From IMG/VR virus record IMGVR_UViG_3300027708_000012, positions 124,001 to 188,000 of that record: a DNA stretch of 64,000 bases; one strand, given 5' to 3'. Positions 1-64,000 of this stretch are shown here, piece by piece (within the stretch, counting starts at the first letter, position 1; the number at the start of each line of letters is the position of its first letter). The notes under the pieces are model-generated. The model had not been told where the DNA came from and made no database searches. It was given only the letters and a program-made list of their open reading frames with translations. The position numbers were made by a program, and so were the translations under genes.

Positions 1-1
1 T

Positions 2-3000
2 AAATCTACAGATCAACTTGTAACTTATCTAGATGTAATAGATCCTATACAAGGTAAAATTGCAGGACCAGCCGATGAAGAATTGAAATATAAAACTTTT
101 TATGATCCTGCAGTTTATTCGCACAGTGACGGCACAGTATCGGTTACAGTTAGTACACAAACATACTGGTCAAAAAATCAATTAGGTCAACTATGGTGGG
201 ATTTAAGATCTGCAAAATTCATTGATCCTTATTTTAATAATATTCTTTACAAGTCTAATACTTGGAATAATCTTGCACCCGGCGCAACTATTGATATTTA
301 CGAATGGATTACTTCTTCGGTGTTGCCCGAGTCATGGGATGCTCAAGCCGATACTCCTGCAGGAATTGCGTTAGGTATTAGCGGTACAAGTTTATATGGT
401 AATAAAGTTTATAGTGTACGTCAACGATACAATAATATAACTAAAAAATTTACTAATGTTTATTATTTCTGGGTTAAGAATAGACGATTGACGCCGGCTA
501 TTACAGGCCGCCGTATTTCGGCGCTATCAGTTTCAAATTTGATATCGTCTCCAATTTCTGAAGGATACACATATCTTTCATTGATTGGTGGAGATTCGTT
601 TGCATTATCAAATTCTTACAAATACCTAGAAGGAAATAATACAGTATTGTCAGTAGAATACTGGACAACTGATAGCATACACAGAAATATCCATAGTCAG
701 TGGAAATTAATTAGCTCCGATAGTATTGTAGATTTACCTCATACTATTGAGCAAAAATGGATTGACAGTCTTTGCGGATCTGATATTGCCGGAAGAGTTG
801 TTCCTGATACAGAATTACCTCCTAAACTAAGATACGGTATTGAAAATCGTCCACGTCAAAGTATGTTTGTAAATCGTATTGAAACTTTAAAAGAATTTGT
901 TGAACTAACTAATATTTCTTTATTAAAGCATCAAATAACTAAGACACGGGATATTAGCAAACTAGAAGAGTATGATATTCATCCTACAGTAATACACGGA
1001 TTGTATGATAGCACTCTGGACACCGAAGCAGAACTATCATATACAAATGCAAATTTATTCCAGAGACCAAGTTTATCTCCAATTATAGTAGACGGTAAAA
1101 TTACTGGAATTATGATTATAAATTCAGGCAAGGGGTATTTAAATCCGCCATACATTCAGATATCTGGATCAGGCGAAGGCGCCATTGTAAGATCGGTAAT
1201 TGATTCTTCTGGTAGAATTATATCAGCAACTGTAGAGTCTTCAGGCTATGGATACGATGATAATACAACTTGCTCTGTAAGGGATTACTGTGTATTAGTT
1301 CTTAGCGATATTTCAGCAAATGGTGTGTGGAGTATATATTCTTACGATCCTACATATATTGATAATACAACAAGATCAGTAGTTGGCATATGGTCCCGAA
1401 CACAGACACAAAGTTACGATGTTAAAAATTATTGGACTTATGCCGACTGGTACGGATCATACACAGATACTTCTGGGAAAGTATTATTCACCGCTAGTCA
1501 GTATACCGCAGCGGATTTTAGTGTTGCAACCTATGCAGATTTAAATTCTATAGCAACAAAAATTGGTCAACTTGTTAAAGTATTAACTGTTAATACTGGT
1601 GGTTGGGAATTATTATACAAGTATGCTGATTCTTCTAGTATTGATTGGACACAAAGCTATAGTTTAGTTGGTATACAAAATGGTACATTGCAATTAAATT
1701 CTAACTTGTACGAAACTAGTTCAACTACTGTAGGCTATGATTCTGGTATATATGATAATACTGGATTTGATATTAAAGCAGCAACTGAATTAAGAAGAAT
1801 TTTAAATACTTTAAAAAATAATATTTTTATTAACGAGTTAAAGAGTTCTTATTTAGAATTATTTTTCAGCAGCATACATTATGCGCATAGTGAACAACTG
1901 TATCTTGATTGGATCTTTAAAACAAGTTTTGTTCGTGCCACACACAATGTAGGAGATCTAGGACAACCTGTTTATTATCCTGTGGATAATTTAAGTAATT
2001 TCCAAGATTATATTTCTGAAGTTAAACCTTATAAAACAAAAGTTCGAGAATATATTAGCAATTACACATCAACTGATATTTCTGAATCTGCTGTTACAGA
2101 TTTTGACTTGCCTCCAGTATTTTCTAATAATGCATTAGTTCCAGTAGAAACTCAGGTGGCAAATGAAGTATTAAAATTTAATTCTTCAGTTATAAACACA
2201 TATCCTTGGAAATTCTGGGCTGATACAGTTGGTTACTCTGTAACAGAACTAAAAATAGTTGACGGCGGTTCCGGTTATGTTACTTTACCAGAAGTAGTAA
2301 TATCTAGTAATAGTGGCGCAGGAGCAACAGCCAAAGCATTTTTTACTAACGGGGTAATTAATAGAATATTATTATTAACACAAGGTAGTGGCTATTTAAC
2401 TGCTCCTGTTGTTAGTTTAGTGGGCGGCCAATCAACCGGCGGTGTAGCAGCTAGGATTGTAGCTATCATCGGTAACGGATTAGCTAGAACTAATTCAGTA
2501 AACATAAAATTTGATAGACTAACATATACAAATTACGTTAATACATTGGATGTTACCGAAACATTTACTGGAACAGGTAGCAAACTACAATATTCTTTAA
2601 AATGGGCACCCAATGTACATGTTGGAAAGTCTTCAGTTTATATAGACAATAATATTGTTCTGCGAGAATTATATACTTTAAATATTGTTTCAAAAGTAGT
2701 AGGCGGATATACCCAATACTCTGGTACAATAACTTTTGAAACAGCGCCTACAACACTAGCATCTATTGTTGTAAATTACAAAAAAGATATATCGTTATTA
2801 AATGCTATAGATAGGATTGAATTTTTCTATGATCCAGCAGCTGGCGAAATAGGCAAAGAGTTTAATCAACTAATGCTAGGCATCGATTACGGCGGAACAA
2901 TTGTCGGTAATCTTGGATTCAACACTAGCAAGGGTTGGAATGATGTACCGTATGCTGTAAATGCATGGGATGTATTTGATCCAACATTTAATGATTATAT

Positions 3001-6000
3001 TATTACTGTTGGTGCAAATACACATAGTTTCAAACTACCTTATACTCCAAAGATAGGAACTGAAATTAATGTTTATTATTCTCAAAATTCAACAACAACA
3101 ACTCCGTCAGACGGTGTGTCGTTAAATTATAATTTTAATTTACTAATTAACCAACCAGTAGTATCAGTTGTTACTAATGTTTATTCAATAAGTTCAGTAG
3201 GTATAACTGCTTCTACAGCATTGGCAACTGTAAATGGAATTACTTCGCAATATGCAATATCTACTAATTTACAATCGGTTCTTACTTCAGTGTTTGGCGC
3301 CGTGGGACAAGGTGTAGTTGAGTTTGATCATGTATCAAATATAGTAGTAGGACAATTTGTGTCTGGCGCTGGTGTAGCAACTAATACCAAAGTAACATAT
3401 ATTTCAAATAAATTTGTTACATTGTCTACAAATCTTTCAGAAAATGCATCGGGCAACTACAACTTTTTTACTTTAGGAACATCTTTAACCTTAACCAGCA
3501 CTACAAATATTGATGCAGGGTTAAGTGTTATTGGTTTAGGATTTACAACGCAAACTGTAAGTAAAAAACTTAATTCTACTACAATTATATTATCAAGTCC
3601 TCCTGATTTAATTCCAAAAGTTGGAGAAGTAATAGAATTTACTAATAATAGTGCAGGATCTAAAATTATAAAAGTATCTTCTGTTGCAAATTTAAAGATA
3701 GGAGATGGCTGTGATATATCTACACATCAACTTGGTGTATTTGGATACAACACAAAAATAGTTAGCATAGATGTTATAAACTCTTCAGTAACATTAAATC
3801 AAATATTATTTGTTAATCTAGCAAATAATACAAGTTTAACATTTACTAGAATATTATCTCAACCTGTTGACGCTATTACATATGCAAACGGAACAGCAAC
3901 ATTAACAGAGGTTGTTCCAGTAGGCAGTGATATTTGCATATATGGAAAAATAGACCCAATTAGAATAGATGATCCTGCCTTTGGAACAAGTCAGCAAGCT
4001 AATCCGGATGCTAAAATACCTTCAATAATTATTGGAACAACACAACAACCATTATTAACGAGATATCCATTAGTAACTGGTTCTTTTGCATATGTCATAA
4101 CACTTCCTTTAGATTTTACAGTAAACAAAGGAGATGAATTTATTTTCCGCCAAAGTACAAGTGACGGATCAATTATTCCTTCAGATTACGATAGTGATAT
4201 TGTTGGCGGCGACATGGCTTATTCATCGGCGCAGGGATTACTGGCAGATGATATAGTTGTAGATGGTGACGGATTTACTACGCCAACATCAAGTCCAGCA
4301 CCAGAAGAAGTTGTTCCGGGACAAGTTGTTGATACCTTATCAATTAAAGTTTTTGACAAACCAACTGCTGGCAATGCTAATATACAAGTTAGTAATTATG
4401 TTGCAACTGGTTCTCAGGCAATTTTTGAATTACCTAAGATTTTTAGTAATTCTCAATCTATTATAGTTAAACTTGACGGAGTAATACAAACAGTTACTAC
4501 TGATTATATTATCAATTATGCAACACGATCTGTTACGTTTAATGCAACTCCGTCTGCAAAAGCAATTGTAAGTATCTTTACTATTGGTTTATCTGGGACT
4601 AACATTTTAGATATAGAATATTTTGTTGGTGATGGCACTACAACTGAATTTGTTACTAGAGCACCGTGGTTATCTGATGTTTATTCTTTGATATACGTTA
4701 ACGGTTTACTAGCTGATTATGTGTTATTTAAAACTGATAGCACTTATGATCTAGCAAATGCTACTGGAATCAGATTTGCTGTTGCTCCAGCTACCGGTGC
4801 AACAATTAATTATATTATTGTTTCAGGTAATCAACAAACATTTTCTGTGACAACTACAGAAAGAATTGCAACTAATGGAAGTAACACATATACATTGAAT
4901 ACTATCATAGGAAATTCATTTCCAAATGAATCGAATGTTATTGTTCGCGTTGATCAAAATATTTTGAGAGCTCCTAATGTTAGTTATTTTACTATTAAAT
5001 CTAATAAATTAACTTATTCTATTAATACTGATAAAATTCTTCCACAAAGTGTAAGTTTGCAAGATATAATTGTTTATGTTGATAACTTTACTTTGATATA
5101 TGGTAAAGACTATACAGTTGATCTTACTGGTATATCGATTAAAATTACTAAAGAAACATATAAAGCATATACAGGAAAACAATTAGTTATCAGTATACAA
5201 TATAATCAAGGATACATGTATAACCCTGCTACTAATCAAATAGTCTTTGCAAATTCTTATGATAGTTCACATGTAGTTGAAGTGATTTCATCATTCCGTC
5301 ACGATAGTTTAGATATACAAAGAACTGAAATAACAGCAAGAACAATTGAAAATATTACACCTGAGTCTTTGGTATATTACGAATACTTGTCCACACTTGG
5401 CGGTACAATAATATTAGATAGACCAGTAATAAATGAAAATTATATCTGGGTAATCAAGTCACGTGACGATACTAGAACCTTGTTAACACCAGGTGTTGAC
5501 TACATTCTACACGATAATCTTACAGAAATTCAATTGACTTCAACATTTGGTGTAAATGATTCAGTCGAATTAATAACTTTTGGTAGTAACATACTTAAAT
5601 CTGGTATTGCATATATGCAATTTAAAGATATGTTAAATCGAACAGTGTATAAACGATTAAGTTTGAAGAAACAAACTACATTGGCAAGTGACTTATTGTG
5701 GAATTCTACACAAATTGTATTAACTGATGCAAGCGAATTCCAATCACCTAACCAGTCAAGTAATGTACCAGGCGTTATTGAAATTCGAGGAGAGCGTATC
5801 GAGTATTTTAGTAAGGTTGGAAATATACTCAGTAACATACGCAGGGGAACATTGGGTACTGGAATTACTAGAATAAACAAAGCTGGTACATTTGTACAAG
5901 ACATTGGCAACGCAGAAACTATTCCTTATAAGGATTCGGTAAGTACAACAACGTTTGCAGCTAACGGTACTAATATTGTACCGCTGGGATTCACTCCATC

Positions 6001-6313
6001 AAGTGTAAATGAAATTGAAGTATTTGTCGGCGGCATTCGATTGAAGAAAGCACCTTATGAATTGTTTAATGTAAATTTAGGACCATATAGTAACAAGGAT
6101 ACTATTGTAAAGTTTGATGCAGAATTTACAGTTGACGGTCAGAGCAATCTGGTAACATTAACAAACGGCACACCTGAAACTGGAACTAGGGTCACAGTCA
6201 TTAAAACTACAGGAATTTCTTGGGACGGAAAAACCAGTGTAATGTCAGATACTAGCAAGATTGCTGAATTTATTAAATCAGAGCCAGGTATTTGGTATTC
6301 AGAATACAAATAA
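2..6313 (+). CDS. Very large virion structural protein (baseplate wedge/tail-associated), 5'-truncated by the window edge
   Basis: The frame is open from nt 2 (KSTDQLVTYLDVIDPIQGK...), so the listed start at 83 is internal. More than 2076 aa, rich in Thr/Ser/Val beta-type sequence, with repeated 'GSGY...P.V.I' and 'F.GDG.T..F' modules. Lies upstream of tail-fibre genes. Confidence 0.7.
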   Translation, partial: KSTDQLVTYLDVIDPIQGKIAGPADEELKYKTFYDPAVYSHSDGTVSVTVSTQTYWSKNQLGQLWWDLRSAKFIDPYFNNILYKSNTWNNLAPGATIDIYEWITSSVLPESWDAQADTPAGIALGISGTSLYGNKVYSVRQRYNNITKKFTNVYYFWVKNRRLTPAITGRRISALSVSNLISSPISEGYTYLSLIGGDSFALSNSYKYLEGNNTVLSVEYWTTDSIHRNIHSQWKLISSDSIVDLPHTIEQKWIDSLCGSDIAGRVVPDTELPPKLRYGIENRPRQSMFVNRIETLKEFVELTNISLLKHQITKTRDISKLEEYDIHPTVIHGLYDSTLDTEAELSYTNANLFQRPSLSPIIVDGKITGIMIINSGKGYLNPPYIQISGSGEGAIVRSVIDSSGRIISATVESSGYGYDDNTTCSVRDYCVLVLSDISANGVWSIYSYDPTYIDNTTRSVVGIWSRTQTQSYDVKNYWTYADWYGSYTDTSGKVLFTASQYTAADFSVATYADLNSIATKIGQLVKVLTVNTGGWELLYKYADSSSIDWTQSYSLVGIQNGTLQLNSNLYETSSTTVGYDSGIYDNTGFDIKAATELRRILNTLKNNIFINELKSSYLELFFSSIHYAHSEQLYLDWIFKTSFVRATHNVGDLGQPVYYPVDNLSNFQDYISEVKPYKTKVREYISNYTSTDISESAVTDFDLPPVFSNNALVPVETQVANEVLKFNSSVINTYPWKFWADTVGYSVTELKIVDGGSGYVTLPEVVISSNSGAGATAKAFFTNGVINRILLLTQGSGYLTAPVVSLVGGQSTGGVAARIVAIIGNGLARTNSVNIKFDRLTYTNYVNTLDVTETFTGTGSKLQYSLKWAPNVHVGKSSVYIDNNIVLRELYTLNIVSKVVGGYTQYSGTITFETAPTTLASIVVNYKKDISLLNAIDRIEFFYDPAAGEIGKEFNQLMLGIDYGGTIVGNLGFNTSKGWNDVPYAVNAWDVFDPTFNDYIITVGANTHSFKLPYTPKIGTEINVYYSQNSTTTTPSDGVSLNYNFNLLINQPVVSVVTNVYSISSVGITASTALATVNGITSQYAISTNLQSVLTSVFGAVGQGVVEFDHVSNIVVGQFVSGAGVATNTKVTYISNKFVTLSTNLSENASGNYNFFTLGTSLTLTSTTNIDAGLSVIGLGFTTQTVSKKLNSTTIILSSPPDLIPKVGEVIEFTNNSAGSKIIKVSSVANLKIGDGCDISTHQLGVFGYNTKIVSIDVINSSVTLNQILFVNLANNTSLTFTRILSQPVDAITYANGTATLTEVVPVGSDICIYGKIDPIRIDDPAFGTSQQANPDAKIPSIIIGTTQQPLLTRYPLVTGSFAYVITLPLDFTVNKGDEFIFRQSTSDGSIIPSDYDSDIVGGDMAYSSAQGLLADDIVVDGDGFTTPTSSPAPEEVVPGQVVDTLSIKVFDKPTAGNANIQVSNYVATGSQAIFELPKIFSNSQSIIVKLDGVIQTVTTDYIINYATRSVTFNATPSAKAIVSIFTIGLSGTNILDIEYFVGDGTTTEFVTRAPWLSDVYSLIYVNGLLADYVLFKTDSTYDLANATGIRFAVAPATGATINYIIVSGNQQTFSVTTTERIATNGSNTYTLNTIIGNSFPNESNVIVRVDQNILRAPNVSYFTIKSNKLTYSINTDKILPQSVSLQDIIVYVDNFTLIYGKDYTVDLTGISIKITKETYKAYTGKQLVISIQYNQGYMYNPATNQIVFANSYDSSHVVEVISSFRHDSLDIQRTEITARTIENITPESLVYYEYLSTLGGTIILDRPVINENYIWVIKSRDDTRTLLTPGVDYILHDNLTEIQLTSTFGVNDSVELITFGSNILKSGIAYMQFKDMLNRTVYKRLSLKKQTTLASDLLWNSTQIVLTDASEFQSPNQSSNVPGVIEIRGERIEYFSKVGNILSNIRRGTLGTGITRINKAGTFVQDIGNAETIPYKDSVSTTTFAANGTNIVPLGFTPSSVNEIEVFVGGIRLKKAPYELFNVNLGPYSNKDTIVKFDAEFTVDGQSNLVTLTNGTPETGTRVTVIKTTGISWDGKTSVMSDTSKIAEFIKSEPGIWYSEYK

Positions 6314-6343
6314 ATTATAAAATACCTAGTTAATAATAGCAGA

Positions 6344-6349
6344 TAAATA
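6344..6349 (+). promoter_or_regulatory. Late-type promoter element (GA)TAAATA
   Basis: Resembles the T4 late consensus TATAAATA. Lies 20 nt before the ATG at 6370; the motif recurs before several genes. Confidence 0.5.
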
Positions 6350-6369
6350 CTAAACAAAGAGAGATCAAC

Positions 6370-6981
6370 ATGCAGACTAAAGACGCAACTGGAATTCATA
6401 TAGAAGGGCATATTAAGATATTTGACCCCGTTTCGAAAGAAATTTATATTGATAAACGTAATGCCATTCATTATGAAAACATGAGTATTGCCTTGGCACA
6501 GTCGTTGTCTAACAGTAATACTGGCGGATTTATATATGAAATGAATTTTGGAAACGGCGGCACAGCGGTGGATCCTACAGGGATTATCACATATCTCACA
6601 CCAAATTCAAGCGGATCTAATGCTAGTTTGTATAATAAAACTTATAGTAAGGTAGTAGATCCTAGTAGCAGCACTAATACCGACCCTACAAGGAATTTTA
6701 CAGAAGTAAGACATGCAACAGGTACAAACTATACCGATATTTTTGTAACTTGCTTACTAGACTACGGCGAACCTAGCGGCCAAACAGCATTTGACACTAC
6801 TTCAGATATTAATAGTACATTCACTTTTGATGAATTGGGATTAAGAAGTTATAGTACTGTAGGCGAAAGTTTATTATTAACTCATGTTGTATTTCATCCT
6901 GTATTAAAAAGTCTTAACAGACTAATACAGATTGATTATACTGTACGTATTCAGAGTTTAACTGGCCTTGTGTCAGTTTAA
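6370..6981 (+). CDS. Virion structural protein (baseplate/tail associated)
   Basis: 203 aa ORF within the structural operon, preceded by a late-type motif. Confidence 0.55.
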   Translation: MQTKDATGIHIEGHIKIFDPVSKEIYIDKRNAIHYENMSIALAQSLSNSNTGGFIYEMNFGNGGTAVDPTGIITYLTPNSSGSNASLYNKTYSKVVDPSSSTNTDPTRNFTEVRHATGTNYTDIFVTCLLDYGEPSGQTAFDTTSDINSTFTFDELGLRSYSTVGESLLLTHVVFHPVLKSLNRLIQIDYTVRIQSLTGLVSV

Positions 6982-6992
6982 GGAGTTAGCAA

Positions 6993-9200
6993 ATGACTTA
7001 TCAAGTTCAATTTACTGATTCTACTAATCCTAATAAACCTCCGATTATAGTTGCTGACGGAACAATAAACACTGATTCTACTAGTATTGGATTCGTAGGC
7101 CAGTCATATCCGGGGTATGCTCCAATTGTTGCTGACAATTTATTGCACATGCTAGAAAATTTTGCAGCACCGTTTGCTCCCTCAAACCCTGTTCAAGGAC
7201 AGCTTTGGTACGATACTAATTCGAGCACTTTGAAAATTTTTGATAGTACTAACTGGGTAACAGCAGGAAATTTAAAAAAAGGTACAGCAGCACCTGCTGT
7301 ATCTAGTAGTTTACAAGGCGACTTGTGGTCGAATACTTCAACAAATCAGTTGTATTTGTTTACAGGAAGTAATTGGACACTAGTTGGCCCACAATTTAGT
7401 ATAGGCACACAAACAGGTCCTAGCGTAGATGCCATTATTGATAGTAATAACGTTAGTCATTATGTTATTTCTATGTATGCAAATAACAATATTATTTCTA
7501 TAATCAGTAAAGAAAAGTTTATTCCAAAAGCAGCCATTCCTGGATTTAGTATTATAAATGAAGGTATTAATCTTAGTTCAATAGACAGTACTAGTACTAC
7601 TAATCCAACTAGATTTTGGGGAATTGCTCAGCAAGCAGATGCACTATATTACAATGGCATTACTGTTCCTGCTACAAATTTTTTAAGAAGTGATATAGTA
7701 AGTACTACAGCTAATCAGTTAAACATTCAGTCAGACTCTGGTTTAGGTGTCGGATCTAATTTAGGTTTTATTATAGACATTGAAAATGGTAGTCCTACAT
7801 TAAAATCTACTCTAGCTGGTACAAATCTTAATATTAAATTAACAACTTCCGGCGGAGTAACTAATACTGTAATACATGCCGATTCTTCAGGAAAAGTAGG
7901 TATAAACACACTTGCACCATCTTCTGCACTAGATGTTTCAGGACTAATTACGGCCAGTACAGGATTAAAAATTACAGGAACTACTGACAGTAGTTACTCT
8001 CCGGGTACATTATTTACAACAGCAACAGGTAGTATAGTTACGCAGGGCGGTTTGAGTGTTGCTAAAAAATCAAATTTTGGCGGAGATGTTACTAGCTTTG
8101 GACAATACATCCTAAATCGCCTAGATGCTAATGCAAGCCCAATTGCTGCATCAGTTATTGTGCCAGGATATTCATCTAATACAGCTGAAGCAACTCTTTT
8201 AAATATTCCTAATATTGTAAATCCACTATACGATATAGGAACAGAAACACGACGTTTTAGAAATATATTTGCTACTAACTTTTCTGGAAATTTTACAGGA
8301 ACGTTTACTGGTACATTAGAAGGAAGTGCTAACGGAACAGCCGCCGCATTATCTAGTCCTACCGTTTTTAGTTTAATTGGAGATGTAACTAGTAATAGTG
8401 TTAGTTTTAACGGACAGTCTGAAACAGGCACAGCAATATTCAGTACATCAATTAATCAGAATTTTATCTCAGGTAAAACTGCAGCAACTGATTCATTAAT
8501 AAACGACGAATTTTTAGTATATCGATCTGGAACAGGTTTACTAAAAATGTCAAAAGCTGTGCTTACTAATCATATAGCAACTATTCCAGTTGGTACAATT
8601 TTGCCTTTTGCGGGAACATCTATACCTACAGGATATTTACTATGCGACGGCTCAGAAGTATTAATAGCAACATACTCGGATTTATATTCAGTTATTGGGT
8701 ATGCTTATAAAGCACCGGGATTATTAGACGGTCTTGGCACGTTTGGACTTCCAGATCTACGTGGGCGTTTCCCGCTAGGAGCTGATAATATGAATAATAA
8801 TATTACAGTTCCGAGTAAGGACGGTTCAGGAAATCAAGTAAGCACTTCTTTAGACCTAAACGGTAACCCTAGCTTGGTTGCACATCGTGTTAACGAGATA
8901 ACGGCTACAATAATCGGACAAGGTAATACTTACGCAACAGAATCAAAAACATTAGAAAATAGTAATTTACCAGATCATACACATAGTTTAAATGACGGTA
9001 CTAGTCAATTCTATGCTGTTAATACTCCTACAGAAGCAAGCGATAGAAATGCCATTCCAAACAAGGGTACATCTGGTGAAAGTGGAACAGGATCTGGTAT
9101 TTTAAACACAGGTAGTGTGAATGGAACTACAGGCCTACCTGTAAATATAATGAATCCTTATCAGACTATTAACTATATAATTTTTACTGGTATAATCTAA
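6993..9200 (+). CDS. Tail fibre/baseplate protein with C-terminal tail-collar domain
   Basis: Collar motif IPVGTILPFAG...GYLLCDG...LPDLRGRFPLG. N-terminal LENFA...P..GQLWYD module shared with the next two genes. AAGGAG SD. Confidence 0.8.
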   Translation: MTYQVQFTDSTNPNKPPIIVADGTINTDSTSIGFVGQSYPGYAPIVADNLLHMLENFAAPFAPSNPVQGQLWYDTNSSTLKIFDSTNWVTAGNLKKGTAAPAVSSSLQGDLWSNTSTNQLYLFTGSNWTLVGPQFSIGTQTGPSVDAIIDSNNVSHYVISMYANNNIISIISKEKFIPKAAIPGFSIINEGINLSSIDSTSTTNPTRFWGIAQQADALYYNGITVPATNFLRSDIVSTTANQLNIQSDSGLGVGSNLGFIIDIENGSPTLKSTLAGTNLNIKLTTSGGVTNTVIHADSSGKVGINTLAPSSALDVSGLITASTGLKITGTTDSSYSPGTLFTTATGSIVTQGGLSVAKKSNFGGDVTSFGQYILNRLDANASPIAASVIVPGYSSNTAEATLLNIPNIVNPLYDIGTETRRFRNIFATNFSGNFTGTFTGTLEGSANGTAAALSSPTVFSLIGDVTSNSVSFNGQSETGTAIFSTSINQNFISGKTAATDSLINDEFLVYRSGTGLLKMSKAVLTNHIATIPVGTILPFAGTSIPTGYLLCDGSEVLIATYSDLYSVIGYAYKAPGLLDGLGTFGLPDLRGRFPLGADNMNNNITVPSKDGSGNQVSTSLDLNGNPSLVAHRVNEITATIIGQGNTYATESKTLENSNLPDHTHSLNDGTSQFYAVNTPTEASDRNAIPNKGTSGESGTGSGILNTGSVNGTTGLPVNIMNPYQTINYIIFTGII

Positions 9201-9201
9201 A

Positions 9202-11106
9202 ATGAGCTATAATATAACCCTTACCGACGGAACAAGTTTAACTGTTATTTCAGACGGCCAGATTGATCAAATCCATACCGATCTTACATTAATAGGAAAA
9301 AACACTACAAGTTACGGTGTGTTTTTTAACGATAATTTTGTAAGATTATTAGAAAATTTTGCAAACACCAGTCAGCCAAATCATCCGTTAATAGGACAAC
9401 TATGGTTTGACACTGCAGAAAGTAGACTTAAAGTCTATAACGGAACTTCGTTTACTACTACCAATGGTACAATAGTTTCTCCTACTAGTCCAGTTAGTAT
9501 CTCTAAAGGAGATATTTGGATTGATAGTACAAATGGACAATTATGGTTTAATGATGGCCTTTCTAATAAACTTGCTGGCCCGTCTTACTCAACCATGCAA
9601 GGCGAAAGCGGCTTGTTTACAAAAACAAGATTAGATGTTAATGGCGCAGAACATATTATTGTAGAATTAAAAGTTGGAAGTACAACTCTTGGTATTTTTA
9701 GCAAGGATACTTTTATTCCTGCTGATTCAATTCCGGGATTTAGTACAACAGCAAAATTTTTAGGATACCAAGTTGGCACAGTTTTAACAGTTACTTCAAT
9801 AACCAGCGGACAATTAGGAGTAGGGCAAACTATATTTGGTAATATTATATTTGCTAATACACAAATAACAGAACAGTTAACAGGCGATACTGGCAATGTT
9901 GGTACATATGCTGTTAGTAATAGTAACATAGTAGGTAGTGTACAATCTCCAGTAGCATTAAGTTCAACAAATGATATAATTAAAGTTGGATTTAACACAA
10001 GCGCCTACCCTGGTATTGTTTTTAACACAGTCGTTAGTAAGGCACAACAATTATTAGCTGCTGACGGTAGCTTGAAGACAGCTGAAAGTTTTCTTTCTTC
10101 TCAAGAAAATTCTTCTACAACAGGTACACTAGTAATACAGAACGATAATCCGCTGGTATTAGGAGGTTATTCAGATTTTGAATTAGATATTAATAGATCG
10201 ACAAATACTATTATAATGCAGTCGACTGTTATAAATCAAAATTTTCAAATTAATCTTAAAAGCGGAGGAGCAACAGCAACTCCGATTTATGTAAACGCAC
10301 AGGATAAAAAAGTAGGAATTTTTACCACAACACCAACTGCTATGTTGGATGTTGCTGGTAGTGTTAAAATTCAAGGAGATCTTACTGTACAAGGTAATGT
10401 TACTACAGTGAGTAGTACTTCAGTAAGCGTAGCAGATAAAAATATTGTCTTAGGTAATACAGCTACACCAACGGATACTACAGCTAGTGGCGGTGGAATA
10501 ACTCTAGCAGGATTGACATCAAAAATTATTGCATGGGATTCTGTAACTAACAACGGATCAACTAACACAGGATATTGGAATTTTACAGATAACATCAACG
10601 TTGGAAGTAGTTCGTTAGGATACTATATTAATGGCCAAAATGTATTGAGTTTAACAAGTTTAGGTAGCACTATAACTAGCGCACCAGGGCTTACTAGTGT
10701 AGGAATATTAACTAGTGTTCAAGCAGGAAATTTGTCCATTGTTGGTTCTACGATTTCTTATACTAGTATACAAACTTCAGGAGATGTTAAACTTCAACCA
10801 AAAGGTACAGGATCAGTAGATGTTAGTAGTACAAAAATTATTAATCTTGCAACTCCTACAAACGGAACAGATGCAACTAATAAATCATATGTAGATTCTT
10901 CTATAAAATTAGCACCTCTAGGTATAAGTTTAAATACTACCGGACAAACTGATACTACAATTGGTACATTACTATTAGCTACTATTTTCCCTGTAGCAGA
11001 GCATCCAAATGGTACAAAATGCAGAGTACAGTGCTCAGATTTAACAATAAAATTGTATGAAGTAGCGGGCGGTGTGTGGAGTTGGCAACAAAATATTCCT
11101 TTCTAA
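9202..11106 (+). CDS. Tail fibre-like protein (paralogous N-terminus)
   Basis: Contains LIGKN..YG...DNFVRLLENFA...GQLWFD and fibre-type motifs (VGIFTTTPTAMLDVAG, DATNKSYVD). Confidence 0.7.
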   Translation: MSYNITLTDGTSLTVISDGQIDQIHTDLTLIGKNTTSYGVFFNDNFVRLLENFANTSQPNHPLIGQLWFDTAESRLKVYNGTSFTTTNGTIVSPTSPVSISKGDIWIDSTNGQLWFNDGLSNKLAGPSYSTMQGESGLFTKTRLDVNGAEHIIVELKVGSTTLGIFSKDTFIPADSIPGFSTTAKFLGYQVGTVLTVTSITSGQLGVGQTIFGNIIFANTQITEQLTGDTGNVGTYAVSNSNIVGSVQSPVALSSTNDIIKVGFNTSAYPGIVFNTVVSKAQQLLAADGSLKTAESFLSSQENSSTTGTLVIQNDNPLVLGGYSDFELDINRSTNTIIMQSTVINQNFQINLKSGGATATPIYVNAQDKKVGIFTTTPTAMLDVAGSVKIQGDLTVQGNVTTVSSTSVSVADKNIVLGNTATPTDTTASGGGITLAGLTSKIIAWDSVTNNGSTNTGYWNFTDNINVGSSSLGYYINGQNVLSLTSLGSTITSAPGLTSVGILTSVQAGNLSIVGSTISYTSIQTSGDVKLQPKGTGSVDVSSTKIINLATPTNGTDATNKSYVDSSIKLAPLGISLNTTGQTDTTIGTLLLATIFPVAEHPNGTKCRVQCSDLTIKLYEVAGGVWSWQQNIPF

Positions 11107-11113
11107 ACCGACA

Positions 11114-11119
11114 TAAATA
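11114..11119 (+). promoter_or_regulatory. Late-type promoter element (CA)TAAATA
   Basis: Intergenic, 21 nt upstream of the ATG at 11141. Confidence 0.5.
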
Positions 11120-11140
11120 TACAAACAAGGAAAAGGCGCA

Positions 11141-12661
11141 ATGTCATACACGATAAATCATTACAACGGTTCATTATTAACAGTAGTATCGGAAGGAACC
11201 GTAGATACTAGCACAGATCTTACATTAATTGGTAAGAATTATGCTGGATATGGCACTGCTCAAAACGATAATTTTGTATGGTTATTAGAAAATTTTGCAA
11301 ATACTACTGAGCCTCCTTCCCCATTAACTGGTCAAATATGGTTTGATAGTGCCAATCTTAAATTAAAATTTTATGACGGTAGCAAATTTAGAACAACTAG
11401 TAGTACCGAAGTCAGTGCCATACCTCCAACTGGACTAACTCTTGGAGATTTATGGTTTGATACTACAACGGATCAGCTATATGCATACAATGGCAACCTA
11501 TCAGATCCTTTTACATTAATTGGACCTCAAGGTGTTGCAGGAGAAGGACTTACTGAAATGCAATCAATTTCAGTAAAAGACACTTCTAATGCTTCGCATC
11601 CAATTATACAAGCGGTTATTAACGGTACGGTAGTGTTTATAATTAATGCAGATAGTGCATTTACACTTAACTCTATTAATCCTATTAACGGATTTGATAG
11701 AATTGAACAAGGTCTTACTCTTGCATATACCCGACAAGCAGATAACGGCATAACAAATAGTAGTACAGCACATAGATGGTGGGGAACAGCAACTAATTCT
11801 GATAGATTAAACGGCCTTCCTTCTTCTAGTTATGTACAAAGTGATAGTCCTATTTTTATGGGTACAGCACACTTTCCTGATACTGGATATACTGTTGGCG
11901 GATCGACTGGATTAGTTAATCCTAAACTAAAAATTAGTATTGGCAATTCTGGAATCACGCCAATCGTTGAAAATGTTGTTAATGATACAATAGCATTTCG
12001 AACTACATCGGGCGCAGGAAAACTATATCCTTTAACAATTAAAGGTAATGATTTATTACCAGGCGGCCCTTTAGCAATTACTAATTTTACTTCTGATAGC
12101 ACAAATAATATAGGTAGTTCCACAGCACGATGGTCTACTGTGTGGGCTGTAAATTTTAACGGAACTGCTACAAATTCAAATTATTTACTGGTCGGTGGAA
12201 GTCCGTCCGCTGCGTCTGTAGCAAGTGCTCCAAATACTATTGTTGCAAGAAATAGTAATAACGATATATTTGCTAATGTTATAAACGGTACATCTACAAG
12301 TGCAAACTATGCTGACTTGGCTGAAAAGTACCTTGCTGATAAAAAATATGATATTGGTACAGTTGTATCAGTTGGCGGAACAGCTGAAATAACCGAATCT
12401 AAAAACGGAGATCTTCCTATAGGTGTAATTAGTGAAAATCCTGCATATAAAATGAATGCAACGTTAGTAAACGGTGTTTATGTTGCATTAAAAGGCCGTG
12501 TTCCTGTAAAAGTTGAAGGTCCAGTTGTCAAAGGTCAGAGATTAGTTGCAAGTAATAATGGTTGCGCACAAGTTGCAACAAATACGGTAGATACTTTTGC
12601 TATAGCATTAGAAACTAACGACACAACTTCAATTAAATTAGTAGAATGTGTTATACTTTAA
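11141..12661 (+). CDS. Tail fibre-like protein with C-terminal intramolecular-chaperone/autocleavage-like domain
   Basis: Same N-terminal module as the two previous genes. C-terminal 'YADLAEKY...GTVV...IGVIS..PAY.MN...VALKGRVPVKV' is typical of phage fibre C-termini. Confidence 0.7.
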   Translation: MSYTINHYNGSLLTVVSEGTVDTSTDLTLIGKNYAGYGTAQNDNFVWLLENFANTTEPPSPLTGQIWFDSANLKLKFYDGSKFRTTSSTEVSAIPPTGLTLGDLWFDTTTDQLYAYNGNLSDPFTLIGPQGVAGEGLTEMQSISVKDTSNASHPIIQAVINGTVVFIINADSAFTLNSINPINGFDRIEQGLTLAYTRQADNGITNSSTAHRWWGTATNSDRLNGLPSSSYVQSDSPIFMGTAHFPDTGYTVGGSTGLVNPKLKISIGNSGITPIVENVVNDTIAFRTTSGAGKLYPLTIKGNDLLPGGPLAITNFTSDSTNNIGSSTARWSTVWAVNFNGTATNSNYLLVGGSPSAASVASAPNTIVARNSNNDIFANVINGTSTSANYADLAEKYLADKKYDIGTVVSVGGTAEITESKNGDLPIGVISENPAYKMNATLVNGVYVALKGRVPVKVEGPVVKGQRLVASNNGCAQVATNTVDTFAIALETNDTTSIKLVECVIL

Positions 12662-12692
12662 AAATGACTAATTTAAAAACAAAAGGTAAAAA

Positions 12693-14864
12693 ATGACTGT
12701 TTCTATTGTTTCATTTACAGGATATATTAATAACGGCACAAACGGAGTTGTAGGAACTACATTAACAGTTTCAGTAATATCTTCGGGAAGAATTGCGTTA
12801 GGCATGGCTATTTCAGATGATGCCAATACAATTAGTGCCAATACACGTATTATATCTCAACTAACTGGAAGCACTGGAAGTACAGGAACTTATCAAGTAA
12901 CTGTTAGTCAGTCATCAGGAACAAGTTCTGCCAAATTAAATATTACTGGAACGTCTGCTGGAAAGATACTTGCAAGTGACTATAACGTATTACAATCAAA
13001 ATTGGCACTAGTAATGTCTACGGGATTTGGAAGATACGGTTACGGACAAGTATCTCCAAGATATACTAGTTCTCAAATATCAGGCAATCCTATTATTACC
13101 GCCGATCAATGGTCAAAACTAAGAGATGATACGATCAAGGCATATTATCATCAAGGTTCAATTGGTAATTTAACAATACCAATTGTTCCGGTAAAAACCA
13201 ATACTATTACTGGAACAGATTATGCACTTTATGCAAATTTAATACAGTCAGTTTATAATAATTTAAATACTACACCACCTGCTGGACAAGCTAGTCTTGT
13301 GACATTCCCGCAAGCGGTTCGAACTAGTTCTTGGAATGGTACAGTATATCATACAGTAACACTAACATTTCCTACTAGAAATGACGCCAGGTACTACTTT
13401 AACTCTGGTAGTAATTTACAATTTAGTGCTAGTTTGATTAATTATCCTGGGTACCCAGGATATACACAAGGACCAGATGCTTCTTTTGCAAAAGATAGTG
13501 ATTGGAATATGTTGTTATTTAATATGAAAAAAATTACATTTGATATCAACGGCACAACTTCCACAGGATCTTATACAACCATTGGTTCTAATATTGGTTT
13601 TTATAATCTTACTACTACTCCGCAGAATATTTTCCAAAAGAAAACAGCTAGCCCGTCTTATACTAATAATCAGTATGATATATTGGCTAGTATAGATGCT
13701 ACTGGAAGAATTTTAACTTTTAGCATACAATTTGCAGACCTTTCTGGAGGTAATCCTGATGAAAGTGTTGAAGGCACATTAACCAGCACAGTTCAAGCAT
13801 ATTATTCTACTGGTAGTAATGTTCAAGTTAGCTTGCCTAGTTATAGCTCTACAATTACAGGCGGAGTAATAGTAGCTCCCTCGTCAACATACTTTATTAC
13901 ACCCGTTACAAATAGTGTCAATGAAGGCAGTAGTTTAACAATTAATGTAACAGGATCATTAATTATTGATGATACTTACTATTGGACCATTAATAATAAC
14001 ACAACAAGTTCAGCTGATTTTTCAGCAACATCTGGATCATTTACTATTACAAGTAATTCTGGATCGTTTGTAATATCGCCAACAGCTGATAGCTTAACTG
14101 AAGGTGCGGAAACATTTACAGTATCAATTCGTTCTACTAGTATTACTGGATCGGTACTGGCTACAAGTTCAACTATTACTATTAATGATACTAGTGTTAC
14201 TCCTCCACCGCCACCTCCAGCAGTAACGACTTTAAGTTATGATGTATCATCAGTTAATGAAGGTAGTTCAGTTACACTAACGGCAAGAAATGTTGCCGGA
14301 GCGGACGGGACTTATTATTGGACTATATTACATGGAACTACATCTAGTGCTGATTTTTCAGCAACATCTGGATCATTTACAGTATCAAGCGGAACAGGAA
14401 CATTTAGTGTAACGCCAACAGCTGACAATTTAACTGAAGGTGCAGAAACATTCCAAGTGCAAATTAGAAATGTTTCAATTAGCGGGTCAATTCTAGCAAC
14501 TTGTTCTCTCATAACAATTAACGATACTAGCTTAAATCCTCCTGCGGTTATAACTGCACACGGATTTAGTTCTGGAAATTCCGCAGTTGAAGGCAATAGT
14601 ATAACATACAGTGGTACATTTGGTGGTACTATAATTGGTAGTCCGTATGCTATTACAGTTGGCACTGCAATAAGTTCTCCTCCGTATAGTTCAACAATTG
14701 TTTCAGCTGGTGGAACTTTTACTACTAGCCCTCAAACAATTTCAGTTACTTTCACAGTACCGGCAATATCATCAAATACATCACCGTACAATAGATTATA
14801 TGCGGCGGTAACCGGCGCTTACGGCCCAAATGGAAATGATGATATACCAGTATTACCAGTATAA
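12693..14864 (+). CDS. Virion protein with two Calx-beta/Ig-like repeats joined by a Pro6 linker
   Basis: Two ~110 aa repeats (SVNEGSS...ADFSATSGSFT...PTAD.LTEGAETF...ITINDTS) separated by TPPPPPPA. Confidence 0.65.
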   Translation: MTVSIVSFTGYINNGTNGVVGTTLTVSVISSGRIALGMAISDDANTISANTRIISQLTGSTGSTGTYQVTVSQSSGTSSAKLNITGTSAGKILASDYNVLQSKLALVMSTGFGRYGYGQVSPRYTSSQISGNPIITADQWSKLRDDTIKAYYHQGSIGNLTIPIVPVKTNTITGTDYALYANLIQSVYNNLNTTPPAGQASLVTFPQAVRTSSWNGTVYHTVTLTFPTRNDARYYFNSGSNLQFSASLINYPGYPGYTQGPDASFAKDSDWNMLLFNMKKITFDINGTTSTGSYTTIGSNIGFYNLTTTPQNIFQKKTASPSYTNNQYDILASIDATGRILTFSIQFADLSGGNPDESVEGTLTSTVQAYYSTGSNVQVSLPSYSSTITGGVIVAPSSTYFITPVTNSVNEGSSLTINVTGSLIIDDTYYWTINNNTTSSADFSATSGSFTITSNSGSFVISPTADSLTEGAETFTVSIRSTSITGSVLATSSTITINDTSVTPPPPPPAVTTLSYDVSSVNEGSSVTLTARNVAGADGTYYWTILHGTTSSADFSATSGSFTVSSGTGTFSVTPTADNLTEGAETFQVQIRNVSISGSILATCSLITINDTSLNPPAVITAHGFSSGNSAVEGNSITYSGTFGGTIIGSPYAITVGTAISSPPYSSTIVSAGGTFTTSPQTISVTFTVPAISSNTSPYNRLYAAVTGAYGPNGNDDIPVLPV
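14013..14380 (+). repeat. 32-bp exact direct repeat (14013-14044 and 14349-14380) marking an intragenic domain duplication
   Basis: gctgatttttcagcaacatctggatcatttac occurs twice, 336 nt (112 codons) apart. Confidence 0.85.
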
Positions 14865-15433
14865 TGTCTTTTGAGTTGTTAAACGAAACACCGAGGATAG
14901 TCTATTATCATAACATACTTTCTGATAGTGAGTGTAATTATGTTATTGATACCGCTGACAATTTTCAAAAATCCGCAGGCTATGATTTTGCAACGAAACA
15001 ATCTAAATTTACCAAGTGGAGAACTAGTAGCAATTATTTTGACCACGATAACAAGTTTAAGTATATTACTGAAAAAGCTGCAGAGTTATCAACCCATCCG
15101 CTTATTAACATTGAGCCACCGCAAATAATAAAGTACGAAATTGATGAGTTTTATAAACCTCATTACGACTTTTTTAACTTTCCGCCCGAAATAATTTCTA
15201 CAGATAACGACAGAATTGGTACTATTATTTTTTATTTAAATGATGGGTTTACCGGAGGAGAAACAAATTTTCCTAAATTGGATATTACTGTTCGTCCTAG
15301 AAAGGGATCTGCATTATTTTTTGAATATAATTATTCTAAAATAACCAATCATTTAACATTACACGGCGGCATGCCAGTTGTACACGGCACAAAATATATT
15401 GCTACTTCTTGGATTAGAAGCAACAAGTTCTAA
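14864..15433 (+). CDS. Prolyl 4-hydroxylase-like 2OG-Fe(II) oxygenase
   Basis: Motifs FYKPHYDFF (HxD), TIIFYLND..GGETNFP, LHGGMPV (distal His) and KYIATSWIR (2OG-binding Lys). TAATG-coupled to the upstream gene. Confidence 0.85.
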   Translation: MSFELLNETPRIVYYHNILSDSECNYVIDTADNFQKSAGYDFATKQSKFTKWRTSSNYFDHDNKFKYITEKAAELSTHPLINIEPPQIIKYEIDEFYKPHYDFFNFPPEIISTDNDRIGTIIFYLNDGFTGGETNFPKLDITVRPRKGSALFFEYNYSKITNHLTLHGGMPVVHGTKYIATSWIRSNKF

Positions 15434-15460
15434 AAGTTATAAAATAATCATCAGCAGCCA

Positions 15461-15489
15461 TTGACAAGATAATTAAAGTAGTGTATTAT
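15461..15489 (+). promoter_or_regulatory. Sigma70-like promoter
   Basis: TTGACA-17 nt-TATTAT upstream of 15513. Confidence 0.7.
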
Positions 15490-15512
15490 AAACATTACGG
15501 AGTTATCTGCCC

Positions 15513-15863
15513 ATGGATGAAAGAATTGAAAAAGCGTTTGAAGTTGCCAATTATATGGCAACACTTAGTAATCAACGCCGCATTATATTAGAAGAATACA
15601 ATCACTCATTGATATACTATATCAATGGTGCTACATTTAAACTTACACCATCTCTTATTAGTTTTGTAAAAACATTAATTGATCTTGGAAATACAGAAAA
15701 TGTTGTTTTAATTGATGACAATAATTTTCCAGCACTAGTAGAAGACTTAGATGTTTTTCTAACTAACATAACTTCAAAATATTTAGAATCTGTAAAAACG
15801 TATGCAGATGCGTTTAACGATTTACGAGCCAAACGTAAAATTGCAGGTATTGTTGAGTTATGA
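15513..15863 (+). CDS. Hypothetical protein
   Basis: 116 aa ORF with GGAG SD; ATGA overlap with the next gene. Confidence 0.6.
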   Translation: MDERIEKAFEVANYMATLSNQRRIILEEYNHSLIYYINGATFKLTPSLISFVKTLIDLGNTENVVLIDDNNFPALVEDLDVFLTNITSKYLESVKTYADAFNDLRAKRKIAGIVEL

Positions 15864-16708
15864 GTCAGGGCATTGTAATTTTTGCTCAAAATAATGCAGA
15901 TGTTGATTATATAAAATTAGCTACATTTTCAGCTAATCAGGCAAAACAATATCTTGATTTGCCCGTGAGTTTAATTACAGATAGCAGAGGTTGGTTAGAA
16001 AAAAGCCAGCCAAATCATCCATTTGATCAAATTATTGATGTTGAATATACATCAGCATCTCAGCGCAAATCGTTTTTTGACGGCTCACTAACATCCAAAA
16101 ATCTTGAGTGGAGAAACTTTGCACGTAATCTTGCATATGATTTAACACCCTATGACACTACACTAGTCATTGATAGCGATTATATTATCAACAGCGATAA
16201 TTTAAAACTAGCATTTGCACGGGATATAGATTTTCAGATATATTCAAAAAGTATGGATTTAGCATCTTGGAGAAATACAGAAGAATTTGATCGTGTTAAT
16301 ATGTATAGTATTCCATTTTACTGGGCCACGGCATTTATATTTCAAAAAAATGAAATTACTAAATCATTTTTTAATTTAATTGCTTATATTAAATCTAATT
16401 GGAATTATTATCGTATACTTTATAATATAGATTCTACGTTATTTCGAAATGATTATGCTTTTAGTATTGCTATACATATTATGAACGAAAAAGGATTGAA
16501 TTCTTTTGCTATGGAGTTACCAGGAAGTATGGTATATACTAAAGATAAAGATCTATTAGTTTCTTCAGTAGATAATAAAATGAAATTTCTATTAGAAAAG
16601 AAAGACTATCCAGGCGAATATATTTTAGCTAAGACACAAGGTTTAGATATTCATGTAATGAATAAATTTAGTCTAAGCAGATTTATTGACGGAGGTTCAG
16701 GTGTCTAA
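15860..16708 (+). CDS. GT-A fold glycosyltransferase-like protein
   Basis: 'TPYDTTLVIDSDY' DxD motif and N-terminal GIVIFA strand. Paralog of the next gene. Confidence 0.7.
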   Translation: MSQGIVIFAQNNADVDYIKLATFSANQAKQYLDLPVSLITDSRGWLEKSQPNHPFDQIIDVEYTSASQRKSFFDGSLTSKNLEWRNFARNLAYDLTPYDTTLVIDSDYIINSDNLKLAFARDIDFQIYSKSMDLASWRNTEEFDRVNMYSIPFYWATAFIFQKNEITKSFFNLIAYIKSNWNYYRILYNIDSTLFRNDYAFSIAIHIMNEKGLNSFAMELPGSMVYTKDKDLLVSSVDNKMKFLLEKKDYPGEYILAKTQGLDIHVMNKFSLSRFIDGGSGV

Positions 16709-17531
16709 AGGATTTTTAGTACTAGCTCAAAATACAGATTCTGACGATTATATTCAGCAAGCCTATGCTTTAGCGTTGAGTATTCGTTGGAGTCAAAAAA
16801 CTATTACTAATATTTCATTAGTAACTGATGATATTGTTCCAAAAGAATACCAGTCTGCATTTGATAAAATTATTCCAATACCGTTTGGTAGTCCGGAAAG
16901 TGTCAGTCTTTATAGAGCAGAAAATCGTTGGAAACTCTACTATGCCAGTCCCTATGACGAAACTATTGTACTAGATACAGACATGTTAGTATTGGAAGAT
17001 TTAAGTTCTTGGTGGAAATATTGTGAAAATTATGATATACGATATTGTAATAGAATACAAAATTATAAATTAGAAGCAGTAAACGATAAATTACATAGAA
17101 AAACATTTATTGCTAATAAGCTAACAAGCCCTTATTCGGCTTTACATTACTTTAAAAAATCAAACTCTGCTTACGAATTCTATAAAGTTTTAGAATTTGT
17201 CTGCAATAACTGGGAATGGTGTTGGGATAAATTTGCTCCTGAAGAATATCAAAAATGGTTAAGTATGGATTTAGCTGTTGCAGTAGCAATTGAAATAACT
17301 GGTGCTTACGATGTTGTGGATGCAAACAATCCAATGGAATTTGTACATATGAAAACACATCTACAAGGATGGAAGACTTCATCAAATTTGTGGCAAGATT
17401 TTGTACTTACAAACTTTACCAATGAGCTAACCGTAGCTAATATAAAACAACAAAAGTTGTTTCATTACATAGAAAAAGATTTTTTATCTGAACATATTTT
17501 ATCAAGACTACAGGAGCTAGCACATGGCTAA
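16701..17531 (+). CDS. GT-A fold glycosyltransferase-like protein
   Basis: 'SPYDETIVLDTDM' DxD motif. Likely GTG start at 16701 after GGAGG. Confidence 0.7.
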   Translation: MSKGFLVLAQNTDSDDYIQQAYALALSIRWSQKTITNISLVTDDIVPKEYQSAFDKIIPIPFGSPESVSLYRAENRWKLYYASPYDETIVLDTDMLVLEDLSSWWKYCENYDIRYCNRIQNYKLEAVNDKLHRKTFIANKLTSPYSALHYFKKSNSAYEFYKVLEFVCNNWEWCWDKFAPEEYQKWLSMDLAVAVAIEITGAYDVVDANNPMEFVHMKTHLQGWKTSSNLWQDFVLTNFTNELTVANIKQQKLFHYIEKDFLSEHILSRLQELAHG

Positions 17532-18156
17532 ACGCTCTCAAAAACAAAAAATCGTAGAGGTAGTTGAGCCTAAATTCTATGCTCATTATGACGGAATGAC
17601 TAGGAATATCTTCAGCGTAAACAATCATAAAATTGAAGGGTGGCCGCATTTTGTGGAAATTTCGTTTCTCGAGTATGAAAGATTAGTTACTGGAAAAGAT
17701 GAGTTTACTGATTTTCACATAGGAACTGTTATAGCTGTTGACGGAACCGCTTCTTTAGGATTAGTTTCTAAAAAAGTTATACAAGAACATAATTTTAAAA
17801 ATAGATTACTATATTGGATTGAGCGTGAAACAGAAAATGCCGACATGGAAATTCATTATGATGCATACAATTCCCAGTGGGTATTTTTAGTCTCAGACGA
17901 ATTTAGACAACGATACTATTCTAATCAACTACCAATAAGTTCAATTTCTTTTTTTATCACGCTAGGAAAAGATCCTAACTTTTTACTACGTGTAATTGAT
18001 ATAGATTTAAAATCAATAGTGTCAGATAAAATTTTAATAAATTTTGATAGTAAGTGGGAATCAAATATTGATTTAATTGCAATTACTTCCAATCTATCAA
18101 CTATTACATACTCTCTTAAAATTTGGAAAATATATGAGCAAGATCAAAGTAATTGA
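17524..18156 (+). CDS. Hypothetical protein
   Basis: 210 aa ORF with AGGAG SD, overlapping its neighbours within the operon. Confidence 0.55.
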   Translation: MAKRSQKQKIVEVVEPKFYAHYDGMTRNIFSVNNHKIEGWPHFVEISFLEYERLVTGKDEFTDFHIGTVIAVDGTASLGLVSKKVIQEHNFKNRLLYWIERETENADMEIHYDAYNSQWVFLVSDEFRQRYYSNQLPISSISFFITLGKDPNFLLRVIDIDLKSIVSDKILINFDSKWESNIDLIAITSNLSTITYSLKIWKIYEQDQSN

Positions 18157-19033
18157 ACAAGACATAATATTTCTCAGCTATGATGAACCTAATGCTGAAA
18201 AGAACTATGCCGATTTATTAGCAAAAGTGCCATGGGCTAAACGTGTGCATGGAGTTAAGGGTAGTGATGCGGCACACAAGGCTTGTGCAGCGCAATGCGA
18301 AACAGAATACTTTGTTACAGTAGACGGCGACAACATTATCGATCCTGCATTTTTAGAAGTTGAAATTGACTTAGATGAATTAGGTCTAACTTCTAATCAT
18401 GTGTTTAGTTGGTGCGGAAAAGTTCATGTTAATCACTTGATGTACGGCAACGGTGGACTTAAAATGTGGACCCCTGCGTTTGTTAACAATATGAAGACTC
18501 ATGAAAATTCTGATCCTAATGACACTAAGGGTCTAGTAGAATTTTGTTTTGATGATCTGTATTATCAATTTGACGAAAACTATTCAGAGAGCTTTACCAA
18601 TGCCAGCCCATTTCAAGCCTTCAGAGCAGGATTCCGTGAAGGTGTAAAGATGTCGTTGGATCAAGGTGCAAAAGTTCAAGACATTAGTAAAATATTTTGG
18701 AAAAACTATCATAGGTTATTGATTTGGTCTAACATTGGTGCCGATGTTACTAATGGACTTTGGAGTATGTATGGTGCAAGAGAAGGCGCCTATCTAACTA
18801 ATTGTACAGATTGGGACTATACTAATGTTCGTGATTTTGATTATTTGACTCAACAGTGGGAAGACAAATACAGCAAGGTAACTGAAAAAATGTTGCCCTA
18901 CGAAATTATGGGTTTAGGTGAAACACTTAAACACGAATGCGGTTTGGAAATCACAGACGTTGATTCAACCGGAAGCAAATTTTTTAAAACGGTGTTTAAC
19001 AACTCGCCCCGAACTCTTAGGAAGAAATTATAA
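18134..19033 (+). CDS. Glycosyltransferase-like protein (GT-A, DGD motif)
   Basis: 'IIFLSYDEP...VHGVKG...AH...FVTVDGDN' and 'YGNGGLK'. Likely start at MSKIKV (18134). Confidence 0.65.
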   Translation: MSKIKVIEQDIIFLSYDEPNAEKNYADLLAKVPWAKRVHGVKGSDAAHKACAAQCETEYFVTVDGDNIIDPAFLEVEIDLDELGLTSNHVFSWCGKVHVNHLMYGNGGLKMWTPAFVNNMKTHENSDPNDTKGLVEFCFDDLYYQFDENYSESFTNASPFQAFRAGFREGVKMSLDQGAKVQDISKIFWKNYHRLLIWSNIGADVTNGLWSMYGAREGAYLTNCTDWDYTNVRDFDYLTQQWEDKYSKVTEKMLPYEIMGLGETLKHECGLEITDVDSTGSKFFKTVFNNSPRTLRKKL

Positions 19034-19749
19034 TGTACGATATAGTTTATATTACATACAAAGAAGAAATTCCTCCAAGTTATTATATTGAAGAATTTAT
19101 AAAGAAATTCCCGTATCATAAAACACATTGGGTGCGGGGTATTAAAGGTATTCATAATGCTCACAAAGAAGCAGCCAAGCGAGTATTTTCTAGTATGTTT
19201 TATGTAGTTGATGCAGATGCAAAATTATTGCCTAATTTTAAATTTGATATTAAATTAGACCCCAGCGAAGAAGATATTGTACATGTGTGGCGTAGTATTA
19301 ATCCAGTTAATGGATTAGAATACGGCTTCGGCGGCATCAAATTATTGCCAACTGAATTAACAAGAAATATGGATACTACTAGTGTTGATATGACTACTAG
19401 TATTAGTTCTAGATTTAAAATAATGCCAGATATTAGTAACATTACACAATTTAATATAGATCCACTTAGCACATGGCGTAGTGCATTTAGAGAATGTGTA
19501 AAATTAGCCAGTAGAATCATTCCCGGACAAGATAACAGTCAATCAGAACAGAGGCTACATGCATGGATACACTTTGGCGGCAACGAGCCTTTTGGTGAAT
19601 ATTCAAAGGGAGGTGCGAGTGCGGGAAATTGGTTTGGGACCACCTATAAAGATGATCCCGAAATGCTAGCTAAGATTAACGATTATGATTGGCTAGAGCA
19701 TCAGTTCAATGCACACATTGAACAATTTCCGCCAGAAACTTTTAAATAA
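19033..19749 (+). CDS. Glycosyltransferase-like protein (paralog of previous, DAD motif)
   Basis: 'VRGIKGIHNAH...FYVVDADA...YGFGGIKL...WRSAFRECVKL' aligns by eye to the previous gene. Confidence 0.65.
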   Translation: MYDIVYITYKEEIPPSYYIEEFIKKFPYHKTHWVRGIKGIHNAHKEAAKRVFSSMFYVVDADAKLLPNFKFDIKLDPSEEDIVHVWRSINPVNGLEYGFGGIKLLPTELTRNMDTTSVDMTTSISSRFKIMPDISNITQFNIDPLSTWRSAFRECVKLASRIIPGQDNSQSEQRLHAWIHFGGNEPFGEYSKGGASAGNWFGTTYKDDPEMLAKINDYDWLEHQFNAHIEQFPPETFK

Positions 19750-20404
19750 GATCTTTAGCTAAAGGAAAAATCTCAGCTATCACTCGAGCACATGCAATAG
19801 CAACTTCTTGGTGTTCTTTTTGTGTGCCATTTGCACTACGCAGTTCAATAAAGTGAATCCAACTACGTAGTGTACCGTTCATATAAATTCTACTTTCGAT
19901 TAGGCCTTCGGGCAATACAGCCCGGGCCTGCTCTTTTGCTATACCATTAGCGATAGCCCATTCGTATTCCCGTTTGGCAGCATAGATAACTCGTTGCTGA
20001 GCTCTGTACCAATCGTTTTGTAACATTGTATCATCCACTTCGACGCTGTTCTGTCTGTTTTTTGGATCTTGAAGTCTTGCTTCTCTTGTAACAAACGACA
20101 AGTCTCGAGTAGGGTCAGCATATCGCTGACTGAATTCTTGGAAGCTGAAACTTCTGTGTCGCAAGATTTGTCGGGCAATATCTCTTGTAGTTGTGATTTC
20201 AATACAGGCGGAGACCATTTCAAGTGGGCTCCAGTGCTGGTGTTTGACCAAGTACTTGATGAGTTTGTCTGATGTCTCTGTGTTAAGTTGGTTGCTGGGA
20301 TTGGACACACGGGCGCAATACGCAATGAGTTCCTGCGCATCCGTGATTCCAAGATTTGCAAATTCTGCTGTTGGTTGTGAGTAACTGAGTAGCTGAACAT
20401 TCAT
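19742..20404 (-). CDS. thyX: Flavin-dependent thymidylate synthase
   Basis: ThyX signature RHRSFSFQEFSQRY, plus HWSPLEM and EQARAVLP. Confidence 0.95.
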   Translation of the reverse strand: MNVQLLSYSQPTAEFANLGITDAQELIAYCARVSNPSNQLNTETSDKLIKYLVKHQHWSPLEMVSACIEITTTRDIARQILRHRSFSFQEFSQRYADPTRDLSFVTREARLQDPKNRQNSVEVDDTMLQNDWYRAQQRVIYAAKREYEWAIANGIAKEQARAVLPEGLIESRIYMNGTLRSWIHFIELRSANGTQKEHQEVAIACARVIAEIFPLAKDLI

Positions 20405-20407
20405 TAT

Positions 20408-20728
20408 TTATAACTTCTTTTTCTTAAGGAATTTTTGGGTACTACGCTCGATGTCAGTACGAACTCGTTCTGTGTCTAATTTAAAATCAATGTTGTCTAT
20501 AGACTCTTCGTAAGTCTTACATAACTCATTGAAATTAGTTTCAAACACAGACCAACCATCTCGCTTGGCTTTAGCTGTTATTTTAATTTCCCAGGTTTTG
20601 CCGTCTTTAAAAGTGATCAGCACTGTATGCAAATACTTTATAGGTAATACATTCAATTGGACATCAGCAAATACTTCTGGCCACCGATCAATGACGTCTC
20701 TGGGAAGGTTCTTCCCAGAATTCGTCAC
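20408..20728 (-). CDS. Hypothetical protein
   Basis: 106 aa ORF tightly packed in the operon. Confidence 0.55.
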   Translation of the reverse strand: MTNSGKNLPRDVIDRWPEVFADVQLNVLPIKYLHTVLITFKDGKTWEIKITAKAKRDGWSVFETNFNELCKTYEESIDNIDFKLDTERVRTDIERSTQKFLKKKKL

Positions 20729-21330
20729 TTTTCTTTCTTTTTAGTTGGAACTAGTTCTTCTGCAAGACGTCTGTATTGTGCTGCTTCTTTTGCAAGTTTA
20801 TCAGCTAGGCTTCTGTATTCTTTAGCCTGTTGATCAGGTGTAAGAGAAGCATCAGGAGCAACTGTTTTTTCTACAACTTTGGCAGTTGGTGCAAGCTCGT
20901 TAACTGGAGCAACTGTGGGTTTCTTAGCATCATTGATGCCTTCGCTGATGGCTAAATCGTCAACAGCAACTCCCATTTGTTCTGCAATAATTTGATTAAG
21001 TTCGCTTAGTAGAATTCCTACGCCAGGAGTAGGTGTCATTTCAATTGCATCTGTTGGAGCCTTGATCAGTCGATTGTTTGCGTGTAGCCAAGGCAACATG
21101 CGAGAACCATCTGGAAATTGTGTACGATCCAATGCATCGGCAAGTTCGTGAGACTCTTGTCCAGTGTTACTTTCAACTAGATTAATGATAGCATCGTGAT
21201 AGATGTCTGGCATATTCTCTGTTGGTACAATTAAACAACTATACGCATCGCCTGGCAATGTACGATAAGCCACTAAGCATTTTTTCTTAGTGGACGTAAC
21301 ACGGCCCACGTGTTTGAGTTCTTGGGCCAT
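20725..21330 (-). CDS. Hypothetical protein
   Basis: 201 aa ORF with GGAG SD. Confidence 0.6.
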   Translation of the reverse strand: MAQELKHVGRVTSTKKKCLVAYRTLPGDAYSCLIVPTENMPDIYHDAIINLVESNTGQESHELADALDRTQFPDGSRMLPWLHANNRLIKAPTDAIEMTPTPGVGILLSELNQIIAEQMGVAVDDLAISEGINDAKKPTVAPVNELAPTAKVVEKTVAPDASLTPDQQAKEYRSLADKLAKEAAQYRRLAEELVPTKKKEK

Positions 21331-21331
21331 A

Positions 21332-21604
21332 TTAAGCTCCTGCTACAGCATTAGCTACAGCTTGTGCATTATTTTGACCTGCTGGTGCTGCTGTTTGTTG
21401 TGCAGCTTGCTGTGCAGTAACAGAGTCGAGGAATGTGGTAAGTTTAGTATATGTTTGTCCAACCGCTACCATTTCATTTGGTTTAAATGCACCGCGTGAG
21501 CTGGCAATATCAATAATTACTTTCATGGCATTCAAGTCGTTGATAGTAAGATCGTTGCTTTGAGCAGCATCTGCTGCAGGTTGTTGATTTTGTGCGTCAG
21601 TCAT
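21332..21604 (-). CDS. Hypothetical protein (Ala/Gln-rich termini)
   Basis: 90 aa ORF with AAGGAG SD. Confidence 0.6.
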   Translation of the reverse strand: MTDAQNQQPAADAAQSNDLTINDLNAMKVIIDIASSRGAFKPNEMVAVGQTYTKLTTFLDSVTAQQAAQQTAAPAGQNNAQAVANAVAGA

Positions 21605-21639
21605 TGTAATCTCCTTAAGGGTAATGGCTATAAATTTAA

Positions 21640-21927
21640 TTATCTCGTTTGTAATAGTGGACAGGCAATTGTGAAAAAACTTAGCTCTTTTTCACTTTCA
21701 AAACCAATGCGTGTTACATATACAATTGTATTGGTATTATCTAAACTAACATCCTGTCCTATATAATATCTATTATTTAAATTCTTACGTATCCAAGAAT
21801 CTAAAGATTTGACTAGCGTTGGTGTGTACTTGTCAATAGTTGAATATTTAAAATGAGGACAAGCAAAATCAACCCTACGTAAATTAAAGTAATTTAAAGG
21901 GTTGGGTTTGCCATTTTTAATTGCCAT
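21640..21927 (-). CDS. Hypothetical protein
   Basis: 95 aa ORF, TAATG-coupled to the upstream gene. Confidence 0.55.
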   Translation of the reverse strand: MAIKNGKPNPLNYFNLRRVDFACPHFKYSTIDKYTPTLVKSLDSWIRKNLNNRYYIGQDVSLDNTNTIVYVTRIGFESEKELSFFTIACPLLQTR

Positions 21928-23114
21928 TAAGCGTGTTCCCTAACTTCTTCGTAATACGCATATTCTCCAAACGGAGGAACAATAGAGTTATTGCCGTGAA
22001 TGATGAATATTGTATCACAGTAGTTTTCGTCACCCCAGCTACCCCAAGGGTAACCGTCTGTAAACATGATAAACTTTTTAGGCTGGATATCATTTTCTTT
22101 CATGTATTCCCAGTTGGCATCAAACTCAGTGCCACCACCTCCCATTGGCTCGTAGTAATCAAACTCGTCAATTGTGTAGCCGTCGTAACTCGCTTCATTA
22201 TAAACTTTAGTGTCAAAACACCACAATTTAATTTTAAAGTCTTTGTACTCTTGCATAATACCTTTGATCTCTGCCAAAAAGTCTTTTGCTTGTTCGTCAC
22301 CAATTGAACCCGACATGTCTATTGCAATACAAATGTCAATGGTATCTTCAAATTGTGTGCCTGGTAGAATAGCACTCATGTGCCAGCCCTTACGATTAGG
22401 ACGCATAAACGAGTAATCGTTCTTAATAGTGCTTTGGATTTGTTGACGCAAAATTTCACGCCAGTTCATCTTAGGCTCTGTTAATTCCTTAATCATGCGT
22501 TGTACGCTAGCGGGAGTATTTCCCGCACCCGCGGCCTGTGCCGCTTGCATTGTTGCTTCACGGATCTCGTCACGGATTTGTTTTAGTTCTTCTTTTGAAT
22601 AACTAGGCTTGTTACCATTAGTATCCTTATCGCCCCAATCAATGTGATCATCGAGCAATTGACCAAGCGCATCCAATTCTTGCTCATCCATTTCGTCAAA
22701 GATTTTATCGTAAACTTCTTCTGCACCCATACCATAGTACTTAGGATCGTGGAAGATTTTAATACCTTCAATATTGTGTTCGCCGATGCGGTCACGAACC
22801 AATTGTCCGTTTACACAATAGTCAGCGGCAATATTAAAAATACGTGCATTGCGTCCTTCGCGTCGAGCCATATGGTCAAAAACATTGTGAAGAATTTCGT
22901 GTGCAATAACAAACTCAACTTGTTTAACACTAAGTGGTTCAAAAAACTTACGATTAAAATAGATGGTGCGACCGTCTGTTGCAGCGGTACCCATCCATTC
23001 GGAACCTTCTTCGATCTTCAACCGAGTTGCCATATTGCCAAAGAAAGGATGGCGAAGTAGTAGACCCACACGGGCTACGATAATTTTGTCAATAATTGGA
23101 TCTGCGTGTGACAT
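21927..23114 (-). CDS. Metallopeptidase-like (HExxH) plus VWA domain protein (DUF2201-type partner of MoxR)
   Basis: AHEILH motif; VWA MIDAS DMSGS...GGGT...FTDG. Start moved to MSHAD (23114) because of a GGAG SD and its position downstream of the promoter. Confidence 0.85.
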   Translation of the reverse strand: MSHADPIIDKIIVARVGLLLRHPFFGNMATRLKIEEGSEWMGTAATDGRTIYFNRKFFEPLSVKQVEFVIAHEILHNVFDHMARREGRNARIFNIAADYCVNGQLVRDRIGEHNIEGIKIFHDPKYYGMGAEEVYDKIFDEMDEQELDALGQLLDDHIDWGDKDTNGNKPSYSKEELKQIRDEIREATMQAAQAAGAGNTPASVQRMIKELTEPKMNWREILRQQIQSTIKNDYSFMRPNRKGWHMSAILPGTQFEDTIDICIAIDMSGSIGDEQAKDFLAEIKGIMQEYKDFKIKLWCFDTKVYNEASYDGYTIDEFDYYEPMGGGGTEFDANWEYMKENDIQPKKFIMFTDGYPWGSWGDENYCDTIFIIHGNNSIVPPFGEYAYYEEVREHA

Positions 23115-23143
23115 ATATGCTCCTGAATATTTACTATGTATAT

Positions 23144-23172
23144 AGTATAACACCTCCCGGAGGAGGTGTCAA
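23144..23172 (-). promoter_or_regulatory. Sigma70-like promoter whose spacer forms a hairpin
   Basis: TTGACA-17 nt-TATACT; ACACCTCC-TCCG-GGAGGTGT at 23150-23169. Confidence 0.75.
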
Positions 23173-23188
23173 ATAGTGCTAAACCAAA

Positions 23189-24280
23189 TTAGTTTTTGTC
23201 AGTTGCTGCCGCAATGTACTTGCCAAACTTAGCATGGAACTTGTCAAAACACTCGATCTCATCTGGATCCAATGGCAATTTGTAAGTAGACAATGCCAAC
23301 TTAGTACCCATGATAACCAATTCTGTTTCAAAATTATCCATAATAAATTGGAAGAAGTTGTTAACTTGTTCATTCCAATTTTTAGCCTTCTTATCGCAAG
23401 AATCTTTCAATTCGTAGCACAAGGACACAGTCAAGGAATACATAGCTGAAATTTCTTTACTATCCATTTTCTTAACTTTGCCGTTCAAGATATCTGTAGG
23501 ATTAGGCATCTTGCTGGCGTGTTTACGATGTGCCATAAACTTAATAGCAAGACCTTCGCCAACAGAACCTGACACCAAATCAGTCAATGTTTCGTTATCG
23601 CAATCGTCGTCATGCAACAACTCAGAAACGAAAGACCAGCTACGTGGAGTAGCAAACGAGCGTGAACTAGACTTTGGATCAAAGTCGTACAAGTCCTTTT
23701 TAGAGAAGCTCAAGAAACCAACCACGTCCTTGTGGATTTTGTTCTCTGCAGCCCAGTCAAAGTAGTCGTCCCAATTAACTTGCATTTCCAAGTGAACAAA
23801 ACGATTAGCCAACGGAGCAGGCATACGGAATGTAACACCTTTATCAGTTTCACGGTTACCTGCAGCAACAATTGAAACGTTATCTGGCAAACTATAAGTA
23901 CCGACCTTACGATTCAAAACCAATTGATAAGCAGCAGCTTGTACACTAGGAGCCGCACTATTCATTTCGTCCAAGAACAAAATAATGTTTTTATGTTTAG
24001 CCGCAAACTCTTTGCTAGGCAATTCACTAGGCGGTGCCCAAACCATAGTGCCTGTATTGCTATCAAAATAAGGAATACCTTTAATGTCAGTAGGTTCCCA
24101 CAGGCTCAAACGCACATCAATAACATGAGCATCAAGCTCAGTACCAAGTTGTTTAATAATGTCGGACTTGCCAATTCCTGGAGGACCCCACAGGAAAATT
24201 GGACGCTTGTTATTAAAGGCCTTGCGCAAGGACTTTTTAGCACCGTTTGGACCAACTGTGCGGCTGGAAATTTCTGCCAT
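23189..24280 (-). CDS. MoxR-like AAA+ ATPase
   Basis: Walker A GPPGIGKS, Walker B LFLDEMN, and AAGNR...PLANRF. Confidence 0.9.
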   Translation of the reverse strand: MAEISSRTVGPNGAKKSLRKAFNNKRPIFLWGPPGIGKSDIIKQLGTELDAHVIDVRLSLWEPTDIKGIPYFDSNTGTMVWAPPSELPSKEFAAKHKNIILFLDEMNSAAPSVQAAAYQLVLNRKVGTYSLPDNVSIVAAGNRETDKGVTFRMPAPLANRFVHLEMQVNWDDYFDWAAENKIHKDVVGFLSFSKKDLYDFDPKSSSRSFATPRSWSFVSELLHDDDCDNETLTDLVSGSVGEGLAIKFMAHRKHASKMPNPTDILNGKVKKMDSKEISAMYSLTVSLCYELKDSCDKKAKNWNEQVNNFFQFIMDNFETELVIMGTKLALSTYKLPLDPDEIECFDKFHAKFGKYIAAATDKN

Positions 24281-24336
24281 TTTGTTTCCTATCTTAGTTA
24301 AAAATTGTTGTTACGAATAACGTTGTCTATGTATGT

Positions 24337-24365
24337 ATTATAACGCCTATCTGTATTTGCGTCAA
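24337..24365 (-). promoter_or_regulatory. Sigma70-like promoter
   Basis: TTGACG-17 nt-TATAAT upstream of the AAA ATPase. Confidence 0.75.
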
Positions 24366-24381
24366 CAATTTTTTTATCTAA

Positions 24382-24783
24382 TTAGTCTGTTTTGGCTAAT
24401 TCTTTTTCCCGCTCATTCATCGCTTTGATAAGTCCAAACTTTCTAATGTCGTCACTAAACAACATTAGCTCAAAACTCTTGCGCTCAGAAAATACTGTAA
24501 TTGACATATTGGTAAGATAGTACGGACAATCTACATATCTTTCCAAAAATATAATTGTTTGGGGACTGAGTTCGATTGGTTCAGTAAATGGAATCTCGTA
24601 CTCTTTCAAATCCAATTCTTTTACCAAAAATTCATACCCTTCGTCACTAAGCCGAAATGCAGTTTCTTTTCCTACTCGGGTACTTTGCCACCATTTACGA
24701 GAAAATAGTTTGAGATTAGCATCATCAATACTCTTACCCCATTGTTGTAAAAATATTTTGGTTAATGCATCTCGGGTTATCAT
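24382..24783 (-). CDS. Hypothetical protein
   Basis: 133 aa ORF with ATGA overlap. Confidence 0.55.
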   Translation of the reverse strand: MITRDALTKIFLQQWGKSIDDANLKLFSRKWWQSTRVGKETAFRLSDEGYEFLVKELDLKEYEIPFTEPIELSPQTIIFLERYVDCPYYLTNMSITVFSERKSFELMLFSDDIRKFGLIKAMNEREKELAKTD

Positions 24784-25064
24784 TTTACAATCGATCCTTC
24801 GGTTAGCTTAACTACTTGAAAATCTTCTGTACCGTAGGTTAAGTTTAACTTCTTGGCTAAATTGATTGCATGCCCAGGGTTACTAAATGATACTTTTTTG
24901 TACTTCGGGCCAGGGTAACTCGTGAGGCTATTAAAACTCTTTAAATTAAAGGGTTTATTTTTATAAAATACAGCCCAAATTGCTTCTGCTTCCAGAACTT
25001 GTTCTGCTTTATAATTTTTCCTGTTTACGTACTCAAGTAGTACTTGCGGCTTCGGTCGACTCAT
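24780..25064 (-). CDS. Hypothetical basic protein
   Basis: 94 aa ORF with GAGGA SD, preceded by a TAAATA motif. Confidence 0.6.
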   Translation of the reverse strand: MSRPKPQVLLEYVNRKNYKAEQVLEAEAIWAVFYKNKPFNLKSFNSLTSYPGPKYKKVSFSNPGHAINLAKKLNLTYGTEDFQVVKLTEGSIVK

Positions 25065-25099
25065 TGCGTATCCTCGAATATATACGCATATATTTATCT

Positions 25100-25345
25100 C
25101 TATTTGTCCTTAAAACCGCCACCATCCATACTAACAGTAATAACCTCTGTTTCTGAACTATTTTTTAGCTCTAAAAACAATGCTGTATAGTCTTGTAATA
25201 GCTTATCTTGTATCTCTAACAAGGCAAGATTTAGTAGACGTGCTTGCTGAATAGGCATTTTAATTTCTTTACTTTGCGTTAATTCAGCAGCACGTAATAC
25301 TTGTGCAAACTGTGTAATTGGTGTTAAATTAATCTGATTTGACAT
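25100..25345 (-). CDS. Hypothetical protein
   Basis: 81 aa ORF. Confidence 0.5.
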   Translation of the reverse strand: MSNQINLTPITQFAQVLRAAELTQSKEIKMPIQQARLLNLALLEIQDKLLQDYTALFLELKNSSETEVITVSMDGGGFKDK

Positions 25346-25808
25346 TAGACAATACTTGTTTCATTTCAAATTCAGTTTTAAACGGTCCTTTAAATTCATT
25401 ACGTTCTAGTGTAATGACCTTAGGGCAGAATGATTTAACCCATCCTTTGTTAAACTTGATAGTATAGTAGCCTGCGCAATACAAACTCTTGCTGGCATTA
25501 CTCTTAGTAAACAGGGGTAATTTACGGCGCACATCATACATGGCGTTGTATGGAGTTACACTGGTAGGGTATCCGTGGCAGTCGTTGGGTTCCGATTGAC
25601 TGACTTTAACCTTTGTACTGGTTAAGAAAAAGTTAGAACCAAATTGTTTTGTGAGGTCTTGTTTTTTATTAAACATTACTTCACCGTTACTATTAGATAG
25701 TACGAACTTATTATTTTCTTTTTTGTGTAGTGTTGCAACTTTAGAACCGTCTTGTTCTACAATCCAAAACTTACCATCCACAATAGGCTTGGCGTATATT
25801 TCTGTCAT
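25329..25808 (-). CDS. Hypothetical protein
   Basis: Likely start at MTEIYAK (25808) after AAGGAG. Confidence 0.6.
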   Translation of the reverse strand: MTEIYAKPIVDGKFWIVEQDGSKVATLHKKENNKFVLSNSNGEVMFNKKQDLTKQFGSNFFLTSTKVKVSQSEPNDCHGYPTSVTPYNAMYDVRRKLPLFTKSNASKSLYCAGYYTIKFNKGWVKSFCPKVITLERNEFKGPFKTEFEMKQVLSNVKSD

Positions 25809-25861
25809 ATTTTTCTCCTTGATATTATTCAGCCCCGTAGGCACTAGAATAATGTGTGTAT

Positions 25862-26371
25862 TTATTCATTATTTTGACTATCAAAAGGCCATTTTGGCAT
25901 AGATTCTTTAATTTCTGCCATAGTAGGCCGTTTTTCTAATTTTACATTTTCTTCAATGACAGTGCCATCATCTTCGCATAAGCTAACTTGGAATGGTGCA
26001 TATACAAGAACAGATGTATCTTCTTCTTGCCAATCGTGTTCGCCATCAAATAGCCAACCTGCTCCGCCTTCGTAGTAAGCTTCTCGAATGGCTTCTTGTT
26101 CTTCTTCGGTGATATCGTCGCTGTATTCTATTTCAATATTAATGCTATCATCAAACTCACAACCCCACCCAGGCTCAGATTTGGCATAGGCAACCTGGCT
26201 ATCTTCATAGGGCAAGTTACAGTCCATATCATCTTCAATAAAGCCTTGACCCCAGCGGAATGTTTTGTCTAGATTAAACCAGCTAATAGACCCGTCCGCA
26301 TTGTTGCGATACATTTCTACATGCCAGACAATGCTTTTCTTTTCAAGCGGAGTTATACGATATACAGCCAT
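25862..26371 (-). CDS. Hypothetical acidic protein
   Basis: 169 aa, Asp/Glu-rich. Confidence 0.55.
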   Translation of the reverse strand: MAVYRITPLEKKSIVWHVEMYRNNADGSISWFNLDKTFRWGQGFIEDDMDCNLPYEDSQVAYAKSEPGWGCEFDDSINIEIEYSDDITEEEQEAIREAYYEGGAGWLFDGEHDWQEEDTSVLVYAPFQVSLCEDDGTVIEENVKLEKRPTMAEIKESMPKWPFDSQNNE

Positions 26372-26383
26372 GACATTACCTGA

Positions 26384-26512
26384 TTAAAGTAACTCGTATT
26401 CTTCTTTACCGCAACCACACTCGGGGCAAAGGAAATCTTCTGGTAGATCATCCCATTTACCTTCTGTTTCTTCATCGTGGACATGACCACAAACTATGCA
26501 TACGTGTTCCAT
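26384..26512 (-). CDS. Rubredoxin (42 aa; not in the ORF track)
   Basis: Manual translation gives MEHVCIVCGHVHDEETEGKWDDLPEDFLCPECGCGKEEYELL, with two CxxCG motifs and W.DLP.DF.CP. TAATG-coupled to rubrerythrin. Confidence 0.9.
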   Translation of the reverse strand: MEHVCIVCGHVHDEETEGKWDDLPEDFLCPECGCGKEEYELL

Positions 26513-26961
26513 TATAGTGCCTCCAATTTTGCTTGATATGCTTCAGCATGACGCTTTTCAATTTTGCTCAATGCGGCAAAACGTTTTTCTGCTTTTGCTA
26601 AAACAGCTGCAAATTGCTCTGCATGTTCTTTACTTTCGGCAATTTGATCTTGTGCTTCTTGTGCAGCGGCAACATTGCCTTCGCTGATAGCAATAGCTTC
26701 AAACTGTGGGTACATTGTAGTAAACTCGTAAGTTTCACCTTCAATTGCTTTTTCCAAACATTCTTTAGTTGAAGGTTTACCGATGAGCAATTCCAAATGA
26801 CCCCATGCGTGTTTGAGTTCTTGATCTGCGGTATGTTCGAAGTGCTTTGCAATTTCTTCATGACCCTCTTCGCGAGCAATCTTTGCAAAGTATCGATATT
26901 TGATATGCGCTTGGCTTTCGCCGGCTAACGCACTGCCTAAATTTGCTAATGTAGCTGACAT
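26512..26961 (-). CDS. rbr: Rubrerythrin (di-iron domain only)
   Basis: NL..ALAGESQA..KY..FA..A..EG...IA..F...A.QE..HA, then EGETYE..MYP and E..HA. Confidence 0.9.
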   Translation of the reverse strand: MSATLANLGSALAGESQAHIKYRYFAKIAREEGHEEIAKHFEHTADQELKHAWGHLELLIGKPSTKECLEKAIEGETYEFTTMYPQFEAIAISEGNVAAAQEAQDQIAESKEHAEQFAAVLAKAEKRFAALSKIEKRHAEAYQAKLEAL

Positions 26962-26971
26962 TTTTTTCTCC

Positions 26972-27163
26972 TTATTGATCTAATGGCAACGAATTCCACT
27001 CTTTAATTAGAGCGATAACTTCATCTTCTGTATTACACAGAGTTTTTGTAGTAGCCCAGTCTTCTTTTTTATTGCGACCACCAATCTCTACCATCCATCC
27101 GTTGTCGTAACGATTGATAGAAATATTTTCATTTACTTTTGCTAGTTTAGCTAGTTGTGACAT
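26972..27163 (-). CDS. Hypothetical protein
   Basis: 63 aa ORF with AAGGAG SD. Confidence 0.55.
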   Translation of the reverse strand: MSQLAKLAKVNENISINRYDNGWMVEIGGRNKKEDWATTKTLCNTEDEVIALIKEWNSLPLDQ

Positions 27164-28151
27164 TTAGTTCTCCTTGATATTTGGCTTGAAATGGTTCTGC
27201 ATACTGCTGAATATTATCAGCAATCTTTTTCATATCCCATGCATTGCAGAATTTTAACATGCGAATTCCTACTTGATCTACAGTTTTGGATACAGCATTT
27301 GTTTTAATTGTTTCTACTATTTTTTCTTTAATGTCTGCAGGTTGTGCTGTTAAATCACATAGCTGTACATTACGCTGATAATCTTCTAGTACTCTGTGTT
27401 CGACGCCGTTATGGTCAACCCATCTCTGAAGCATGAGATTGTTCCACGCATATCCGCGGCTTTTACGATCTTCGAACGCTTCAGTAAGACCAACTTTGTT
27501 TTTAGAACCTTTAGTACGCACACCTGGATACGCCGAGAAGACATTATCACTGGTATCACCACGCATACATTTCTCGAACAGCATCCATTCTGGATCTTGT
27601 GCTGGCTTTGGCTCGCCTGTCTTTTTGTCTTTAACGGGTTTGCCTTTGGCATCGAAGATTCCTTCGTGTGTAATATGTAAATCTCCCACGCCGTTATATT
27701 GACTAACAGTAGGACTTACCAATTGTGCAAAATCTCCATCTGTCGAAATAATAACGTGCTTTGCTTCTGGGTGTGCTTGAATCCAGCCAGCAATCAAATC
27801 GTCAGCTTCTAGATTAGGATGTTGTATTACAGTGGCATTAGTCTTTTCTGTAATAAACTTTTTAAATTCGTCAAATGCTTCCCAGAACAATTTATCTTCT
27901 TCTTGTTCTCGTTGTGTCATTGCCGCACGATTCTCTGCACGATTTGCTTTGTACGGCTTATAAAAATCCTTACGCCAGCTTCGACCCTCGAGGCAGAACA
28001 CTACATGACTACCATCAAAATCGTTCCATGCTTTTTTGATACTATTAAGTGTAATATGAAAAGCCATGCCGAGTTTAATATCAGCAGAGCCTTGTACTAC
28101 ATGTCTAGCACGAAAAAATGTGTTAGCAGTATCAACAATAATATATGTCAT
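27147..28151 (-). CDS. 5'-3' exonuclease / T4 RNase H-like flap nuclease
   Basis: Motifs IVD..N, SWRK..Y..YKANR, EADD, STDGDF.QL and GDTSDNV. Confidence 0.9.
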   Translation of the reverse strand: MTYIIVDTANTFFRARHVVQGSADIKLGMAFHITLNSIKKAWNDFDGSHVVFCLEGRSWRKDFYKPYKANRAENRAAMTQREQEEDKLFWEAFDEFKKFITEKTNATVIQHPNLEADDLIAGWIQAHPEAKHVIISTDGDFAQLVSPTVSQYNGVGDLHITHEGIFDAKGKPVKDKKTGEPKPAQDPEWMLFEKCMRGDTSDNVFSAYPGVRTKGSKNKVGLTEAFEDRKSRGYAWNNLMLQRWVDHNGVEHRVLEDYQRNVQLCDLTAQPADIKEKIVETIKTNAVSKTVDQVGIRMLKFCNAWDMKKIADNIQQYAEPFQAKYQGELNVTTS

Positions 28152-28579
28152 TTAACTTCGGCCTTTCCGCCACCTAATTTACTTACATTAATAAAACCTG
28201 CACTTGATCGACTAGGATCTTGTCCAGCCTCAGCAAGCATATTACCCGCTAAATCTCTGAACCAACGATCTACGATCTCTTCGTCCGGGTCACCGTCAAA
28301 ACCGTAACCCGCTTGCTTTAATTGTACTATAAACAAGTCGTTCCAGTCAAGCTCAAAAAAGCCATTACGAACATTATCTGGATTAATTTTAGTATCCAAA
28401 ACAGATACATATGGTTCGCCTCGAGCCGTTGCCCTAGCTTTTGGATCCATTTTAGCTTGCTCTTCAGCTTCTTGTGCCAGTACAGTTTCGGCAACCGCTT
28501 TATCTCTAACTATTTGAAGAGCTTCTTTTTCAGCTTGCAATTTATCAATGCCAAGCCATTTTTTTAATAATGTTTTCAT
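28148..28579 (-). CDS. Hypothetical protein
   Basis: 143 aa ORF with ATGA overlap. Confidence 0.6.
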   Translation of the reverse strand: MKTLLKKWLGIDKLQAEKEALQIVRDKAVAETVLAQEAEEQAKMDPKARATARGEPYVSVLDTKINPDNVRNGFFELDWNDLFIVQLKQAGYGFDGDPDEEIVDRWFRDLAGNMLAEAGQDPSRSSAGFINVSKLGGGKAEVK

Positions 28580-28680
28580 TCTATATCCTTATCTCTATTA
28601 CTACATATAAATTTAATAATTAGTGCCAACACAATAGTCCATCCAACTATCATACAACACCAAAAAAATAAATTAGACAT
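28576..28680 (-). CDS. Small single-TM membrane peptide (34 aa; not in the ORF track)
   Basis: MSNLFFWCCMIVGWTIVLALIIKFICSNRDKDIE; fills the gap and overlaps both neighbours. Confidence 0.5.
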   Translation of the reverse strand: MSNLFFWCCMIVGWTIVLALIIKFICSNRDKDIE

Positions 28681-29377
28681 TATTCATCTCGTTAGTCAAT
28701 GATTGAAAAATATCTGAATTCATAAAATTTAAAGTTAATTCGTGATCTCTAGGAGTCCTGGGGTCTTCATTTAAATGCAAATCAAATCCAATACTTACAC
28801 GCAGAGTAGATTCCGTATGTTCATCGGTATAGTGCCTTATATATCCTGGAAATATTGAGATATCTCCTTTGGTGTTATCAACTGGAACAATTAAATCTTT
28901 ATCTATTGGGCACCTATAATATGTTTTAGTTTTATAATTATCTAAATGTATATTACCGCTAAGATATGTATAAGGATCGATGCCATGCGCATGTTCGTTA
29001 ATTCTAGAACCTTGCCGCATAACATTATACCAACATACAATATTAATATCCCTTATGTGCGAATGATGATAATGAATATAATTTAAATAAGAAATTTGAA
29101 TAAATTTATACAAGTCGTTTAATTCTGGTAATTCTTTTCCAAACTGAAGTAAATTGTATCTTCCGTATCTACTAGTAATACTATCTATACCAAGTCCAGT
29201 CCCACCATCGTCTCTGTTAGCAGGATATGTATTGATGATTCGTTGCTCGTTATTAATAAGCCACTGTCTAACAATGTCTGTTTTATCAGCATTCCAAATA
29301 TCAGTTCCAATAGTAAAATCCCATGTTGGTGCAAATTCTGTTACAGGATGCATACTTTTTACTTTTAAAAATTTCAT
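28673..29377 (-). CDS. Putative 2OG-Fe(II) oxygenase
   Basis: WYNV...HAH...LSGNIHL...IFPGYIRHY...RVSIGFD, a DSBH pattern with HxH...H...RxS. Confidence 0.7.
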   Translation of the reverse strand: MKFLKVKSMHPVTEFAPTWDFTIGTDIWNADKTDIVRQWLINNEQRIINTYPANRDDGGTGLGIDSITSRYGRYNLLQFGKELPELNDLYKFIQISYLNYIHYHHSHIRDINIVCWYNVMRQGSRINEHAHGIDPYTYLSGNIHLDNYKTKTYYRCPIDKDLIVPVDNTKGDISIFPGYIRHYTDEHTESTLRVSIGFDLHLNEDPRTPRDHELTLNFMNSDIFQSLTNEMNNV

Positions 29378-30229
29378 TTAAGTACCCCATTCATTTTTAA
29401 ATAATGGTACTTGTAATCTGTCACTATATCGCAATCCTGCTTTCATTGCAAGTTCTGCAACACGTCGATTATTTAAAGAATATACACTTTCAACACCGCC
29501 TACTGGCATGAAATAAACTGGTCCTTCAAATCCAGCCAATCTATAAATGTCTGTAACTTCTAATGCTTCGTATGCATCTTGTTCTGTAGCAATAACAAAT
29601 TTTAAATATGTATAACCAATTTCTTGATATTCGCAAACAATATCAGGGCGAATTGCTTCTTCTCGTTTTTCACCACTACAACTTAGTTTGGCACTAACAC
29701 TAAATGTAATTCCTTTATTAAAGGGATCTCTAATAGACCAATCTTGTAAGTATTCTTTAAATTCTGGAGTTATTTGTTGAGTACCATTTGTTTCAAATGT
29801 AATTTCTTTTAATGGTCTCATGTATTCGTGATCTAACAAGTCTGGGTAAGCACGTTGCCAACCTAGCAAAGGCTCACCGCCTGTAATAACAAGATGCTCG
29901 TCTAGCCATGTTTTGTAAGGAAGAATTTCCATAATACGATCTACTATGCCGTTACTTTCCATCATAGGGCTTAAATCTTTAAATCTTGGATCCCAACTTG
30001 CATAGCTATCACAACCTGTGCTAACTAAGGGTAATTCGTTGTATGTTTTAAATTCTGCAATACGTTCTGCAATCAAATCATTTTCAGTACTTAATTGGCC
30101 AGCTGGCATACCAAAGCCCGCACATTTAAAATTACACCCAAATGTACGTAAAAACACAGACGGGACACCCATAAAGCGTCCTTCACCTTGAATACTATAA
30201 AATAGTTCTGCTATTTTAATTTTGCTCAT
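29378..30229 (-). CDS. queE: 7-carboxy-7-deazaguanine synthase (radical SAM)
   Basis: ELFYSIQGEG..GVPSVFLRTFGCNFKC...CDS, ITGGEPLL, FETNGT and LKFVI. Confidence 0.9.
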   Translation of the reverse strand: MSKIKIAELFYSIQGEGRFMGVPSVFLRTFGCNFKCAGFGMPAGQLSTENDLIAERIAEFKTYNELPLVSTGCDSYASWDPRFKDLSPMMESNGIVDRIMEILPYKTWLDEHLVITGGEPLLGWQRAYPDLLDHEYMRPLKEITFETNGTQQITPEFKEYLQDWSIRDPFNKGITFSVSAKLSCSGEKREEAIRPDIVCEYQEIGYTYLKFVIATEQDAYEALEVTDIYRLAGFEGPVYFMPVGGVESVYSLNNRRVAELAMKAGLRYSDRLQVPLFKNEWGT

Positions 30230-30923
30230 TTTTAAGTCCTTTTACTTTTTCTATCCAAATATTAATTACTATTGTAACTCTTAAATCTTCTGTATTTTTA
30301 TCACTAGGGTCAACTAAATGATTTATATATGACGGCATGATAATAAAATCATCTTCTTTACAGTCTAAAACTACTGATTCACTGTATTCAGTATTGTTCG
30401 GATCATCTAAATTAAATATATCAGAAACATGACTATATGTTTTATAGTATTGTACAAATGATGACGGATTCATTAATCTAGTACAAGTATGTCCTTCTTT
30501 CAAACTTAGATAGTGTACACATGAAAAACTATACCAATTATCCGTATCGTCTACAGTACCTAAATGATTATGCTGACGCATTTTTTGAACATGCTTATTA
30601 GCTGTTACATTTACTATTCTGTAATGATACTTAATAGGGCAAACAACTGACAAATTATCCATGAATGATTTAATAATCAAATCATATTGAGAATTTAATT
30701 GTGCAAGATCTAATTTTTTAAATTTAGGATTAGTTTCGTCGTTATAAGAATGATGCCAGTTATCTTTATTTTTAGAATCCCATTCATTTCTCAAAGGAGA
30801 AATCTCATAATTTTCTTGTATAATATTAAACAATTCTTGTTTATTATACAACCCAGGAGGGATCGTAGTCTTCCATATTGAAGGACTAAACAAATATAAT
30901 CGAGATAATTCGTTATTACTCAT
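30216..30923 (-). CDS. Putative 2OG-Fe(II) oxygenase
   Basis: LFSPSIW...HNH...FSCVHYL...IMPSYINHLV...RVTIVIN. Confidence 0.7.
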   Translation of the reverse strand: MSNNELSRLYLFSPSIWKTTIPPGLYNKQELFNIIQENYEISPLRNEWDSKNKDNWHHSYNDETNPKFKKLDLAQLNSQYDLIIKSFMDNLSVVCPIKYHYRIVNVTANKHVQKMRQHNHLGTVDDTDNWYSFSCVHYLSLKEGHTCTRLMNPSSFVQYYKTYSHVSDIFNLDDPNNTEYSESVVLDCKEDDFIIMPSYINHLVDPSDKNTEDLRVTIVINIWIEKVKGLKNEQN

Positions 30924-31249
30924 CTTTTTCTAAAATCTTCTACATCTTGAATTGCTGATTTTAATGTTTCTGCATAATTAAGGGCGCCTTGTTTACGTAG
31001 AATTAGTGTCGTTTCTGTATCAATGTACCCTTTACTTAGTAATGACCAAATGTGATACCACCGTGTCTTAGACCAAAAATTACTTTTTACAGTAGCGTAT
31101 ATAGTTACACTAATCTCATTGGCATCTGCTTCTACCCACACATTATGATCATGCTGGGAATCAGTACACTCACAAACAACTCGATAGACTTTACTATCTC
31201 CCCATTCGTTTGTTTTTAGAATGCCTTCAGCTGGTGTTTGGTATTTCAT
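30920..31249 (-). CDS. Hypothetical protein
   Basis: 109 aa ORF with a CxC...H motif. Confidence 0.55.
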   Translation of the reverse strand: MKYQTPAEGILKTNEWGDSKVYRVVCECTDSQHDHNVWVEADANEISVTIYATVKSNFWSKTRWYHIWSLLSKGYIDTETTLILRKQGALNYAETLKSAIQDVEDFRKR

Positions 31250-31362
31250 TTAATTTCTTTAATTATATATTTTGATGCAGGGTAATTTTCTCGAAGCCAT
31301 TCCAACAGACCAGGTTCAACCGGAAAACGAACATTATCAAATTTGTTAGTAATATATTTCAT
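31246..31362 (-). CDS. Small hypothetical protein (38 aa; not in the ORF track)
   Basis: MKYITNKFDNVRFPVEPGLLEWLRENYPASKYIIKEIK; ATGA overlaps at both ends. Confidence 0.6.
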   Translation of the reverse strand: MKYITNKFDNVRFPVEPGLLEWLRENYPASKYIIKEIK

Positions 31363-32096
31363 TTTGAAGCGTACTCTTGTTGCATCTTAATATTGTCAAA
31401 GAACTCTTTCTTAGTACCGTGGTCATCTTTAAATGCACCTTTCAATACTGTTGTCTGCGTCAAACTACTTTTAGCCATAATGCCGCGATTCTCACAACAA
31501 CCGTGTATAGCTTGTACATACACACCTATGTCTCTAGCTTCTGTTGCTTTTTGGATTTCACGGGCAATGTCATTGCAAAGCTCCTCTTGGAGTGTGCCTC
31601 GACGGGCACACCATTGTGCAATACGGGTGTACTTAGATAAACCAATAAGTTTTTGTGCCGCGATAATACCAATATAAGCAACACCGGTAACAGGCTGGTG
31701 ATGATGACTGCACATACTGCGCAACTCACTACGAACAACGAGCATACCTTCATAACGGTCTGCAGAATCATTTGGAAACGCTGTTGCGTCTGGTGCTTGT
31801 TCATACCTACCACTCATTACTTCATTAAAATACATTTTAGCCAATCTCTTGGCTGTGCCTTTTGAATTAGGATCGTTTTCGCGATCAATAAGCAAAGTAT
31901 CTAATACTTTTTCAAAAGCCTCTGTTGCTTCTTTGATTAAAATTGCTTTGTCTTCTTCGCTAACGTATTCGCTAATGTTGTCACCTGCCCAGAAGCGTTT
32001 ATTATCACGCTTCATCTTAAAGCGGATAACATCTGCAAGGTTACACTCTTCGTAGCCTTTATCGTCAATATTTTGATATGTTACGGATTCAGTCAT
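31359..32096 (-). CDS. folE: GTP cyclohydrolase I
   Basis: SMCSHHHQP, IGLSKY.R, LQE and H.C...RG motifs. Confidence 0.95.
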   Translation of the reverse strand: MTESVTYQNIDDKGYEECNLADVIRFKMKRDNKRFWAGDNISEYVSEEDKAILIKEATEAFEKVLDTLLIDRENDPNSKGTAKRLAKMYFNEVMSGRYEQAPDATAFPNDSADRYEGMLVVRSELRSMCSHHHQPVTGVAYIGIIAAQKLIGLSKYTRIAQWCARRGTLQEELCNDIAREIQKATEARDIGVYVQAIHGCCENRGIMAKSSLTQTTVLKGAFKDDHGTKKEFFDNIKMQQEYASK

Positions 32097-32114
32097 TATT
32101 ACTCCTATGTTTGT

Positions 32115-32143
32115 ATTATATAGGTTTATTTAGGTTTTTGCAA
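32115..32143 (-). promoter_or_regulatory. Sigma70-like promoter (with TAAATA in the spacer)
   Basis: TTGCAA-17 nt-TATAAT upstream of folE. Confidence 0.65.
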
Positions 32144-32148
32144 ATATT

Positions 32149-32355
32149 TTATGCTCGAATGTGTTCACTCAATAGTATTTGACACAGATTATAATCTTTT
32201 TGATTTTTAAATGTAAATGTCATATAATCCTCATAAGGCTTATAAACAAAGCGATGTCCAGGTAATCCAAAAACTTCTAAGACAGAAGCGCAACATTCAT
32301 TCCACCAAACCACACTTTGATTATCCCACAAAATTTTAATGGTTAGATCTTGCAT
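32149..32355 (-). CDS. Hypothetical protein
   Basis: 68 aa ORF. Confidence 0.5.
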   Translation of the reverse strand: MQDLTIKILWDNQSVVWWNECCASVLEVFGLPGHRFVYKPYEDYMTFTFKNQKDYNLCQILLSEHIRA

Positions 32356-32506
32356 GTTCGGCGTTCTTTAGTTCGTCTTCAAGATATTCTTTATAACTAG
32401 TAAGTGTTGATATAGCTTGTATGCCTCCAGAACCTTCGGCTAGTTCTAACAAGTTTTTCTCAACTGCGGCAATTTTATCTTTGATTTCTTGAATAGTTAA
32501 AGTCAT
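32336..32506 (-). CDS. Hypothetical small coiled-coil protein
   Basis: Likely start at MTLTIQE (32506), ATGA overlap with the PRTase stop. Confidence 0.5.
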   Translation of the reverse strand: MTLTIQEIKDKIAAVEKNLLELAEGSGGIQAISTLTSYKEYLEDELKNAEHARSNH

Positions 32507-32994
32507 AACCAAAATTCCTCCCAGGGATAAACTAACCAACAATCTTCTTCTGATTTGTTTACAGTCCAAACATAATAGTCTGGATCTTTGAATTGACTGC
32601 TAAAATTGTGTGTCAATACAGCAAAGCGAACAGAATCTCCCCAGATAGCTTTCCATTTAGGATCGTCTGGAAAGCAACCGCTAGGCCAATCATTCTTAAT
32701 CCAATTAACAGTTGATCCTTGATCGTTAATATCATCGACTATCAAAATCTTTTTACCATTAAATGCATCTTCTGCCATGCCGAGGTTGCTAACTGTATCA
32801 CCGCCATCACGTAGACTAATATCTAGGCTGTTCATCTTGATACCCGTGTATTGACTAAGCAGATTAGCGGGAACAAGCCCGCCACGCCCGATGCCTACAA
32901 TGTAGTCAGGCCGCCAATAATGATTTTGCATTTGTCTAGCAATATCTAAGCAAGCACCTTCTACTTGTTGCCAAGTATAATGAATCTTTTTCAT
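32503..32994 (-). CDS. Type I phosphoribosyltransferase (Gpt/xanthine-PRT-like)
   Basis: VGIGRGGLVPA, PRPP loop ILIVDDINDQGST, and W..YPWE. Confidence 0.9.
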   Translation of the reverse strand: MKKIHYTWQQVEGACLDIARQMQNHYWRPDYIVGIGRGGLVPANLLSQYTGIKMNSLDISLRDGGDTVSNLGMAEDAFNGKKILIVDDINDQGSTVNWIKNDWPSGCFPDDPKWKAIWGDSVRFAVLTHNFSSQFKDPDYYVWTVNKSEEDCWLVYPWEEFWL

Positions 32995-33227
32995 AAAGTT
33001 AATGCGTATGCTAATGTGTTTAATTCACTCTTAGTCATAAAGAAGTTATACGTTTGACTATCTATAACTTTGCCGTCTTTCAAATTTTCTTGAATAAGGT
33101 CAAGGCTGTACAACCCTTTAGGACTTAGTACTTCGTGTTTTTCCATGCGTACACGGAAACCTTCCGATTGCTTAATTGTCATTTCTTTTGCAGTGACTGC
33201 AACCGATTCATGTAGTTCTTTCATCAT
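32991..33227 (-). CDS. Hypothetical protein
   Basis: 78 aa ORF with AGGAG SD. Confidence 0.55.
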   Translation of the reverse strand: MMKELHESVAVTAKEMTIKQSEGFRVRMEKHEVLSPKGLYSLDLIQENLKDGKVIDSQTYNFFMTKSELNTLAYALTL

Positions 33228-33658
33228 TCTTCTCCTTTAATTGCTTCAAATGTTCTATACTTACCCAATGCATTTATGTATTCATCATACAGTTTTTTTA
33301 GCTTTGGGTGCTTCTTTTCTAGTTTAACATCTCTTTCGGGAATTTGCAAGACTTTTTCGATTATACTTAGCCTTTCTTCCAAGTCCTGTCCATTTAATAC
33401 TAGTCGACCTTTGACTTCTAATTCCGGAGGATTAGTTTGTTTAACAGTTATTGCAGGATTGACATTGATAGTGCTAGTACCAGTGGTCCAAGCAGTTCCA
33501 TTTGATCCGGTGCTTGTTAAAAATGCACCAGCTGATCCTGTACTATTGGTAGCGTAAACTTGTCCGCTACCACCGCCACCACCTGCCCCACCGCCACCAA
33601 TATATACAGTACTACCAACTAATCCATTATTGACGACGTTCTTCGAGATATGACTCAT
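33224..33658 (-). CDS. Hypothetical protein (Gly/Ser/Thr-rich N-terminus)
   Basis: 144 aa ORF. Confidence 0.5.
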   Translation of the reverse strand: MSHISKNVVNNGLVGSTVYIGGGGAGGGGGSGQVYATNSTGSAGAFLTSTGSNGTAWTTGTSTINVNPAITVKQTNPPELEVKGRLVLNGQDLEERLSIIEKVLQIPERDVKLEKKHPKLKKLYDEYINALGKYRTFEAIKGEE

Positions 33659-34100
33659 TATGTATCCATTTATTTTTTACAAGAAATCCCCACTCACGTT
33701 TTTGAGGACCAGGCATAAACAGCGTCCAGGGTGTTACATTTGGATCTAGCTCAATGCGATGGTAACTACCAGCACTACAAGTGCGAAAATGACCAGGCCT
33801 CCGCCAATGTTTGATTTCACCTATCATTTCTCCTTTGGAATTAAATTCTGGAACATACTCATAATAGCCGCCTGCTAGTATCAGAGTGGCATATGGCCAT
33901 GGATGGTCATGAACATCGCCGGGATCTCCTTTATGAAACTTATGTAAGAATACATTAAAGGGAAAATGTTTACGGTCTTTTAAAAAGATATAGTAGCGAG
34001 TTAACAATGGCTCGTTACTTTGACGATCCATAATAATGCGTTTGCGGTCACGCTGTTCTAGCCAATTAAGGACGCGGTCTCTTATCTTCGGGAGTATCAT
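33627..34100 (-). CDS. Cupin-fold protein
   Basis: HDHPW...GGYYE...YHRIEL...WTLF metal-binding cupin pattern. Confidence 0.7.
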   Translation of the reverse strand: MILPKIRDRVLNWLEQRDRKRIIMDRQSNEPLLTRYYIFLKDRKHFPFNVFLHKFHKGDPGDVHDHPWPYATLILAGGYYEYVPEFNSKGEMIGEIKHWRRPGHFRTCSAGSYHRIELDPNVTPWTLFMPGPQKREWGFLVKNKWIHNESYLEERRQ

Positions 34101-34485
34101 AATGGTCTTTCACAAGTTTATAAACAGTTTTAAATTTTTCAAGTGCTATCTTTAGTCCAGGATATTCCTCGCACATTTTTTGTACACGATTAAAATCTGG
34201 AAAAGTATCAACCCACTCTTCTGGCAAATTAATTTTAAAGCTACTAGTGTCAATACTGATATTATTGAGTGTACTAATTTGTGCAGTAGTTAGTGTTGGA
34301 ATAGTAGACGATATACTAATAGAACCCACGTAGTTGCTAGAGTACGTATACGATGGATAGCTAGTACTAATACTATTTGTATCTATAGTGGTGATTGAAT
34401 TTAAATCAATAGTATCTAAACTACTGATTGTTATAGTATCACTTGATGTTGTTGAGTAACTCGTTGGCTGAGAAGTAGTTGTCAC
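34066..34485 (-). CDS. Hypothetical protein (Ser/Thr-rich N-terminus)
   Basis: 139 aa ORF. The C-terminal 'YPGLKIALEKFK' resembles the end of 33224..33658 ('HPKLKKLYDEY'). Confidence 0.5.
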   Translation of the reverse strand: MTTTSQPTSYSTTSSDTITISSLDTIDLNSITTIDTNSISTSYPSYTYSSNYVGSISISSTIPTLTTAQISTLNNISIDTSSFKINLPEEWVDTFPDFNRVQKMCEEYPGLKIALEKFKTVYKLVKDHYDTPEDKRPRP

Positions 34486-35533
34486 GTAAAGACTCCGTTT
34501 GTTTATGTAGCATTGGCAGTCTAGTTTTATAGTTTTCCATATGATCTATAATTGTTTTACAAACAAAAGGTCTATATGTAGAATATGATTCAAAACTTTC
34601 TGTCCACTCGCTAGGATATTTAAATGTATCAAATGCCATTTCGCTGTAACTAAGTCTATCTGGAACCATAGGGATAGAATCTACAATAGCACCTTCATAC
34701 CAACTAATTCCAAGTGTTTCTTGCAAGTTAGCACTAAACACCATTTTGGATTCGCCTAACAAGTTATGATATTCATTCTTGGTTAGTTGTTGATCCTGAC
34801 ATACTACAAATTCATATTGTGGCAAGTGTGTAGCCAAGTCACGGAATATGTCAACTTGTTTCTCTGGTGCAATGCGATGCGGGAACAAGATAAGATCACG
34901 TTTAGGCATGTTCTTATATGGTAGCAAAGTATCTTCCATATATTCCATAGGCCAACCTGTACGAACCATTTTGCCGTCATCATAGCGTTCAGCAAAATCT
35001 TCTTCGTACCATGGATTTTCGCTAGGATATCCATCTTCTAATAATTCGTCGATGAACAACTTGACATGAAACTCTGTGGCAAAGTAGTTATGATCAAATG
35101 CATGATAGAAACTTTTCTCTGCATGCCTAACCCACTTCTTTTTGCCAACAAGACGTCCTAAGAAATCTTGTGGATCATAACTACCGGCATGCCATAAGCC
35201 ATGTGTAACTACTGGAATATTCAGTAGTTCACTCATGTATTTTAAGTTTACAATGCCAGGATGCCAAGCGTCAGTAAACAAAAAATGATCGCCAGGCTTA
35301 ACTGCTCCGGAGCAAAATAAACGACCCATCTGTTCAACTTGGCTAGCCTTGTATATATTAGTGCCGCCAAAATTGAGAAATGCTCCAGGAGTGGTAGCAC
35401 TAGGAATGTCCGTAGGACCTGATATAATGTTGACATTGTGTCCAGCCTTTTGTAGGAGTTCGGGTACATGGGTCTTCCATTGACCCGTGTACCTTGTCTC
35501 AACTGATTCTAAGTCAATTAAGAATATATTCAT
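34439..35533 (-). CDS. GT-B fold glycosyltransferase
   Basis: ILFPHRIAPEKQ...SANLQETLGISWYEG...PDRLSYSEM, matching the GT4-like ExxGxxxxE motif. Confidence 0.8.
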   Translation of the reverse strand: MNIFLIDLESVETRYTGQWKTHVPELLQKAGHNVNIISGPTDIPSATTPGAFLNFGGTNIYKASQVEQMGRLFCSGAVKPGDHFLFTDAWHPGIVNLKYMSELLNIPVVTHGLWHAGSYDPQDFLGRLVGKKKWVRHAEKSFYHAFDHNYFATEFHVKLFIDELLEDGYPSENPWYEEDFAERYDDGKMVRTGWPMEYMEDTLLPYKNMPKRDLILFPHRIAPEKQVDIFRDLATHLPQYEFVVCQDQQLTKNEYHNLLGESKMVFSANLQETLGISWYEGAIVDSIPMVPDRLSYSEMAFDTFKYPSEWTESFESYSTYRPFVCKTIIDHMENYKTRLPMLHKQTESLRDNYFSANELLNNIK

Positions 35534-35781
35534 TCTACTCGTTCGTATTTAGGATTTTTACCCATGTAAGGTTTACGCTCGCCAGTCCATGCTTTCTTTG
35601 GACGACGTGACTTATCAAAGTTACGCCATTGCCAGCTTTCCCTGTTATACAAATGACTTTCGTCAAATGGTGCACCTTCAATGCGACACCAGTCTAGAAA
35701 TAGCTCTAGGTCTTCAAAGATTTTAACAATATCTGGACGACTCTCGAAGTATGAAAAGTCTTTGTAATTTTTAGTAGCCAT
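35530..35781 (-). CDS. Hypothetical protein
   Basis: 83 aa ORF with GAGG SD. Confidence 0.55.
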   Translation of the reverse strand: MATKNYKDFSYFESRPDIVKIFEDLELFLDWCRIEGAPFDESHLYNRESWQWRNFDKSRRPKKAWTGERKPYMGKNPKYERVE

Positions 35782-35795
35782 AGTAGCCTCTTATT

Positions 35796-36185
35796 TTAAT
35801 ATTTAATAAATGAACCATTTTCTCCGTCTTCGGAGACCTCGATCCAAACCTCACGATCTGGATACTTTTGTGAAATGACTTCATATAAATCGTTTGAAAT
35901 CATTTCACAACTCTTGTAGTCTAATGCTAGTATACTATCTTTGTACAAGTTTAGCAACCATCGTTTAAACTGAATAAACTCAATATCACGGTCATCGTGA
36001 ACTACACTGATCCATACTTTGAAATGGAAAATGTGACGATGCGGATAGCCTAGAAAACTTACATCATATTCGTCGCCTGTTGCCAGGTTAGGATCTGTAA
36101 GTGCAGCCGGATATTTGTGCATACCTTCTTTGTTAAAGGTAACCCAAATCATTTTGTTAGGTCTAACATCTTGTTTAATTTTCAT
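35796..36185 (-). CDS. queD: QueD-like T-fold enzyme (6-carboxytetrahydropterin synthase-like)
   Basis: H...HRHIF..V...DIEF..K...SCE....Y......V.IEVSED pattern, located near folE and queE. Confidence 0.7.
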   Translation of the reverse strand: MKIKQDVRPNKMIWVTFNKEGMHKYPAALTDPNLATGDEYDVSFLGYPHRHIFHFKVWISVVHDDRDIEFIQFKRWLLNLYKDSILALDYKSCEMISNDLYEVISQKYPDREVWIEVSEDGENGSFIKY

Positions 36186-36610
36186 ACTTTTTCCTCAAAC
36201 ATTTCAGGATTTAATTTTACTTCATTTACATATCTAGTCAAGTGATGTCCGTTTTGTTTTGTTACTGACACATGACAATTTCTGCACAGACATTCTAAAT
36301 TTTTAGGGTCATTATTATGACGGTCTCCATCAATATGATTAACATCTAGTTGTTCTGGATAAAGAATTGTTGCTGTACAAGCAAAACCGTGATGAGCGTC
36401 GATGTTGGAACATTTTTGTTTCATTTTCCAATTGTCTACTTCATGTTTTCTAGTAGAACGATGTGGAGTACAAAACATTTTCCATTTAGCTGTTAATGAT
36501 CCGTTTAACTTCTTACCTGCATTGTGATAGCTGGCTCTGTTAGTGCAACCGGGTAAGGCGCACACAGGACTGTAGTTGTTAATTACAGATCGGTTGATTC
36601 TTGTAGTCAT
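36182..36610 (-). CDS. HNH endonuclease with N-terminal Cys/His (Zn-binding) region
   Basis: LDVNHIDGDRHNNDPKNLECLCRNCH. Likely start at MTTRIN (36610) with ATGA overlaps on both sides. Confidence 0.85.
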   Translation of the reverse strand: MTTRINRSVINNYSPVCALPGCTNRASYHNAGKKLNGSLTAKWKMFCTPHRSTRKHEVDNWKMKQKCSNIDAHHGFACTATILYPEQLDVNHIDGDRHNNDPKNLECLCRNCHVSVTKQNGHHLTRYVNEVKLNPEMFEEKV

Positions 36611-37146
36611 GTTGGTGTATCTTGTGTGTACTGATCCCAATGAGTATACTTGTCTTTACTCATTAGGCTCTGCAAGTGATGAGTCCACACACCTGGATTG
36701 GTAGCACCCCAAGTTCGGTCGTCCAGTTTAAGTGTGGCATTGTAGTTGAGTTGATTAATGTAAGGTAACTTAACACTAATCATGGGAACAAAGCGGGGAT
36801 ACTCGTTATAGGCAGACTCTAATACGCCTTCGATGTGTTCAACACCAAAGTCTAGTGACACCCAATAGCCTGCTTTTAGACAGCCTATAATAACTTCATC
36901 CCACGCTTTATATTCTTCTTGCGAAATACTTTTAGGATTAAAACTTTGACTAGTGCCAAAGTAAATGTGTTTAATACGTTTAGACTCATCCCAGTATGCC
37001 TGGGTATCATCAGCCTTACGCAGTATTTCTTCTAGTGGAGGAGTACCTACCACAAACAGTGTAAACATACCATAACAAATAGTATGTTCGACTTCGTAAC
37101 CTGTAAAGTAAACGACACCTTGTCGTTCTTCAGTGTTTAGTCCCAT
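36607..37146 (-). CDS. Hypothetical protein within the modification cluster
   Basis: 179 aa alpha/beta-type ORF (TLFVVG, HIYFG, WVSLDF). Confidence 0.6.
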   Translation of the reverse strand: MGLNTEERQGVVYFTGYEVEHTICYGMFTLFVVGTPPLEEILRKADDTQAYWDESKRIKHIYFGTSQSFNPKSISQEEYKAWDEVIIGCLKAGYWVSLDFGVEHIEGVLESAYNEYPRFVPMISVKLPYINQLNYNATLKLDDRTWGATNPGVWTHHLQSLMSKDKYTHWDQYTQDTPT

Positions 37147-38042
37147 TTAATATAGCCTCTGCTGTAACCGATTGGACGATCCATACCATCCGCAAACGCT
37201 TGTTGCCATTCAGTAGTACGATTATATGACCTTGTCCAGAAAGAATCAACCTCAAGATAACCGTTTTCAATCCAATACTTGGCCATATGCATACAATCAA
37301 TGAATTTTGGATTACGGGGACTAGGTTTAACTGTAGTCACAGCTTTCCAAAGTTGAGACTGTGCTTCCGCTTTGCTTACGGCTTTACCTACGCCGTCTAC
37401 AATCACAGCATTATCATTTAGATTTATCTCTATACCAAGTTCGTATTTTCCAGTAAGGTCCACTACAACATCGTAGCTTTCACTAGTTCCTAACAGTAGT
37501 TTATCTCCCCACAAATCTTGGTTACTTGAACCTAGGACATCTACGTGAAAGATATACCCATTTAGTCGCATTGTATGATATGCAACCCAGGCAAGGAAAC
37601 CACTACCAATTATAAGCATGCGATTGTTATCATGCCGGCCTTGCCGATCATGCAAATACTCCTTGGCCTGCTCAATAAGATTAATACCACAAGCAACTGG
37701 TTCTAAAATATAACGAGGATGTGCTTCGGGAATTTTTACATATTCACCTTTGCGTACAGTATACTGATCAGCATAGGCCGGCTCACCGCGTGTAGCAACA
37801 TAGTCTCCAGTTTGTACGTCATTGCAATTTGCACCAACTGACATAACTTGTCCGATGCCTTCGTGTCCTTGCATGTGCAATGGCAATGGATCAAATTCGC
37901 CCACCATCATATCTATATCGCTACGGCACACACCAGTCATTACAGCTCGGACATAAATGCTATCTTGACCCCAAGCTGGAATTTCATAGTCAACTTCTTC
38001 AAAGTAGCCTTTGCCTTCTGTTTGTAAACACTTTACTTTCAT
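37137..38042 (-). CDS. Zn-dependent medium-chain dehydrogenase/reductase
   Basis: GVCRSD, GHEGIG, EPVAC and IIGSGFLA. Confidence 0.85.
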   Translation of the reverse strand: MKVKCLQTEGKGYFEEVDYEIPAWGQDSIYVRAVMTGVCRSDIDMMVGEFDPLPLHMQGHEGIGQVMSVGANCNDVQTGDYVATRGEPAYADQYTVRKGEYVKIPEAHPRYILEPVACGINLIEQAKEYLHDRQGRHDNNRMLIIGSGFLAWVAYHTMRLNGYIFHVDVLGSSNQDLWGDKLLLGTSESYDVVVDLTGKYELGIEINLNDNAVIVDGVGKAVSKAEAQSQLWKAVTTVKPSPRNPKFIDCMHMAKYWIENGYLEVDSFWTRSYNRTTEWQQAFADGMDRPIGYSRGYIKWD

Positions 38043-38920
38043 AATTTTTCTATTTGTTCATGAATCCATGCGTCTATTTCAAATTGATTAGTCCAGAATT
38101 TAGCATCGTCAACACGACTAACAGCTTCTTTAATCATTGCTGTATATGCTTCTTCTGGACACCATCCTAATTCAAAACGTTCTACTCGATTGCCATCTGT
38201 AATAAATTCAATAGAACTGTCTTCAATGTCCATACTACGCCAATTGGCAGCACATGACCATTTGTTACCAAAATCGATAACACATGCATCATCTACATCA
38301 TATGTTCCGTTAGCATTAATAATTCCGTATTCTGTGCTATCTATATCTTCTAGAACCCAATTCATTAAAGATACTTTATTGTTTACTTTTTCAGAGCGCC
38401 AGTTGGGGTTTATAGCAATATAAAGACTTAATAAATGAGGCATTAAATCACGACTAACACCACCAAAGGATAATTTTTTAGTAGTAAACCAACTACCGGG
38501 ACTAGGAATACAGTTTTTTCTAATCCAACGTATGTTTACTATCTTTGCTTGATTGGCTAATTCTTTTAACTCACTGATGTTACTACGCCACATGTTGTTT
38601 TTAACCATCATGAAACGTGTATATTTAAATTCTTCTAAAAGACGTTGCCATGCAAAGCTATTTGATACCCCAGGCTTTTCTACAAATACAATTTTACTAT
38701 AAGGTGCAACTTTGCTTGCAAGTTCAAAATGTGTAAAATTAGGAGTACAGATATGTGCTGTATCAAATGTTTTATGAATCAAAATGGCTTGATCTACAGA
38801 TGTATACATTGCACCTTTATTTGGATCTTGATCTACTGTAATAATATCATGTCCAAGTTTTTCTAGAACAGTTTTGTACAACTGTCCTATACCCATGCCA
38901 ATAATTAAACTACGCTTCAT
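38039..38920 (-). CDS. Gfo/Idh/MocA family NAD(P) oxidoreductase
   Basis: IIGMGIG, ICTPNFTH, VFVEKP and GGVSRDLMPH. Confidence 0.9.
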   Translation of the reverse strand: MKRSLIIGMGIGQLYKTVLEKLGHDIITVDQDPNKGAMYTSVDQAILIHKTFDTAHICTPNFTHFELASKVAPYSKIVFVEKPGVSNSFAWQRLLEEFKYTRFMMVKNNMWRSNISELKELANQAKIVNIRWIRKNCIPSPGSWFTTKKLSFGGVSRDLMPHLLSLYIAINPNWRSEKVNNKVSLMNWVLEDIDSTEYGIINANGTYDVDDACVIDFGNKWSCAANWRSMDIEDSSIEFITDGNRVERFELGWCPEEAYTAMIKEAVSRVDDAKFWTNQFEIDAWIHEQIEKL

Positions 38921-39152
38921 TTTTATTTTGCTCGTATTGTTTAAACAATCTTGTTACGTCTTCCATGCGTTCTTGGAATACATCAGGCGCCTGAAGTGCT
39001 GTACGCTGCATATCCCAGTCCGTTGGATAGTGTCTCAAACATGATCTTGCACGATCCTTAATTGCTTTAGGAACTCGAGGAGTAGTTAAGATCTCTAGTA
39101 AAAATCTTTGAGTTTGCACTACTGCTCGATATCTTTCGTCAGGTAACGTCAT
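38910..39152 (-). CDS. Hypothetical protein
   Basis: 80 aa ORF. Confidence 0.55.
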   Translation of the reverse strand: MTLPDERYRAVVQTQRFLLEILTTPRVPKAIKDRARSCLRHYPTDWDMQRTALQAPDVFQERMEDVTRLFKQYEQNKNEA

Positions 39153-40845
39153 GTACGCTTGCCTCTAATGCGTCAAGTTTATTAATCGACTCTTCATCAA
39201 AGTCGGGCTCTTCTTCTGATTGTACAGGATCTGGATCTACTTCGTCAAATAATACGGAGAACATTTTACCTGCATTAACAGTTTTCTTACCGGTAGCACC
39301 TCGTGTACCTGGAATAGCTTGCCAAAATTTATCAAAACTATCAATAATAGCTTCAGCGGTAGCACGATCGGGTGTACTAAAGATAGCATCAACTACATCT
39401 TTAAAGTAAACACGTTCAAACTTTTCATCTACTAACATAGCAGGACATAGTCCGGCATCGTATTGACGATTAGCTTCTTGTACACTATTCAAATGTAGCC
39501 AAACATTATGGCCCATCATAATAGCGTAAGTGAAACTATCCCAACTTGTTTTACCTTCTTTGCCTATTTTATTTAGGTCTCCTGGGCCGTAGATACAAAT
39601 ATCTTTAACTTCTACTCCATCCATTAATGGACTTGTAGTAAATGACTCAAAATGCCCATCTTGTACTACGACGTCTTGGAATAATCTAGTATCTTTGGCG
39701 TATTTTTTGTTGTCAAGACTTGGCAACATGCGGTAGAGCCACTTTTCTCTATCTTTGATTTCTGTTTGGACATAGATTTGTCCGTTTGCTGTTGCCAAAA
39801 ACGGTGAGGCGCAGTCAAAAGATATGGTAAAGTTTTCATTATGGTATTTCCTAATTGCTCGTTGTATGTCAGTTAATAATAATGCCCACTCTAATTTAGA
39901 GGTGCCCAGGAAGTGCATCCAATCTTGATGACCTTTTTCAAGTAAGCCGTCAAATTTCAATGCCACTAATCTACGTAATACTAAATCTACATCGCACATG
40001 TTTTGTCCACCCATAGCCCAGCCATTAAAAGCCTTGTCGCCATAGATTTTAGGATCGCAAAAATCTTTCATTTGCTGATACCAGTCTTCTGCTTGTCCGT
40101 GATTCTCGCCTTGCAATACGTTTAAGAACTTACAAGCACCAGTACGATGTTTGATAAAGTATTCATTGTTATACTTTGTAGCATTTACCGCTTGTTGATA
40201 TGAACTAATGCCAGTGGCTTTCTTACCAACAGGACTACGTTCTACCCAGGCTGGAATATCGAGCACCATGCCATAGTCCATGAGTGCATCCATCCATGCT
40301 AACACTTGTTCACGTTTCTTTTGTGCCGCATCTAACAATGCTTGATAGTTTTTAACATGGTCAATCTTAGTATACTTAGGATTGCCGTTTTTGTCTGTCT
40401 TAGGATGTCCTGTTGGATGTAGTTGTGGTACTAGTTCAACACCTTTTGCCATTACTTCTTTCCATTTAGCCGCAACTTCAGGACCGTTAGGATCTCGCCA
40501 TTCGCCTGCCCACACGCCTTTACCAATCTGGAATCCGCCCGAGTCGCCTAATACCCAGCTAGTAGATCTATCTCTATTTCGAAACATATCTTCACTAGGA
40601 TCAAATTTAGTTAAATCTAAATTAGCATGACCTGCTGAATACAAACAGTGGTCAAAGTAAAATGCCGCATTAGGGTTCAGGTAGTTCATAGCTTCAATGC
40701 CTAATGGTCCAAAGCTAGCAGGAATACGTGCAGGATCAACATAGTTACTATGACGCTGTTTACCTATGTAAGTGCTATAAAACCCTGACGTTGCTGGCAG
40801 GAAATATGCATAGTCTAATTGAGTTGCTGTTAAATTTTTATTCAT
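39139..40845 (-). CDS. tRNA-guanine transglycosylase-fold protein, probable DNA 7-deazaguanine transglycosylase (DpdA-like)
   Basis: DSGGFQ, MVLDIP, NVLQG, HFLG and SFDCASP motifs. No CxCxxC Zn motif of tRNA TGT. Clustered with folE, queD and queE. Confidence 0.8.
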   Translation of the reverse strand: MNKNLTATQLDYAYFLPATSGFYSTYIGKQRHSNYVDPARIPASFGPLGIEAMNYLNPNAAFYFDHCLYSAGHANLDLTKFDPSEDMFRNRDRSTSWVLGDSGGFQIGKGVWAGEWRDPNGPEVAAKWKEVMAKGVELVPQLHPTGHPKTDKNGNPKYTKIDHVKNYQALLDAAQKKREQVLAWMDALMDYGMVLDIPAWVERSPVGKKATGISSYQQAVNATKYNNEYFIKHRTGACKFLNVLQGENHGQAEDWYQQMKDFCDPKIYGDKAFNGWAMGGQNMCDVDLVLRRLVALKFDGLLEKGHQDWMHFLGTSKLEWALLLTDIQRAIRKYHNENFTISFDCASPFLATANGQIYVQTEIKDREKWLYRMLPSLDNKKYAKDTRLFQDVVVQDGHFESFTTSPLMDGVEVKDICIYGPGDLNKIGKEGKTSWDSFTYAIMMGHNVWLHLNSVQEANRQYDAGLCPAMLVDEKFERVYFKDVVDAIFSTPDRATAEAIIDSFDKFWQAIPGTRGATGKKTVNAGKMFSVLFDEVDPDPVQSEEEPDFDEESINKLDALEASVHDVT

Positions 40846-41097
40846 TTATTTTCTTATCCATACAAAATAATATGGGTCAAATGCCCAACCTTCTGGCGGA
40901 TTTAATGGGTCAAATCTTTCTGGATTAACATAAGGAGTTATTGGATTACTAAACCACTCTGTATACCTACGTGTTATTTCTTCTCTATCGCGATCGCTAG
41001 TATACTCATGGGCCATACGGCCTTCGGTTATGGTTTCGTATTCTCCGCCGAACCACATCCAAGGCCATATTCCATGAGTAAAAAACTTTTTAATCAT
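40846..41097 (-). CDS. Hypothetical protein
   Basis: 83 aa ORF. Confidence 0.5.
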   Translation of the reverse strand: MIKKFFTHGIWPWMWFGGEYETITEGRMAHEYTSDRDREEITRRYTEWFSNPITPYVNPERFDPLNPPEGWAFDPYYFVWIRK

Positions 41098-42259
41098 TGT
41101 CTATCTCAGGTTTGTAAAACACTCGAGCCATTGGCACAGCACTTACAGTGCTAATTAAACTCATAATCACTACGGCAGCAAACATATTAACACTAATAAC
41201 GTTGGCTGTCAACAGCATAGTAACCAAGAAGATTTCCATCAGGCCTTTGTTTTGTAGCAAAGCAGTTTTGAAACAAACAACTCTGAGTCCTTGGTCCTTA
41301 TAAGCTAACCAAACACCGACAAACTTAGTCCCAACAGCAATGATATACATAGCAATGGCACCTAGTAGAATAGTTTCAAAATCTAAAGTCCAATTAGTCT
41401 TTAAACCAGACCAGATAAAGAACACAGGCATTAACCAAACCATTTGCTGTTCGGCCATTCCTTCATTCCATTTAATAGTATCTCGTGGAGTAATCATACC
41501 TGCTAAGAACGCACCTAATACATAGTGTAATCCCGCCCAATGACTAAATGCCGCCATAGTCAATACCATAGCAACTGTTAAATTAGCATACGATTTTTCG
41601 CCGGCAAGCTCTAAAACCTTAGGCCAAACAAAATACAATACTGATAATACTGCAAAGAATATAGCCGAGTAGATAGCATACTTGCCCATACTAACAATAA
41701 CAGCTACAGTTAGCCATAGAACTAAATCGTCAAAGGTAACTAAGGCCAGTAGCTTACGACCCATGTTACTAGGCCACATACCAATTTCTTTACAAGCAAT
41801 AACCAGCATTGGCATAGCTGTAATACAAGTGGCTACACCCATGCCCCAAGCATATTGCCAGAATGGTCGTTCTGTAGTATGCCAAACAGGATTATCAAAG
41901 AACAATAAAAAACTACAGCCTGCTAATAAGATAGGAACAATAATAACTTGGAATGATTGTATCCAAATACTATTACCTTCTTGTGCTATAACTTCTTTAG
42001 GTTTAAGTTCGATACCGGCAATAAAAGCAAAGATTGTAATTGCTAAAATTTGAATAGCATCTAACCCTGTCTTAATCGGCGCAGTAAAAACTGTGCTAAA
42101 CAGCTCTGGATAAAACTGCCCTAGCGCACTAGGCCCAAGGCAAATGCCAAAGGCAATTTGCGCCATTGGCAACGGAATCCACTTTTCCATTCGTGTAATT
42201 TTTAATAGTAGCCACGGTATAAACACCATAGCGGCTATAATAAACAATAAATTACCCAT
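41090..42259 (-). CDS. Cation/H+ antiporter (CPA2, membrane domain only)
   Basis: About 12 hydrophobic segments, with GICLGPS, FIAGIE, FDD, LGAFLAG and PVFF..SG. Confidence 0.85.
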   Translation of the reverse strand: MGNLLFIIAAMVFIPWLLLKITRMEKWIPLPMAQIAFGICLGPSALGQFYPELFSTVFTAPIKTGLDAIQILAITIFAFIAGIELKPKEVIAQEGNSIWIQSFQVIIVPILLAGCSFLLFFDNPVWHTTERPFWQYAWGMGVATCITAMPMLVIACKEIGMWPSNMGRKLLALVTFDDLVLWLTVAVIVSMGKYAIYSAIFFAVLSVLYFVWPKVLELAGEKSYANLTVAMVLTMAAFSHWAGLHYVLGAFLAGMITPRDTIKWNEGMAEQQMVWLMPVFFIWSGLKTNWTLDFETILLGAIAMYIIAVGTKFVGVWLAYKDQGLRVVCFKTALLQNKGLMEIFLVTMLLTANVISVNMFAAVVIMSLISTVSAVPMARVFYKPEIDND

Positions 42260-42434
42260 TTGTTCTCCCCCATTTAATTTTTAACCAGACTCGTTCCATA
42301 ATATAATGTACAGCAGTTAAGATAATATGAATAATAATAGCATCACTTAGCCCAGTCCATATGGCGGTTATAAGTAATGCTATTATTCGATAGCTTACTG
42401 CTCGTAGTATAGTACGTTTATGTGTTTCAGTCAT
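42252..42434 (-). CDS. Small membrane protein (DUF2061-like)
   Basis: ETHKRTILRAVSYRI...HYIMERVW..IKWG. Confidence 0.65.
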   Translation of the reverse strand: MTETHKRTILRAVSYRIIALLITAIWTGLSDAIIIHIILTAVHYIMERVWLKIKWGRTNG

Positions 42435-43177
42435 TACTTGCTTTGTGCTGGCAAGATGTATTCGTATACTGCAATACCGCTATCAACTGAAATATTCAAT
42501 GCGCCGGCATCTGCAATACGCATAGTCTTATCGCCTGTTAAATTCAAAATACTTTGAACTTGTGTAACTGGCCAAGACCATGTTTGTTTCAATTTTCCAG
42601 TAACACCTGATTGAAATACAAAATTACCAGTGTGTGTACTTGCATCACCAAAGCTAAACACTAGATTATTATCTTTAGTAGTAACTTGGAATGTTTGTTC
42701 TTCGCTATGCGCAGCACTTTGAAATTTAAAACGCTGAATACTAGCCATAGCAGGCTCAAATTCTAGATCCCAATGCGATCCTTTGAATTTGACGCTTTTT
42801 AATTTTTCGTTAATGACGTCTTGATTCATAAAACGATAATCGTTTTCAAAGTCTCCACCGCCATTCTGGAAATGCAAACCTGTTGGAATCTCCTCGCCGT
42901 TACGTTCTTGCTTTACTACCTTAATAGTAAAGTTTTCTTTGTACTCTGGGCACTTTAGTATAATGTCTAATTTATTAAGATTAGGCATTCCGAATGTGCC
43001 TTCAAAGTCTTCAACTGGCGCTTTAGTCTTGGCGTTAAGAATCACACTGCGATCTTCTGCCATAGACTCAATAGTCACGTCTGTTGTGGTAGCCGAAACT
43101 TTTACCAAAGGTAAAAATCCTAGACTATGCGTGTGTGCTACTAGGTCTTGTAATACGTCTTTCATATAGTTCTCCAT
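42434..43177 (-). CDS. Probable DNA polymerase sliding clamp (gp45-like)
   Basis: About 245 aa with a two-repeat beta/alpha pattern and C-terminal YEYILPA, close to polB. Confidence 0.55.
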   Translation of the reverse strand: MENYMKDVLQDLVAHTHSLGFLPLVKVSATTTDVTIESMAEDRSVILNAKTKAPVEDFEGTFGMPNLNKLDIILKCPEYKENFTIKVVKQERNGEEIPTGLHFQNGGGDFENDYRFMNQDVINEKLKSVKFKGSHWDLEFEPAMASIQRFKFQSAAHSEEQTFQVTTKDNNLVFSFGDASTHTGNFVFQSGVTGKLKQTWSWPVTQVQSILNLTGDKTMRIADAGALNISVDSGIAVYEYILPAQSK

Positions 43178-43185
43178 GATGTGTT

Positions 43186-43214
43186 ATTATATAGGTTTTT
43201 TTAGACAATGTCAA
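43186..43214 (-). promoter_or_regulatory. Consensus sigma70 promoter
   Basis: TTGACA-17 nt-TATAAT. Confidence 0.85.
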
Positions 43215-43984
43215 GGATTTTTCCTTACCTTTTTGTTATACTTTATTGCCGTTTCTAATATAGATAGATTAACATCTAATCTGTTTCCATAACGTATAAA
43301 TGCTGTTGTGTCTTTGGGAAAGCATGCTCCGCCAAAGCCTCGTTGATCATCAGGCCCAGGTACTTGCATATGACTATGGCCGATTCGATTGTCGTATGAT
43401 AGTACTTGCCGAATTACATCAAAGTCTGCACCGTTCTGCTCGCATATGTCATATAGCTGATTAAAAAACGATACTTTCAAACTTAAAAAACAATTAGTGG
43501 CATATTTGATTGTACTAGCTTCTGCAAATGTAGTGTTTAAAAATGATTTACAATTAGGCAACGATTCTTCAAACATTGTTTGCCACATTTTTCCAGGATC
43601 TTCTCCTCCTAGAATCATATACTTTTGATTGGCAAAATCTTCGTTAGCACTGGCCGATCGTAGAAATTCTGGACTGTAACAAATATCGTGATCTTGATAA
43701 TTATCAGCCAACTCTTCTAAGTAGTCAGGCGGTACTGTCGATTTTATCAAAACAGGTACACCATACGGTAAGTTATTCAAGACTGATTCTATCTGTCTAG
43801 TATCACAATCACCGTCGGTTGTACCAGGTGTTCCAACACAAATAATAACTCCGTCAGGATTAGGAAAATCACCTAATGTCGAAGTTGAGAATCTTGGATC
43901 CACAATATGTAGTTCGTTTTGATCTTTTAATGAATTTGCTACAGCCTTGCCTACAAAACCGTAACCTGCAATTATAATTTTCAT
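43211..43984 (-). CDS. ugd: UDP-glucose/GDP-mannose dehydrogenase family protein (lacks C-terminal domain)
   Basis: GYGFVG, CVGTP, IKSTVPP, SPEFLR, KY..N.FL..KVSFFN and GFGGACFPKD. Confidence 0.85.
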   Translation of the reverse strand: MKIIIAGYGFVGKAVANSLKDQNELHIVDPRFSTSTLGDFPNPDGVIICVGTPGTTDGDCDTRQIESVLNNLPYGVPVLIKSTVPPDYLEELADNYQDHDICYSPEFLRSASANEDFANQKYMILGGEDPGKMWQTMFEESLPNCKSFLNTTFAEASTIKYATNCFLSLKVSFFNQLYDICEQNGADFDVIRQVLSYDNRIGHSHMQVPGPDDQRGFGGACFPKDTTAFIRYGNRLDVNLSILETAIKYNKKVRKNP

Positions 43985-43985
43985 A

Positions 43986-46655
43986 TTAAAACTCGAACAA
44001 TGAATTGAATGTATTTTTTTCTTCAGTACTATTGATATCCCAGTTCAGTACTCCGATCAAGTTATCTAACTTATTATCAATAATAGTCTGTTCCATCTCA
44101 GCATGATCAAAAGGCAATTCTTTAAACCACTGTGGCAAACGTAACTCATCTACAGGATATGCAACCGATGTAAATCCTAATGGATTAGGTTTGAGTTTAC
44201 ACACAATAACTTTAGCACCGTCTGTGATAGCCATGCTGTACTTGTCATTGTACATGCGTTTCAATGTATTCCAATTAATACTTGCACGTACATGTCCTGG
44301 CATATTGGCTTTACCCTGCTTGGCTTCCTTGGCTTGGTAGTCAGTAATGTTGTTAGCACGTTTAGGAGATCCCTTCTCCCAGCCTGGCCTAACTTTGAAT
44401 CTGATACGAAATTCACTAATCATATCTAGGACTTCTTGTTCAGGCTTGCCCATTAGAACCATTTCAAGAACATCGCTTAAAAAGTTCTGAATGAATTCTG
44501 GAGTATCACTACGTTTCAAGTCCAAGCCCATGGCCTTTATCTTACCTGGCTTGCCGTCTACGTCTGTACGCTTGCCTTCTTTATCATAGTAAAGAACAGC
44601 ATAACGTTTTTTGGTAATGAACAAACTCTTAGAGCCAACAATTTCACGACCTGCTTTAATAACTTCTCCACGAGATTTGGGACAATGAAATGTATTCAAC
44701 ATAAACTGAGGAAATGTGCTATTAACTTCTTCGGCTATTTGATCATACAACTGTATCACAGTCTCTTTACTCCACGGAATTAATCCCGCTTCGATGTCCT
44801 TCTGTAAAGTGCGAAAAGCACTAAAATAACAAGAATCAGTGTCACCATATATAATTGCCTTTCCTCTATAATCATACTCGCCGGCTACAATCTCATTGAC
44901 CTTACCAGCCATGTGTCTAACAATCTGACGACCAGTTAGTGTAGTTGATTGTCCGATACGCTTATCAAAGAATCTACAACCACTGTTAAGAATAGCACCA
45001 TACAAACTGTTCAAGTTAATCTTTTTAACTAACTGTCGCTTGTCCCAGTATTCTTCTTCAACTTTATTGCCAGCTTTAATTGCTTCTTTTAATTTGGCCT
45101 GCATTTCCTTACGTTCAGCATACCAACGTTTTAGCAAGCCGGGGATAATACCTTCTTTCTCATATGTAAAGATTGTGCCATTAGCACTAAGCATCCACGG
45201 CTGATTACTTTCGTATATAAGTCTATAGACTTCTGCAGCACTTAATACGTCAGTATCTCCATTTTCCCAATCAATAGTAATATCAGTTCCAATCTCCTGA
45301 TCCATTACAGTCGTATACTCTAAAGATCCAAAAATACCTTCCCACGCAGCCGCAAAACTCTTGCCTTTAGCCATTTGTAGTTCGATAAATTCTTCTGTTT
45401 TAGTTTGACGTAACTGTCCAACAATAGTTTCTGGCCCCATGTTAAGCGCACGAATGGCCGAAGGGTACAGACTGTTAATGTCTAGTGATCCAATCCAATC
45501 GTGAATGCCTTCTTTAGGATATGCGACATACGCACCAGCAGCCGCAGTATTTTCATCCCTGTCATCTTTCTTAATACGATTAGGAACCTGAAAACCTCTG
45601 CGATGACTTTCGTTAATAATGGCCTGCTCTGTTACAGCTACAGCACCCATTGTTGTTTGTAGTAATACTGTATTTTCATGAGCAAGTGTATTTGCAATAT
45701 CTAGAAACTTTAATTTTTTATCAAGTCTATCTAGTAGCGAAGTATCTTGTCTGTTATATTCAATAAATGTTTTAAAGTCATTGTTATATAATTGATCAAG
45801 TGTACCTTCATATTGAGTTTTACGCTCACCGAGTTCGTACTCGGCAATGGCATCTAATCGATAGCTATGACGTTCTTCATATGTGTACTTACGATACAAT
45901 TCAAGACTATCTAAATGTACTCGTCCAATAAAATCGTATGTTACTGACTGTCTACCAAACTTTTCATATTCTCGGCGTTTCGGATATTGATCAAATAGAC
46001 AAAAACGTCTTGTGTCATCTTTACTTAAGACTTTAGTTACTCTATGAACTGTATACGGAACGTCGTAGCCTTCACTGTTCCAACCAGTTAATATGTCTGC
46101 ATCTTGAATAAGATCAAGAAATGCATCCAACATCTCTGCTTCTGTTTTAAACAGCATTGTATTAGGAAACTCTTTGATAGCCTCGTGTGCTTGTTCCCAA
46201 GTTAATGTTTTTGGAGGTACTGCAAAACATACAAGTGTTTCCAACCATTGTAGGTGAACTGCAATCGAAGTAATTGGCATAAAAGCATCTTCTGGAGTGC
46301 TGTAGCCACGTTCCGGATCAAAGTCCACCTCAATGTCAAAAAATGCTACATTTAGCTTAGGAGCATCTTGATTAAGATAGTGTTCACTTAATGTTACAAA
46401 GATTGGATTGATATCGCTTTCAAACAATTCTTTGCCGCTATTAATGGCTTGTTCTTTGCGTAGTTCTTTTGTGTTCTTACAGACAATACGTGTTAACGCA
46501 TCTCCGTATATTGATTGAAATTTGCCGCGTGGGTCTTTGACGTAAAACGTGTGCTTGACAGGAATGTCACGAAACTCACGTTCACCTTTCTTATTACGTT
46601 CAACTACTTTAACGATATCGTTCTCGCGGTCAAACCATGCGTCTACATAAGACAT
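43986..46655 (-). CDS. Family B DNA polymerase
   Basis: Exonuclease motifs DIE and GWNSEGYD; polymerase motifs DINSLYPS, K..LNSLYG, YGDTDS and KKRY. Confidence 0.97.
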   Translation of the reverse strand: MSYVDAWFDRENDIVKVVERNKKGEREFRDIPVKHTFYVKDPRGKFQSIYGDALTRIVCKNTKELRKEQAINSGKELFESDINPIFVTLSEHYLNQDAPKLNVAFFDIEVDFDPERGYSTPEDAFMPITSIAVHLQWLETLVCFAVPPKTLTWEQAHEAIKEFPNTMLFKTEAEMLDAFLDLIQDADILTGWNSEGYDVPYTVHRVTKVLSKDDTRRFCLFDQYPKRREYEKFGRQSVTYDFIGRVHLDSLELYRKYTYEERHSYRLDAIAEYELGERKTQYEGTLDQLYNNDFKTFIEYNRQDTSLLDRLDKKLKFLDIANTLAHENTVLLQTTMGAVAVTEQAIINESHRRGFQVPNRIKKDDRDENTAAAGAYVAYPKEGIHDWIGSLDINSLYPSAIRALNMGPETIVGQLRQTKTEEFIELQMAKGKSFAAAWEGIFGSLEYTTVMDQEIGTDITIDWENGDTDVLSAAEVYRLIYESNQPWMLSANGTIFTYEKEGIIPGLLKRWYAERKEMQAKLKEAIKAGNKVEEEYWDKRQLVKKINLNSLYGAILNSGCRFFDKRIGQSTTLTGRQIVRHMAGKVNEIVAGEYDYRGKAIIYGDTDSCYFSAFRTLQKDIEAGLIPWSKETVIQLYDQIAEEVNSTFPQFMLNTFHCPKSRGEVIKAGREIVGSKSLFITKKRYAVLYYDKEGKRTDVDGKPGKIKAMGLDLKRSDTPEFIQNFLSDVLEMVLMGKPEQEVLDMISEFRIRFKVRPGWEKGSPKRANNITDYQAKEAKQGKANMPGHVRASINWNTLKRMYNDKYSMAITDGAKVIVCKLKPNPLGFTSVAYPVDELRLPQWFKELPFDHAEMEQTIIDNKLDNLIGVLNWDINSTEEKNTFNSLFEF

Positions 46656-46669
46656 ATATTCTTTTCTCC

Positions 46670-46716
46670 TTTGTCATTTGAGGCTGACAAATACCTTCAT
46701 GCAATTTATGGCTTGC
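46670..46716 (-). promoter_or_regulatory. Tandem RNA hairpins abutting the polB Shine-Dalgarno (putative translational operator)
   Basis: On the minus strand: GCAA-GCCATAAA-TTGC and TTTGTCA-GCCTCAAA-TGACAAA, followed directly by GGAG. Confidence 0.55.
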
Positions 46717-46738
46717 TAACCTTTCTCTTTATTACTTA

Positions 46739-46996
46739 TTAGATACGTTTAGTAATATCTAAAATAGCTTCAATTTCTGCCCAATCTTCGTTATGAGCCG
46801 ACCAATCACCTTTGTGTGCAATCTTAATTGCACGATTAATAATGCTTGGTTTAATTTGCAATTCTTCTGCAACTGCTTTAACTGTTTCTTTTAAGCCTAC
46901 TGTTAAATCTTCAACTTCACGTAGTACTGTACTACCTTCGGAAATTAATCTTTCCAACTTTGCCTTTTCTTCTGGACCATATGAACGACCTGACAT
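46739..46996 (-). CDS. T4 DsbA-like dsDNA-binding protein
   Basis: 85 aa helical protein, 'LKETVKAVAEELQIKPSIINRAIKIAHK', immediately upstream of polB. Confidence 0.55.
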   Translation of the reverse strand: MSGRSYGPEEKAKLERLISEGSTVLREVEDLTVGLKETVKAVAEELQIKPSIINRAIKIAHKGDWSAHNEDWAEIEAILDITKRI

Positions 46997-47019
46997 GCTA
47001 TCTCCTAATGTATATGCCT

Positions 47020-47048
47020 ATTATATATTACTTATCTTATAAATGCAA
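47020..47048 (-). promoter_or_regulatory. Sigma70-like promoter
   Basis: TTGCAT-17 nt-TATAAT. Confidence 0.65.
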
Positions 47049-47069
47049 GCTCTAAAAAATTTTAGAGGT

Positions 47070-47096
47070 GAAAATGGCAGAAATTAATCTGCCATT
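47070..47096 (-). terminator. Probable intrinsic terminator
   Basis: 9-bp stem AATGGCAGA/TCTGCCATT immediately after the stop at 47101, with a short U-run. Confidence 0.55.
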
Positions 47097-47100
47097 ATAA

Positions 47101-49149
47101 TTAACCGCGAGCTATTTTCAACCAACGATCCAATTCGTCATTGTTTTCTTTTACTGGTTTGATATCTGCCAGGATCTCAGCTAGTTTGCTAGGATCTACA
47201 CCAGCAACTTGGAATGTACCAAACAATTGTTTCTTTTCTATAGGAACAACTTTTAATCCTGCGGCTGCGAGCGTATCAAAGAATGGTTTTTCCTGTCCTG
47301 ATGTAACCCATTTGTACGGGAATTCTTTTACGGCACCACCGCCACCAAACGGATCACCTTCACCTCCGCTAAGATCTCGATATTTGATAATACCGTCTTT
47401 AGGATCAATAAAGTTTCCACTGCCTTGTGGAGTAGTCATTTTTCTAACTTGCCCACGAGCCGATGCTATAGCGTCATCTTGTTTGAATTTATCGTAATCT
47501 GCGCGAGCTGTATTGCCTGACGGCATTGCGGCAATATTATTTGGCCTAGGTTTATTGGCATTCATTGCCAATGCACTAGCTGCACCGGATGCATGACCTC
47601 TATCAGTTGCTAATTGCAATGCACTTGCACCTTCGGCACGATCTAATACTTCTTGAGCATGACTTACAGCAGCGTCCCACTTTTGATCTTCGCCGTAATC
47701 GTGACCCATTATTTCACGAATTTGTGCAATTAATGCTTTTTGATCAGCTGTTAATTCTGGTTTTGTGTCTGGTTTTGTGTCTGGTTTTGTGTCTGGTGTC
47801 GGATCGTCATGCGGCATTGGTGCAATAACATTCGGCGCAACTGGATTATTCGGTGTTGGTTGCGGTTCTGGTTTATCACTTCCTGGCGTTAATGCCAACC
47901 CTGCTCCAGTACCTAACGCTGCTCCAGCTAGTGCTGTCTTTACTGGATTTCGACCAACAACTTGACCTGCTTTAAATGCAGAACTTGGCCCTTTATATTT
48001 TACATTTTTTGCAAGACCTACATTGGGTAACGGAGTTACATTAGGACTTGCGGCACCTTTAGTAAAGTTTTTAACACCCTTCCAAGCATCTTTACCTAAT
48101 TCAATTCCTTTACCAAGTAGTTCGCTTGCTGCACCTTCGTCTGCATGTTGTTCAGCTTCAATCATTGCCAAACGATCTCGTAAACTTGCAATATTTTCTG
48201 CTACAGTTTCAGATGTTACTCCGTATTTTTGCATAGCCGCCTGAGTCTTTGGACCCATTTTGCCATCTGCAGTAATTTGTGCGCCTTTAGCAATTAACTT
48301 TTGTTGTATAGCAAATACTTTAGGATCACCGCCAGGTGGCATTGTTGTACCAGCCGGAGCGGCTGCTACAGTTGCTGGTTGACCGGCAGGCGCAGTACCG
48401 TCAAATTCACCGTGCTTGTAATCGCGAGCTAGGTTAGCGGCATCTAATCCTAATGATGCGGCAGTACCAATACCTGGAACTAATGATGCTAAACCACTTG
48501 CGCCAGCCATACCAGCGCCAACCCAGTCACCTTTTTTAGCGCGGTTATATGCATCAGCGGCACCAAATGCTAAACCAACACCTGGAATAGCCTTGCCTAA
48601 CATTTTACCAACGCCTTTTGCAGCTCCGTAAGTCCCAGCGCCAACTGCTGCTTGCTGTGCTAGACTTGCTTCAGATTCTGTTTGATAACCAAAACTTTCC
48701 ATCAATGCATTGGCAATATCAAAAGAAACACCCTCTTTTAAGGTTTTTTCCAATTGATCCACTAGTGCATTTAATTTTGCAATATCTGCATCTTCTAAAG
48801 CATCGTTGCCTTTTGGCGGCTTGTTTGTGGTGCCTGTTGGTGTTGGAGCAATATTAGCTGTAGGTGCAGGCTGTGACGGACTATTACGTTGTGCATTCAT
48901 CTGATTGTAATATTGTTCGCGTCCGTATGACTGTCCAGGTACTATAGGCATTCCAGGTTGTGGACCACCTTGTTGTGTAGGAGTTTGATTTCCTCTGTTA
49001 GCTAGTAAAGCACCGCCGGCTGCACCTAATCCTAACATTGGTAAAAGATTTGCATTTGCTCTTGCGATCGATCCTTCAGGGTCTTGACGATAGAAATTCC
49101 CACCTTCGTCGATATTATCAATTTTGTTGAGTAAATCTCTAATGTTCAT
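47101..49149 (-). CDS. Putative internal virion/ejected protein with Gly-zipper hydrophobic helices and a peptidoglycan-binding-like domain
   Basis: PGBD-like 'VFAIQQKL...ADGKMGPKTQAAM'. Several GxxxG hydrophobic stretches. N-terminus MNIRDLL, C-terminus ELDRWLKIARG. Confidence 0.6.
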   Translation of the reverse strand: MNIRDLLNKIDNIDEGGNFYRQDPEGSIARANANLLPMLGLGAAGGALLANRGNQTPTQQGGPQPGMPIVPGQSYGREQYYNQMNAQRNSPSQPAPTANIAPTPTGTTNKPPKGNDALEDADIAKLNALVDQLEKTLKEGVSFDIANALMESFGYQTESEASLAQQAAVGAGTYGAAKGVGKMLGKAIPGVGLAFGAADAYNRAKKGDWVGAGMAGASGLASLVPGIGTAASLGLDAANLARDYKHGEFDGTAPAGQPATVAAAPAGTTMPPGGDPKVFAIQQKLIAKGAQITADGKMGPKTQAAMQKYGVTSETVAENIASLRDRLAMIEAEQHADEGAASELLGKGIELGKDAWKGVKNFTKGAASPNVTPLPNVGLAKNVKYKGPSSAFKAGQVVGRNPVKTALAGAALGTGAGLALTPGSDKPEPQPTPNNPVAPNVIAPMPHDDPTPDTKPDTKPDTKPELTADQKALIAQIREIMGHDYGEDQKWDAAVSHAQEVLDRAEGASALQLATDRGHASGAASALAMNANKPRPNNIAAMPSGNTARADYDKFKQDDAIASARGQVRKMTTPQGSGNFIDPKDGIIKYRDLSGGEGDPFGGGGAVKEFPYKWVTSGQEKPFFDTLAAAGLKVVPIEKKQLFGTFQVAGVDPSKLAEILADIKPVKENNDELDRWLKIARG
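47756..47796. repeat. 12-bp tandem repeat x3 (encodes PDTK)
   Basis: tctggttttgtg x3 followed by tctgg. Confidence 0.9.
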
Positions 49150-49151
49150 TT

Positions 49152-50498
49152 TTATTCCTTTGGTACACAGTTAGGCACTGTGCGTCCGCCTTTTTTCTTA
49201 GTACCAACTGGATGATAACCTGTCCAGCATGGGTTTGAATTCTTTAATGTGCGCTTTTTAGCATTGGCTTCTTTGATAGGGTTTTGTTCGTGTTTCTTCA
49301 AATCGTTATCAAATTGTTTTACAGTGGCTTTGTTAATGCCTTTGAATCTCTTATCGCCTCGAGCATAGTTACCTTCGGCATCTGCTTTTTTAGCATCAGC
49401 ATAAGCAGCTTTTTTATACTTGCCTAACGTATCAGTACTTAATTCTTCAAGTGTACCCGGAGTGCCAGGACCTGGTTTGAATCCCATACTGTGTCCAGGA
49501 ATCTCATTTTCTTCAACATTTGAACTTAGTGCATGACCAGCTGGCCATTGAATTTTTGCCACATTTCTAAATTGATGTTGCCACTTCTGTGCATACTGCT
49601 CATCCGGAAATTGTAACATCCATTTTCTCTTATGATTTTTTATTCCTAATATCACCGGTAAGGTGATTAGATTTTTAGGTGCATCTTGTTCGAGTTTTTC
49701 TATATGAACCAGTTTCAACACATTACTATACAAATGAGCATAGTGATATGCTTCATTCCTAGATTTAAAATATTTTGTTTCTTCTTTGGGCGGTGTAGGT
49801 TTTCCAACAACGCTATTATTAATAGTTTGAAATGTAGCCGCCCATTGTAACGGAGTTACTCCATTGTTGCCTTTAATTTCTCTTTCTAAAGCACGAAGGG
49901 CACGATCAACATTAAGGTCGTTACCATAATAATCTAACATGGCTTGAAAATGTTTAGAATCAAATTTTTCAGGATTGTAGTTATCAAAATCAGTTGGAAA
50001 ATCTCCGTTGTCTACAGGATTCCATGTTTTATTCTCTTTAAACTTTATAGCATGTGTCTTAGGAGAATTCTTATAAACTTTGTGTTCATTGTCTATAGAT
50101 TTTAATGCCTGCTGTTTAGCAATACGTTCAGCTTTTTCTTCTTGTTTAGATTCTTTCATCAATACACGTTCAGCAATAGTGCTGGCATATTGATTAATTA
50201 ATTGACGTTTTTGTGCTTTGTGTTCAGCAATCTCGTCTTCTACTTTGTGAAAATATTTTCCAATAGTAGTTTCTCGACCAACTGGTTTATTAGCTAATTG
50301 TGTTTTTTCTTTAGGCTGTTGATAGTGTTGCATTGCCATTTGAACGGGCAACGATACTTTATGAGGTGTAGCTTCTTGCAATAGTTGAACATTTGCGTTT
50401 TTATCAATAATAGATAAAAACTTAGCCATGCTATCAACACCTACTACAGGCTTTGTAGCAACACCATCCATCGCCTGTAGTATGCGTTTCATGTCCAT
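49152..50498 (-). CDS. Putative internal head protein
   Basis: N-terminus MDMKRIL, multiple [LIV]xE sites, C-terminal PCWTGY...VPNCVP motif. Confidence 0.5.
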   Translation of the reverse strand: MDMKRILQAMDGVATKPVVGVDSMAKFLSIIDKNANVQLLQEATPHKVSLPVQMAMQHYQQPKEKTQLANKPVGRETTIGKYFHKVEDEIAEHKAQKRQLINQYASTIAERVLMKESKQEEKAERIAKQQALKSIDNEHKVYKNSPKTHAIKFKENKTWNPVDNGDFPTDFDNYNPEKFDSKHFQAMLDYYGNDLNVDRALRALEREIKGNNGVTPLQWAATFQTINNSVVGKPTPPKEETKYFKSRNEAYHYAHLYSNVLKLVHIEKLEQDAPKNLITLPVILGIKNHKRKWMLQFPDEQYAQKWQHQFRNVAKIQWPAGHALSSNVEENEIPGHSMGFKPGPGTPGTLEELSTDTLGKYKKAAYADAKKADAEGNYARGDKRFKGINKATVKQFDNDLKKHEQNPIKEANAKKRTLKNSNPCWTGYHPVGTKKKGGRTVPNCVPKE

Positions 50499-50502
50499 CG
50501 GA

Positions 50503-52122
50503 TTACCCCAATAGACGTTTTGTCAATGCACGGATTTGATCAACCTCACGGTTTTCAACAAGTGCTGGCTTTTCAGTACGATTTAAACGACCTGTTAGTT
50601 CTTGCATACGTGTAAAATCTGTAGACTCTTTTACAGTCTCTTTCTTTTTGTCACCGACAGCTTTCTTCATCGGTTCTTTCTTATCACCGTCTTTGTCCAT
50701 ATCTAAAAAGTCAGGCTTAACAGCTTTTGATTTTTCAGCAATGTAAGCTGTAGTTTCTTTGATGTTCTTCCACATAGCAGCTGCAGCAATCTTCTTACCC
50801 TTCTCACCGCCACCAGCTGACTTAGCTACTTTGTCAAAGCTCTTGCCTGGCTTGCCAATGTCTCCACCTGCCTTGGCTTTTTTAACTACAGCTGATTTCT
50901 TAGCCTTGCTTAGACCTGCACTTGGCTTGGCACTTTCTTTAACTGGCTTGCAAGTACATTCTCGCATAGTCATTTCGCATTCTTTACACATCTTAGAAGC
51001 TTCTTTCAAGTTGCCTGCTTTCTTAGCGGCACGAATTTTGCTACCTAAGTATTCGTCTTTACCAGACTCAACTTTACCGTCTTTATCGTAGTCTTTTTTA
51101 GCCATTTTACTTTTAGCTTCGTCTACTTTATCGCGATTGTCAAACTTTTCGTTGTCTTTCATTCCCCAAGTCTTAGCACTCTTAGGAGATTGTTTTAGTG
51201 CAGGAGCGCGGTCTTTCTTTTCTGCAGCACTTTGTGCCTTAGCGTGACTCTTAGTACCTTTACCTGATTTGGCGTTTGAAGCAATTTCATCGCCTTCGTC
51301 TTTATAGCTAGTATTTTTATGAGTAACACCTGTACTAGTTTTAGTTGCTACACCGGTGCGAGTCTTAAATGTATCACCAGTCTTAGATTTGTTGTCAAAT
51401 CCTTCTTTAGTAGTGCTAATTGGATCTTTCTGACCTGCTGGAGCCGGCATCATAGAGCCTAACTTTTTAGCTTCTTCTGCATCTTTAGCGCCTGATGGAT
51501 TTGGTACTACTGTTAAGTTTTCATCAACTTCTTCATCGTCTGGAATACCATTATGATTTCTGTCTAAACGCTTACTAGCAGCATGGAATGCTTTAGTTTG
51601 TTTATTATATTTTTCAACTTTAGATTTAACATGATCTGGAATTGGTTTTGGTGCTTCGTAAACCATGCCAGTACCGCCACATTCTGTACAAGCACGTTCA
51701 CCGCCACTTAATACACCTTCGTCAACTTTTTTGTCTTTAAGTTTTTCAGCTTGGGTTTTCTTAAGATTCTTAACTTTATCTTTTGCCTCTGATAGCATTT
51801 CTTTTAATCTCATTTTTTGTCCCTCGCTTAATGTGTCGCTATTATCTAAATGATGCCCGTACTCACTAAACTTCATTTCGTATTCTAGATAGTGATAAAC
51901 CGATGCAATATAGTCAGCAGCTTTAGTAATCTTTGCTTGTACCCATGCTTCCAACTGATCTTCATCGTTCATTTGTTGGTATAGCTTGTGTGAATAATTG
52001 GCTAGTTTGAATAAATCAGCTTTGGCCATAGCGCCTTCACGGTCTGTGTCGCCGTGTGTACCGATTACTTCACCTTCTGGTTGTTGGTCCATTTCTGGTT
52101 CCATGTTGTCTAATCCTGGCAT
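50503..52122 (-). CDS. Putative prohead core/internal protein, Lys-rich
   Basis: Many [LIV]xE-[A/G/S/N/T] sites, a CTECGGTG motif, and DxDxDG-type motifs. Confidence 0.55.
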   Translation of the reverse strand: MPGLDNMEPEMDQQPEGEVIGTHGDTDREGAMAKADLFKLANYSHKLYQQMNDEDQLEAWVQAKITKAADYIASVYHYLEYEMKFSEYGHHLDNSDTLSEGQKMRLKEMLSEAKDKVKNLKKTQAEKLKDKKVDEGVLSGGERACTECGGTGMVYEAPKPIPDHVKSKVEKYNKQTKAFHAASKRLDRNHNGIPDDEEVDENLTVVPNPSGAKDAEEAKKLGSMMPAPAGQKDPISTTKEGFDNKSKTGDTFKTRTGVATKTSTGVTHKNTSYKDEGDEIASNAKSGKGTKSHAKAQSAAEKKDRAPALKQSPKSAKTWGMKDNEKFDNRDKVDEAKSKMAKKDYDKDGKVESGKDEYLGSKIRAAKKAGNLKEASKMCKECEMTMRECTCKPVKESAKPSAGLSKAKKSAVVKKAKAGGDIGKPGKSFDKVAKSAGGGEKGKKIAAAAMWKNIKETTAYIAEKSKAVKPDFLDMDKDGDKKEPMKKAVGDKKKETVKESTDFTRMQELTGRLNRTEKPALVENREVDQIRALTKRLLG

Positions 52123-52148
52123 GAGTATACTCCGTTATCTTTATATAT

Positions 52149-52688
52149 TTAGTGTCTTTTGATGACTTTAGGACCACCGAACAGGCTAGTACTTTTAATA
52201 TCTAATCCGTTTTTAGCAGTACCGTTTTTATTTTTAGGTTGTACTACTTTGGGTTGTGGAGGTGCTTTTGTACCACTTTTGCCTGGCGACCCTGTGTAAC
52301 TCTTTTTACCACGGGCTTTTCCTGGGCTAATATGTGGAGCATCTACAGTACCAATATTTGCGGCACTAGTAGCACCTGCACTTGCTGTTTCTTCTAAAGA
52401 TCTAGCTACGTGAACTTGCTTACCATTAGCTGCTAGCTTTCTAGCAACATTTTCTGCATGACTTTTTGAACCAAATGTTTTCCATTTGCGTCCGTTAATG
52501 TGAACATCGTGCGGAACATCTGTTTGATAATGGTGTTGCTGACGATGCTTACGAGGATCTCCAGCACCAATTCTGTCGTGTGCTGCACTATAATCCCAGC
52601 TATCGGGACCTTCGTCGTTACCCGGAGATAGACTCATACCGCTATCATCGTATCCGTGTCTGCCTTCTAAAAGTTCTTTAATTTTCAT
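52149..52688 (-). CDS. Putative internal head protein
   Basis: N-terminus MKIKELLEG; also LEETASAGATS. Confidence 0.5.
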   Translation of the reverse strand: MKIKELLEGRHGYDDSGMSLSPGNDEGPDSWDYSAAHDRIGAGDPRKHRQQHHYQTDVPHDVHINGRKWKTFGSKSHAENVARKLAANGKQVHVARSLEETASAGATSAANIGTVDAPHISPGKARGKKSYTGSPGKSGTKAPPQPKVVQPKNKNGTAKNGLDIKSTSLFGGPKVIKRH

Positions 52689-52689
52689 T

Positions 52690-52902
52690 TTATTTTCCTA
52701 CAGGCTTTTCGCCAGTCATATAGGGCAAACTAAACCATAACTGAAACCACTCGGGTGTTCCTGGTTTAATATTGTTCTCACGCATTAATTTGGCCTTTTC
52801 AGTTCCAGTAATGCTTATATTCATTCCGCCTAGCTCGTAAGGTTGCAGGCCTTTAAATTCATTAACGCCAGCTAACTTTTTAAGACGAGCAATTTCATCC
52901 AT
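52690..52902 (-). CDS. Small putative head-associated protein
   Basis: MDEIARLKKLAG...IKPGTPEWFQLWF. Confidence 0.5.
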   Translation of the reverse strand: MDEIARLKKLAGVNEFKGLQPYELGGMNISITGTEKAKLMRENNIKPGTPEWFQLWFSLPYMTGEKPVGK

Positions 52903-53339
52903 TATTTTAAACTTGCTCTCAGCATCCAGCTATGTTTTTTGTGTGCATCTTGTCTATCAGCTAGAAAATTACTTAGTCCGTGATCACCGTGCTCTTCTGC
53001 CATGGTGAAAGTAATACGAAATATATTAGCCATGCGCTCGCTATCTTCTAATAATTCGCTTAACATTCCGTGAAAATCTGGTACAGCGTTTTCGTCTTCT
53101 ACTTTAGTAAGCATACTAAATTTAGCTAAACTTGCTGGAGTGTATACTTGTAACGCACGTAACTGTTCGGCAAACGTATCGATGCTACCATATACTTCGT
53201 CATAGATACGTTCAAATAGAATATGTAACTGATAAAATAGCGGACCTTCTGCGTTCCAGTGAAAATTTTGTGCCTTTAGTGCAAATGCATATTCACTAGC
53301 AAATGCAGTTTTAAGTGCTAAATGATATTTCTCGTCCAT
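52902..53339 (-). CDS. dps: Dps/ferritin-like DNA protection protein
   Basis: FHWN.EG..F..LH..FE..Y......D.FAEQLRAL...HKKHSWML. Confidence 0.9.
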   Translation of the reverse strand: MDEKYHLALKTAFASEYAFALKAQNFHWNAEGPLFYQLHILFERIYDEVYGSIDTFAEQLRALQVYTPASLAKFSMLTKVEDENAVPDFHGMLSELLEDSERMANIFRITFTMAEEHGDHGLSNFLADRQDAHKKHSWMLRASLK

Positions 53340-53340
53340 T

Positions 53341-54603
53341 TTAAATTCCGTACTTGTTCTTTTTTGGTTTAGCTACAATGCTTTTAGTGTTAGCACCTGT
53401 GGGCTCCACGCTCTTACCAAAAGAGCTAACATGTTTGCCATCTGTTGGAATAGTTTTCATAGCCGAACGAACCATGTTATCTTCCGCTTGTGTCATTGGA
53501 TGTATTGTGTTGTACTTTTCAAACCAAGTATCAACATTAACGCCGTCAATTTTTCCAGTACTAACGCCGTCTGCCATAGCCATAGCCATCATTAACCTAT
53601 TCATGTGGTATACACGATCGTATCCGCCTACATCGCGAGCACGGGTGACACCTTTGCCCACAGCATCGTGATCTGGGTGTAGCTTAGTAGTGCCTTCTTT
53701 GATAAATTCGTTAGCTTTCATTTCTCTTAATAGTTTATTAGCATATTTAATCAAATTTTCGTCGGATCGTCTATATACTTGTTGTGCTTTTTTATTGCCC
53801 AAGTCTCTTTCTATTTTCTCTGGATCCTTGGCTTTTTCTTTTTCAAAGTACTTACGCATTTCTTCAGAACTAACAGTTTTCTTTTTAACAGGGTTATCAG
53901 TCTTTGCTAAGAATCCCATTAAACTTTCGTCGGCTACCTTTTCTTTCTTAGGCTTTTTAGGTGCTTTTCCAAATGCAGGGTCGGCCATACGTTGTTCTGC
54001 TTTATGCATTAAATCTAATACTTCGTCATCGCTTAGTTCAGGACTCATTGCATCTCGCCACGCTTGAAACTTTTGTTCCTCAGTAGCATTTGGATCTTGT
54101 AATATGGCTCGCATAGGTGTAGCACGTGGACCTTCCTCATCACGACTAGGATCATTTGTTTCTTGACGAGCAATAACATTCAAACTGTTAAAATTAAATG
54201 GAACATTTCCAGCTTTGTCAGGTTTACCGTTATAGTTTTTAACATAACTTAGCGCATTAACTTGATCAGCACCGACAACAACGGTAACGTCAGTATAGCC
54301 ATGCTTACTTAACTGAGATAGTACACGAGTTAAATCAGGCATTTCGTCAGTTGCGGTATGGAAAATATGTCCGTGCTTGGGAAACACTTTCTTATAGATA
54401 TGTAATTTTTCGTCTGGAGTGATTGGATCGTCTTTACCTACTGTACGACTAACAACAAAGTATGGATCTGCTCCGTGGTCTTTAGCTTGGGTAATAACAC
54501 TACTGGCTAGATACATGTGACCTTTGTGGCCCATACCACGACCCCAGCCAACTACAGCGGCTTTGCCTTCTCCTGTACGATTAAGAAATTCACGTAATAA
54601 CAT
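53341..54603 (-). CDS. HxGH (cytidylyl/adenylyl-transferase-like) nucleotidyltransferase with C-terminal extension
   Basis: VVGWGRGMGHKGH, DPIT..EK, VVVGADQ and ATPMR. N-terminus MLLREFL. Confidence 0.7.
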   Translation of the reverse strand: MLLREFLNRTGEGKAAVVGWGRGMGHKGHMYLASSVITQAKDHGADPYFVVSRTVGKDDPITPDEKLHIYKKVFPKHGHIFHTATDEMPDLTRVLSQLSKHGYTDVTVVVGADQVNALSYVKNYNGKPDKAGNVPFNFNSLNVIARQETNDPSRDEEGPRATPMRAILQDPNATEEQKFQAWRDAMSPELSDDEVLDLMHKAEQRMADPAFGKAPKKPKKEKVADESLMGFLAKTDNPVKKKTVSSEEMRKYFEKEKAKDPEKIERDLGNKKAQQVYRRSDENLIKYANKLLREMKANEFIKEGTTKLHPDHDAVGKGVTRARDVGGYDRVYHMNRLMMAMAMADGVSTGKIDGVNVDTWFEKYNTIHPMTQAEDNMVRSAMKTIPTDGKHVSSFGKSVEPTGANTKSIVAKPKKNKYGI

Positions 54604-56456
54604 TAGTCTTTCCTCGGAGCCCAGTTGGCCTGGTCAATAGTTTTAACAAACTGTCCAGGCAAATCATTTTTAAATTTACCCCCAGGGTGTGCTTGTACGT
54701 ACCCTTCTGGTTTTGTCTGTCGTATACCGCCGTGTGTACCGGTGCTTAATGCACCAATTACTTTCATTTTTTCGTGTGTTAATAATTCAACAGCACTTAG
54801 TACAGCATCTAAGCCAGGATGACTTAGAACTTTTTGTGCCTGAGTATTGCTTAGTTTTGCAGTAGCCCATTGTTCAAACTTTTCTTTAACACCTTCAACA
54901 CGTAAATTTTGATTAAAGAAACTATACAATACATCACCGGGTTTACTTAGACCAGGTTGCCCTGCAACAAAACTATCAATTGCAGCTTTGTGTTGTTTAA
55001 TAAATGCTTCAGCATGCTTTAATCCCTCTTCGTCTACTTTAGGAGCATGCTCAACATATGTTGTACCTTGTACAATAACATCTGCTGTTGATAATTTTTC
55101 AGCATTTGGATAACGTGTTTCGTCAGCACCAATGTGTGTATAAAAACCTGTAGCAGCTATCATTACTTTTGCTTTAGCAATGCGTTTTCCTAGAGCACTA
55201 CCTGCTGGAATGTGGAAGGCTGTGATATTAGGTTGAAAATCGTATTCGTTTGTACTAGGATTTAATCTTGCTGGTGCAAGAGGACTGAATAGTATACCAC
55301 CTTCGATATATCCTTTTTTAGGACTAATGCTTTCAAAGTAAGGCCATAAATCAGCAAGCCCTTGTGCAAATGCACGTCTTTGATCTTCTTGACCAGGCTG
55401 TGGATTGCCTGTACCTAGAATAAACATAGCAACATCGTCTGGGTCATTCATCATGGTTGTAACACCGCTCTTGGTATGAGTAGTGCCACGTTTCATATAA
55501 TCCCAAGCGTTTTTTGGAAACATATGGAACACACCGTGCTCATCACGGCCCCAGTAGATAACAGGACTACCGTCCCATTTTAATTCTATGCTACCACCTT
55601 TGCTAGTCATGTGACGCAGACGTTCAACGGCATGCAGTCCGCCAGTGCTACCATTGGTAAACACTAGATCTTCAATATGTTGATACTTGCGACCTACTGT
55701 AGGTGCGGCGGCTTCATTAATTGGTTGCGGACTAACAGCTTGCCAACTTGCACCGCTTGATGCTTGTTGATATATGCTATTGCGTCGAGCTTCGTCGGGA
55801 ATAGCGTTCATGATGCTTTCTACACTTCCTAGATCTGCTGCCTTGGCATGTTTACCTAATAGTCGTTTAGCAATAACATCTAAATCATCGCTGATAAAAT
55901 CAGCTTTTTTACCCATAGCATCTCTAGCATATAGACCTTCATCGGGCGACCATAACATACCTTGATTGCTAGCCAATGCATTCATCATCATTTGTTTATG
56001 AACACCTTTGTAAGGGCTACCTTGGGGAATAGCATGATGATGGAATTTGTGAACTTTCTCGGCATTACCAACAGTTTTAATATCTACCTGATAGAATTTT
56101 TCTTTATAAGGCAATAAGATATGTACAGTTACGCCAGTTTTTTTAGTTTGTAAACCTTTGCTTTGTAGATATTTTTCTAACTCAATACGAGTAGTCTTGC
56201 CGTCTTTAGTACCAAACTTTTGCGCAAGCTGACTAGCATCTACCATTACATCCAAGTCACCGCTGATCTTTCCGGGAGTTGGAGTAGCAGCACTACCGAT
56301 TACATACGCATGAGCACCGACACCGCTGAGATAACGATTTGTTTCGTGTACTAGGTGACTGGCAATAGCCTGATCAAAACCTTCAGATTCAGGCCAAATA
56401 TTACCGCCTTCTAACAAAGGCTTTTTAACAGACCTAAATAATTCACGTAGTAACAT
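54603..56456 (-). CDS. Fusion of a Pol-beta-type nucleotidyltransferase and a ligase-like (KxDG) domain
   Basis: N-terminal half: IGS...GDLDV...YQVD. C-terminal half: HIEDL...LKWDGSP...EG..LF...EGYV...VK.ID. Linker PINEAA. Confidence 0.65.
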   Translation of the reverse strand: MLLRELFRSVKKPLLEGGNIWPESEGFDQAIASHLVHETNRYLSGVGAHAYVIGSAATPTPGKISGDLDVMVDASQLAQKFGTKDGKTTRIELEKYLQSKGLQTKKTGVTVHILLPYKEKFYQVDIKTVGNAEKVHKFHHHAIPQGSPYKGVHKQMMMNALASNQGMLWSPDEGLYARDAMGKKADFISDDLDVIAKRLLGKHAKAADLGSVESIMNAIPDEARRNSIYQQASSGASWQAVSPQPINEAAAPTVGRKYQHIEDLVFTNGSTGGLHAVERLRHMTSKGGSIELKWDGSPVIYWGRDEHGVFHMFPKNAWDYMKRGTTHTKSGVTTMMNDPDDVAMFILGTGNPQPGQEDQRRAFAQGLADLWPYFESISPKKGYIEGGILFSPLAPARLNPSTNEYDFQPNITAFHIPAGSALGKRIAKAKVMIAATGFYTHIGADETRYPNAEKLSTADVIVQGTTYVEHAPKVDEEGLKHAEAFIKQHKAAIDSFVAGQPGLSKPGDVLYSFFNQNLRVEGVKEKFEQWATAKLSNTQAQKVLSHPGLDAVLSAVELLTHEKMKVIGALSTGTHGGIRQTKPEGYVQAHPGGKFKNDLPGQFVKTIDQANWAPRKD

Positions 56457-56458
56457 TT

Positions 56459-56830
56459 TTAATCCTTGTATTTTCCAGCAGATATATGTTCTTTAACTTC
56501 TTCATACATTTTGGTGCAAGCCTGCTTACAAGTATCTTCACTTAGCTCGTCATCTAATTCTCGTATTGGAAACTTTTTCTTATAAAGTTTGTAACATTCT
56601 TTAATGGCTTCTGCAAACATTTTACTATGTGTAGCTTTTTTGCCTTTGATGCCATCAATACATTTCATTAAAACAGGATAAACATGTCTACGATAGATAT
56701 GATCATCGTTATGCATGAAATGGATGAGATCTTCGACTAGGTCGTAGTCAATTTCACGCTTTTCGCCAGTTGCTTTGACAAAATCGTCTTCTTTGAAATT
56801 ATTGTTTTCTAGTAATTCTCGTATACGCAT
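56459..56830 (-). CDS. Hypothetical protein with head-protein-type N-terminus
   Basis: Likely start at MRIRELLEN (56830); ATG 56848 is an alternative. Confidence 0.5.
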   Translation of the reverse strand: MRIRELLENNNFKEDDFVKATGEKREIDYDLVEDLIHFMHNDDHIYRRHVYPVLMKCIDGIKGKKATHSKMFAEAIKECYKLYKKKFPIRELDDELSEDTCKQACTKMYEEVKEHISAGKYKD

Positions 56831-56889
56831 TTTAAGCCCAAGTTTCATACCCAAGGTATTCCATTGGGTTTAGAGTATTTATCAACAAA

Positions 56890-57519
56890 CTATGCTTTAA
56901 TGATGCGTTCTATTTTAGAAATACTACCGCCTAAATGCATCTTAGCAAGCAATAAATTGTTATTGCCCGTAATATAGAAGTGGGAGCCGCCCCAGCTGCG
57001 TTGTTTTTCTAATTCTCTAATGCAACTTTTAGTTAATTTGCATTTTTTATTGGAACTTGCCCACTCAATAAATGCAGGGTTGGGTTGATTAGTTTTTCCT
57101 ATAGTAACTCGAAAATCAAAGTTCATTTTAGGCATGATCACAGTATCTACAGCGATCCCAGTTGCTGGCGGCTCTGAAATATATTTGATTTTATTAATAT
57201 CTATATTTGCAATCGCATCAATTTCGTTTCTACTGTTGCTATAAATTGTAAGCCACGGACTTTCTACACGTAAACTAATATCCGATAAAGTAGAAATTAC
57301 AGTTGCTAACTTAATTGCATATTCTAAATCTTCTTTAGAACGGATATTAGAACTTCTCCACCCACTAACTTTTTGAGTTTCGAATACTTTTACTTGACTA
57401 AGTTCGGTTAATGCTTTATCCATGTCACCACTACGAAACCATGCCGCACCTGGACATACCGATACTATTTTGTATTGATATCGGTTGTGGAATAGTTTCG
57501 TAGTAAGTTTATAATGCAT
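56890..57519 (-). CDS. Hypothetical protein
   Basis: 209 aa ORF. Confidence 0.55.
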   Translation of the reverse strand: MHYKLTTKLFHNRYQYKIVSVCPGAAWFRSGDMDKALTELSQVKVFETQKVSGWRSSNIRSKEDLEYAIKLATVISTLSDISLRVESPWLTIYSNSRNEIDAIANIDINKIKYISEPPATGIAVDTVIMPKMNFDFRVTIGKTNQPNPAFIEWASSNKKCKLTKSCIRELEKQRSWGGSHFYITGNNNLLLAKMHLGGSISKIERIIKA

Positions 57520-59785
57520 CTATATTAACTAATGACGTAGGTGCATTAACAGTTAACAACGGAGTTTTTGATTCCTTAGGAGTTGATAACAACACTAATT
57601 TATCAAACTGTACTGTAATGCTGAGCAACCCGCCGTTTTTTAAATCTCCAAACAGCATGAGTTTTGCCAAAGGTCGTTTAATTTCCTTATCAATAACACG
57701 CTGTAGCGGGCGAGCACCCATCTTAGGATCAAAGCCTTTGGTAATCAACCAATTAGTACTTTCCTTATCTAGTTTGATCTTAATGCCTTTTTCTTTAACT
57801 TGCGCACGTAATTCATCCATGAACTTAACAACAATTTTAGTCATTGTTTCTTTAGCAAGTTTATTGAATGTAATAATACCATCTAAACGATTACGGAACT
57901 CTGGTGTAAAGAACTTTTTCAAGTCTTTATCACTGTAGTCTTTTTCTTGTGTACCAAAACCAATAACATTCTTCTCGGCATCTTGTGCGCCAGCGTTAGT
58001 AGTCAAAATTAACACAATGTTTCGGCAATCTGCTTGTTTCCCGTTTGAACCAGTAATAAAACCATTGTCCATCATTTGTAACAATACAGTTGTTACATCC
58101 GGATGTGATTTTTCAACTTCGTCGAACAACAGAACAGCATTTGGATTTTCTTGAATCTGTGTAATCAACAAGCCTGCATTTTCTTCAAAGCCAACATAAC
58201 CGGGAGGGCTACCAATTAGCTTAGAGATGCTATGCTTCTCTTGGTACTCTGACATGTCAAACCGTAGTAGCTTGACACCCAAGTGCTTGGCAAGCGACTT
58301 GGCAGTTTCGGTCTTACCACAACCAGTTGGTCCCATGAATACAAACGATCCAATAGGCTTGCCTTCGCTTTTCAGTCCAGCTTGAGCAACCATAATCTTA
58401 TCTACAATTTCTGTAACAGCAAGATCTTGCCCATAAACTTCTTTTTGTAGGTTATCCTGTAGCGTAGCAAGATTACTAGACTCAGTTTCCATAATCTTTT
58501 CTTCAGGCATCTGAATCATTTTAGCAAGTTCATATTGAATTTCACGTTCGCCAATGATACGTTCGTCTGCAAGTTTAAGATTAAAACGACTACATGCTAC
58601 ATCAATTAGATCAATAGCCTTGTCTGGAAGTTTTTTGTCTGTTTGATACTTAACTGACAATTTAATAGCAGCATCAATAGCATCATCACGAATTTTAACT
58701 TTGTGAAAACCTTCGTAGTATTTCTTAATACCTTTAAGGATTTGTTTAGTTACTTCGATAGTTGGCTCATCAACTGTAATGCGTTGGAATCGACGCATTA
58801 GCGCACGATCTTTTTCAAAGTGCTTGCGATATTCTTCCCATGTAGTACTAGCAATAACTTTAATATTGCCTTTACTCAACGCAGGCTTCATCATGTTGGC
58901 AAGATCGTTAGCCGAGTTACCAGCAGAACCAGCACCGCTAATCATGTGTGCTTCGTCGATGAACAAAACAGTCTTGCCCTTCTTCTGCAATGCCTTAATA
59001 ACAAGTTTAAAGCGTTCTTCAAAGTCACCGCGATACTTAGATCCGGCAAGCATGGCTGAAATGTCTAGACTGTAAACTTTGTATTCTTTCAAGAATTCTG
59101 GAACAGCACCGTTTACAATATTGTAAGCAAGTCCTTCTGCAATAGCGGTTTTACCTACGCCAGGATCTCCTACTAGAATCACATTATTTTTTTGTCGACG
59201 TCCTAATGCTAGAGCAATATTTTCTAGTTCGTCGATTCGACCAATAACCGGATCAACTTTTTGTTTTTCAACAAGATCGTTAAGATTGCTTGTAAATGCC
59301 TTTAGTGCTTTTTCACCTTGTGAATCGCTAGGCGATTCTTCATCTTGATCAGTATTACTATTGTTTAAATAGTCGTTAAATTTATCTTTATCGATATTAG
59401 CCTGCATGATATAAAAATGAGCCCAACTACGCTTCTCAGCCATCATACTCAACATAATATCTGTAGGTTCGATACGTTGTCGACCATTAAACAAGACTTG
59501 TGTAAATGCACGATTAAGTACACGCTCTACACTTTGAGTTTTCTTTGGTTTTACTACAACATCAGGAACTGTAATTTCTTCACATTTATTCTGTATGTAT
59601 TCTGTTAAATTATTTTTTAATGCTGTTGCATCTGCTCCGTATCCTTGTAGGATATCGGTAAATGCTGAATCTGATAACATTGCAAACAACAAGTGCTCGA
59701 TTGTTAAGTATTCGTGATGTAGCTTTTTAGCAGTATCTATTGCTTTTTCAAAAACTGCCTGCAGGTTATCACTTGGTTCGACCAT
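57509..59785 (-). CDS. clpA: ClpA-like AAA+ chaperone
   Basis: Clp N-domain (HEYLTIEHLL), GDPGVGKT, GPTGCGKT, RFDMSEY and an IGF loop. No ClpB middle domain. Confidence 0.93.
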   Translation of the reverse strand: MVEPSDNLQAVFEKAIDTAKKLHHEYLTIEHLLFAMLSDSAFTDILQGYGADATALKNNLTEYIQNKCEEITVPDVVVKPKKTQSVERVLNRAFTQVLFNGRQRIEPTDIMLSMMAEKRSWAHFYIMQANIDKDKFNDYLNNSNTDQDEESPSDSQGEKALKAFTSNLNDLVEKQKVDPVIGRIDELENIALALGRRQKNNVILVGDPGVGKTAIAEGLAYNIVNGAVPEFLKEYKVYSLDISAMLAGSKYRGDFEERFKLVIKALQKKGKTVLFIDEAHMISGAGSAGNSANDLANMMKPALSKGNIKVIASTTWEEYRKHFEKDRALMRRFQRITVDEPTIEVTKQILKGIKKYYEGFHKVKIRDDAIDAAIKLSVKYQTDKKLPDKAIDLIDVACSRFNLKLADERIIGEREIQYELAKMIQMPEEKIMETESSNLATLQDNLQKEVYGQDLAVTEIVDKIMVAQAGLKSEGKPIGSFVFMGPTGCGKTETAKSLAKHLGVKLLRFDMSEYQEKHSISKLIGSPPGYVGFEENAGLLITQIQENPNAVLLFDEVEKSHPDVTTVLLQMMDNGFITGSNGKQADCRNIVLILTTNAGAQDAEKNVIGFGTQEKDYSDKDLKKFFTPEFRNRLDGIITFNKLAKETMTKIVVKFMDELRAQVKEKGIKIKLDKESTNWLITKGFDPKMGARPLQRVIDKEIKRPLAKLMLFGDLKNGGLLSITVQFDKLVLLSTPKESKTPLLTVNAPTSLVNIDAL

Positions 59786-59813
59786 TATAAATCCTCTGTT
59801 TAATTGTTATCTT

Positions 59814-59842
59814 ATTATATACAAAAAAATACTAGTAGTCAA
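59814..59842 (-). promoter_or_regulatory. Sigma70-like promoter
   Basis: TTGACT-17 nt-TATAAT upstream of clpA. Confidence 0.75.
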
Positions 59843-59847
59843 TTATA

Positions 59848-60717
59848 TTAGACTGAATTGTTTTTAATTTTTTCGTTAAGCACTTTTAACTCTGCTATAA
59901 TATCTAAGTTAGTAATTCTTGGTGTTTTGATTTTAACTACACTTACAAATTTTCCTTTACGTTGATTATTTACATTAGTAAATCCGTTGCCGTTGCTAGC
60001 AAACTCAACACCGGATTCAACTCCTGGACGGATTTCAATCTCCATACGTTCGCCTGTTATATTACTAACAGTTTTTTTACAACCAATTATGGCTTCAATC
60101 GGAGAAATTTCTACGTTAGTATATAAGTCGTCGCCGCGTCTTTCAAAATTCACATCGTTATGCACTACAACTGTTACATTTAAATTTCCTCTAGGAGCAC
60201 CGGGGACACTGTCATCTCCTAATCCGCTGTATCGAATTGTATCACCGTTTGTAATTCCTGCAGGTACTGTAATCATTACAGATTGATTGCGGCCGCTAGG
60301 CAATTGAAAATTTGCTTCTAATTGTTTTCCCGTATACGAATCTAACAATGTTATTGCACATTGTATATTTAAATCTCGATTTCTTCTCATATGCGGATGC
60401 CCGCCTCCAAACATGTGACCAAACGGTCCTTGTGCATTGAACATTGCAGCAAAAGGATCAAATGCTCCACCGAATGGATGCGCACCGGTTGTTGAAAAAT
60501 GGACTTGCGGACCATTTCCGTACATACGCTGTTGATCGTATTCAGCTTTCTTTTGTGGGTCGCTTAGGTTTTCATAAGCGACACTGATATCTTTGAATTT
60601 GGCTTGATCACCGCCTTTGTCCGGATGATGTTTATTAGCCAAACTTCTATAGGCTTTTTTGATTTCATCTGGGCTAGCATTTTCGCTAACACCTAAGGTT
60701 GAGTAATAGTTTTCCAT
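59848..60717 (-). CDS. dnaJ: DnaJ-class co-chaperone (class B/CbpA-like, no Zn finger)
   Basis: J-domain with HPD, a G/F-rich region and a C-terminal substrate-binding domain. Confidence 0.9.
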   Translation of the reverse strand: MENYYSTLGVSENASPDEIKKAYRSLANKHHPDKGGDQAKFKDISVAYENLSDPQKKAEYDQQRMYGNGPQVHFSTTGAHPFGGAFDPFAAMFNAQGPFGHMFGGGHPHMRRNRDLNIQCAITLLDSYTGKQLEANFQLPSGRNQSVMITVPAGITNGDTIRYSGLGDDSVPGAPRGNLNVTVVVHNDVNFERRGDDLYTNVEISPIEAIIGCKKTVSNITGERMEIEIRPGVESGVEFASNGNGFTNVNNQRKGKFVSVVKIKTPRITNLDIIAELKVLNEKIKNNSV

Positions 60718-60723
60718 AGTCGT

Positions 60724-60777
60724 AAAAAAGGCTCCAGTAATAGTATTAATTATACTATCTTAACTGGAGCCTGTCAA
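60724..60777 (-). terminator. Intrinsic terminator hairpin enclosing a consensus sigma70 promoter
   Basis: AGGCTCCAGT...ACTGGAGCCT followed by a T-run; TTGACA(60777-60772)-17 nt-TATAAT(60754-60749). Confidence 0.75.
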
Positions 60778-60786
60778 GTTTTTGGT

Positions 60787-60987
60787 TTACTTTTTAGTAG
60801 GAACTGCGTCCCCTTCAACCTTCTTGTGTGTTTTGATAGTCTTGCAAGTTTGTTTTGCACTTCCGTCGGCCTTTTTAACTACATTGCCTTTAGAATCTTT
60901 TACATCTGTACAAACTTGTTTTTCTTCTCCGCCTGCAAATGCTGTACTGGCAAATGCAATGGCTAATAATACTAATAGTTGTTTCAT
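60787..60987 (-). CDS. Small secreted protein with signal peptide and two Cys
   Basis: Sec signal MKQLLVLLAIAFASTAFA|GG; AAGGA SD. Confidence 0.65.
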   Translation of the reverse strand: MKQLLVLLAIAFASTAFAGGEEKQVCTDVKDSKGNVVKKADGSAKQTCKTIKTHKKVEGDAVPTKK

Positions 60988-60998
60988 TTTAATTTCCT

Positions 60999-61604
60999 TT
61001 AAATTGCTGGTTGACCAAAGTCAGGTACAACTTTTTTGCCACTGGCTGTAGTTGTTATTGGTGCGGGCGATCCGAAACCACCCGAGACAGATACGCCTCC
61101 AAAGCCGCTTCCGCCAATGCTACTTGTTGCTGGTGAATTAAAACCGCCGGTGTTGCCGAAGCCTCCTGCTGTCGGAGAGCCAAATGCTGGTGCCCCGCCC
61201 GCAAATCCTGTTGCTGATGTGCCTGCTCCGCCATTGCCAAATCCTCCTGTTGACCCGCTACCAAAACCACCTGCAACATTACCAGTCATATTTTGTGTAC
61301 TGATAGTTTGTGTTGATGTTGGGTTTGCAGCCGTACCTGCTAGCTTTTCTTGTGTGCGACCAAATGCACTGATACCTAGAACAGCACCCATGGCAATATG
61401 GAATAAACCTGCACCTTGTAGTGTTAGTGGATTCCATTGTGTGATAGGCATGTGCATAAATGCTTGTAATGCCGACCACAAGACTGGAAATATAGCCATA
61501 TCTAACATACAGATAATCATATACATCCAACCCATTGCCGGACGCCATAATTTTTGCATCCACTCTGCTCCACCACCGCTATCTTTTTCTTGTTCGCCCG
61601 CCAT
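60999..61604 (-). CDS. Holin-like membrane protein (3TM-holin-like) with Gly/Phe-rich tail
   Basis: WRPAMGWMY...FHIAMGAVLGISAFGRTQEK, located in the lysis cassette. Confidence 0.65.
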   Translation of the reverse strand: MAGEQEKDSGGGAEWMQKLWRPAMGWMYMIICMLDMAIFPVLWSALQAFMHMPITQWNPLTLQGAGLFHIAMGAVLGISAFGRTQEKLAGTAANPTSTQTISTQNMTGNVAGGFGSGSTGGFGNGGAGTSATGFAGGAPAFGSPTAGGFGNTGGFNSPATSSIGGSGFGGVSVSGGFGSPAPITTTASGKKVVPDFGQPAI

Positions 61605-61637
61605 ATCATTCGCTCCTTATTGGCTTTATATACGTAT

Positions 61638-61919
61638 TTATTTCACGTTGTCAAATATCTTCTTTTGGCTATTATACCAGTCAATCCAGCTATCCACATT
61701 GTCTTTACAAGCATAGTATTGCCCATAATTATCTACTACAGTAGGCAGCACTTCGCTTAATTTAGTTGTTTCTGGAGATAATTTTAGATCAGGACAAGCT
61801 ATTAGCATATCTTTAGGTACATCCGGGAATTTAACAGTTACAGGAACCGTAGAACAACCAGCAGCTACCATTAAAAATAATAAAATAAGAATTATGGCTA
61901 AAATTGATGGTAGTCTCAT
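61638..61919 (-). CDS. Outer-membrane spanin (Rz1-like lipoprotein)
   Basis: Lipobox VAAG|C, Pro-rich segment, two further Cys; directly downstream of the i-spanin. Confidence 0.8.
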   Translation of the reverse strand: MRLPSILAIILILLFLMVAAGCSTVPVTVKFPDVPKDMLIACPDLKLSPETTKLSEVLPTVVDNYGQYYACKDNVDSWIDWYNSQKKIFDNVK

Positions 61920-62404
61920 TTTTTAACCTCCTCAATAGTAACAGATCCTTTTTTCATAGAATTCTTAGCGGCATCGTTTAAAATGCTTATTGCTTCTGGA
62001 GCAACTTTACACTCTGAATCAATAACTTGTGTTTCTTTAACAATACGTTCTTTAACGGTAGTAATATACTCTGTACGAACTTTAGCTTTTTTCTTACGTT
62101 CTTGATCTAGCTTGTTGTTAAATTCTTTACTTTCTTCTTCGGCCTTTGCTACTTTTGCTTGTGCTTCTTCTACCTTGGCTCTCCAACGCATTTCAGTATC
62201 GTATCCGCCTCGCAACCAAACACCTAATACAAGTAAAACTACACCGATTGGTTTTAAAAATTTAACATAATTTCCGTAGAAAGGAATCCAACGACCGAGC
62301 CAACTTGCCGCAATACCGCTAATACCTGCCGCAATAATTAACCAGTAGACCCAGTTGAGTATTGCGTCTGGTATCAGACTAAGCATCCAGGTAATTTGCC
62401 CCAT
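61916..62404 (-). CDS. Inner-membrane spanin (Rz-like)
   Basis: N-terminal TM helices, a coiled coil and a C-terminal Cys; follows the endolysin. Confidence 0.75.
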   Translation of the reverse strand: MGQITWMLSLIPDAILNWVYWLIIAAGISGIAASWLGRWIPFYGNYVKFLKPIGVVLLVLGVWLRGGYDTEMRWRAKVEEAQAKVAKAEEESKEFNNKLDQERKKKAKVRTEYITTVKERIVKETQVIDSECKVAPEAISILNDAAKNSMKKGSVTIEEVKK

Positions 62405-62407
62405 GGC

Positions 62408-63034
62408 TTATCCTTGTAGAACGTGAATAGCGTGATTGTAATGCTTGATGCGGTCTTCTAATCCAAGTGTTCCGCCATTGATACGTTTAGTCAATGTTAG
62501 CATGTCGCCTGCATCTGCCCACTGGTTTAAGTTGTTAGCTTCCCAGAACCAAGCGGCACTTTGTACACAACCTTCAAATGTTGTTAAATGTTCGCTAGCT
62601 TCGTCTAGACTAATTTCTAAACTTTGTGCATAACGTGAATAGTTGTCTTTACCAGTTAACTGAATAAGTCCACGTCCACAAAACTTCCAACCATCACCCG
62701 ACTCTTCTGGTCCGTTACCCATACGGTTTGCGTATGCTCTGTTGGCAATCTTTTCTGGTTGTTGTGCGTAAGCGTTAGCAACATCTATATTGGGGAAATA
62801 ACGTGGCCATACTTTGCATAAACTTGCGGCTTTATAGTTTAAGTTTTCTTTAATTGCTTTATAACCACCACTTTCGTGTGCTGTTTGCGCTAAGAAAGCC
62901 GCAACACGTGGCACTGTATTAATATCGTAGTCTGGTAATATTTCGCATAGTGCTTCAAACCAATGATCCGCATAGGGATTTTTTCCAATAATTTCTTCAA
63001 ACTTTGCTTGTGTAAAATTAAATTCAAAACTCAT
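62408..63034 (-). CDS. Glycoside hydrolase family 19 endolysin
   Basis: AAFLAQTAHESGG, ENLNY, GRGLIQLTGKDNY, SAAWFW and TKRINGG. Confidence 0.93.
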   Translation of the reverse strand: MSFEFNFTQAKFEEIIGKNPYADHWFEALCEILPDYDINTVPRVAAFLAQTAHESGGYKAIKENLNYKAASLCKVWPRYFPNIDVANAYAQQPEKIANRAYANRMGNGPEESGDGWKFCGRGLIQLTGKDNYSRYAQSLEISLDEASEHLTTFEGCVQSAAWFWEANNLNQWADAGDMLTLTKRINGGTLGLEDRIKHYNHAIHVLQG

Positions 63035-63768
63035 TATAGTTTCCTTTCAAGGGCAACTGCCCAGTTTCCGTTCTCAAATATAAATGTACTACCTATTTTT
63101 GTAATATTATAGTTACCAATAACTTTGGTTAAAAACATAACCTCTGCCATGTCCTTACCTTCTAATACTATTGGACCTTTAATGCTATTGTATATTTCGG
63201 TTTTATTTCCGCTATTAATAATATCAAAAGTAACAGTGCCACTATAAGGTCTTGTAAATGAAATACTTTCGTTGATTACATTTAATTTGTCAGCATAGCT
63301 ATTACTGAAAAAATTGCTAAAATTATTTAAATTATTTTGTTGAGTGGCAATGTTATAATCGTCTGCACTTTTTGGTATTGTTAATTCTAAATTTTCTAAC
63401 GAAGCTACTTTACTTTTAAAACTTTTAAAATATCGAAATCTCAATTCTTCTAAACCAGTAACTTTCTTAATACCTTCAACAAGCTCAAATACTTGTTCAG
63501 CAACTTTACGTCCTCGTTCTAATTCTACATAAACTCGATATTGTCCGTCGTCCAGTTCCCCAGGAGTACAATCTGCATCAAGTACAAAATTATAACCCAT
63601 CTCAAAGAAGTTTTCTAAATCTTTAGCTGGATCTTCTTGGTCAACGGTAAAACTTAATACAACAACATCTTCATCATTGCCAACTTTACTTTTAAAACTA
63701 TCAATTTCAAAAACTTTTTTAACTAAATTTTGCAGATCATTAGCTCTTAAACTTTCTGTTATGTTCAT
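63034..63768 (-). CDS. Hypothetical protein
   Basis: 244 aa ORF, TAATG-coupled to the endolysin. Confidence 0.55.
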   Translation of the reverse strand: MNITESLRANDLQNLVKKVFEIDSFKSKVGNDEDVVVLSFTVDQEDPAKDLENFFEMGYNFVLDADCTPGELDDGQYRVYVELERGRKVAEQVFELVEGIKKVTGLEELRFRYFKSFKSKVASLENLELTIPKSADDYNIATQQNNLNNFSNFFSNSYADKLNVINESISFTRPYSGTVTFDIINSGNKTEIYNSIKGPIVLEGKDMAEVMFLTKVIGNYNITKIGSTFIFENGNWAVALERKL

Positions 63769-64000
63769 ACAGGTGCTCCTCCGCCCGATGGCGCAGCTGG
63801 TGCCCCACCTGCCGGTGCTGCTGGAGCTGCTGGTGCAGCTGGTGCCCCACCTGCCGGTGCTGCTGGAGCACCTGGAGGCGCCGCTTCGGTAGGTTTGCTA
63901 TCTTTATAATCGTTTTTCATTTTGTCCATGTAGCCTTTGTAGATATCAAAGGCTACTTTCTTAGGCATTTGTATTTCTACAATCCAAATAGGTTTGCGAT
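63765..64000 (-). CDS. Hypothetical protein, 5' end outside the window, with Pro/Ala/Gly repeat tail
   Basis: The frame continues to the window end (RKPIWIVEIQMPKK...). The C-terminus has GGAPAAPAAPA repeats. Confidence 0.55.
   Translation of the reverse strand, partial: RKPIWIVEIQMPKKVAFDIYKGYMDKMKNDYKDSKPTEAAPPGAPAAPAGGAPAAPAAPAAPAGGAPAAPSGGGAPV

What the first reader, a model, noticed from the sequence alone, without database searches (positions are those of the whole stretch)
12693..19749. Prolyl hydroxylase next to a poly-Pro virion protein, followed by four glycosyltransferases: candidate virion hydroxyproline/glycan decoration
Seen: a P4H-like gene is TAATG-coupled to a virion protein with a PPPPPP linker (14202-14219). 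Next comes an operon of two paralogous pairs of DxD GT-A enzymes, all at the end of the Ser/Thr-rich tail-fibre module. Established: P4Hs of this type hydroxylate Pro-rich peptides, hydroxyproline is an O-glycosylation site in plants and algae, and some phages glycosylate their virions. Inference: post-translational hydroxylation and glycosylation of tail appendages. Caveat: a sigma70 promoter at 15461 separates the P4H from the GT genes, so the two parts may be independent.
Basis: partly seen in the sequence, partly recalled or inferred. Interest (0 to 1): 0.65.

Follow-up and report, generated by a model that had tools for sequence, protein, structure and literature searches.

The report
Phage prolyl hydroxylase beside poly-proline fibre
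A freshwater jumbo phage carries a true prolyl 4-hydroxylase gene fused in expression to a tail-fibre-like protein with poly-proline linkers, and next to it a separate, lineage-wide operon of four glycosyltransferase-like enzymes; the first pairing looks functional, but the two modules do not depend on each other.

Summary
fib723 (12693-14864) holds two 67%-identical Calx-beta-like domains joined by PPPPPP (14202-14219) and overlaps by TAATG a 189-aa gene whose best solved relatives are all prolyl 4-hydroxylases (E 1e-36), with the catalytic residues kept.

Among about 65 related phage loci, this P4H occurs almost only behind fibre variants that carry extensin-like Pro linkers (7 of 8 P4H types). 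Only 1 of 57 loci without the P4H has such a fibre. That amounts to 2-3 evolutionary events, and there is one exception each way.

The downstream genes form a six-gene operon, not four: o116, gtA, gtB, o210, gtC, gtD. It sits behind a sigma70-type promoter (15461-15489) that is conserved in nearly all relatives.
- gtA/gtB have a GT8-like fold (Z 15-16) with an invariant DxD.
- gtC/gtD form a new family with a GT-A/NDP-sugar-transferase N-domain (Z about 10) and an invariant DxD. Their glycosyltransferase role is likely, not proven.

This operon is present in every relative, including Ralstonia phage RsoM2USA, whether or not the P4H or poly-Pro is there. Hydroxyproline-linked glycosylation is therefore not supported. 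Virion Pro hydroxylation is plausible and untested. The glycan acceptor is unknown.

The parts
6993..12661 (+). Three tandem tail-fibre-like genes (735, 634 and 506 aa) that open the fibre module
   Evidence: They share an N-terminal domain (phrog_15511/14394). The 735-aa protein has a Phage Tail Collar domain, PF07484, E 7.6e-18. The 506-aa protein has a Peptidase_G2/intramolecular-chaperone C-terminus. Their S+T content is 21-25%.
12693..14864 (+). fib723, the last fibre-module protein. It has a conserved core (aa 91-390) plus a lineage-specific C-terminal extension.
   Evidence: The core is homologous to the roughly 300-aa proteins at this position in about 60 relatives and to RsoM2USA_355. 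S+T is 30%. Calx-beta and Ig matches are weak and below cut-off.
13890..14201 (+). Calx-beta-like domain, repeat 1
   Evidence: 67% identical to repeat 2, E 4e-41.
14202..14219 (+). PPPPPP interdomain linker, the candidate P4H substrate
   Evidence: Six Pro codons with mixed usage. It lies exactly between the two repeats.
14220..14537 (+). Calx-beta-like domain, repeat 2
14864..15433 (+). Prolyl 4-hydroxylase-family 2OG-Fe(II) oxygenase (189 aa), coupled to fib723 by a TAATG overlap
   Evidence: PF13640 at 57 bits. PDB 3itq/5hv0 E 1e-36, with HxD, His and Lys aligned. H100, D102, H167 and K177 are invariant in orthologues. The overlap is confirmed.
15461..15489 (+). Sigma70-type promoter TTGACA-17-TATTAT of the o116-gtD operon
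   Evidence: 11 of 12 match. The hexamers, spacer and RBS are conserved upstream of o116 in most of 58 distinct relatives. It is the only such site on the + strand of the structural block.
15513..15863 (+). o116, the first gene of the operon. A phage-only protein of unknown function.
   Evidence: Conserved in all relatives and in RsoM2USA_354. Only viral hypothetical clusters match it. Exact RNA-library contigs lie at 15520-15732 and 15599-15777.
15860..16708 (+). gtA, a GT8-like retaining-type GT-A glycosyltransferase candidate (282 aa)
   Evidence: AF2 pLDDT 89.5. Glycogenin, LARGE1, UGGT and LgtC match at Z 14.6-15.8 over 190-221 residues. Foldseek probability 1.0. D105 and D107 are invariant. 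There is no PF01501 sequence match.
16686..17531 (+). gtB, a paralogue of gtA (281 aa)
   Evidence: BLASTP E 6e-7 over the full length, with DTD aligned to DSD.
17524..18156 (+). o210, a conserved operon protein of unknown function
   Evidence: Present in nearly all relatives. No family or Atlas match. An RNA-library contig lies at 17918-18139.
18137..19033 (+). gtC, a paralogue of gtD (298 aa from the conserved ATG)
   Evidence: BLASTP E 2e-16, with DGD aligned to DAD. It is 67-96% identical in relatives.
19033..19749 (+). gtD (238 aa). It has a GT-A/NDP-sugar-transferase N-domain plus a helical C-domain of a new family.
   Evidence: AF2 pLDDT 91. Residues 1-141 match GT2-type glycosyltransferases and sugar nucleotidyltransferases at Z 8-10.4. 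D60 and D62 are invariant across both paralogue families. The family has 1657 clusters at 50% identity.
19742..20404 (-). thyX, convergent with gtD. It marks the boundary of the module.
   Evidence: PF02511 E 4e-45. The same thyX/DUF2201/AAA neighbourhood flanks the glycan locus in the distant relative L138.

Best explanation
Two adjacent but separable modules.

Module 1, the fibre and its hydroxylase. fib723 is the last protein of the late tail-fibre block. In this sub-lineage it has gained a C-terminal extension of Calx-beta-like domains strung on poly-proline linkers. The translationally coupled P4H is made together with it. Using Fe(II), 2-oxoglutarate and O2, it hydroxylates prolines in those linkers. 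It probably also acts on the P11/P11/P9 linkers of a second, 783-aa fibre-like protein elsewhere in the genome. The result would be stiffer polyproline-II spacers, stabilised by hydroxyproline, that hold out the distal domains.
- Shown: the enzyme's family and catalytic residues, the gene coupling, and the co-occurrence.
- Inferred: the substrate and the effect.

Module 2, the glycosylation operon. A six-gene operon (o116, gtA, gtB, o210, gtC, gtD) has its own conserved sigma70-type promoter. It encodes soluble enzymes: two GT8-like and two GT2-like GT-A proteins. It is a core feature of the whole phage lineage. It most likely builds a short glycan on a phage-made acceptor, with the Ser/Thr-rich fibres the likeliest target. 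It does not require hydroxyproline.
- Shown: the folds, the DxD motifs, conservation, independence from the P4H, and sugar-nucleotide genes at the same locus in a relative.
- Inferred: the acceptor.
For: P4H identity.

Coupling and linker.

Co-occurrence of the P4H with Pro linkers:
- P4H orthologues are rare, only 10 clusters at E<1e-30 in 5.8 billion proteins.
- They lie directly after 486-1126-aa fibre variants with linkers such as PPPPPPYVA repeats and PPPPA repeats, in the window, L088, L008, L113, L110, L111 and L139.
- 56 of 57 assessable loci without the P4H have fibres with no Pro run of 4 or more. This includes long, 454-1047-aa variants.
- The naive Fisher p is 9e-8.
- The P4H tree is incongruent with the gtA+gtB tree. 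This suggests the fibre tip and the P4H move together as a cassette.

Module 2:
- Synteny is universal in 80 loci and in RsoM2USA.
- The promoter is conserved.
- Folds.
- No transmembrane segments.
- L138 carries a UDP-Glc/GDP-Man dehydrogenase, a DegT aminotransferase and a B12-radical SAM gene beside gtC/gtD homologues, in the same thyX neighbourhood.
- RsoM2USA has an unannotated epimerase/dehydratase in its tail block and a radical-SAM-like gene between gtC and gtD.
- In two lake metatranscriptome libraries, exact contigs cover o116 and o210 but not fib723 or the P4H.
- The genome has no ThyA-type hydroxymethylase and no TET/JBP.
Against: - There is no chemical evidence for hydroxyproline or for a glycan.
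- The co-occurrence reduces to about 2-3 independent events. Of three independent contrasts, two co-vary; sign test p 0.5.
- There is one exception each way. L141/L142 have the P4H behind a short 314-aa fibre without poly-Pro. L007 has a P12 linker fibre and no adjacent P4H. Both contigs are fragments.
- The same intergenic slot holds other 2OG oxygenases in relatives. It may therefore simply be an insertion hot spot.
- The physiological substrates of bacterial P4Hs are poorly known (own knowledge).
- gtC/gtD match glycosyltransferases and nucleotidyltransferases equally well by fold. No sequence model supports any of the four GTs.
- An early-type promoter is not what one expects for a late virion-decorating activity.
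- RNA-library contigs do not prove transcription.
Confidence: 0.55

Rival explanations
1. The P4H makes hydroxyproline in the fibre linkers. The four downstream GTs then O-glycosylate those Hyp residues, as in plant and algal hydroxyproline-rich glycoproteins or the Skp1 pathway.
For: The genes are adjacent. The linkers look extensin-like, with Pro runs followed by Tyr-Val. The solved matches of gtA include the Skp1 Hyp-glycan galactosyltransferase 6mw5, Z 14.2.
Against: The GT operon is unchanged in about 60 relatives and in RsoM2USA, which have neither the P4H nor poly-Pro. It has a separate, conserved promoter. Loci with the P4H carry no extra GT; the only extra gene is a second 2OG oxygenase. 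6mw5 is one of hundreds of equally good GT8 matches.
Confidence: 0.08
2. The P4H is an auxiliary enzyme that acts on a host or other phage protein, for example a translation factor. It sits behind the fibre gene only because that slot tolerates insertions.
For: The slot carries unrelated 2OG oxygenases and a DUF6065 gene in L011, and a second oxygenase in L008, L110, L113, L139 and L142. The genome has three more PF13640 paralogues. L141/L142 keep the P4H without a poly-Pro fibre. More distant homologues (42% identity) lie in non-structural contexts.
Against: The stop/start overlap with the fibre gene recurs in every orthologous locus with an extended fibre. The association with Pro-linker variants is near-exclusive, and long fibres without poly-Pro lack the P4H. 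The closest solved relatives act on Pro-rich or collagen-like peptides (own knowledge).
Confidence: 0.25
3. The GT operon does not decorate the virion. It glycosylates phage DNA, or remodels the host envelope or a host protein early in infection.
For: The promoter is host-type sigma70, like those of the non-structural regions. RNA-library contigs lie on the operon but not on the fibres. The operon abuts thyX. Phage GTs are best known for DNA modification (own knowledge; PMC12619734).
Against: The 94%-complete genome has no ThyA-family hydroxymethylase and no TET/JBP to make a glycosyl acceptor base. The TET control search rang nowhere, so that negative is weak. None of the six proteins has a transmembrane segment, unlike Gtr-type O-antigen modification. 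The position directly after the last fibre gene is kept across 34-44% protein identity, as far as RsoM2USA.
Confidence: 0.25
4. gtC and gtD are not glycosyltransferases. They are sugar-phosphate nucleotidyltransferases, or another kind of NDP-sugar-fold enzyme, that supply an activated sugar to gtA/gtB.
For: IspD-type cytidylyltransferases tie with GTs at Z about 10. No GT sequence model matches.
Against: A DxD is invariant at the end of the fourth strand in both paralogue families. That region aligns to the DxD stretch of the genome's own GT2, though not significantly. The sequence shows no N-terminal Gly-rich nucleotidyltransferase loop. Weak viral matches are mostly GT2. Relatives are strings of up to about nine DxD half-domains, which is unlike nucleotidyltransferases.
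Confidence: 0.2

Closest known systems
Bacillus anthracis P4H (PDB 3itq, 5hv0), Chlamydomonas P4H-1 (2jig) and PBCV-1 viral P4H (5c5t)
   Same: A small, single-domain 2OG-Fe(II) prolyl 4-hydroxylase with the HxD...H triad and the 2OG-binding Lys. The algal and chlorovirus enzymes act on Pro-rich repeats encoded by the same genome (own knowledge).
   Different: Here the gene overlaps a tail-fibre-like gene of a bacteriophage. The candidate substrate is a run of contiguous Pro used as an interdomain linker. Activity has not been tested.
Plant and algal hydroxyproline-rich glycoproteins (extensins)
   Same: Contiguous Pro runs next to Ser/Thr and Tyr-Val, such as the PPPPPPYVA repeats in L008, together with a P4H.
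   Different: No Hyp-arabinosyl or Hyp-galactosyl transferase family (GT95, GT77, GT31) is detectable. The neighbouring GT operon is independent of the P4H.
GT8 retaining glycosyltransferases (glycogenin, LgtC, LARGE1 xylosyltransferase domain, GlyE) and GT24 UGGT
   Same: gtA has the same GT-A fold over nearly its whole length, Z 14.6-15.8, and a DxD.
   Different: It does not match PF01501 at E 0.1. Identity to solved members is 9-17%. The donor and acceptor are unknown.
Virion glycosylation of mycobacteriophages (Freeman et al. 2023, cited in PMC12619734)
   Same: Phage-encoded GT genes that may decorate structural proteins.
   Different: There, glycans were shown on capsid and tail-tube C-termini. 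Here nothing has been shown chemically, the GT families differ, and the operon has an early-type promoter.
Ralstonia phage RsoM2USA ORFs 348-355 (MG752970; PMC8504454)
   Same: The only cultured phage with the same block: a fibre homologue, then o116, gtA, gtB, a small ORF, gtC and gtD, at 28-44% identity.
   Different: All of these are annotated as hypothetical. There is no P4H and no poly-Pro. There is an extra radical-SAM-like gene, and an epimerase/dehydratase lies nearby.

Membership tests
Prolyl 4-hydroxylase (2OG-Fe(II) oxygenase, PF13640/P4Hc) | Double-stranded beta-helix 2OG-oxygenase domain above the curated cut-off | tested here: met
   PF13640 at 57.1 bits against a cut-off of 27. 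phrog_61 E 8e-30.
Prolyl 4-hydroxylase (2OG-Fe(II) oxygenase, PF13640/P4Hc) | HxD...H iron triad and the Lys that binds 2-oxoglutarate | tested here: met
   These residues align with those of 3itq and 5hv0. H100, D102, H167 and K177 are invariant in four orthologues.
Prolyl 4-hydroxylase (2OG-Fe(II) oxygenase, PF13640/P4Hc) | Closest characterised relatives are prolyl 4-hydroxylases rather than other 2OG oxygenases | tested here: met
   All nine PDB hits are P4Hs; the best has E 1e-36 over residues 8-187. The three other paralogues in the genome are only distantly related.
Prolyl 4-hydroxylase (2OG-Fe(II) oxygenase, PF13640/P4Hc) | Hydroxylates peptidyl proline | not testable with these tools
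   This needs an enzyme assay or mass spectrometry.
GT8 glycosyltransferases (for gtA/gtB) | Sequence match to the family model PF01501 | tested here: not met
   No match in Pfam at E 0.1. No match in a six-frame search of the genome.
GT8 glycosyltransferases (for gtA/gtB) | GT-A fold closest to GT8 structures | tested here: met
   Glycogenin Z 15.8 (rmsd 3.3, 190 aligned), LARGE1 15.2, LgtC 14.6. GT24 UGGT also scores 14.8.
GT8 glycosyltransferases (for gtA/gtB) | DxD metal/NDP-sugar motif | tested here: met
   D105 and D107 are invariant in 36 sequences. They align with DTD of gtB.
GT8 glycosyltransferases (for gtA/gtB) | C-terminal His and Lys that complete the Mn/diphosphate site | tested here: inconclusive
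   H265 and K269 are invariant. They were not superposed on a solved active site.
GT2-type GT-A glycosyltransferases (for gtC/gtD) | Sequence match to GT2 models | tested here: not met
   No Pfam or NCBIfam hit. hhalign against the genome's own GT2 gives probability 1.8%.
GT2-type GT-A glycosyltransferases (for gtC/gtD) | GT-A fold | tested here: inconclusive
   Only residues 1-141 match, at Z 8-10.4. GTs (B4GALNT1, WrtF, ArnC, SpsA, SunS) tie with nucleotidyltransferases (IspD). The C-terminal helical half has no match.
GT2-type GT-A glycosyltransferases (for gtC/gtD) | DxD motif after the fourth strand | tested here: met
   D60 and D62 are invariant across 30 gtC and gtD sequences.
Hydroxyproline O-glycosylation system (plant/algal HRGP or Skp1 type) | Glycosyltransferases that depend on, and co-occur with, the prolyl hydroxylase | tested here: not met
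   The GT operon is present and unchanged in about 60 loci and in RsoM2USA, all without the P4H or poly-Pro.
Phage virion glycosylation (mycobacteriophage type) | Glycan covalently attached to a structural protein | not testable with these tools
   Only position and Ser/Thr richness speak for it: the operon sits directly after the last fibre gene, as far out as RsoM2USA.
Bacterial sigma70 promoter | -35 and -10 hexamers with a 17-nt spacer, conserved in relatives, upstream of an RBS and start codon | tested here: met
   11 of 12 match. 37 of 58 distinct upstream regions fit a strict pattern, and most of the others differ by one or two bases. The transcription start was not mapped.

The most novel reading that the evidence does not exclude
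A bacteriophage builds extensin-like tail appendages that contain hydroxyproline. A virus-encoded P4H converts poly-proline interdomain linkers of a distal fibre protein into Hyp-rich polyproline-II rods. The fibre tip and the hydroxylase are exchanged between phages as one cassette. In the boldest form, the neighbouring GT operon also glycosylates these appendages. This would be the first hydroxyproline modification shown in a phage virion.
Probability: 0.4. Interest if true: 0.8.

Novelty: new variant of a known kind. Interest (0 to 1): 0.58.

Why it matters
Hydroxyproline is a hallmark of eukaryotic structural proteins such as collagen and extensins. Among viruses it is known only from a chlorovirus enzyme assayed in vitro. 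My literature searches found no report of a phage P4H tied to a virion protein.

A phage enzyme dedicated to its own fibre linkers would add a new post-translational modification to phage structural biology. It would also give an assignable substrate to at least one member of the very common and so far unexplained viral 2OG-Fe(II) oxygenase genes.

Separately, the o116-gtD operon is a core feature of a widespread freshwater jumbo-phage lineage. gtA has 1553 clusters and gtD 3773 clusters at 90% identity. gtC/gtD define an uncharacterised enzyme family of 1657 clusters at 50% identity, which includes giant multi-domain forms. RsoM2USA offers a cultured system in which to test it.

Tried and rejected
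Searches that gave nothing for the four GT candidates, o116 and o210:
- Pfam, PHROGs and NCBIfam scans.
- PDB sequence and profile searches for gtA and gtD.
- Megablast of the region against cultured phages.
- hhalign of the gtD family against the genome's own GT2: not significant.
- Atlas look-up of o210: nothing. For o116: only viral hypothetical clusters.
- Pfam scan of eight multi-domain gtD relatives: only one radical-SAM fusion.

- Complex prediction for the P4H with the linker peptide. So there is no verdict on binding.

Other negative or uninformative results:
- A peptide scan for relatives of the 783-aa poly-Pro protein found only identical copies. The question 'are poly-Pro proteins common without the P4H' could therefore not be asked that way.
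- A search for the P4H elsewhere in the records of L007 and four other relatives was empty. Those records are only 11-21% complete.
- The 'moraphage' paper (PMC12619734) reports four core GT groups in another freshwater jumbo lineage. I could not show it is the same lineage, so I use it only as a parallel.

Ideas considered and set aside:
- The full promoter motif as a genome-wide regulatory element. It occurs only once in the genome.
- DNA glycosylation as the main reading.

Full report
**Source and setting**

The window is bases 124001-188000 of a 345,369-bp IMG/VR virus record, estimated 94% complete. GC content is about 35%. Near-identical DNA occurs in at least six freshwater metagenomes.

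The finding lies at the end of a + strand structural block:
- a protein of more than 2000 aa matching virion structural protein families;
- then four tandem fibre-like genes. The 735-aa one has a Phage Tail Collar domain. The 506-aa one has a Peptidase_G2/intramolecular-chaperone end.

Downstream, on the other strand, lie thyX, a DUF2201 metallopeptidase-like gene and an AAA ATPase.

**Check of the observation**

All stated features are present.
- The 723-aa ORF (12693-14864) contains PPPPPP, encoded by six mixed Pro codons at 14202-14219.
- This linker sits exactly between two roughly 100-aa domains that are 67% identical (E 4e-41). They give weak Calx-beta matches.
- The ORF's stop overlaps the start of the next gene as TAATG.
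- That 189-aa gene product matches PF13640. It aligns over its whole length with solved prolyl 4-hydroxylases: B. anthracis E 1e-36, Chlamydomonas 3e-20, PBCV-1 2e-14. The HxD, distal His and Lys are conserved.
- Only two genuine ORFs in the genome carry a Pro run of 6 or more. The other is a 783-aa fibre-like protein at genome 332223-334574, with P11, P11 and P9 linkers and the same 'NDTSxTPPPP' domain-linker junction.

**The downstream genes**

They form a tightly overlapping operon of six genes, not four: o116, gtA, gtB, o210, gtC, gtD. The two paralogous pairs are real. No sequence library recognises any of them.

*gtA and gtB*
- I built alignments from metagenomic homologues and predicted structures.
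- The gtA model (pLDDT 89.5) matches GT8 and GT24 retaining glycosyltransferases over almost its full length. Glycogenin scores Z 15.8, LARGE1 15.2, UGGT 14.8 and LgtC 14.6.
- Its DSD motif is invariant.
- It does not meet the GT8 sequence model.
- I therefore call it GT8-like by fold, not a member by sequence.

*gtC and gtD*
- The gtD model (pLDDT 91) matches known folds only in residues 1-141.
- Those matches are to the NDP-sugar-transferase fold at Z 8-10.4. GT2-type glycosyltransferases and IspD-type nucleotidyltransferases tie.
- Among viral models, its only full-length matches are two uncharacterised phage proteins. The weak remainder is mostly GT2.
- The DxD is invariant across both gtC and gtD families.
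- An exhaustive profile search found 1657 clusters at 50% identity. Many are 500-2164-aa proteins that carry several copies of the DxD-bearing half-domain before one complete domain. One is fused to a radical SAM domain.
- gtC/gtD are therefore a new family. A glycosyltransferase role is likely but not settled.

**Relatives: the GT operon**

A scan of viral contigs returned 80 loci.
- In all of them the order is: fibres, then a fib723 homologue, then o116-gtA-gtB-o210-gtC-gtD.
- The only cultured phage with the block is Ralstonia jumbo phage RsoM2USA, ORFs 355 to 348, at 28-44% identity. Its authors annotated all of these as hypothetical (PMC8504454).
- RsoM2USA has no P4H there. It has an unannotated NAD-dependent epimerase/dehydratase in the tail block and a radical-SAM-like gene between gtC and gtD.
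- In a more distant contig (L138), the same thyX/DUF2201/AAA neighbourhood flanks a larger island. It holds a UDP-glucose/GDP-mannose dehydrogenase, a DegT aminotransferase, a B12-radical SAM enzyme, a 1735-aa gtD-like protein and a gtC homologue.

This context supports glycan biosynthesis.

**Relatives: the promoter**

The intergenic region before o116 contains TTGACA-17-TATTAT.
- The hexamers, much of the spacer and the RBS are conserved in most of 58 distinct relatives.
- The genome uses many TTGACA-N17-TATAAT sites. They cluster in non-structural regions. This is the only one on the + strand of the structural block.
- The full 29-nt motif is unique in the genome.
- In two lake metatranscriptome libraries, exact contigs lie over o116 and the end of o210, and none over fib723 or the P4H. 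This fits separate, probably earlier or stronger, transcription. Contigs from an RNA library do not prove it.

**Relatives: the P4H and poly-proline**

*Fibres where the P4H is absent*
- In most relatives the fib723 homologue is about 300 aa. Only residues 91-390 of fib723 are conserved, and it has no Pro run of 4 or more.
- Long variants of 454-1047 aa without Pro runs also lack the P4H.

*Loci where the P4H is present*
- P4H orthologues are rare: 10 clusters at E<1e-30.
- They were found in the window, L088, L008, L113, L110, L111/L015 and L139.
- In each case they directly follow, with a stop/start overlap or a 1-3-nt gap, a 486-1126-aa fibre variant (L088 is cut at the contig end).
- In these variants the extension begins at the same '...MTGGT' junction. 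It is built of domains joined by Pro linkers, for example PPPPPPYVA repeats, PPPPA repeats and P9-P12 runs.

*Tally*
- 7 of 8 P4H-bearing locus types have such a fibre, against 1 of 57 assessable P4H-less loci.
- The naive Fisher p is 9e-8.

*Caveats*
- On a gtA+gtB tree the P4H needs only 3 changes and poly-Pro only 2. Of three independent contrasts, two co-vary, which cannot reach significance.
- L007 has a P12 fibre without an adjacent P4H.
- L141/L142 have the P4H behind a 314-aa fibre that stops at the junction.
- All of these contigs are fragments.

*Further observations*
- The P4H tree groups the window with L110/L111 (99/99). The GT tree groups it with L088, away from L110/L111. This indicates recombination of the fibre-tip/P4H region.
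- In several loci a second, distantly related 2OG oxygenase follows the P4H. Its best solved match is prolyl 3-hydroxylase 1, E 4e-5.
- L011 has a different oxygenase plus a DUF6065 gene in the same slot. The slot is therefore also a site of gene flux.

**Interpretation**

The best-supported reading is two modules.

*Module 1*
- It is a fibre-tip cassette: Calx-beta-like domains on poly-proline spacers plus a coupled P4H.
- Plant, algal and chlorovirus P4Hs hydroxylate contiguous or Pro-rich sequences, and Hyp stabilises the polyproline-II helix (own knowledge).
- The likely role is therefore to stiffen the spacers that display the distal domains.
- This is inferred. Nothing chemical is known.

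*Module 2*
- It is a lineage-wide operon of soluble enzymes with no transmembrane segments. It probably assembles a glycan.
- It exists unchanged without the P4H or poly-Pro, so it does not depend on hydroxyproline.
- Its acceptor is unknown.
- Conserved placement right after the last fibre gene, together with Ser/Thr-rich fibres, favours virion proteins.
- DNA glycosylation is disfavoured because the genome lacks a ThyA-family hydroxymethylase. TET/JBP was also not found, but that control search was uninformative.
- The early-type promoter keeps non-virion targets open.

**Novelty**
- P4H-like 2OG oxygenases are commonly annotated in aquatic phages, and a chlorovirus P4H is characterised. I found no report linking a phage P4H to a virion protein.
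- Phage GT clusters and virion glycosylation are known from mycobacteriophages (cited in PMC12619734).
- The finding is therefore a new variant of known kinds.
- It has two testable and fairly interesting parts: a probable hydroxyproline-bearing phage fibre, and an uncharacterised GT-A-like enzyme family.

**Limits**
- Two structure predictions covered one member of each paralogous pair. gtB and gtC are assigned through paralogy.
- o116 and o210 remain without any functional lead.
- The complex prediction and the Atlas fold library were unavailable.

Noticed in passing
G000:C1:332223-334574, minus strand (L133:4223-6574 -), outside the window: A second poly-Pro protein of 783 aa. It has P11, P11 and P9 linkers, a homologous Calx-beta-like domain (40% identity to fib723 aa 408-523), the same 'NDTSxTPPPP' junction, and LamG-like regions. 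It lies among other fibre-like genes. Only identical copies were found in viral contigs.
   Followed up: partly
L110:6536-7192, L008:about 4985-5656, L113:about 6530-7189, L139, L142: A second 2OG-Fe(II) oxygenase of 204-218 aa follows the P4H in many orthologous loci but not in the window. Its best solved match is prolyl 3-hydroxylase 1 (E 4e-5). This hints at a two-enzyme hydroxylation cassette.
   Followed up: partly
L011:569-1874: In one close relative, the slot between the fibres and the o116 promoter holds a different 2OG oxygenase and a DUF6065 gene instead of the P4H. The slot is a hot spot for oxygenase genes.
   Followed up: partly
Proteins P0250-P0317 (e.g. P0251 at 1735 aa, P0276 at 1524 aa, P0317 at 2164 aa): Giant relatives of gtC/gtD carry up to about nine tandem copies of the DxD-bearing half-domain (profile positions about 45-107) before one complete C-terminal domain. 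This is an unusual architecture with no Pfam annotation.
   Followed up: partly
L138:1-14085: A distant relative has an expanded sugar island at the same thyX-proximal position: UDP-Glc/GDP-Man dehydrogenase, B12-radical SAM, DegT aminotransferase, several unknown genes, a 1735-aa gtD-like protein and a gtC homologue.
   Followed up: partly
L005 (RsoM2USA MG752970): ORF358 at 225112-226089 and ORF349 at 217327-218748: Two genes annotated as hypothetical score as an NAD-dependent epimerase/dehydratase (PF01370, E 1e-52) inside the tail gene block, and as a radical-SAM-like protein between the gtC and gtD homologues.
   Followed up: no
window 15520-15777 and 17918-18139: Exact-match contigs from two independent lake metatranscriptome libraries cover o116 and the end of o210. 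Nothing is seen over the fibre or P4H genes.
   Followed up: partly
G000:C1: 17978-18190, 265687-265926, 266996-267238 (all minus strand); 261244-261855; 220852-221340; 287935-288405: The genome has three more PF13640 oxygenase paralogues that are only distantly related to the P4H. It also has two epimerase/dehydratase genes (one close to two of the oxygenases) and a canonical GT2 next to a metallophosphoesterase.
   Followed up: no
window 19742-19749: gtD and the convergent thyX gene overlap by 8 nt at their 3' ends. No terminator-like site is predicted between them.
   Followed up: no
G000:C1:185-7160, plus strand: Eleven near-consensus TTGACA-N17-TATAAT sites lie within 7 kb at the left end of the genome. 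This is probably the early promoter region.
   Followed up: no

Follow-up and report, generated by a model that had tools for sequence, protein, structure and literature searches.

The analyzed window, a 64,000-nucleotide stretch (positions 124,001 to 188,000) of the IMG/VR virus record IMGVR_UViG_3300027708_000012, belongs to a roughly 345-kb freshwater jumbo phage and carries a block of co-oriented and mostly overlapping genes next to polB and the sliding clamp. In window coordinates, the following features were found:

28673-29377, minus strand: 2OG-Fe(II) oxygenase
29378-30229, minus strand: QueE-like radical SAM CDG synthase
30216-30923, minus strand: 2OG-Fe(II) oxygenase
31359-32096, minus strand: FolE, GTP cyclohydrolase I
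32503-32994, minus strand: Gpt/XPRT-like purine phosphoribosyltransferase (PRTase)
33627-34100, minus strand: cupin
34439-35533, minus strand: GT4-like GT-B glycosyltransferase (GT), 364 aa
35530-35781, minus strand: conserved unknown protein of 83 aa, overlapping the GT start by 4 nt
35796-36185, minus strand: DpdL, T-fold, proposed CDG decarboxylase
36182-36640: HNH gene
36607-37146, minus strand: h179, a conserved acidic unknown protein of 179 aa
37137-38042, minus strand: MDR zinc-alcohol-dehydrogenase-like oxidoreductase
38039-38920, minus strand: Gfo/Idh/MocA oxidoreductase, overlapping MDR by 4 nt
39139-40845, minus strand: long DpdA-like DNA-guanine transglycosylase, 568 aa, TGT fold
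41090-42259: Na+/H+ exchanger
42434-43177, minus strand: sliding clamp
43211-43984, minus strand: short UGDH-like dehydrogenase
43986-46655, minus strand: family B DNA polymerase (PolB)

The observation behind the original prediction, a 7-deazaguanine DNA-modification cluster interleaved with sugar-tailoring genes, is confirmed, as every gene it named is present at its place, although it did not mention the HNH gene, the Na+/H+ exchanger and h179. In regard to the genes of the deazaguanine pathway, FolE was recognized by PF01227 (5e-40) and QueE by phrog_2076 (2e-52), while the NCBIfam QueE models match the latter at 1e-12, below their cut-offs. The gene previously described as QueD-like carries the DpdL signature L-x3-HRH-x-F (as defined in PMC10516641) and not the QueD signature CxxxHGH, hits phrog_17812 (6e-30), and is homologous to phiST CGPG_00067 and to the DpdL of ACP17. 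No QueC, QueF or true QueD was found by Pfam among the window ORFs scanned, which were most but not all of them, and a phmmer search with phage QueD sequences and the X1 PAPS-reductase-family protein against a six-frame translation also returned nothing. The TGT-fold protein has DSGGFQ and FDC motifs and no CxCxxC zinc motif, and DSGGFQ, D196, HxLG and the FDC Asp are invariant across the homologs from PA5oct, Phosso, ACP17, X1 and BCSR5. All 22 of its PDB profile hits are TGT and align in register, but weakly (E 0.15-1). The PRTase was identified by PF00156 and PRK09177 (4e-13), and its isolate homologs are mostly in deazaguanine phages, namely the phiST group, the Campylobacter CP21 group and BUCT-ZZ01. 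As for the syntenic anchors, the clamp is 33% identical to the Phosso protein annotated as sliding clamp, while PolB (PF00136 and PF03104) is 49% identical to that of Phosso.

The GT gives no Pfam or NCBIfam hit, and its donor and acceptor are unknown, but it has an EX7E motif and conserved R220/K225, and its AF2 model (pLDDT 94.7), with which no fold search was made, shows two Rossmann domains. Its best PDB profile hit is 8xsg, the AmGGT glucosyltransferase (3e-5), followed by WlaC and WbaZ. For the MDR gene, PF08240 was hit at 4e-10, and the protein is 34% identical to PA5oct EST35_0363. Gfo was recognized by PF01408, its best PDB hit is DgpA, a glycoside 3-oxidase (1e-7), and its only full-length isolate homologs are in PA5oct-like phages. 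The UGDH-like protein hits PF00984 and PF03721 but lacks the C-terminal UDP-binding domain, and TIGR03026 scores 149 bits against a cut-off of 190, covering positions 66-297 of 413. The AF2 model of h179 has pLDDT 89 and no significant fold match.

Whether the GT and the oxidoreductase pair co-occur with DpdA-like genes in related phages had been put forward in advance as a test, with lack of linkage to dpdA/que genes counting against the idea, and the central idea survived testing in relatives. In 57 of 57 related metagenomic loci, the GT (present with at least 75% identity) sits with the long DpdA, DpdL, FolE and QueE, and h179 and the 83-aa protein were likewise present in 57 of 57. The GT also lies next to, or overlaps, DpdL or DpdA in five isolate lineages (Phosso, PA5oct-like, ACP17, X1/BUDD and BCSR5), and 17 of the 22 isolate records with a GT hit, out of 50,697 records, also carry DpdL. 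Among five further divergent metagenomic lineages, three (L169, L174 and L177) have DpdL, DpdA or h179 next to it, while two divergent GT homologs have no dpd genes nearby, within 9 kb on either side in L178 and on a 7-kb contig in L171. Homologs of h179 lie next to DpdA in ACP17, next to the GT in L174, between DpdL and a radical SAM gene in L177, and after Gfo-MDR in PA5oct. On the other hand, the related Vibrio phage 2.275.O keeps the long DpdA but has QueC, QueF and YhhQ in place of DpdL and the GT, and DpdL and the GT therefore occupy the post-CDG slot of the pathway.

The remaining genes showed different patterns of conservation. Gfo and MDR always occur together, in 37 of 57 loci and never one alone, and the same cassette with h179 recurs in the same order in PA5oct, which fits a tailoring role for this co-inherited optional pair. 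The PRTase and the UGDH-like gene were each present in 48 of 57 relatives. The cupin (phrog_4786, 'cysteine dioxygenase') was present in 54 of 57, but its family is widespread in unrelated phages without deazaguanine genes, and it is probably not specific to the pathway. Both 2OG oxygenases (phrog_81), together with the HNH gene and the Na+/H+ exchanger, are strain-specific insertions, the oxygenase at 28673-29377 being found in only 3 loci, which are the window's own or near-identical contigs, and that at 30216-30923 in only 2 loci.

Taken together, the interpretation that CDG or a derivative is inserted into DNA and then decorated with a phage-made sugar is partly supported. What the analysis supports is a 7-deazaguanine DNA-modification cluster that stops at or after CDG, with a GT linked to it by conserved synteny across distant phage lineages and with Gfo-MDR as an accessory cassette, while a contribution of the 2OG oxygenases, the cupin and the UGDH-like protein is not supported, and the presence of a sugar on the DNA base is inferred and was not tested. 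According to the model that we favor, with moderate confidence, the steps resting on homology are the formation of 7-carboxy-7-deazaguanine (CDG) from GTP by FolE and QueE, with QueD coming from elsewhere in the genome or from the host, the processing of CDG by DpdL, whose proposed activity is decarboxylation to 7-deazaguanine, and the exchange of this base for guanine in phage DNA by a long, zinc-less member of the TGT/DpdA family. The base is therefore more likely 7-deazaguanine-type than CDG, which removes the obvious carboxyl handle, and 7-deazaguanine has no obvious O-acceptor. The further steps are inferred. The GT4-like retaining glycosyltransferase would add a sugar from a nucleotide-sugar donor to the deazaguanine, either on the free base before insertion, as HuiG does at N2 in huimycin biosynthesis, or on the base once it is in DNA. 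In strains that carry it, the Gfo-MDR cassette would then oxidise or reduce the sugar, possibly helped by h179, giving strain-level variants of the modification. The Gpt-like PRTase most plausibly recycles the displaced guanine, while the 2OG oxygenases, the HNH gene, the Na+/H+ exchanger and the cupin would not be part of the system. If so, the final DNA base may carry a sugar, which has never been reported for a purine in DNA. No chemistry has been measured for any phage that has this GT, but PA5oct DNA, which carries an unidentified G modification, resists G-containing restriction sites and is hit by a sensor of modified G (PMC12191111). Related to this, ACP17 dpdL plus dpdA alone gave no dDG in E. 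coli, and the authors suggested that other enzymes may be needed (PMC10516641).

Alternatively, although this is less likely, the DNA could carry plain 2'-deoxy-7-deazaguanine, as in Cellulophaga phage phiST, with the GT and the oxidoreductases glycosylating, for example, a host or phage glycan or protein, and sitting in this early-gene region only because of shared expression timing. DpdL does not imply a sugar, since phiST has DpdL, a DpdA3 and a PRTase homolog and carries dDG without any GT. Many members of the GT family are named 'glycosyltransferase involved in cell wall biosynthesis' by JGI, and the L178 homolog mentioned above also fits this view. However, synteny with DpdA or DpdL is kept across at least 6 lineages whose gene orders and polymerase types otherwise differ, the GT is translationally coupled to DpdA in PA5oct and ACP17, DpdL and the GT are replaced together by QueC and QueF in 2.275.O, and the E. 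coli result with dpdL plus dpdA also speaks against it.

It is also possible, though somewhat more doubtful, that the GT acts only on a small-molecule intermediate and that the sugar is not retained in DNA, the product being a glycosylated base or pterin (huimycin-like or biopterin-glucoside-like) that serves as a transient carrier or protected form, or a separate metabolite. The combination of FolE, a T-fold enzyme and a GT resembles pterin-glycoside pathways, in which pteridine glycosyltransferases are known (PMC5683033), and HuiG acts on a free base. The GT family is acidic, with a median pI of 5.75, but the long DpdA is just as acidic, so pI does not discriminate between these readings. 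Moreover, DpdL lacks the catalytic Cys of QueD/PTPS, no deglycosylating enzyme was identified, and no PDB or profile link to pteridine GTs was seen.

An unlikely scenario is that the modification is made at the nucleotide level before replication, where the Gpt-like PRTase would convert CDG or 7-deazaguanine to the ribonucleotide, as TubE does in tubercidin biosynthesis, leading to 7-deaza-dGTP that is incorporated by PolB, with DpdA playing a minor or different part. In its favor, the deazaguanine phages with PRTase homologs include those with complete G replacement (phiST group, Campylobacter CP21 group), the tubercidin pathway uses CDG, a PRTase and a decarboxylase, and L171 links a GT homolog to a PRTase and a NUDIX gene. 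However, the PRTase is absent from 9 of 57 relatives and was not found near the clusters of PA5oct, ACP17 or Phosso, DpdA is universal, and the PA5oct restriction pattern suggests a motif-specific modification (GA/GG), which points to a post-replicative step. Finally, although the family descends from tRNA-guanine transglycosylases and the X1 homolog is annotated queuine tRNA-ribosyltransferase, it is very unlikely that the TGT-fold protein modifies host or phage tRNA instead of DNA, given the absence of the zinc motif, its fixed position beside polB and the clamp in several lineages, the G-modified DNA of PA5oct, and the treatment of the ACP17 homolog as a DpdA by Cui et al.

Among known systems, the DpdL-dependent modification of phiST (Cui et al. 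2023, PMC10516641) likewise comprises FolE, QueE, DpdL and a TGT-family DpdA without QueC, with a Gpt-like PRTase in the genome and a cluster near the polymerase. There, however, the DpdA3 is short (259 aa) and only marginally related to the 568-aa protein (hhalign probability 9%), GT, h179, Gfo and MDR are absent, and the product is unglycosylated dDG. The unannotated clusters of PA5oct-like phages (Wroclawvirus), ACP17, Phosso, X1/BUDD and BCSR5 hold the same module of long DpdA, GT, DpdL, QueE and FolE beside the replisome genes, but gene order and accessory genes differ, none has a chemically identified base, and in PA5oct the Gfo-MDR-h179 cassette lies 25 kb away from the core module. In T-even phages, GT-B enzymes (alpha- and beta-glucosyltransferases) also add a sugar from a nucleotide-sugar donor to a non-canonical DNA base as a counter-defence, yet the acceptor there is a pyrimidine hydroxymethyl group, the acceptor atom here is unknown, and no sequence relation was detected, with no T4 GT among the PDB profile hits. 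In huimycin and dapiramicin biosynthesis, HuiG, a glycosyltransferase with a Glyco_transf_4 domain whose homology to this GT was not tested, attaches GlcNAc to the 2-amino group of a 7-deazaguanine-derived base made by FolE, QueD and QueE (PMC7439116; bioRxiv 10.64898/2026.04.15.718813). The product is a bacterial secondary metabolite, a free base and not in DNA, built on a preQ0 scaffold made with QueC. A sugar on a 7-deazaguanine derivative within a nucleic acid is also found in the mannosyl- and galactosyl-queuosine of vertebrate tRNA (PMC10690763), there in RNA, on the cyclopentenediol of queuosine and attached by eukaryotic enzymes.

The window is part of the IMG/VR contig IMGVR_UViG_3300027708_000012, a 345-kb jumbo phage whose PolB is closest to that of Sinorhizobium phage Phosso (49% identity), followed by Atu_ph07 (45%) and the Rak2/121Q-like giants (about 43%). 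Between 28.6 and 46.7 kb every gene lies on the minus strand, and most have abutting or overlapping stop and start codons. A megablast search of the region against isolate phages found nothing. The gene content described in the original prediction was confirmed. Family searches recovered FolE, a QueE-like radical SAM enzyme, two 2OG oxygenases, a PRTase, a cupin (phrog_4786), an MDR ADH_N protein, a Gfo/Idh/MocA protein, a UGDH-like protein and PolB, while the clamp rests instead on 33% identity to the Phosso protein annotated as sliding clamp. Pfam, PHROG and NCBIfam gave nothing for the glycosyltransferase (GT), for the 568-aa DpdA-like protein or for a conserved 179-aa unknown, here called h179. 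This last protein, an HNH gene and a Na+/H+ exchanger had been overlooked in the prediction. Features of the region with positions relevant to the following are these.

33224-33658, minus strand, a Gly-rich, low-complexity ORF of 144 aa between the GT and the PRTase
34066-34485, minus strand, a Ser/Thr-rich, low-complexity ORF of 139 aa between the GT and the PRTase, overlapping the GT end by 47 nt and found in 13 of 57 related loci
35796-36185, minus strand, a T-fold gene, DpdL
36182-36640, minus strand, an HNH endonuclease inserted between h179 and DpdL
39139-40845, minus strand, the long DpdA-like protein (568 aa)
41090-42259, minus strand, a Na+/H+ exchanger family membrane protein (PF00999, 2e-23) inserted between the clamp and DpdA
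43211-43984, minus strand, a short UGDH-like protein

It is uncertain whether both low-complexity ORFs are real genes. The HNH endonuclease is probably a homing element, and PA5oct likewise has a homing endonuclease, which splits its polB. The exchanger, which together with the adjacent 83-aa ORF occurs only in this strain (2 of 57 loci), is an unusual cargo for a replication module.

In regard to the pathway genes expected of a phage DpdA-type 7-deazaguanine DNA modification system, FolE and QueE are present, while no QueD, QueC or QueF is detectable among the ORFs of the 64-kb window that were scanned. Since the rest of the 345-kb genome was not examined for QueD, the presence of the complete FolE, QueD and QueE set is left undecided. 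A look for queC beyond the window had been requested in advance by the original prediction, and a scan of IMG/VR with the QueC of Vibrio phage 2.275.O returned no locus from this contig among the best 80, which is weak evidence. The T-fold gene, taken in the prediction for a QueD-like gene, carries L-x3-HRH-x-F in place of CxxxHGH, the signature that Cui et al. 2023 used to define DpdL, the proposed CDG decarboxylase of the dDG phage phiST. It is homologous to phiST CGPG_00067 (30% identity, 1e-5) and to ACP17 DpdL (53% identity, 1e-34), and thus fits the definition of DpdL.

The 568-aa protein carries DSGGFQ and an FDC aspartate and has no CxCxxC motif. Its alignment with homologs from PA5oct, Phosso, ACP17, X1 and BCSR5 shows invariant D-S-G-G-x-Q, D196, H-x-L-G and the FDC aspartate. 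A profile of that alignment hits only tRNA-guanine transglycosylases in the PDB, weakly (E 0.15) but in register with the TGT active-site motifs. Although the window protein gives no hit to Pfam TGT, it therefore qualifies as a TGT-superfamily transglycosylase with the catalytic Asp residues. On the other hand, clear homology to the short DpdA3 of phiST (CGPG_00065) was not obtained, as hhalign gave a probability of 9% and a pairwise E of 0.0037 and tblastn did not retrieve phiST, so that we treat the protein as a separate long DpdA group. In Vibrio phage 2.275.O (locus L181, MG592671.1 328741-337242) the same long DpdA sits after polB and the clamp, followed by QueF, a YhhQ-type transporter, QueC, an amidohydrolase and FolE, with no DpdL and no GT; the 370-aa protein next to DpdA in that phage is not a GT. 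This natural module swap shows that the protein is a deazaguanine-pathway enzyme, and that DpdL and the GT fill the slot taken there by QueC and QueF. Furthermore, in a sister clade (L019, L033, L047, L064, L077, L082) DpdA is only 35-41% identical to that of the window, while the GT (75-81%), DpdL (64-88%) and PolB (about 74%) stay close. The transglycosylase allele seems to have been exchanged or to evolve very fast, and that might change the DNA target motif.

The 364-aa GT has the features of GT-B, GT4-like retaining glycosyltransferases. An EX7E motif (E272-x7-E280) is conserved together with Arg and Lys residues typical of GT4 enzymes, the AlphaFold (AF2) model is confident (pLDDT 94.7) and shows two Rossmann-like halves, and the family profile matches the nucleotide-sugar domain of AmGGT (8xsg, 3e-5; identity of 8xsg from PMC12159676), WlaC and WbaZ. 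Pfam finds nothing for the window protein and only a faint hit for a further sequence, P0260. No T4 GT appeared among the PDB profile hits, and as the predicted GT structure was not used in a fold search, homology to the T4-type DNA glucosyltransferases (AGT/BGT) is neither supported nor excluded. The isoelectric point was also considered as a proxy for DNA binding, but it is uninformative, because both the GT and DpdA are acidic. A homology search with the GT returned only close relatives and was of no use for diversity, although it disclosed more than 8,000 clusters at 90% identity, the family being very abundant in freshwater metagenomes. The search among representatives and the structure predictions used only sequences from the window, from IMG/VR and from the set with P identifiers.

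The original prediction had itself proposed, as a trial of the idea, to see whether the GT and the oxidoreductase pair co-occur with DpdA-like genes in related phages, and held that a lack of linkage would count against it; linkage was found. Among 57 distinct IMG/VR loci that span clamp to FolE, DpdA, h179, DpdL, the GT and an 83-aa ORF between DpdL and the GT occur in 57 of 57, the cupin in 54, the PRTase in 48 and the UGDH-like gene in 48. Gfo and MDR occur together in 37 loci, one alone in none and neither in 20. The Na+/H+ exchanger, the HNH gene and the ORF h83b occur in 2 loci, which are the window's own contig or near-identical copies of it, and the two 2OG oxygenases likewise occur only in the window's own or near-identical contigs. 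Among 50,697 isolate records, the GT hits 22 and DpdL hits 28, and seventeen records have both, in five lineages (Phosso, PA5oct-like, ACP17, X1/BUDD, BCSR5). In each of them the GT lies within a few genes of DpdL or DpdA and often overlaps it.

The GT family has 219 clusters at 50% identity below 1e-30, of which seven were looked up; two sat on contigs too short to judge, leaving five divergent lineages. L169 reads polB-DpdL-GT-x-DpdA, L174 reads h179-GT, and L177 reads FolE-DpdL-h179-radical SAM-GT in a PolA-type phage, while L171 and L178 show no dpd genes nearby. In L171 (ena:ERZ27301263 k141_1617686) the GT homolog is flanked by a second conventional GT4, a PurT-like ATP-grasp enzyme, a PRTase and a NUDIX hydrolase, which could be a nucleotide-level variant of the pathway. 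A distant GT homolog (26% identity) in Xanthomonas phage PhiXhv-15 (locus L182, PV764602.1 105658-108892) sits next to GlmS and an LmbE/BshB-like deacetylase, with no dpd genes nearby, which hints at a GlcNAc or GlcN donor chemistry in that phage. Conversely, in Rhizobium phage RHph_I1_18 (locus L167, MN988519.1 37655-41968) DpdL lies next to FolE and a macro-domain (Appr-1-p processing) protein, with QueD nearby but no GT and no obvious DpdA in the stretch.

The Gfo protein belongs to the Gfo/Idh/MocA oxidoreductases, as PF01408 scores 30.5 bits against a cut-off of 24 and both GxGxxG and VEKP are visible in the sequence. Its full-length homologs among isolates occur only in PA5oct-like phages, where Gfo, MDR (34% identity) and h179 follow each other exactly as in the window, 25 kb from the DpdA-GT-DpdL block. 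The best solved relative of the Gfo protein is DgpA, which oxidises the sugar of glycosides, but this is a weak lead only. The predicted structure of h179 is confident, yet searches against PDB and BFVD gave no significant match. Comparison of the h179 profile by hhalign with the small neighbours in Phosso, X1, BCSR5, L169 and phiST was negative, so h179 is not universal, and the Phosso 'glycosylase' is not an h179 homolog and has no Pfam hit.

Of the remaining genes, the cupin family is common in phages without deazaguanine genes. The PRTase has PF00156 above its cut-off, whereas PRK09177 scores 49 bits against a cut-off of 138, so that the protein is Gpt-like without its assignment as xanthine-guanine phosphoribosyltransferase being settled in either direction. 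Its isolate homologs are mostly in deazaguanine phages, namely the phiST group, the Campylobacter CP21 group and BUCT-ZZ01, which fits either salvage of displaced guanine or a tubercidin-like nucleotide route. The UGDH-like protein has the NAD-binding and central domains and the catalytic Cys (GGxCxxKD), but it lacks the C-terminal UDP-binding domain and scores 149 bits against the TIGR03026 cut-off of 189.8, thus falling short of a UDP-glucose 6-dehydrogenase. Similar short proteins occur in the Campylobacter phages known to carry dADG (CP220, CPt10 and CP21), but also in many unrelated phages, and in Microbacterium phages they lie next to glycosyltransferases. With the UDP-binding domain missing, their substrate is unclear.

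Taken together, the cluster is a DpdA/DpdL-type deazaguanine DNA-modification module, the GT is a genuine, conserved member of it, and Gfo-MDR(-h179) is an optional add-on shared with PA5oct. The glycosylation of the DNA base is the best reading but an inferred one, and we consider the whole mechanism about as likely to be right as wrong. No virion DNA was analysed here for a 7-deazaguanine derivative, and the evidence for one is only indirect: DNA of the relative PA5oct resists several G-containing restriction sites and is targeted by nucleases that sense modified G, the base itself not being identified (PMC12191111). The interpretation offered in the original prediction is accordingly supported in part, as its inclusion of the 2OG oxygenases and the cupin, and its assumption that CDG itself is the acceptor, are not supported. 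The main alternative is plain dDG, with the GT doing something else. In regard to chemical precedent, HuiG, which has a Glyco_transf_4 domain, N-glycosylates the 2-amino group of a 7-deazapurine base, while our literature searches found no report of a sugar on a deazaguanine in DNA, nor of the GT in dpd clusters.

It is also possible, though this is a tentative reading that we hold somewhat less likely than not, that phage DNA of this widespread freshwater jumbo-phage group, and of PA5oct-like, ACP17-like and Phosso-like phages, contains a glycosylated 7-deazaguanine, which would be the first sugar-bearing purine analogue found in any genome. In this view DpdL and a dedicated GT4-like enzyme would make it, and the optional Gfo-MDR-h179 cassette would then remodel the sugar, for example to a keto or epimerised form, so that close relatives would differ in their DNA chemistry. 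Known 7-deazaguanine DNA bases carry only small C7 groups, and sugars are known only on pyrimidines in phage DNA; a glycosylated deazaguanine would be a new class of DNA hypermodification. It would also explain the result of Cui et al., who could not obtain dDG from ACP17 or phiST dpdL plus dpdA in E. coli and suggested that other enzymes may be required. Furthermore, it could identify the unknown G modification of PA5oct-like phages, which are phage-therapy candidates, with a bearing on restriction, CRISPR and sequencing behaviour, and as cultured isolates exist, the prediction is directly testable.

Outside the module, the window holds the following other cargo.

14864-15433, plus strand, a third 2OG oxygenase
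19742-20404, minus strand, ThyX
21927-24280, minus strand, a MoxR-like AAA ATPase with a DUF2201/VWA metallopeptidase
26512-26961, minus strand, rubrerythrin
52902-53339, minus strand, a ferritin-like protein
57509-59785, minus strand, a ClpB-like chaperone
59848-60717, minus strand, DnaJ

The minus-strand genes among them lie in two stretches, 19742-28579 and 52902-60717.

What the first reader, a model, noticed from the sequence alone, without database searches (positions are those of the whole stretch)
37137..38920. Coupled Gfo/Idh/MocA and Zn-MDR pair next to the transglycosylase
Seen: the two oxidoreductases overlap by ATGA and lie one small ORF downstream of the DpdA-like gene. Established: oxidise/re-reduce pairs of these families invert sugar or cyclitol stereocentres via keto intermediates. 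Inference: they form an epimerisation module making an unusual sugar donor, or they reduce the 7-substituent of the deazaguanine.
Basis: partly seen in the sequence, partly recalled or inferred. Interest (0 to 1): 0.6.

Follow-up and report, generated by a model that had tools for sequence, protein, structure and literature searches.

The report
Optional dehydrogenase pair in deazaguanine cluster
Two overlapping dehydrogenase genes sit right after a DNA base-swapping (transglycosylase) gene in a freshwater giant phage; they are an optional add-on to a widespread gene cluster that replaces guanine in phage DNA with a modified base, and they probably tailor that still-unknown modification.

Summary
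On the minus strand, a 293-aa Gfo/Idh/MocA protein (38039-38920) and a 301-aa Zn-MDR-type protein (37137-38042) overlap by ATGA. They lie one 80-aa ORF downstream of a 568-aa protein whose model has the tRNA-guanine transglycosylase fold.

The window is part of a 345-kb freshwater jumbo phage. The pair sits in an unbroken chain of overlapping genes: DpdA-like, BPSL0761-like, GFO, ADH, 179-aa protein, HNH, DpdL. A GT-B glycosyltransferase, a phosphoribosyltransferase, FolE and QueE follow.

Across 160 related viral loci the core order is PolB-247-DpdA-179-DpdL-GT-FolE-PRT-QueE. The pair is an accessory cassette, always between DpdA and the 179-aa gene when it is in the cluster, and gained or lost at least six times. 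In Pseudomonas phage PA5oct it moved away together with the 179-aa gene. In one contig it stands alone.

Catalytic motifs are invariant in the environmental lineages but degenerate in PA5oct.

The substrate is unknown. My best guess is redox tailoring of a sugar or hydroxylated part of a hypermodified 7-deazaguanine. Reduction of the 7-substituent is disfavoured.

The parts
39139..40845 (-). 568-aa DpdA-like DNA/tRNA-guanine transglycosylase-fold protein (core cluster gene)
   Evidence: AF2 model with pLDDT 81.7. Foldseek finds Z. mobilis TGT at E 7e-9, probability 1.0. Motifs LGDSGGFQ and SFDCASP are invariant in 17 homologues. No Pfam TGT hit. Present in 78 of 81 and 78 of 80 related loci.
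38910..39152 (-). 80-aa BPSL0761-family small protein; overlaps DpdA by 14 nt and GFO by 11 nt
   Evidence: NCBIfam NF041728, E 2.3e-18. Present in 52 of 81 GFO-seeded loci and in 3 GFO-less loci.
38039..38920 (-). 293-aa Gfo/Idh/MocA-family NAD(P)-dependent oxidoreductase (GFO)
   Evidence: PF01408, 30.5 bits against a cut-off of 24. GMGIGQ, VEKPG and GGVSRDLMPH are invariant in 22 homologues. The best solved relative is DgpA (7xr9), profile E 2.2e-8.
37137..38042 (-). 301-aa Zn-MDR-type dehydrogenase (ADH) without the structural-zinc lobe; ATGA overlap with GFO
   Evidence: PF08240, 40.2 bits against a cut-off of 23.5. C39, H60, E61, E114 and GSGFLA are invariant in 22 homologues. The ATGA overlap is kept in 78 of 81 loci.
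36607..37146 (-). 179-aa protein of a large family without annotation; core cluster gene; overlaps ADH by 10 nt
   Evidence: The family has 653 clusters at 50% identity. It sits next to DpdA/DpdL/GT in 77-78 of 80 distant loci. It travels with GFO-ADH in PA5oct. It has a homologue in the ACP17 deazaguanine cluster. The model is a partial beta/alpha barrel with no significant match.
36182..36640 (-). HNH homing-endonuclease insertion between the 179-aa gene and DpdL
   Evidence: PF13392 and PHROG HNH families. Present in only 2 of 81 loci.
35796..36185 (-). 129-aa DpdL homologue (QueD-like T-fold; proposed CDG decarboxylase)
   Evidence: phrog_17812, E 6e-30. The motif LGYPHRHIF matches the DpdL signature LxxxHRHxF described in PMC10516641. 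tblastn finds phiST DpdL and ACP17 gp125.
34439..35533 (-). 364-aa GT-B (Glycos_transf_1-type) glycosyltransferase; core cluster gene
   Evidence: 6 of 9 diverse family members hit PF00534, best E 6.8e-12. Atlas neighbours carry PF00534. Adjacent to DpdL in PA5oct, ACP17, Phosso and BUDD.
32503..32994 (-). 163-aa phosphoribosyltransferase
   Evidence: PF00156, E 9.5e-12. Recurrent in the cluster.
31359..32096 (-). FolE (GTP cyclohydrolase I)
   Evidence: PF01227, E 5e-40.
29378..30229 (-). QueE-like radical-SAM CDG synthase
   Evidence: NCBIfam QueE models at E 1e-12 to 1e-9, all below their curated cut-offs. Homologous to PA5oct gp162 and ACP17 gp126, both annotated QueE-like.

Best explanation
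The two genes encode an active NAD(P)-dependent dehydrogenase pair: a Gfo/Idh/MocA enzyme followed by a zinc MDR enzyme. Together they form an optional tailoring cassette of a phage 7-deazaguanine DNA-hypermodification cluster.

The core cluster contains FolE, QueD (elsewhere in the genome), QueE, a DpdL homologue, a 568-aa TGT-fold DpdA-like protein, the 179-aa protein, a GT-B glycosyltransferase and a phosphoribosyltransferase. It builds a 7-deazaguanine derivative and puts it into DNA in place of guanine. In lineages that carry the cassette, the Gfo enzyme oxidises a secondary alcohol to a ketone and the MDR enzyme reduces it (or a neighbouring carbonyl). The alcohol is most plausibly on the sugar handled by the cluster's glycosyltransferase, either on the nucleotide-sugar donor or after transfer. 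The result is a variant of the modification.

Shown here: family membership, intact catalytic motifs, translational coupling, fixed position in the cluster, accessory status, and co-migration with the 179-aa gene.

Inferred: that the pair acts on the modification at all, that the substrate is a sugar, and the oxidise-then-reduce order.
For: - **Family and motifs.** Pfam hits lie above the cut-offs. In 22 homologues from at least three separate lineages, GxGxG, EKP and D-x3-H are invariant in GFO, and Cys39, His60, Glu61, Glu114 and GSGFLA are invariant in ADH.
- **Coupling.** The ATGA overlap is kept in 78 of 81 loci and the 10-nt ADH/179 overlap in 59 of 74. In the window every junction from DpdA to DpdL is an overlap.
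- **Position.** The order is DpdA-(BPSL)-GFO-ADH-179 in 80 GFO-seeded loci and in 3 independently sampled loci.
- **PA5oct.** GFO-ADH-179 stay contiguous, 26 kb from the rest of the cluster. PA5oct DNA resists several G-containing restriction sites and is hit by nucleases specific for hypermodified DNA (PMC12191111).
- **The 179-aa gene is a core gene.** It lies next to DpdA, DpdL and GT in 77-78 of 80 distant loci and inside the ACP17 cluster.
- **Cluster identity.** DpdA-like fold, DpdL, glycosyltransferase.
- **Closest solved Gfo relatives.** DgpA enzymes oxidise C3 of a glucosyl group on an aromatic aglycone.
- **Natural-product precedent.** A glycosyltransferase decorates a 7-deazapurine in huimycin (HuiG).
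- **Other inserts at the same junction.** Other lineages carry other candidate tailoring genes there: a HIT-methyltransferase fusion and a 2OG oxygenase.
Against: - No substrate evidence of any kind.
- The pair is absent from 77 of 80 loci seeded with distant 179-aa relatives, so the core product does not need it.
- The DpdA-179 junction also takes up HNH endonucleases and unknown ORFs, so position alone could reflect an insertion hot spot.
- One contig (L054) has the pair without DpdA or the 179-aa gene, beside NAD-salvage genes.
- In PA5oct the Gfo homologue has lost GxGxG and EKP, and the MDR homologue has changed zinc ligands. There the proteins are probably not ordinary dehydrogenases.
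- No covariation with the UDP-glucose-dehydrogenase-like gene.
- The match to DgpA is weak (37 bits).
- No glycosylated deazaguanine has been reported in DNA.
Confidence: 0.4

Rival explanations
1. The pair is an unrelated 'moron' or auxiliary metabolic cassette. It landed in an insertion hot spot of the cluster and acts on a host sugar, polyol or other small alcohol. It has no role in DNA modification.
For: It was gained or lost at least 6 times (10-11 by parsimony) on the DpdA tree. The same junction holds HNH endonucleases and assorted unknown ORFs. L054 carries the pair alone, near NAMPT, NMNAT-Nudix and Macro genes. The window's region also took up a Na+/H+ exchanger and an HNH gene.
Against: The position is constant and the pair overlaps cluster genes on both sides in most loci. 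The 179-aa core gene moved with the pair in PA5oct. The relatives found are overwhelmingly viral.
Confidence: 0.25
2. The pair works on the base or its precursors rather than on a sugar. It could reduce an oxidised 7-substituent (for example 7-formyl to 7-hydroxymethyl). Or it could reduce carbonyls on a pterin side chain made by the FolE and T-fold enzymes, with the glycosyltransferase then decorating the product.
For: The pair lies next to the DpdA-like gene and overlaps the 179-aa gene. The best, though non-significant, structural neighbours of the 179-aa model are QueE enzymes, which bind pterin or deazapurine substrates (VIA Z 7.2; BFVD E 0.025). FolE and two T-fold proteins are present. 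DpdL's decarboxylase role is only proposed and failed in E. coli (PMC10516641).
Against: If DpdL decarboxylates CDG, no 7-substituent is left. No QueC or QueF lies in the cluster; only partial QueC-like matches exist, more than 60 kb away. A carboxylate needs activation before NAD(P)H reduction (own knowledge). QueE and a TGT-fold enzyme point to a deazaguanine, not a pterin end product. The glycosyltransferase is a core gene even where the pair is missing.
Confidence: 0.12
3. The two proteins serve mainly as non-catalytic partners of the 179-aa protein, as scaffolds or specificity subunits. Redox chemistry is secondary or lost.
For: The PA5oct homologues lack the glycine-rich loop and the EKP lysine (gp123) and two canonical zinc ligands (gp122). 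Even so, they are kept, contiguous with the 179-aa gene, in all 11 PA5oct-like records (9 named phages).
Against: All catalytic and cofactor motifs are invariant across the environmental lineages, at 47-100% identity. The complex prediction gave no answer.
Confidence: 0.08

Closest known systems
Phage 7-deazaguanine DNA-modification clusters with DpdA3 and DpdL (Cellulophaga phage phiST, Acidovorax phage ACP17; Cui et al. 2023, PMC10516641)
   Same: FolE, QueD, QueE, a DpdL homologue with the LxxxHRHxF motif and a distant TGT-fold transglycosylase lie next to the replication genes. No QueC lies in the cluster.
   Different: The transglycosylase here has 568 aa, against 259 aa in phiST. It matches phiST DpdA3 only faintly (hhalign E 0.002, probability 14%). 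The cluster adds a GT-B glycosyltransferase, the 179-aa protein and a phosphoribosyltransferase, and in some lineages the GFO-ADH pair. None of these is described in that work. The final base is unknown.
DgpA-type glycoside 3-oxidoreductases (Gfo/Idh/MocA; PDB 7xr9, 9m37)
   Same: They are the best solved relatives of the GFO protein, with an aligned EKP motif and GG...D...H motif. They oxidise a sugar hydroxyl on a glycoside of an aromatic aglycone (own knowledge).
   Different: The score is only 37 bits. The phage protein is about 70 residues shorter. No partner C-glycoside lyase (DgpB/C) is present. The substrate is untested.
Polyol- and threonine-dehydrogenase-type Zn-MDR enzymes
   Same: The GroES-like catalytic domain carries the Cys, His-Glu and Glu (LEPVAC) zinc-ligand pattern and a GSGFLA dinucleotide loop.
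   Different: There is no structural-zinc lobe. Only the first ~85 residues match known MDRs, and there is no PF00107 hit. The protein has 301 aa against about 340-380.
T4-type DNA glucosyltransferases and sugar-bearing phage DNA hypermodifications
   Same: A GT-B enzyme is encoded with base-modification genes next to the replication module. This suggests a sugar-decorated base.
   Different: The base would be a 7-deazapurine rather than hydroxymethyl-cytosine. A dehydrogenase pair that tailors the sugar has no counterpart in the T-even systems (own knowledge).

Membership tests
Gfo/Idh/MocA oxidoreductases | N-terminal Rossmann domain scoring above the Pfam PF01408 gathering threshold | tested here: met
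   30.5 bits against a cut-off of 24. Atlas neighbours are 78-100% PF01408.
Gfo/Idh/MocA oxidoreductases | Glycine-rich dinucleotide loop, EKP motif, and a catalytic Asp/His in the GG..D...H segment | tested here: met
   GMGIGQ, VEKPG and GGVSRDLMPH are invariant in 22 homologues and align to the same motifs of DgpA. They are NOT met in the PA5oct homologue.
Gfo/Idh/MocA oxidoreductases | C-terminal alpha/beta substrate-binding domain | tested here: inconclusive
   PF22725 scores 16.5 bits, below the cut-off of 27. The profile alignment to DgpA runs to residue 233. No structure was predicted for this protein.
Zinc-containing medium-chain dehydrogenases/reductases (MDR) | GroES-like catalytic domain (PF08240) above threshold, with the catalytic zinc ligands | tested here: met
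   40.2 bits against a cut-off of 23.5. GVCRSD and GHEG align to GVCHTD and GHEG of solved ADHs. C39, H60, E61 and E114 are invariant.
Zinc-containing medium-chain dehydrogenases/reductases (MDR) | Structural-zinc lobe with four cysteines | tested here: not met
   There are no cysteines between residues 62 and 117. The Pfam match stops at profile position 62 of 104. Some genuine MDRs also lack this lobe (own knowledge).
Zinc-containing medium-chain dehydrogenases/reductases (MDR) | Rossmann cofactor domain (PF00107) | tested here: inconclusive
   No PF00107 hit at E<=0.01, but an invariant GSGFLA loop lies at the expected place.
DpdA / TGT-family transglycosylases (the 568-aa neighbour) | TIM-barrel TGT fold | tested here: met
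   Foldseek E 7e-9, probability 1.0 against Z. mobilis TGT; 188 hits at E<=1e-3.
DpdA / TGT-family transglycosylases (the 568-aa neighbour) | Sequence-level membership (Pfam PF01702) and similarity to named DpdA subfamilies | tested here: not met
   No PF01702 match in the protein or in the whole genome. Nothing from phmmer or a profile search of the PDB. hhalign to phiST DpdA3 gives E 0.002 at 14% probability.
DpdA / TGT-family transglycosylases (the 568-aa neighbour) | Catalytic aspartates in DSGG(F/Y)Q-like and (F)DC/(Y)DS-like motifs; base exchange in DNA | tested here: inconclusive
   LGDSGGFQ and SFDCASP are invariant and resemble the TGT motifs as I recall them. No residue-level structural superposition was available, and activity cannot be tested here.
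DpdL (proposed CDG decarboxylase; the 129-aa neighbour) | QueD-like T-fold with LxxxHRHxF in place of CxxxHGH | tested here: met
   The sequence LGYPHRHIF. Homology to phiST DpdL and ACP17 gp125. Signature as given in PMC10516641.

The most novel reading that the evidence does not exclude
The core cluster (DpdA-like, 179-aa protein, DpdL, GT-B glycosyltransferase) makes a sugar-bearing 7-deazaguanine in phage DNA. That would be the first glycosylated purine analogue in a genome. The GFO-ADH cassette would oxidise and re-reduce one sugar carbon, making a stereochemical or keto/deoxy variant in some lineages. This would be an arms-race diversification against nucleases and glycosylases that depend on the modification. 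A C-glycosidic link at C7 of the deazapurine is chemically conceivable and would fit the DgpA-like affinity of the Gfo enzyme.
Probability: 0.2. Interest if true: 0.85.

Novelty: new variant of a known kind. Interest (0 to 1): 0.55.

Why it matters
Phage 7-deazaguanine DNA modifications are a known counter-defence. The cluster described here is widespread: the 179-aa family alone has 653 clusters at 50% identity, and the Gfo word search found about 2000 relatives, mostly in freshwater jumbo phages.

It contains a glycosyltransferase, an unannotated core protein and, in some lineages, this dehydrogenase pair. None of these is accounted for in published pathways.

Pseudomonas phage PA5oct can be grown in culture. 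It carries all the parts and has an uncharacterised modified G. The chemistry is therefore directly testable by nucleoside mass spectrometry and gene deletion.

If the pair tailors the modification, it would show a new enzymatic route to diversify DNA hypermodifications. It could also supply new reagents for making modified DNA.

Tried and rejected
- **Megablast of the region against GenBank phages:** no match.
- **Sequence and profile searches of the PDB** for the 568-aa, 364-aa and 179-aa proteins: nothing.
- **Fold of the 179-aa protein.** Foldseek on PDB and BFVD and VIA-align on 48,161 chains gave no significant match. QueE recurs among the weak top hits (Z 7.2, below the stated noise level of about 8), so I treat it as a lead only. 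The ESM Atlas structure library was unavailable.
- **Longer relatives of the 179-aa protein** as possible fusions: their extensions have no Pfam family.
- **Contigs of distant 179-aa relatives** fetched by exact look-up were too short to show context.
- **Complex prediction for GFO + ADH:** 'no answer' (score 0.00). This is not evidence for or against binding.
- **Covariation of the pair with the UDP-glucose-dehydrogenase-like gene or the BPSL0761-like ORF:** too few independent contrasts, no signal.
- **Isoelectric points:** all cluster proteins, including the DpdA-like one, are acidic, so pI says nothing about DNA binding.
- **A frameshifted 179-aa gene after the pair in L054:** none.
- **Literature searches** for glycosylated deazaguanine in phage DNA, or for a Gfo/MDR pair in such clusters: none found.
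- **RNA libraries.** Exact fragments of GFO, ADH, the 179-aa gene and DpdA occur in two lake metatranscriptome libraries, but as contigs that may derive from DNA. Transcription is therefore not shown.
Full report
**1. What is at the coordinates**

The window is bases 124001-188000 of a 345,369-bp virus record, with CheckV completeness 94%. From about 20 kb onward almost every gene is on the minus strand and tightly packed.

ORF 38039-38920 (293 aa) and ORF 37137-38042 (301 aa) share the four bases ATGA. Pfam puts the first in GFO_IDH_MocA (PF01408, 30.5 bits, cut-off 24). It puts the second in the GroES-like domain of zinc alcohol dehydrogenases (PF08240, 40.2 bits, cut-off 23.5). NCBIfam gives only weak, sub-threshold matches to many specific enzymes of both superfamilies.

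**2. The neighbour called 'DpdA-like'**

The 568-aa ORF (39139-40845) has no Pfam, PHROG, NCBIfam or PDB sequence match. The TGT model finds nothing in the whole genome.

An alignment of 17 homologues shows the invariant motifs LGDSGGFQ, LQGEN, HFLGTS and SFDCASP. The AlphaFold model (pLDDT 81.7) matches Zymomonas tRNA-guanine transglycosylase, with Foldseek E 7e-9, probability 1.0 and 188 hits at E<=1e-3. Sequence-level membership in the named DpdA subfamilies is not shown: hhalign to phiST DpdA3 gives E 0.002 at 14% probability.

**3. The surrounding genes**

Going downstream of the pair:
- A 179-aa ORF (36607-37146) that overlaps the ADH gene by 10 nt.
- An HNH endonuclease.
- A 129-aa protein (phrog_17812) with the sequence LGYPHRHIF. 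This is the LxxxHRHxF signature of DpdL, the QueD paralogue proposed as the CDG decarboxylase (PMC10516641). It is homologous to phiST DpdL and ACP17 gp125.
- An 83-aa ORF.
- A 364-aa protein whose family is a Glycos_transf_1-type GT-B glycosyltransferase. Six of nine diverse members hit PF00534 (best E 6.8e-12), Atlas neighbours agree, and GenBank annotators named it the same way.
- A phosphoribosyltransferase, FolE, and a QueE-like radical-SAM enzyme flanked by two 2OG-Fe(II) oxygenases.

QueD lies elsewhere in the genome. QueC is represented only by partial matches in two larger proteins more than 60 kb away.

Every junction from the DpdA-like gene to DpdL is an overlap: 14, 11, 4, 10, 34 and 4 nt. 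No convincing internal promoter or terminator was found. A perfect sigma-70 consensus lies upstream, at 43214-43186.

**4. Related loci**

The Gfo protein has about 2000 relatives in the word search. The 120 best listed are 68-100% identical and many lie on contigs of 100-350 kb.

Eighty IMG/VR loci seeded with the Gfo protein show the same order: PolB-(UGDH-like)-247-DpdA-(BPSL)-GFO-ADH-179-DpdL-x-GT-...-PRT-FolE-QueE. The ATGA overlap is kept in 78 of 81 loci, and the ADH/179 overlap in 59 of 74.

These loci are close kin, so I also sampled from the other side. The 179-aa protein belongs to a large family without annotation: 653 clusters at 50% identity, and a median of 37% identity to the window among the best 150.

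Eighty loci seeded with distant members of that family carry:

| Gene | Loci out of 80 |
|---|---|
| DpdA-like | 78 |
| DpdL | 77 |
| Glycosyltransferase | 70 |
| PolB | 71 |
| GFO-ADH pair | 3 |

In those three loci the pair is again exactly between DpdA and the 179-aa gene.

On a tree of 150 DpdA-like proteins, presence of the pair needs 10-11 changes, and at least 6 on well-supported branches. The pair is therefore an accessory cassette that has been gained or lost repeatedly.

The same junction holds other inserts in other lineages: a HIT-methyltransferase fusion, a 2OG oxygenase, HNH endonucleases and unknown ORFs.

**5. Cultured relatives**

*Pseudomonas jumbo phage PA5oct and its kin.* These have the Gfo, MDR and 179-aa homologues (34%, 34% and 40% identity) as three contiguous genes, gp123-gp122-gp121. 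Their DpdA-like, GT, DpdL and QueE genes (gp168, gp167, gp166, gp162) lie 26 kb away, next to the polymerase. So the 179-aa core gene left the cluster together with the pair. This is the best single argument that the three work together.

PA5oct DNA resists several restriction enzymes in a way that points to a modified G. It is also attacked by END nucleases, which target only hypermodified DNA. The structure of the base is not known (PMC12191111).

*Acidovorax phage ACP17.* This phage was used by Cui et al. as a DpdL/DpdA source. Its order is QueD-FolE-gp122 (179-aa family)-gp123 (424 aa, TGT-like motifs)-gp124 (GT family)-gp125 (DpdL)-QueE, and it has no pair. Expression of only dpdL and dpdA from ACP17 or phiST in E. 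coli gave no dDG. That fits a need for the further core genes.

*Phosso and BUDD.* Both keep GT next to DpdL.

*Contig L054.* This 11-kb contig has the pair, with its ATGA overlap, but no DpdA or 179-aa gene. It lies near NAMPT, NMNAT-Nudix and Macro genes.

**6. Are the enzymes active?**

In 22 homologues, including the independently placed lineages L105/L137 and L136, the Gfo protein keeps G8, G10, G12, K82-P83, D158 and H162. The MDR protein keeps C39, H60, E61, E114 and GSGFLA. These align to the corresponding motifs of DgpA and of solved alcohol dehydrogenases. The MDR protein lacks the structural-zinc lobe.

In PA5oct the picture differs. The glycine loop reads KTKKDL, EKP reads DIN, and the zinc ligands read S..., C-E. 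There the proteins are unlikely to be ordinary dehydrogenases.

The closest solved relatives of the Gfo protein are DgpA-type glycoside 3-oxidoreductases (E 1e-7 for the single sequence, 2e-8 for the profile). The margin over other Gfo enzymes is small.

**7. Interpretation**

The evidence fits an optional tailoring cassette of a 7-deazaguanine hypermodification cluster. A glycosyltransferase in the core makes a sugar the most plausible substrate. A natural-product precedent exists for a glycosyltransferase acting on a 7-deazapurine (HuiG in huimycin). This remains inference.

Reduction of the 7-substituent is disfavoured for two reasons. DpdL would remove that substituent, and no QueC or QueF sits in the cluster.

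The main rival is that the pair is an unrelated cassette sitting in an insertion hot spot. The hot-spot evidence and L054 support it. The constant position, the overlaps on both sides and the co-migration with the 179-aa gene speak against it.

**8. Other checks**

- The stretch is held by freshwater metagenomes from several studies.
- Exact pieces of GFO, ADH, the 179-aa gene and DpdA occur in two lake-water metatranscriptome libraries. This is compatible with expression but does not prove it.
- The complex prediction gave no verdict.
- The 179-aa model (pLDDT 70) is a partial beta/alpha barrel with no significant match. QueE recurs among the weak top hits.

**9. Verdict**

The functional reading is partly supported: the link to the cluster holds, but the chemistry is not shown.

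New here:
- The pair is accessory and mobile within a much larger, undescribed variant of the DpdA/DpdL cluster.
- That cluster also contains a glycosyltransferase and a widespread 179-aa protein.
- The cultured phage PA5oct offers a direct experimental handle.

Noticed in passing
window 36607-37146 (and loci L095-L174): The 179-aa protein belongs to a large, unannotated, mostly viral family: 653 clusters at 50% identity. Its conserved residues are E18, E20, H60, K140, D142, D143, N150-PGVW and H156. It sits almost always between a DpdA-like gene and DpdL. It looks like an undescribed core component of this deazaguanine system.
   Followed up: partly
window 34439-35533: A GT-B (Glycos_transf_1-type) glycosyltransferase is a core member of DpdL-containing clusters in many phages of Pseudomonadota (PA5oct, ACP17, Phosso, BUDD, X1, BCSR5) and in the freshwater clade. 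This hints that the final base is more than plain 7-deazaguanine.
   Followed up: partly
window 41090-42259: A 389-aa Na+/H+ exchanger (PF00999, E 2e-23) is encoded inside the phage replication/modification block. It is present in only 3 of 81 related loci, so it is a recent insertion.
   Followed up: no
window 36182-36640: An HNH homing endonuclease is inserted between the 179-aa gene and DpdL. Only 2 of 81 loci have it. In most loci the two flanking genes abut or overlap.
   Followed up: partly
window 43211-43984: A 257-aa UDP-glucose/GDP-mannose dehydrogenase-like protein has only part of the N-terminal domain and the central domain, with no C-terminal nucleotide-sugar-binding domain. It is present in about half of the loci and does not covary with the GFO-ADH pair.
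   Followed up: partly
window 28673-29377 and 30216-30923: Two 2OG-Fe(II) oxygenase (PF13759) genes flank the QueE-like gene. At most one of the 81 related loci matches either of them (0 and 1 hits).
   Followed up: no
window 32503-32994: A small phosphoribosyltransferase is recurrent in the cluster. It could recycle the guanine released by base exchange, or make a deazapurine nucleotide as in the toyocamycin and tubercidin pathways (own knowledge).
   Followed up: no
window 43214-43186 (minus strand): A perfect 12/12 sigma-70 consensus (TTGACA-17-TATAAT) lies just upstream of the 247-aa gene. It may mark the start of the transcription unit that runs through the DpdA-like gene and the pair.
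   Followed up: no
L114:7961-9004, L126:8426-9004, L130:2163-2573: The DpdA-179 junction is an insertion hot spot. In other lineages it holds a HIT-methyltransferase fusion, a 2OG-Fe(II) oxygenase or an HNH endonuclease.
   Followed up: partly
L054:4385-5933: Downstream of a detached GFO-ADH pair lies a run of five small paralogous ORFs (74-109 aa). Each ends in a hydrophobic ...(F/W)LL(R/K)W(G/A)-like motif.
   Followed up: no
L001:8995-10763 (PA5oct gp123, gp122): The PA5oct homologues of the pair have lost the canonical cofactor and catalytic motifs, yet they are conserved in all 11 PA5oct-like records (9 named phages). They are candidate pseudoenzymes.
   Followed up: partly
window 57509-59785: A full-length ClpB/ClpA-type double-AAA+ chaperone (758 aa) is encoded by the phage.
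   Followed up: no
window 33224-33658 and 34066-34485: Two small cluster-associated ORFs have low-complexity N-terminal halves, one Gly-rich and one Ser/Thr-rich, and conserved C-terminal parts. They have no family.
   Followed up: no
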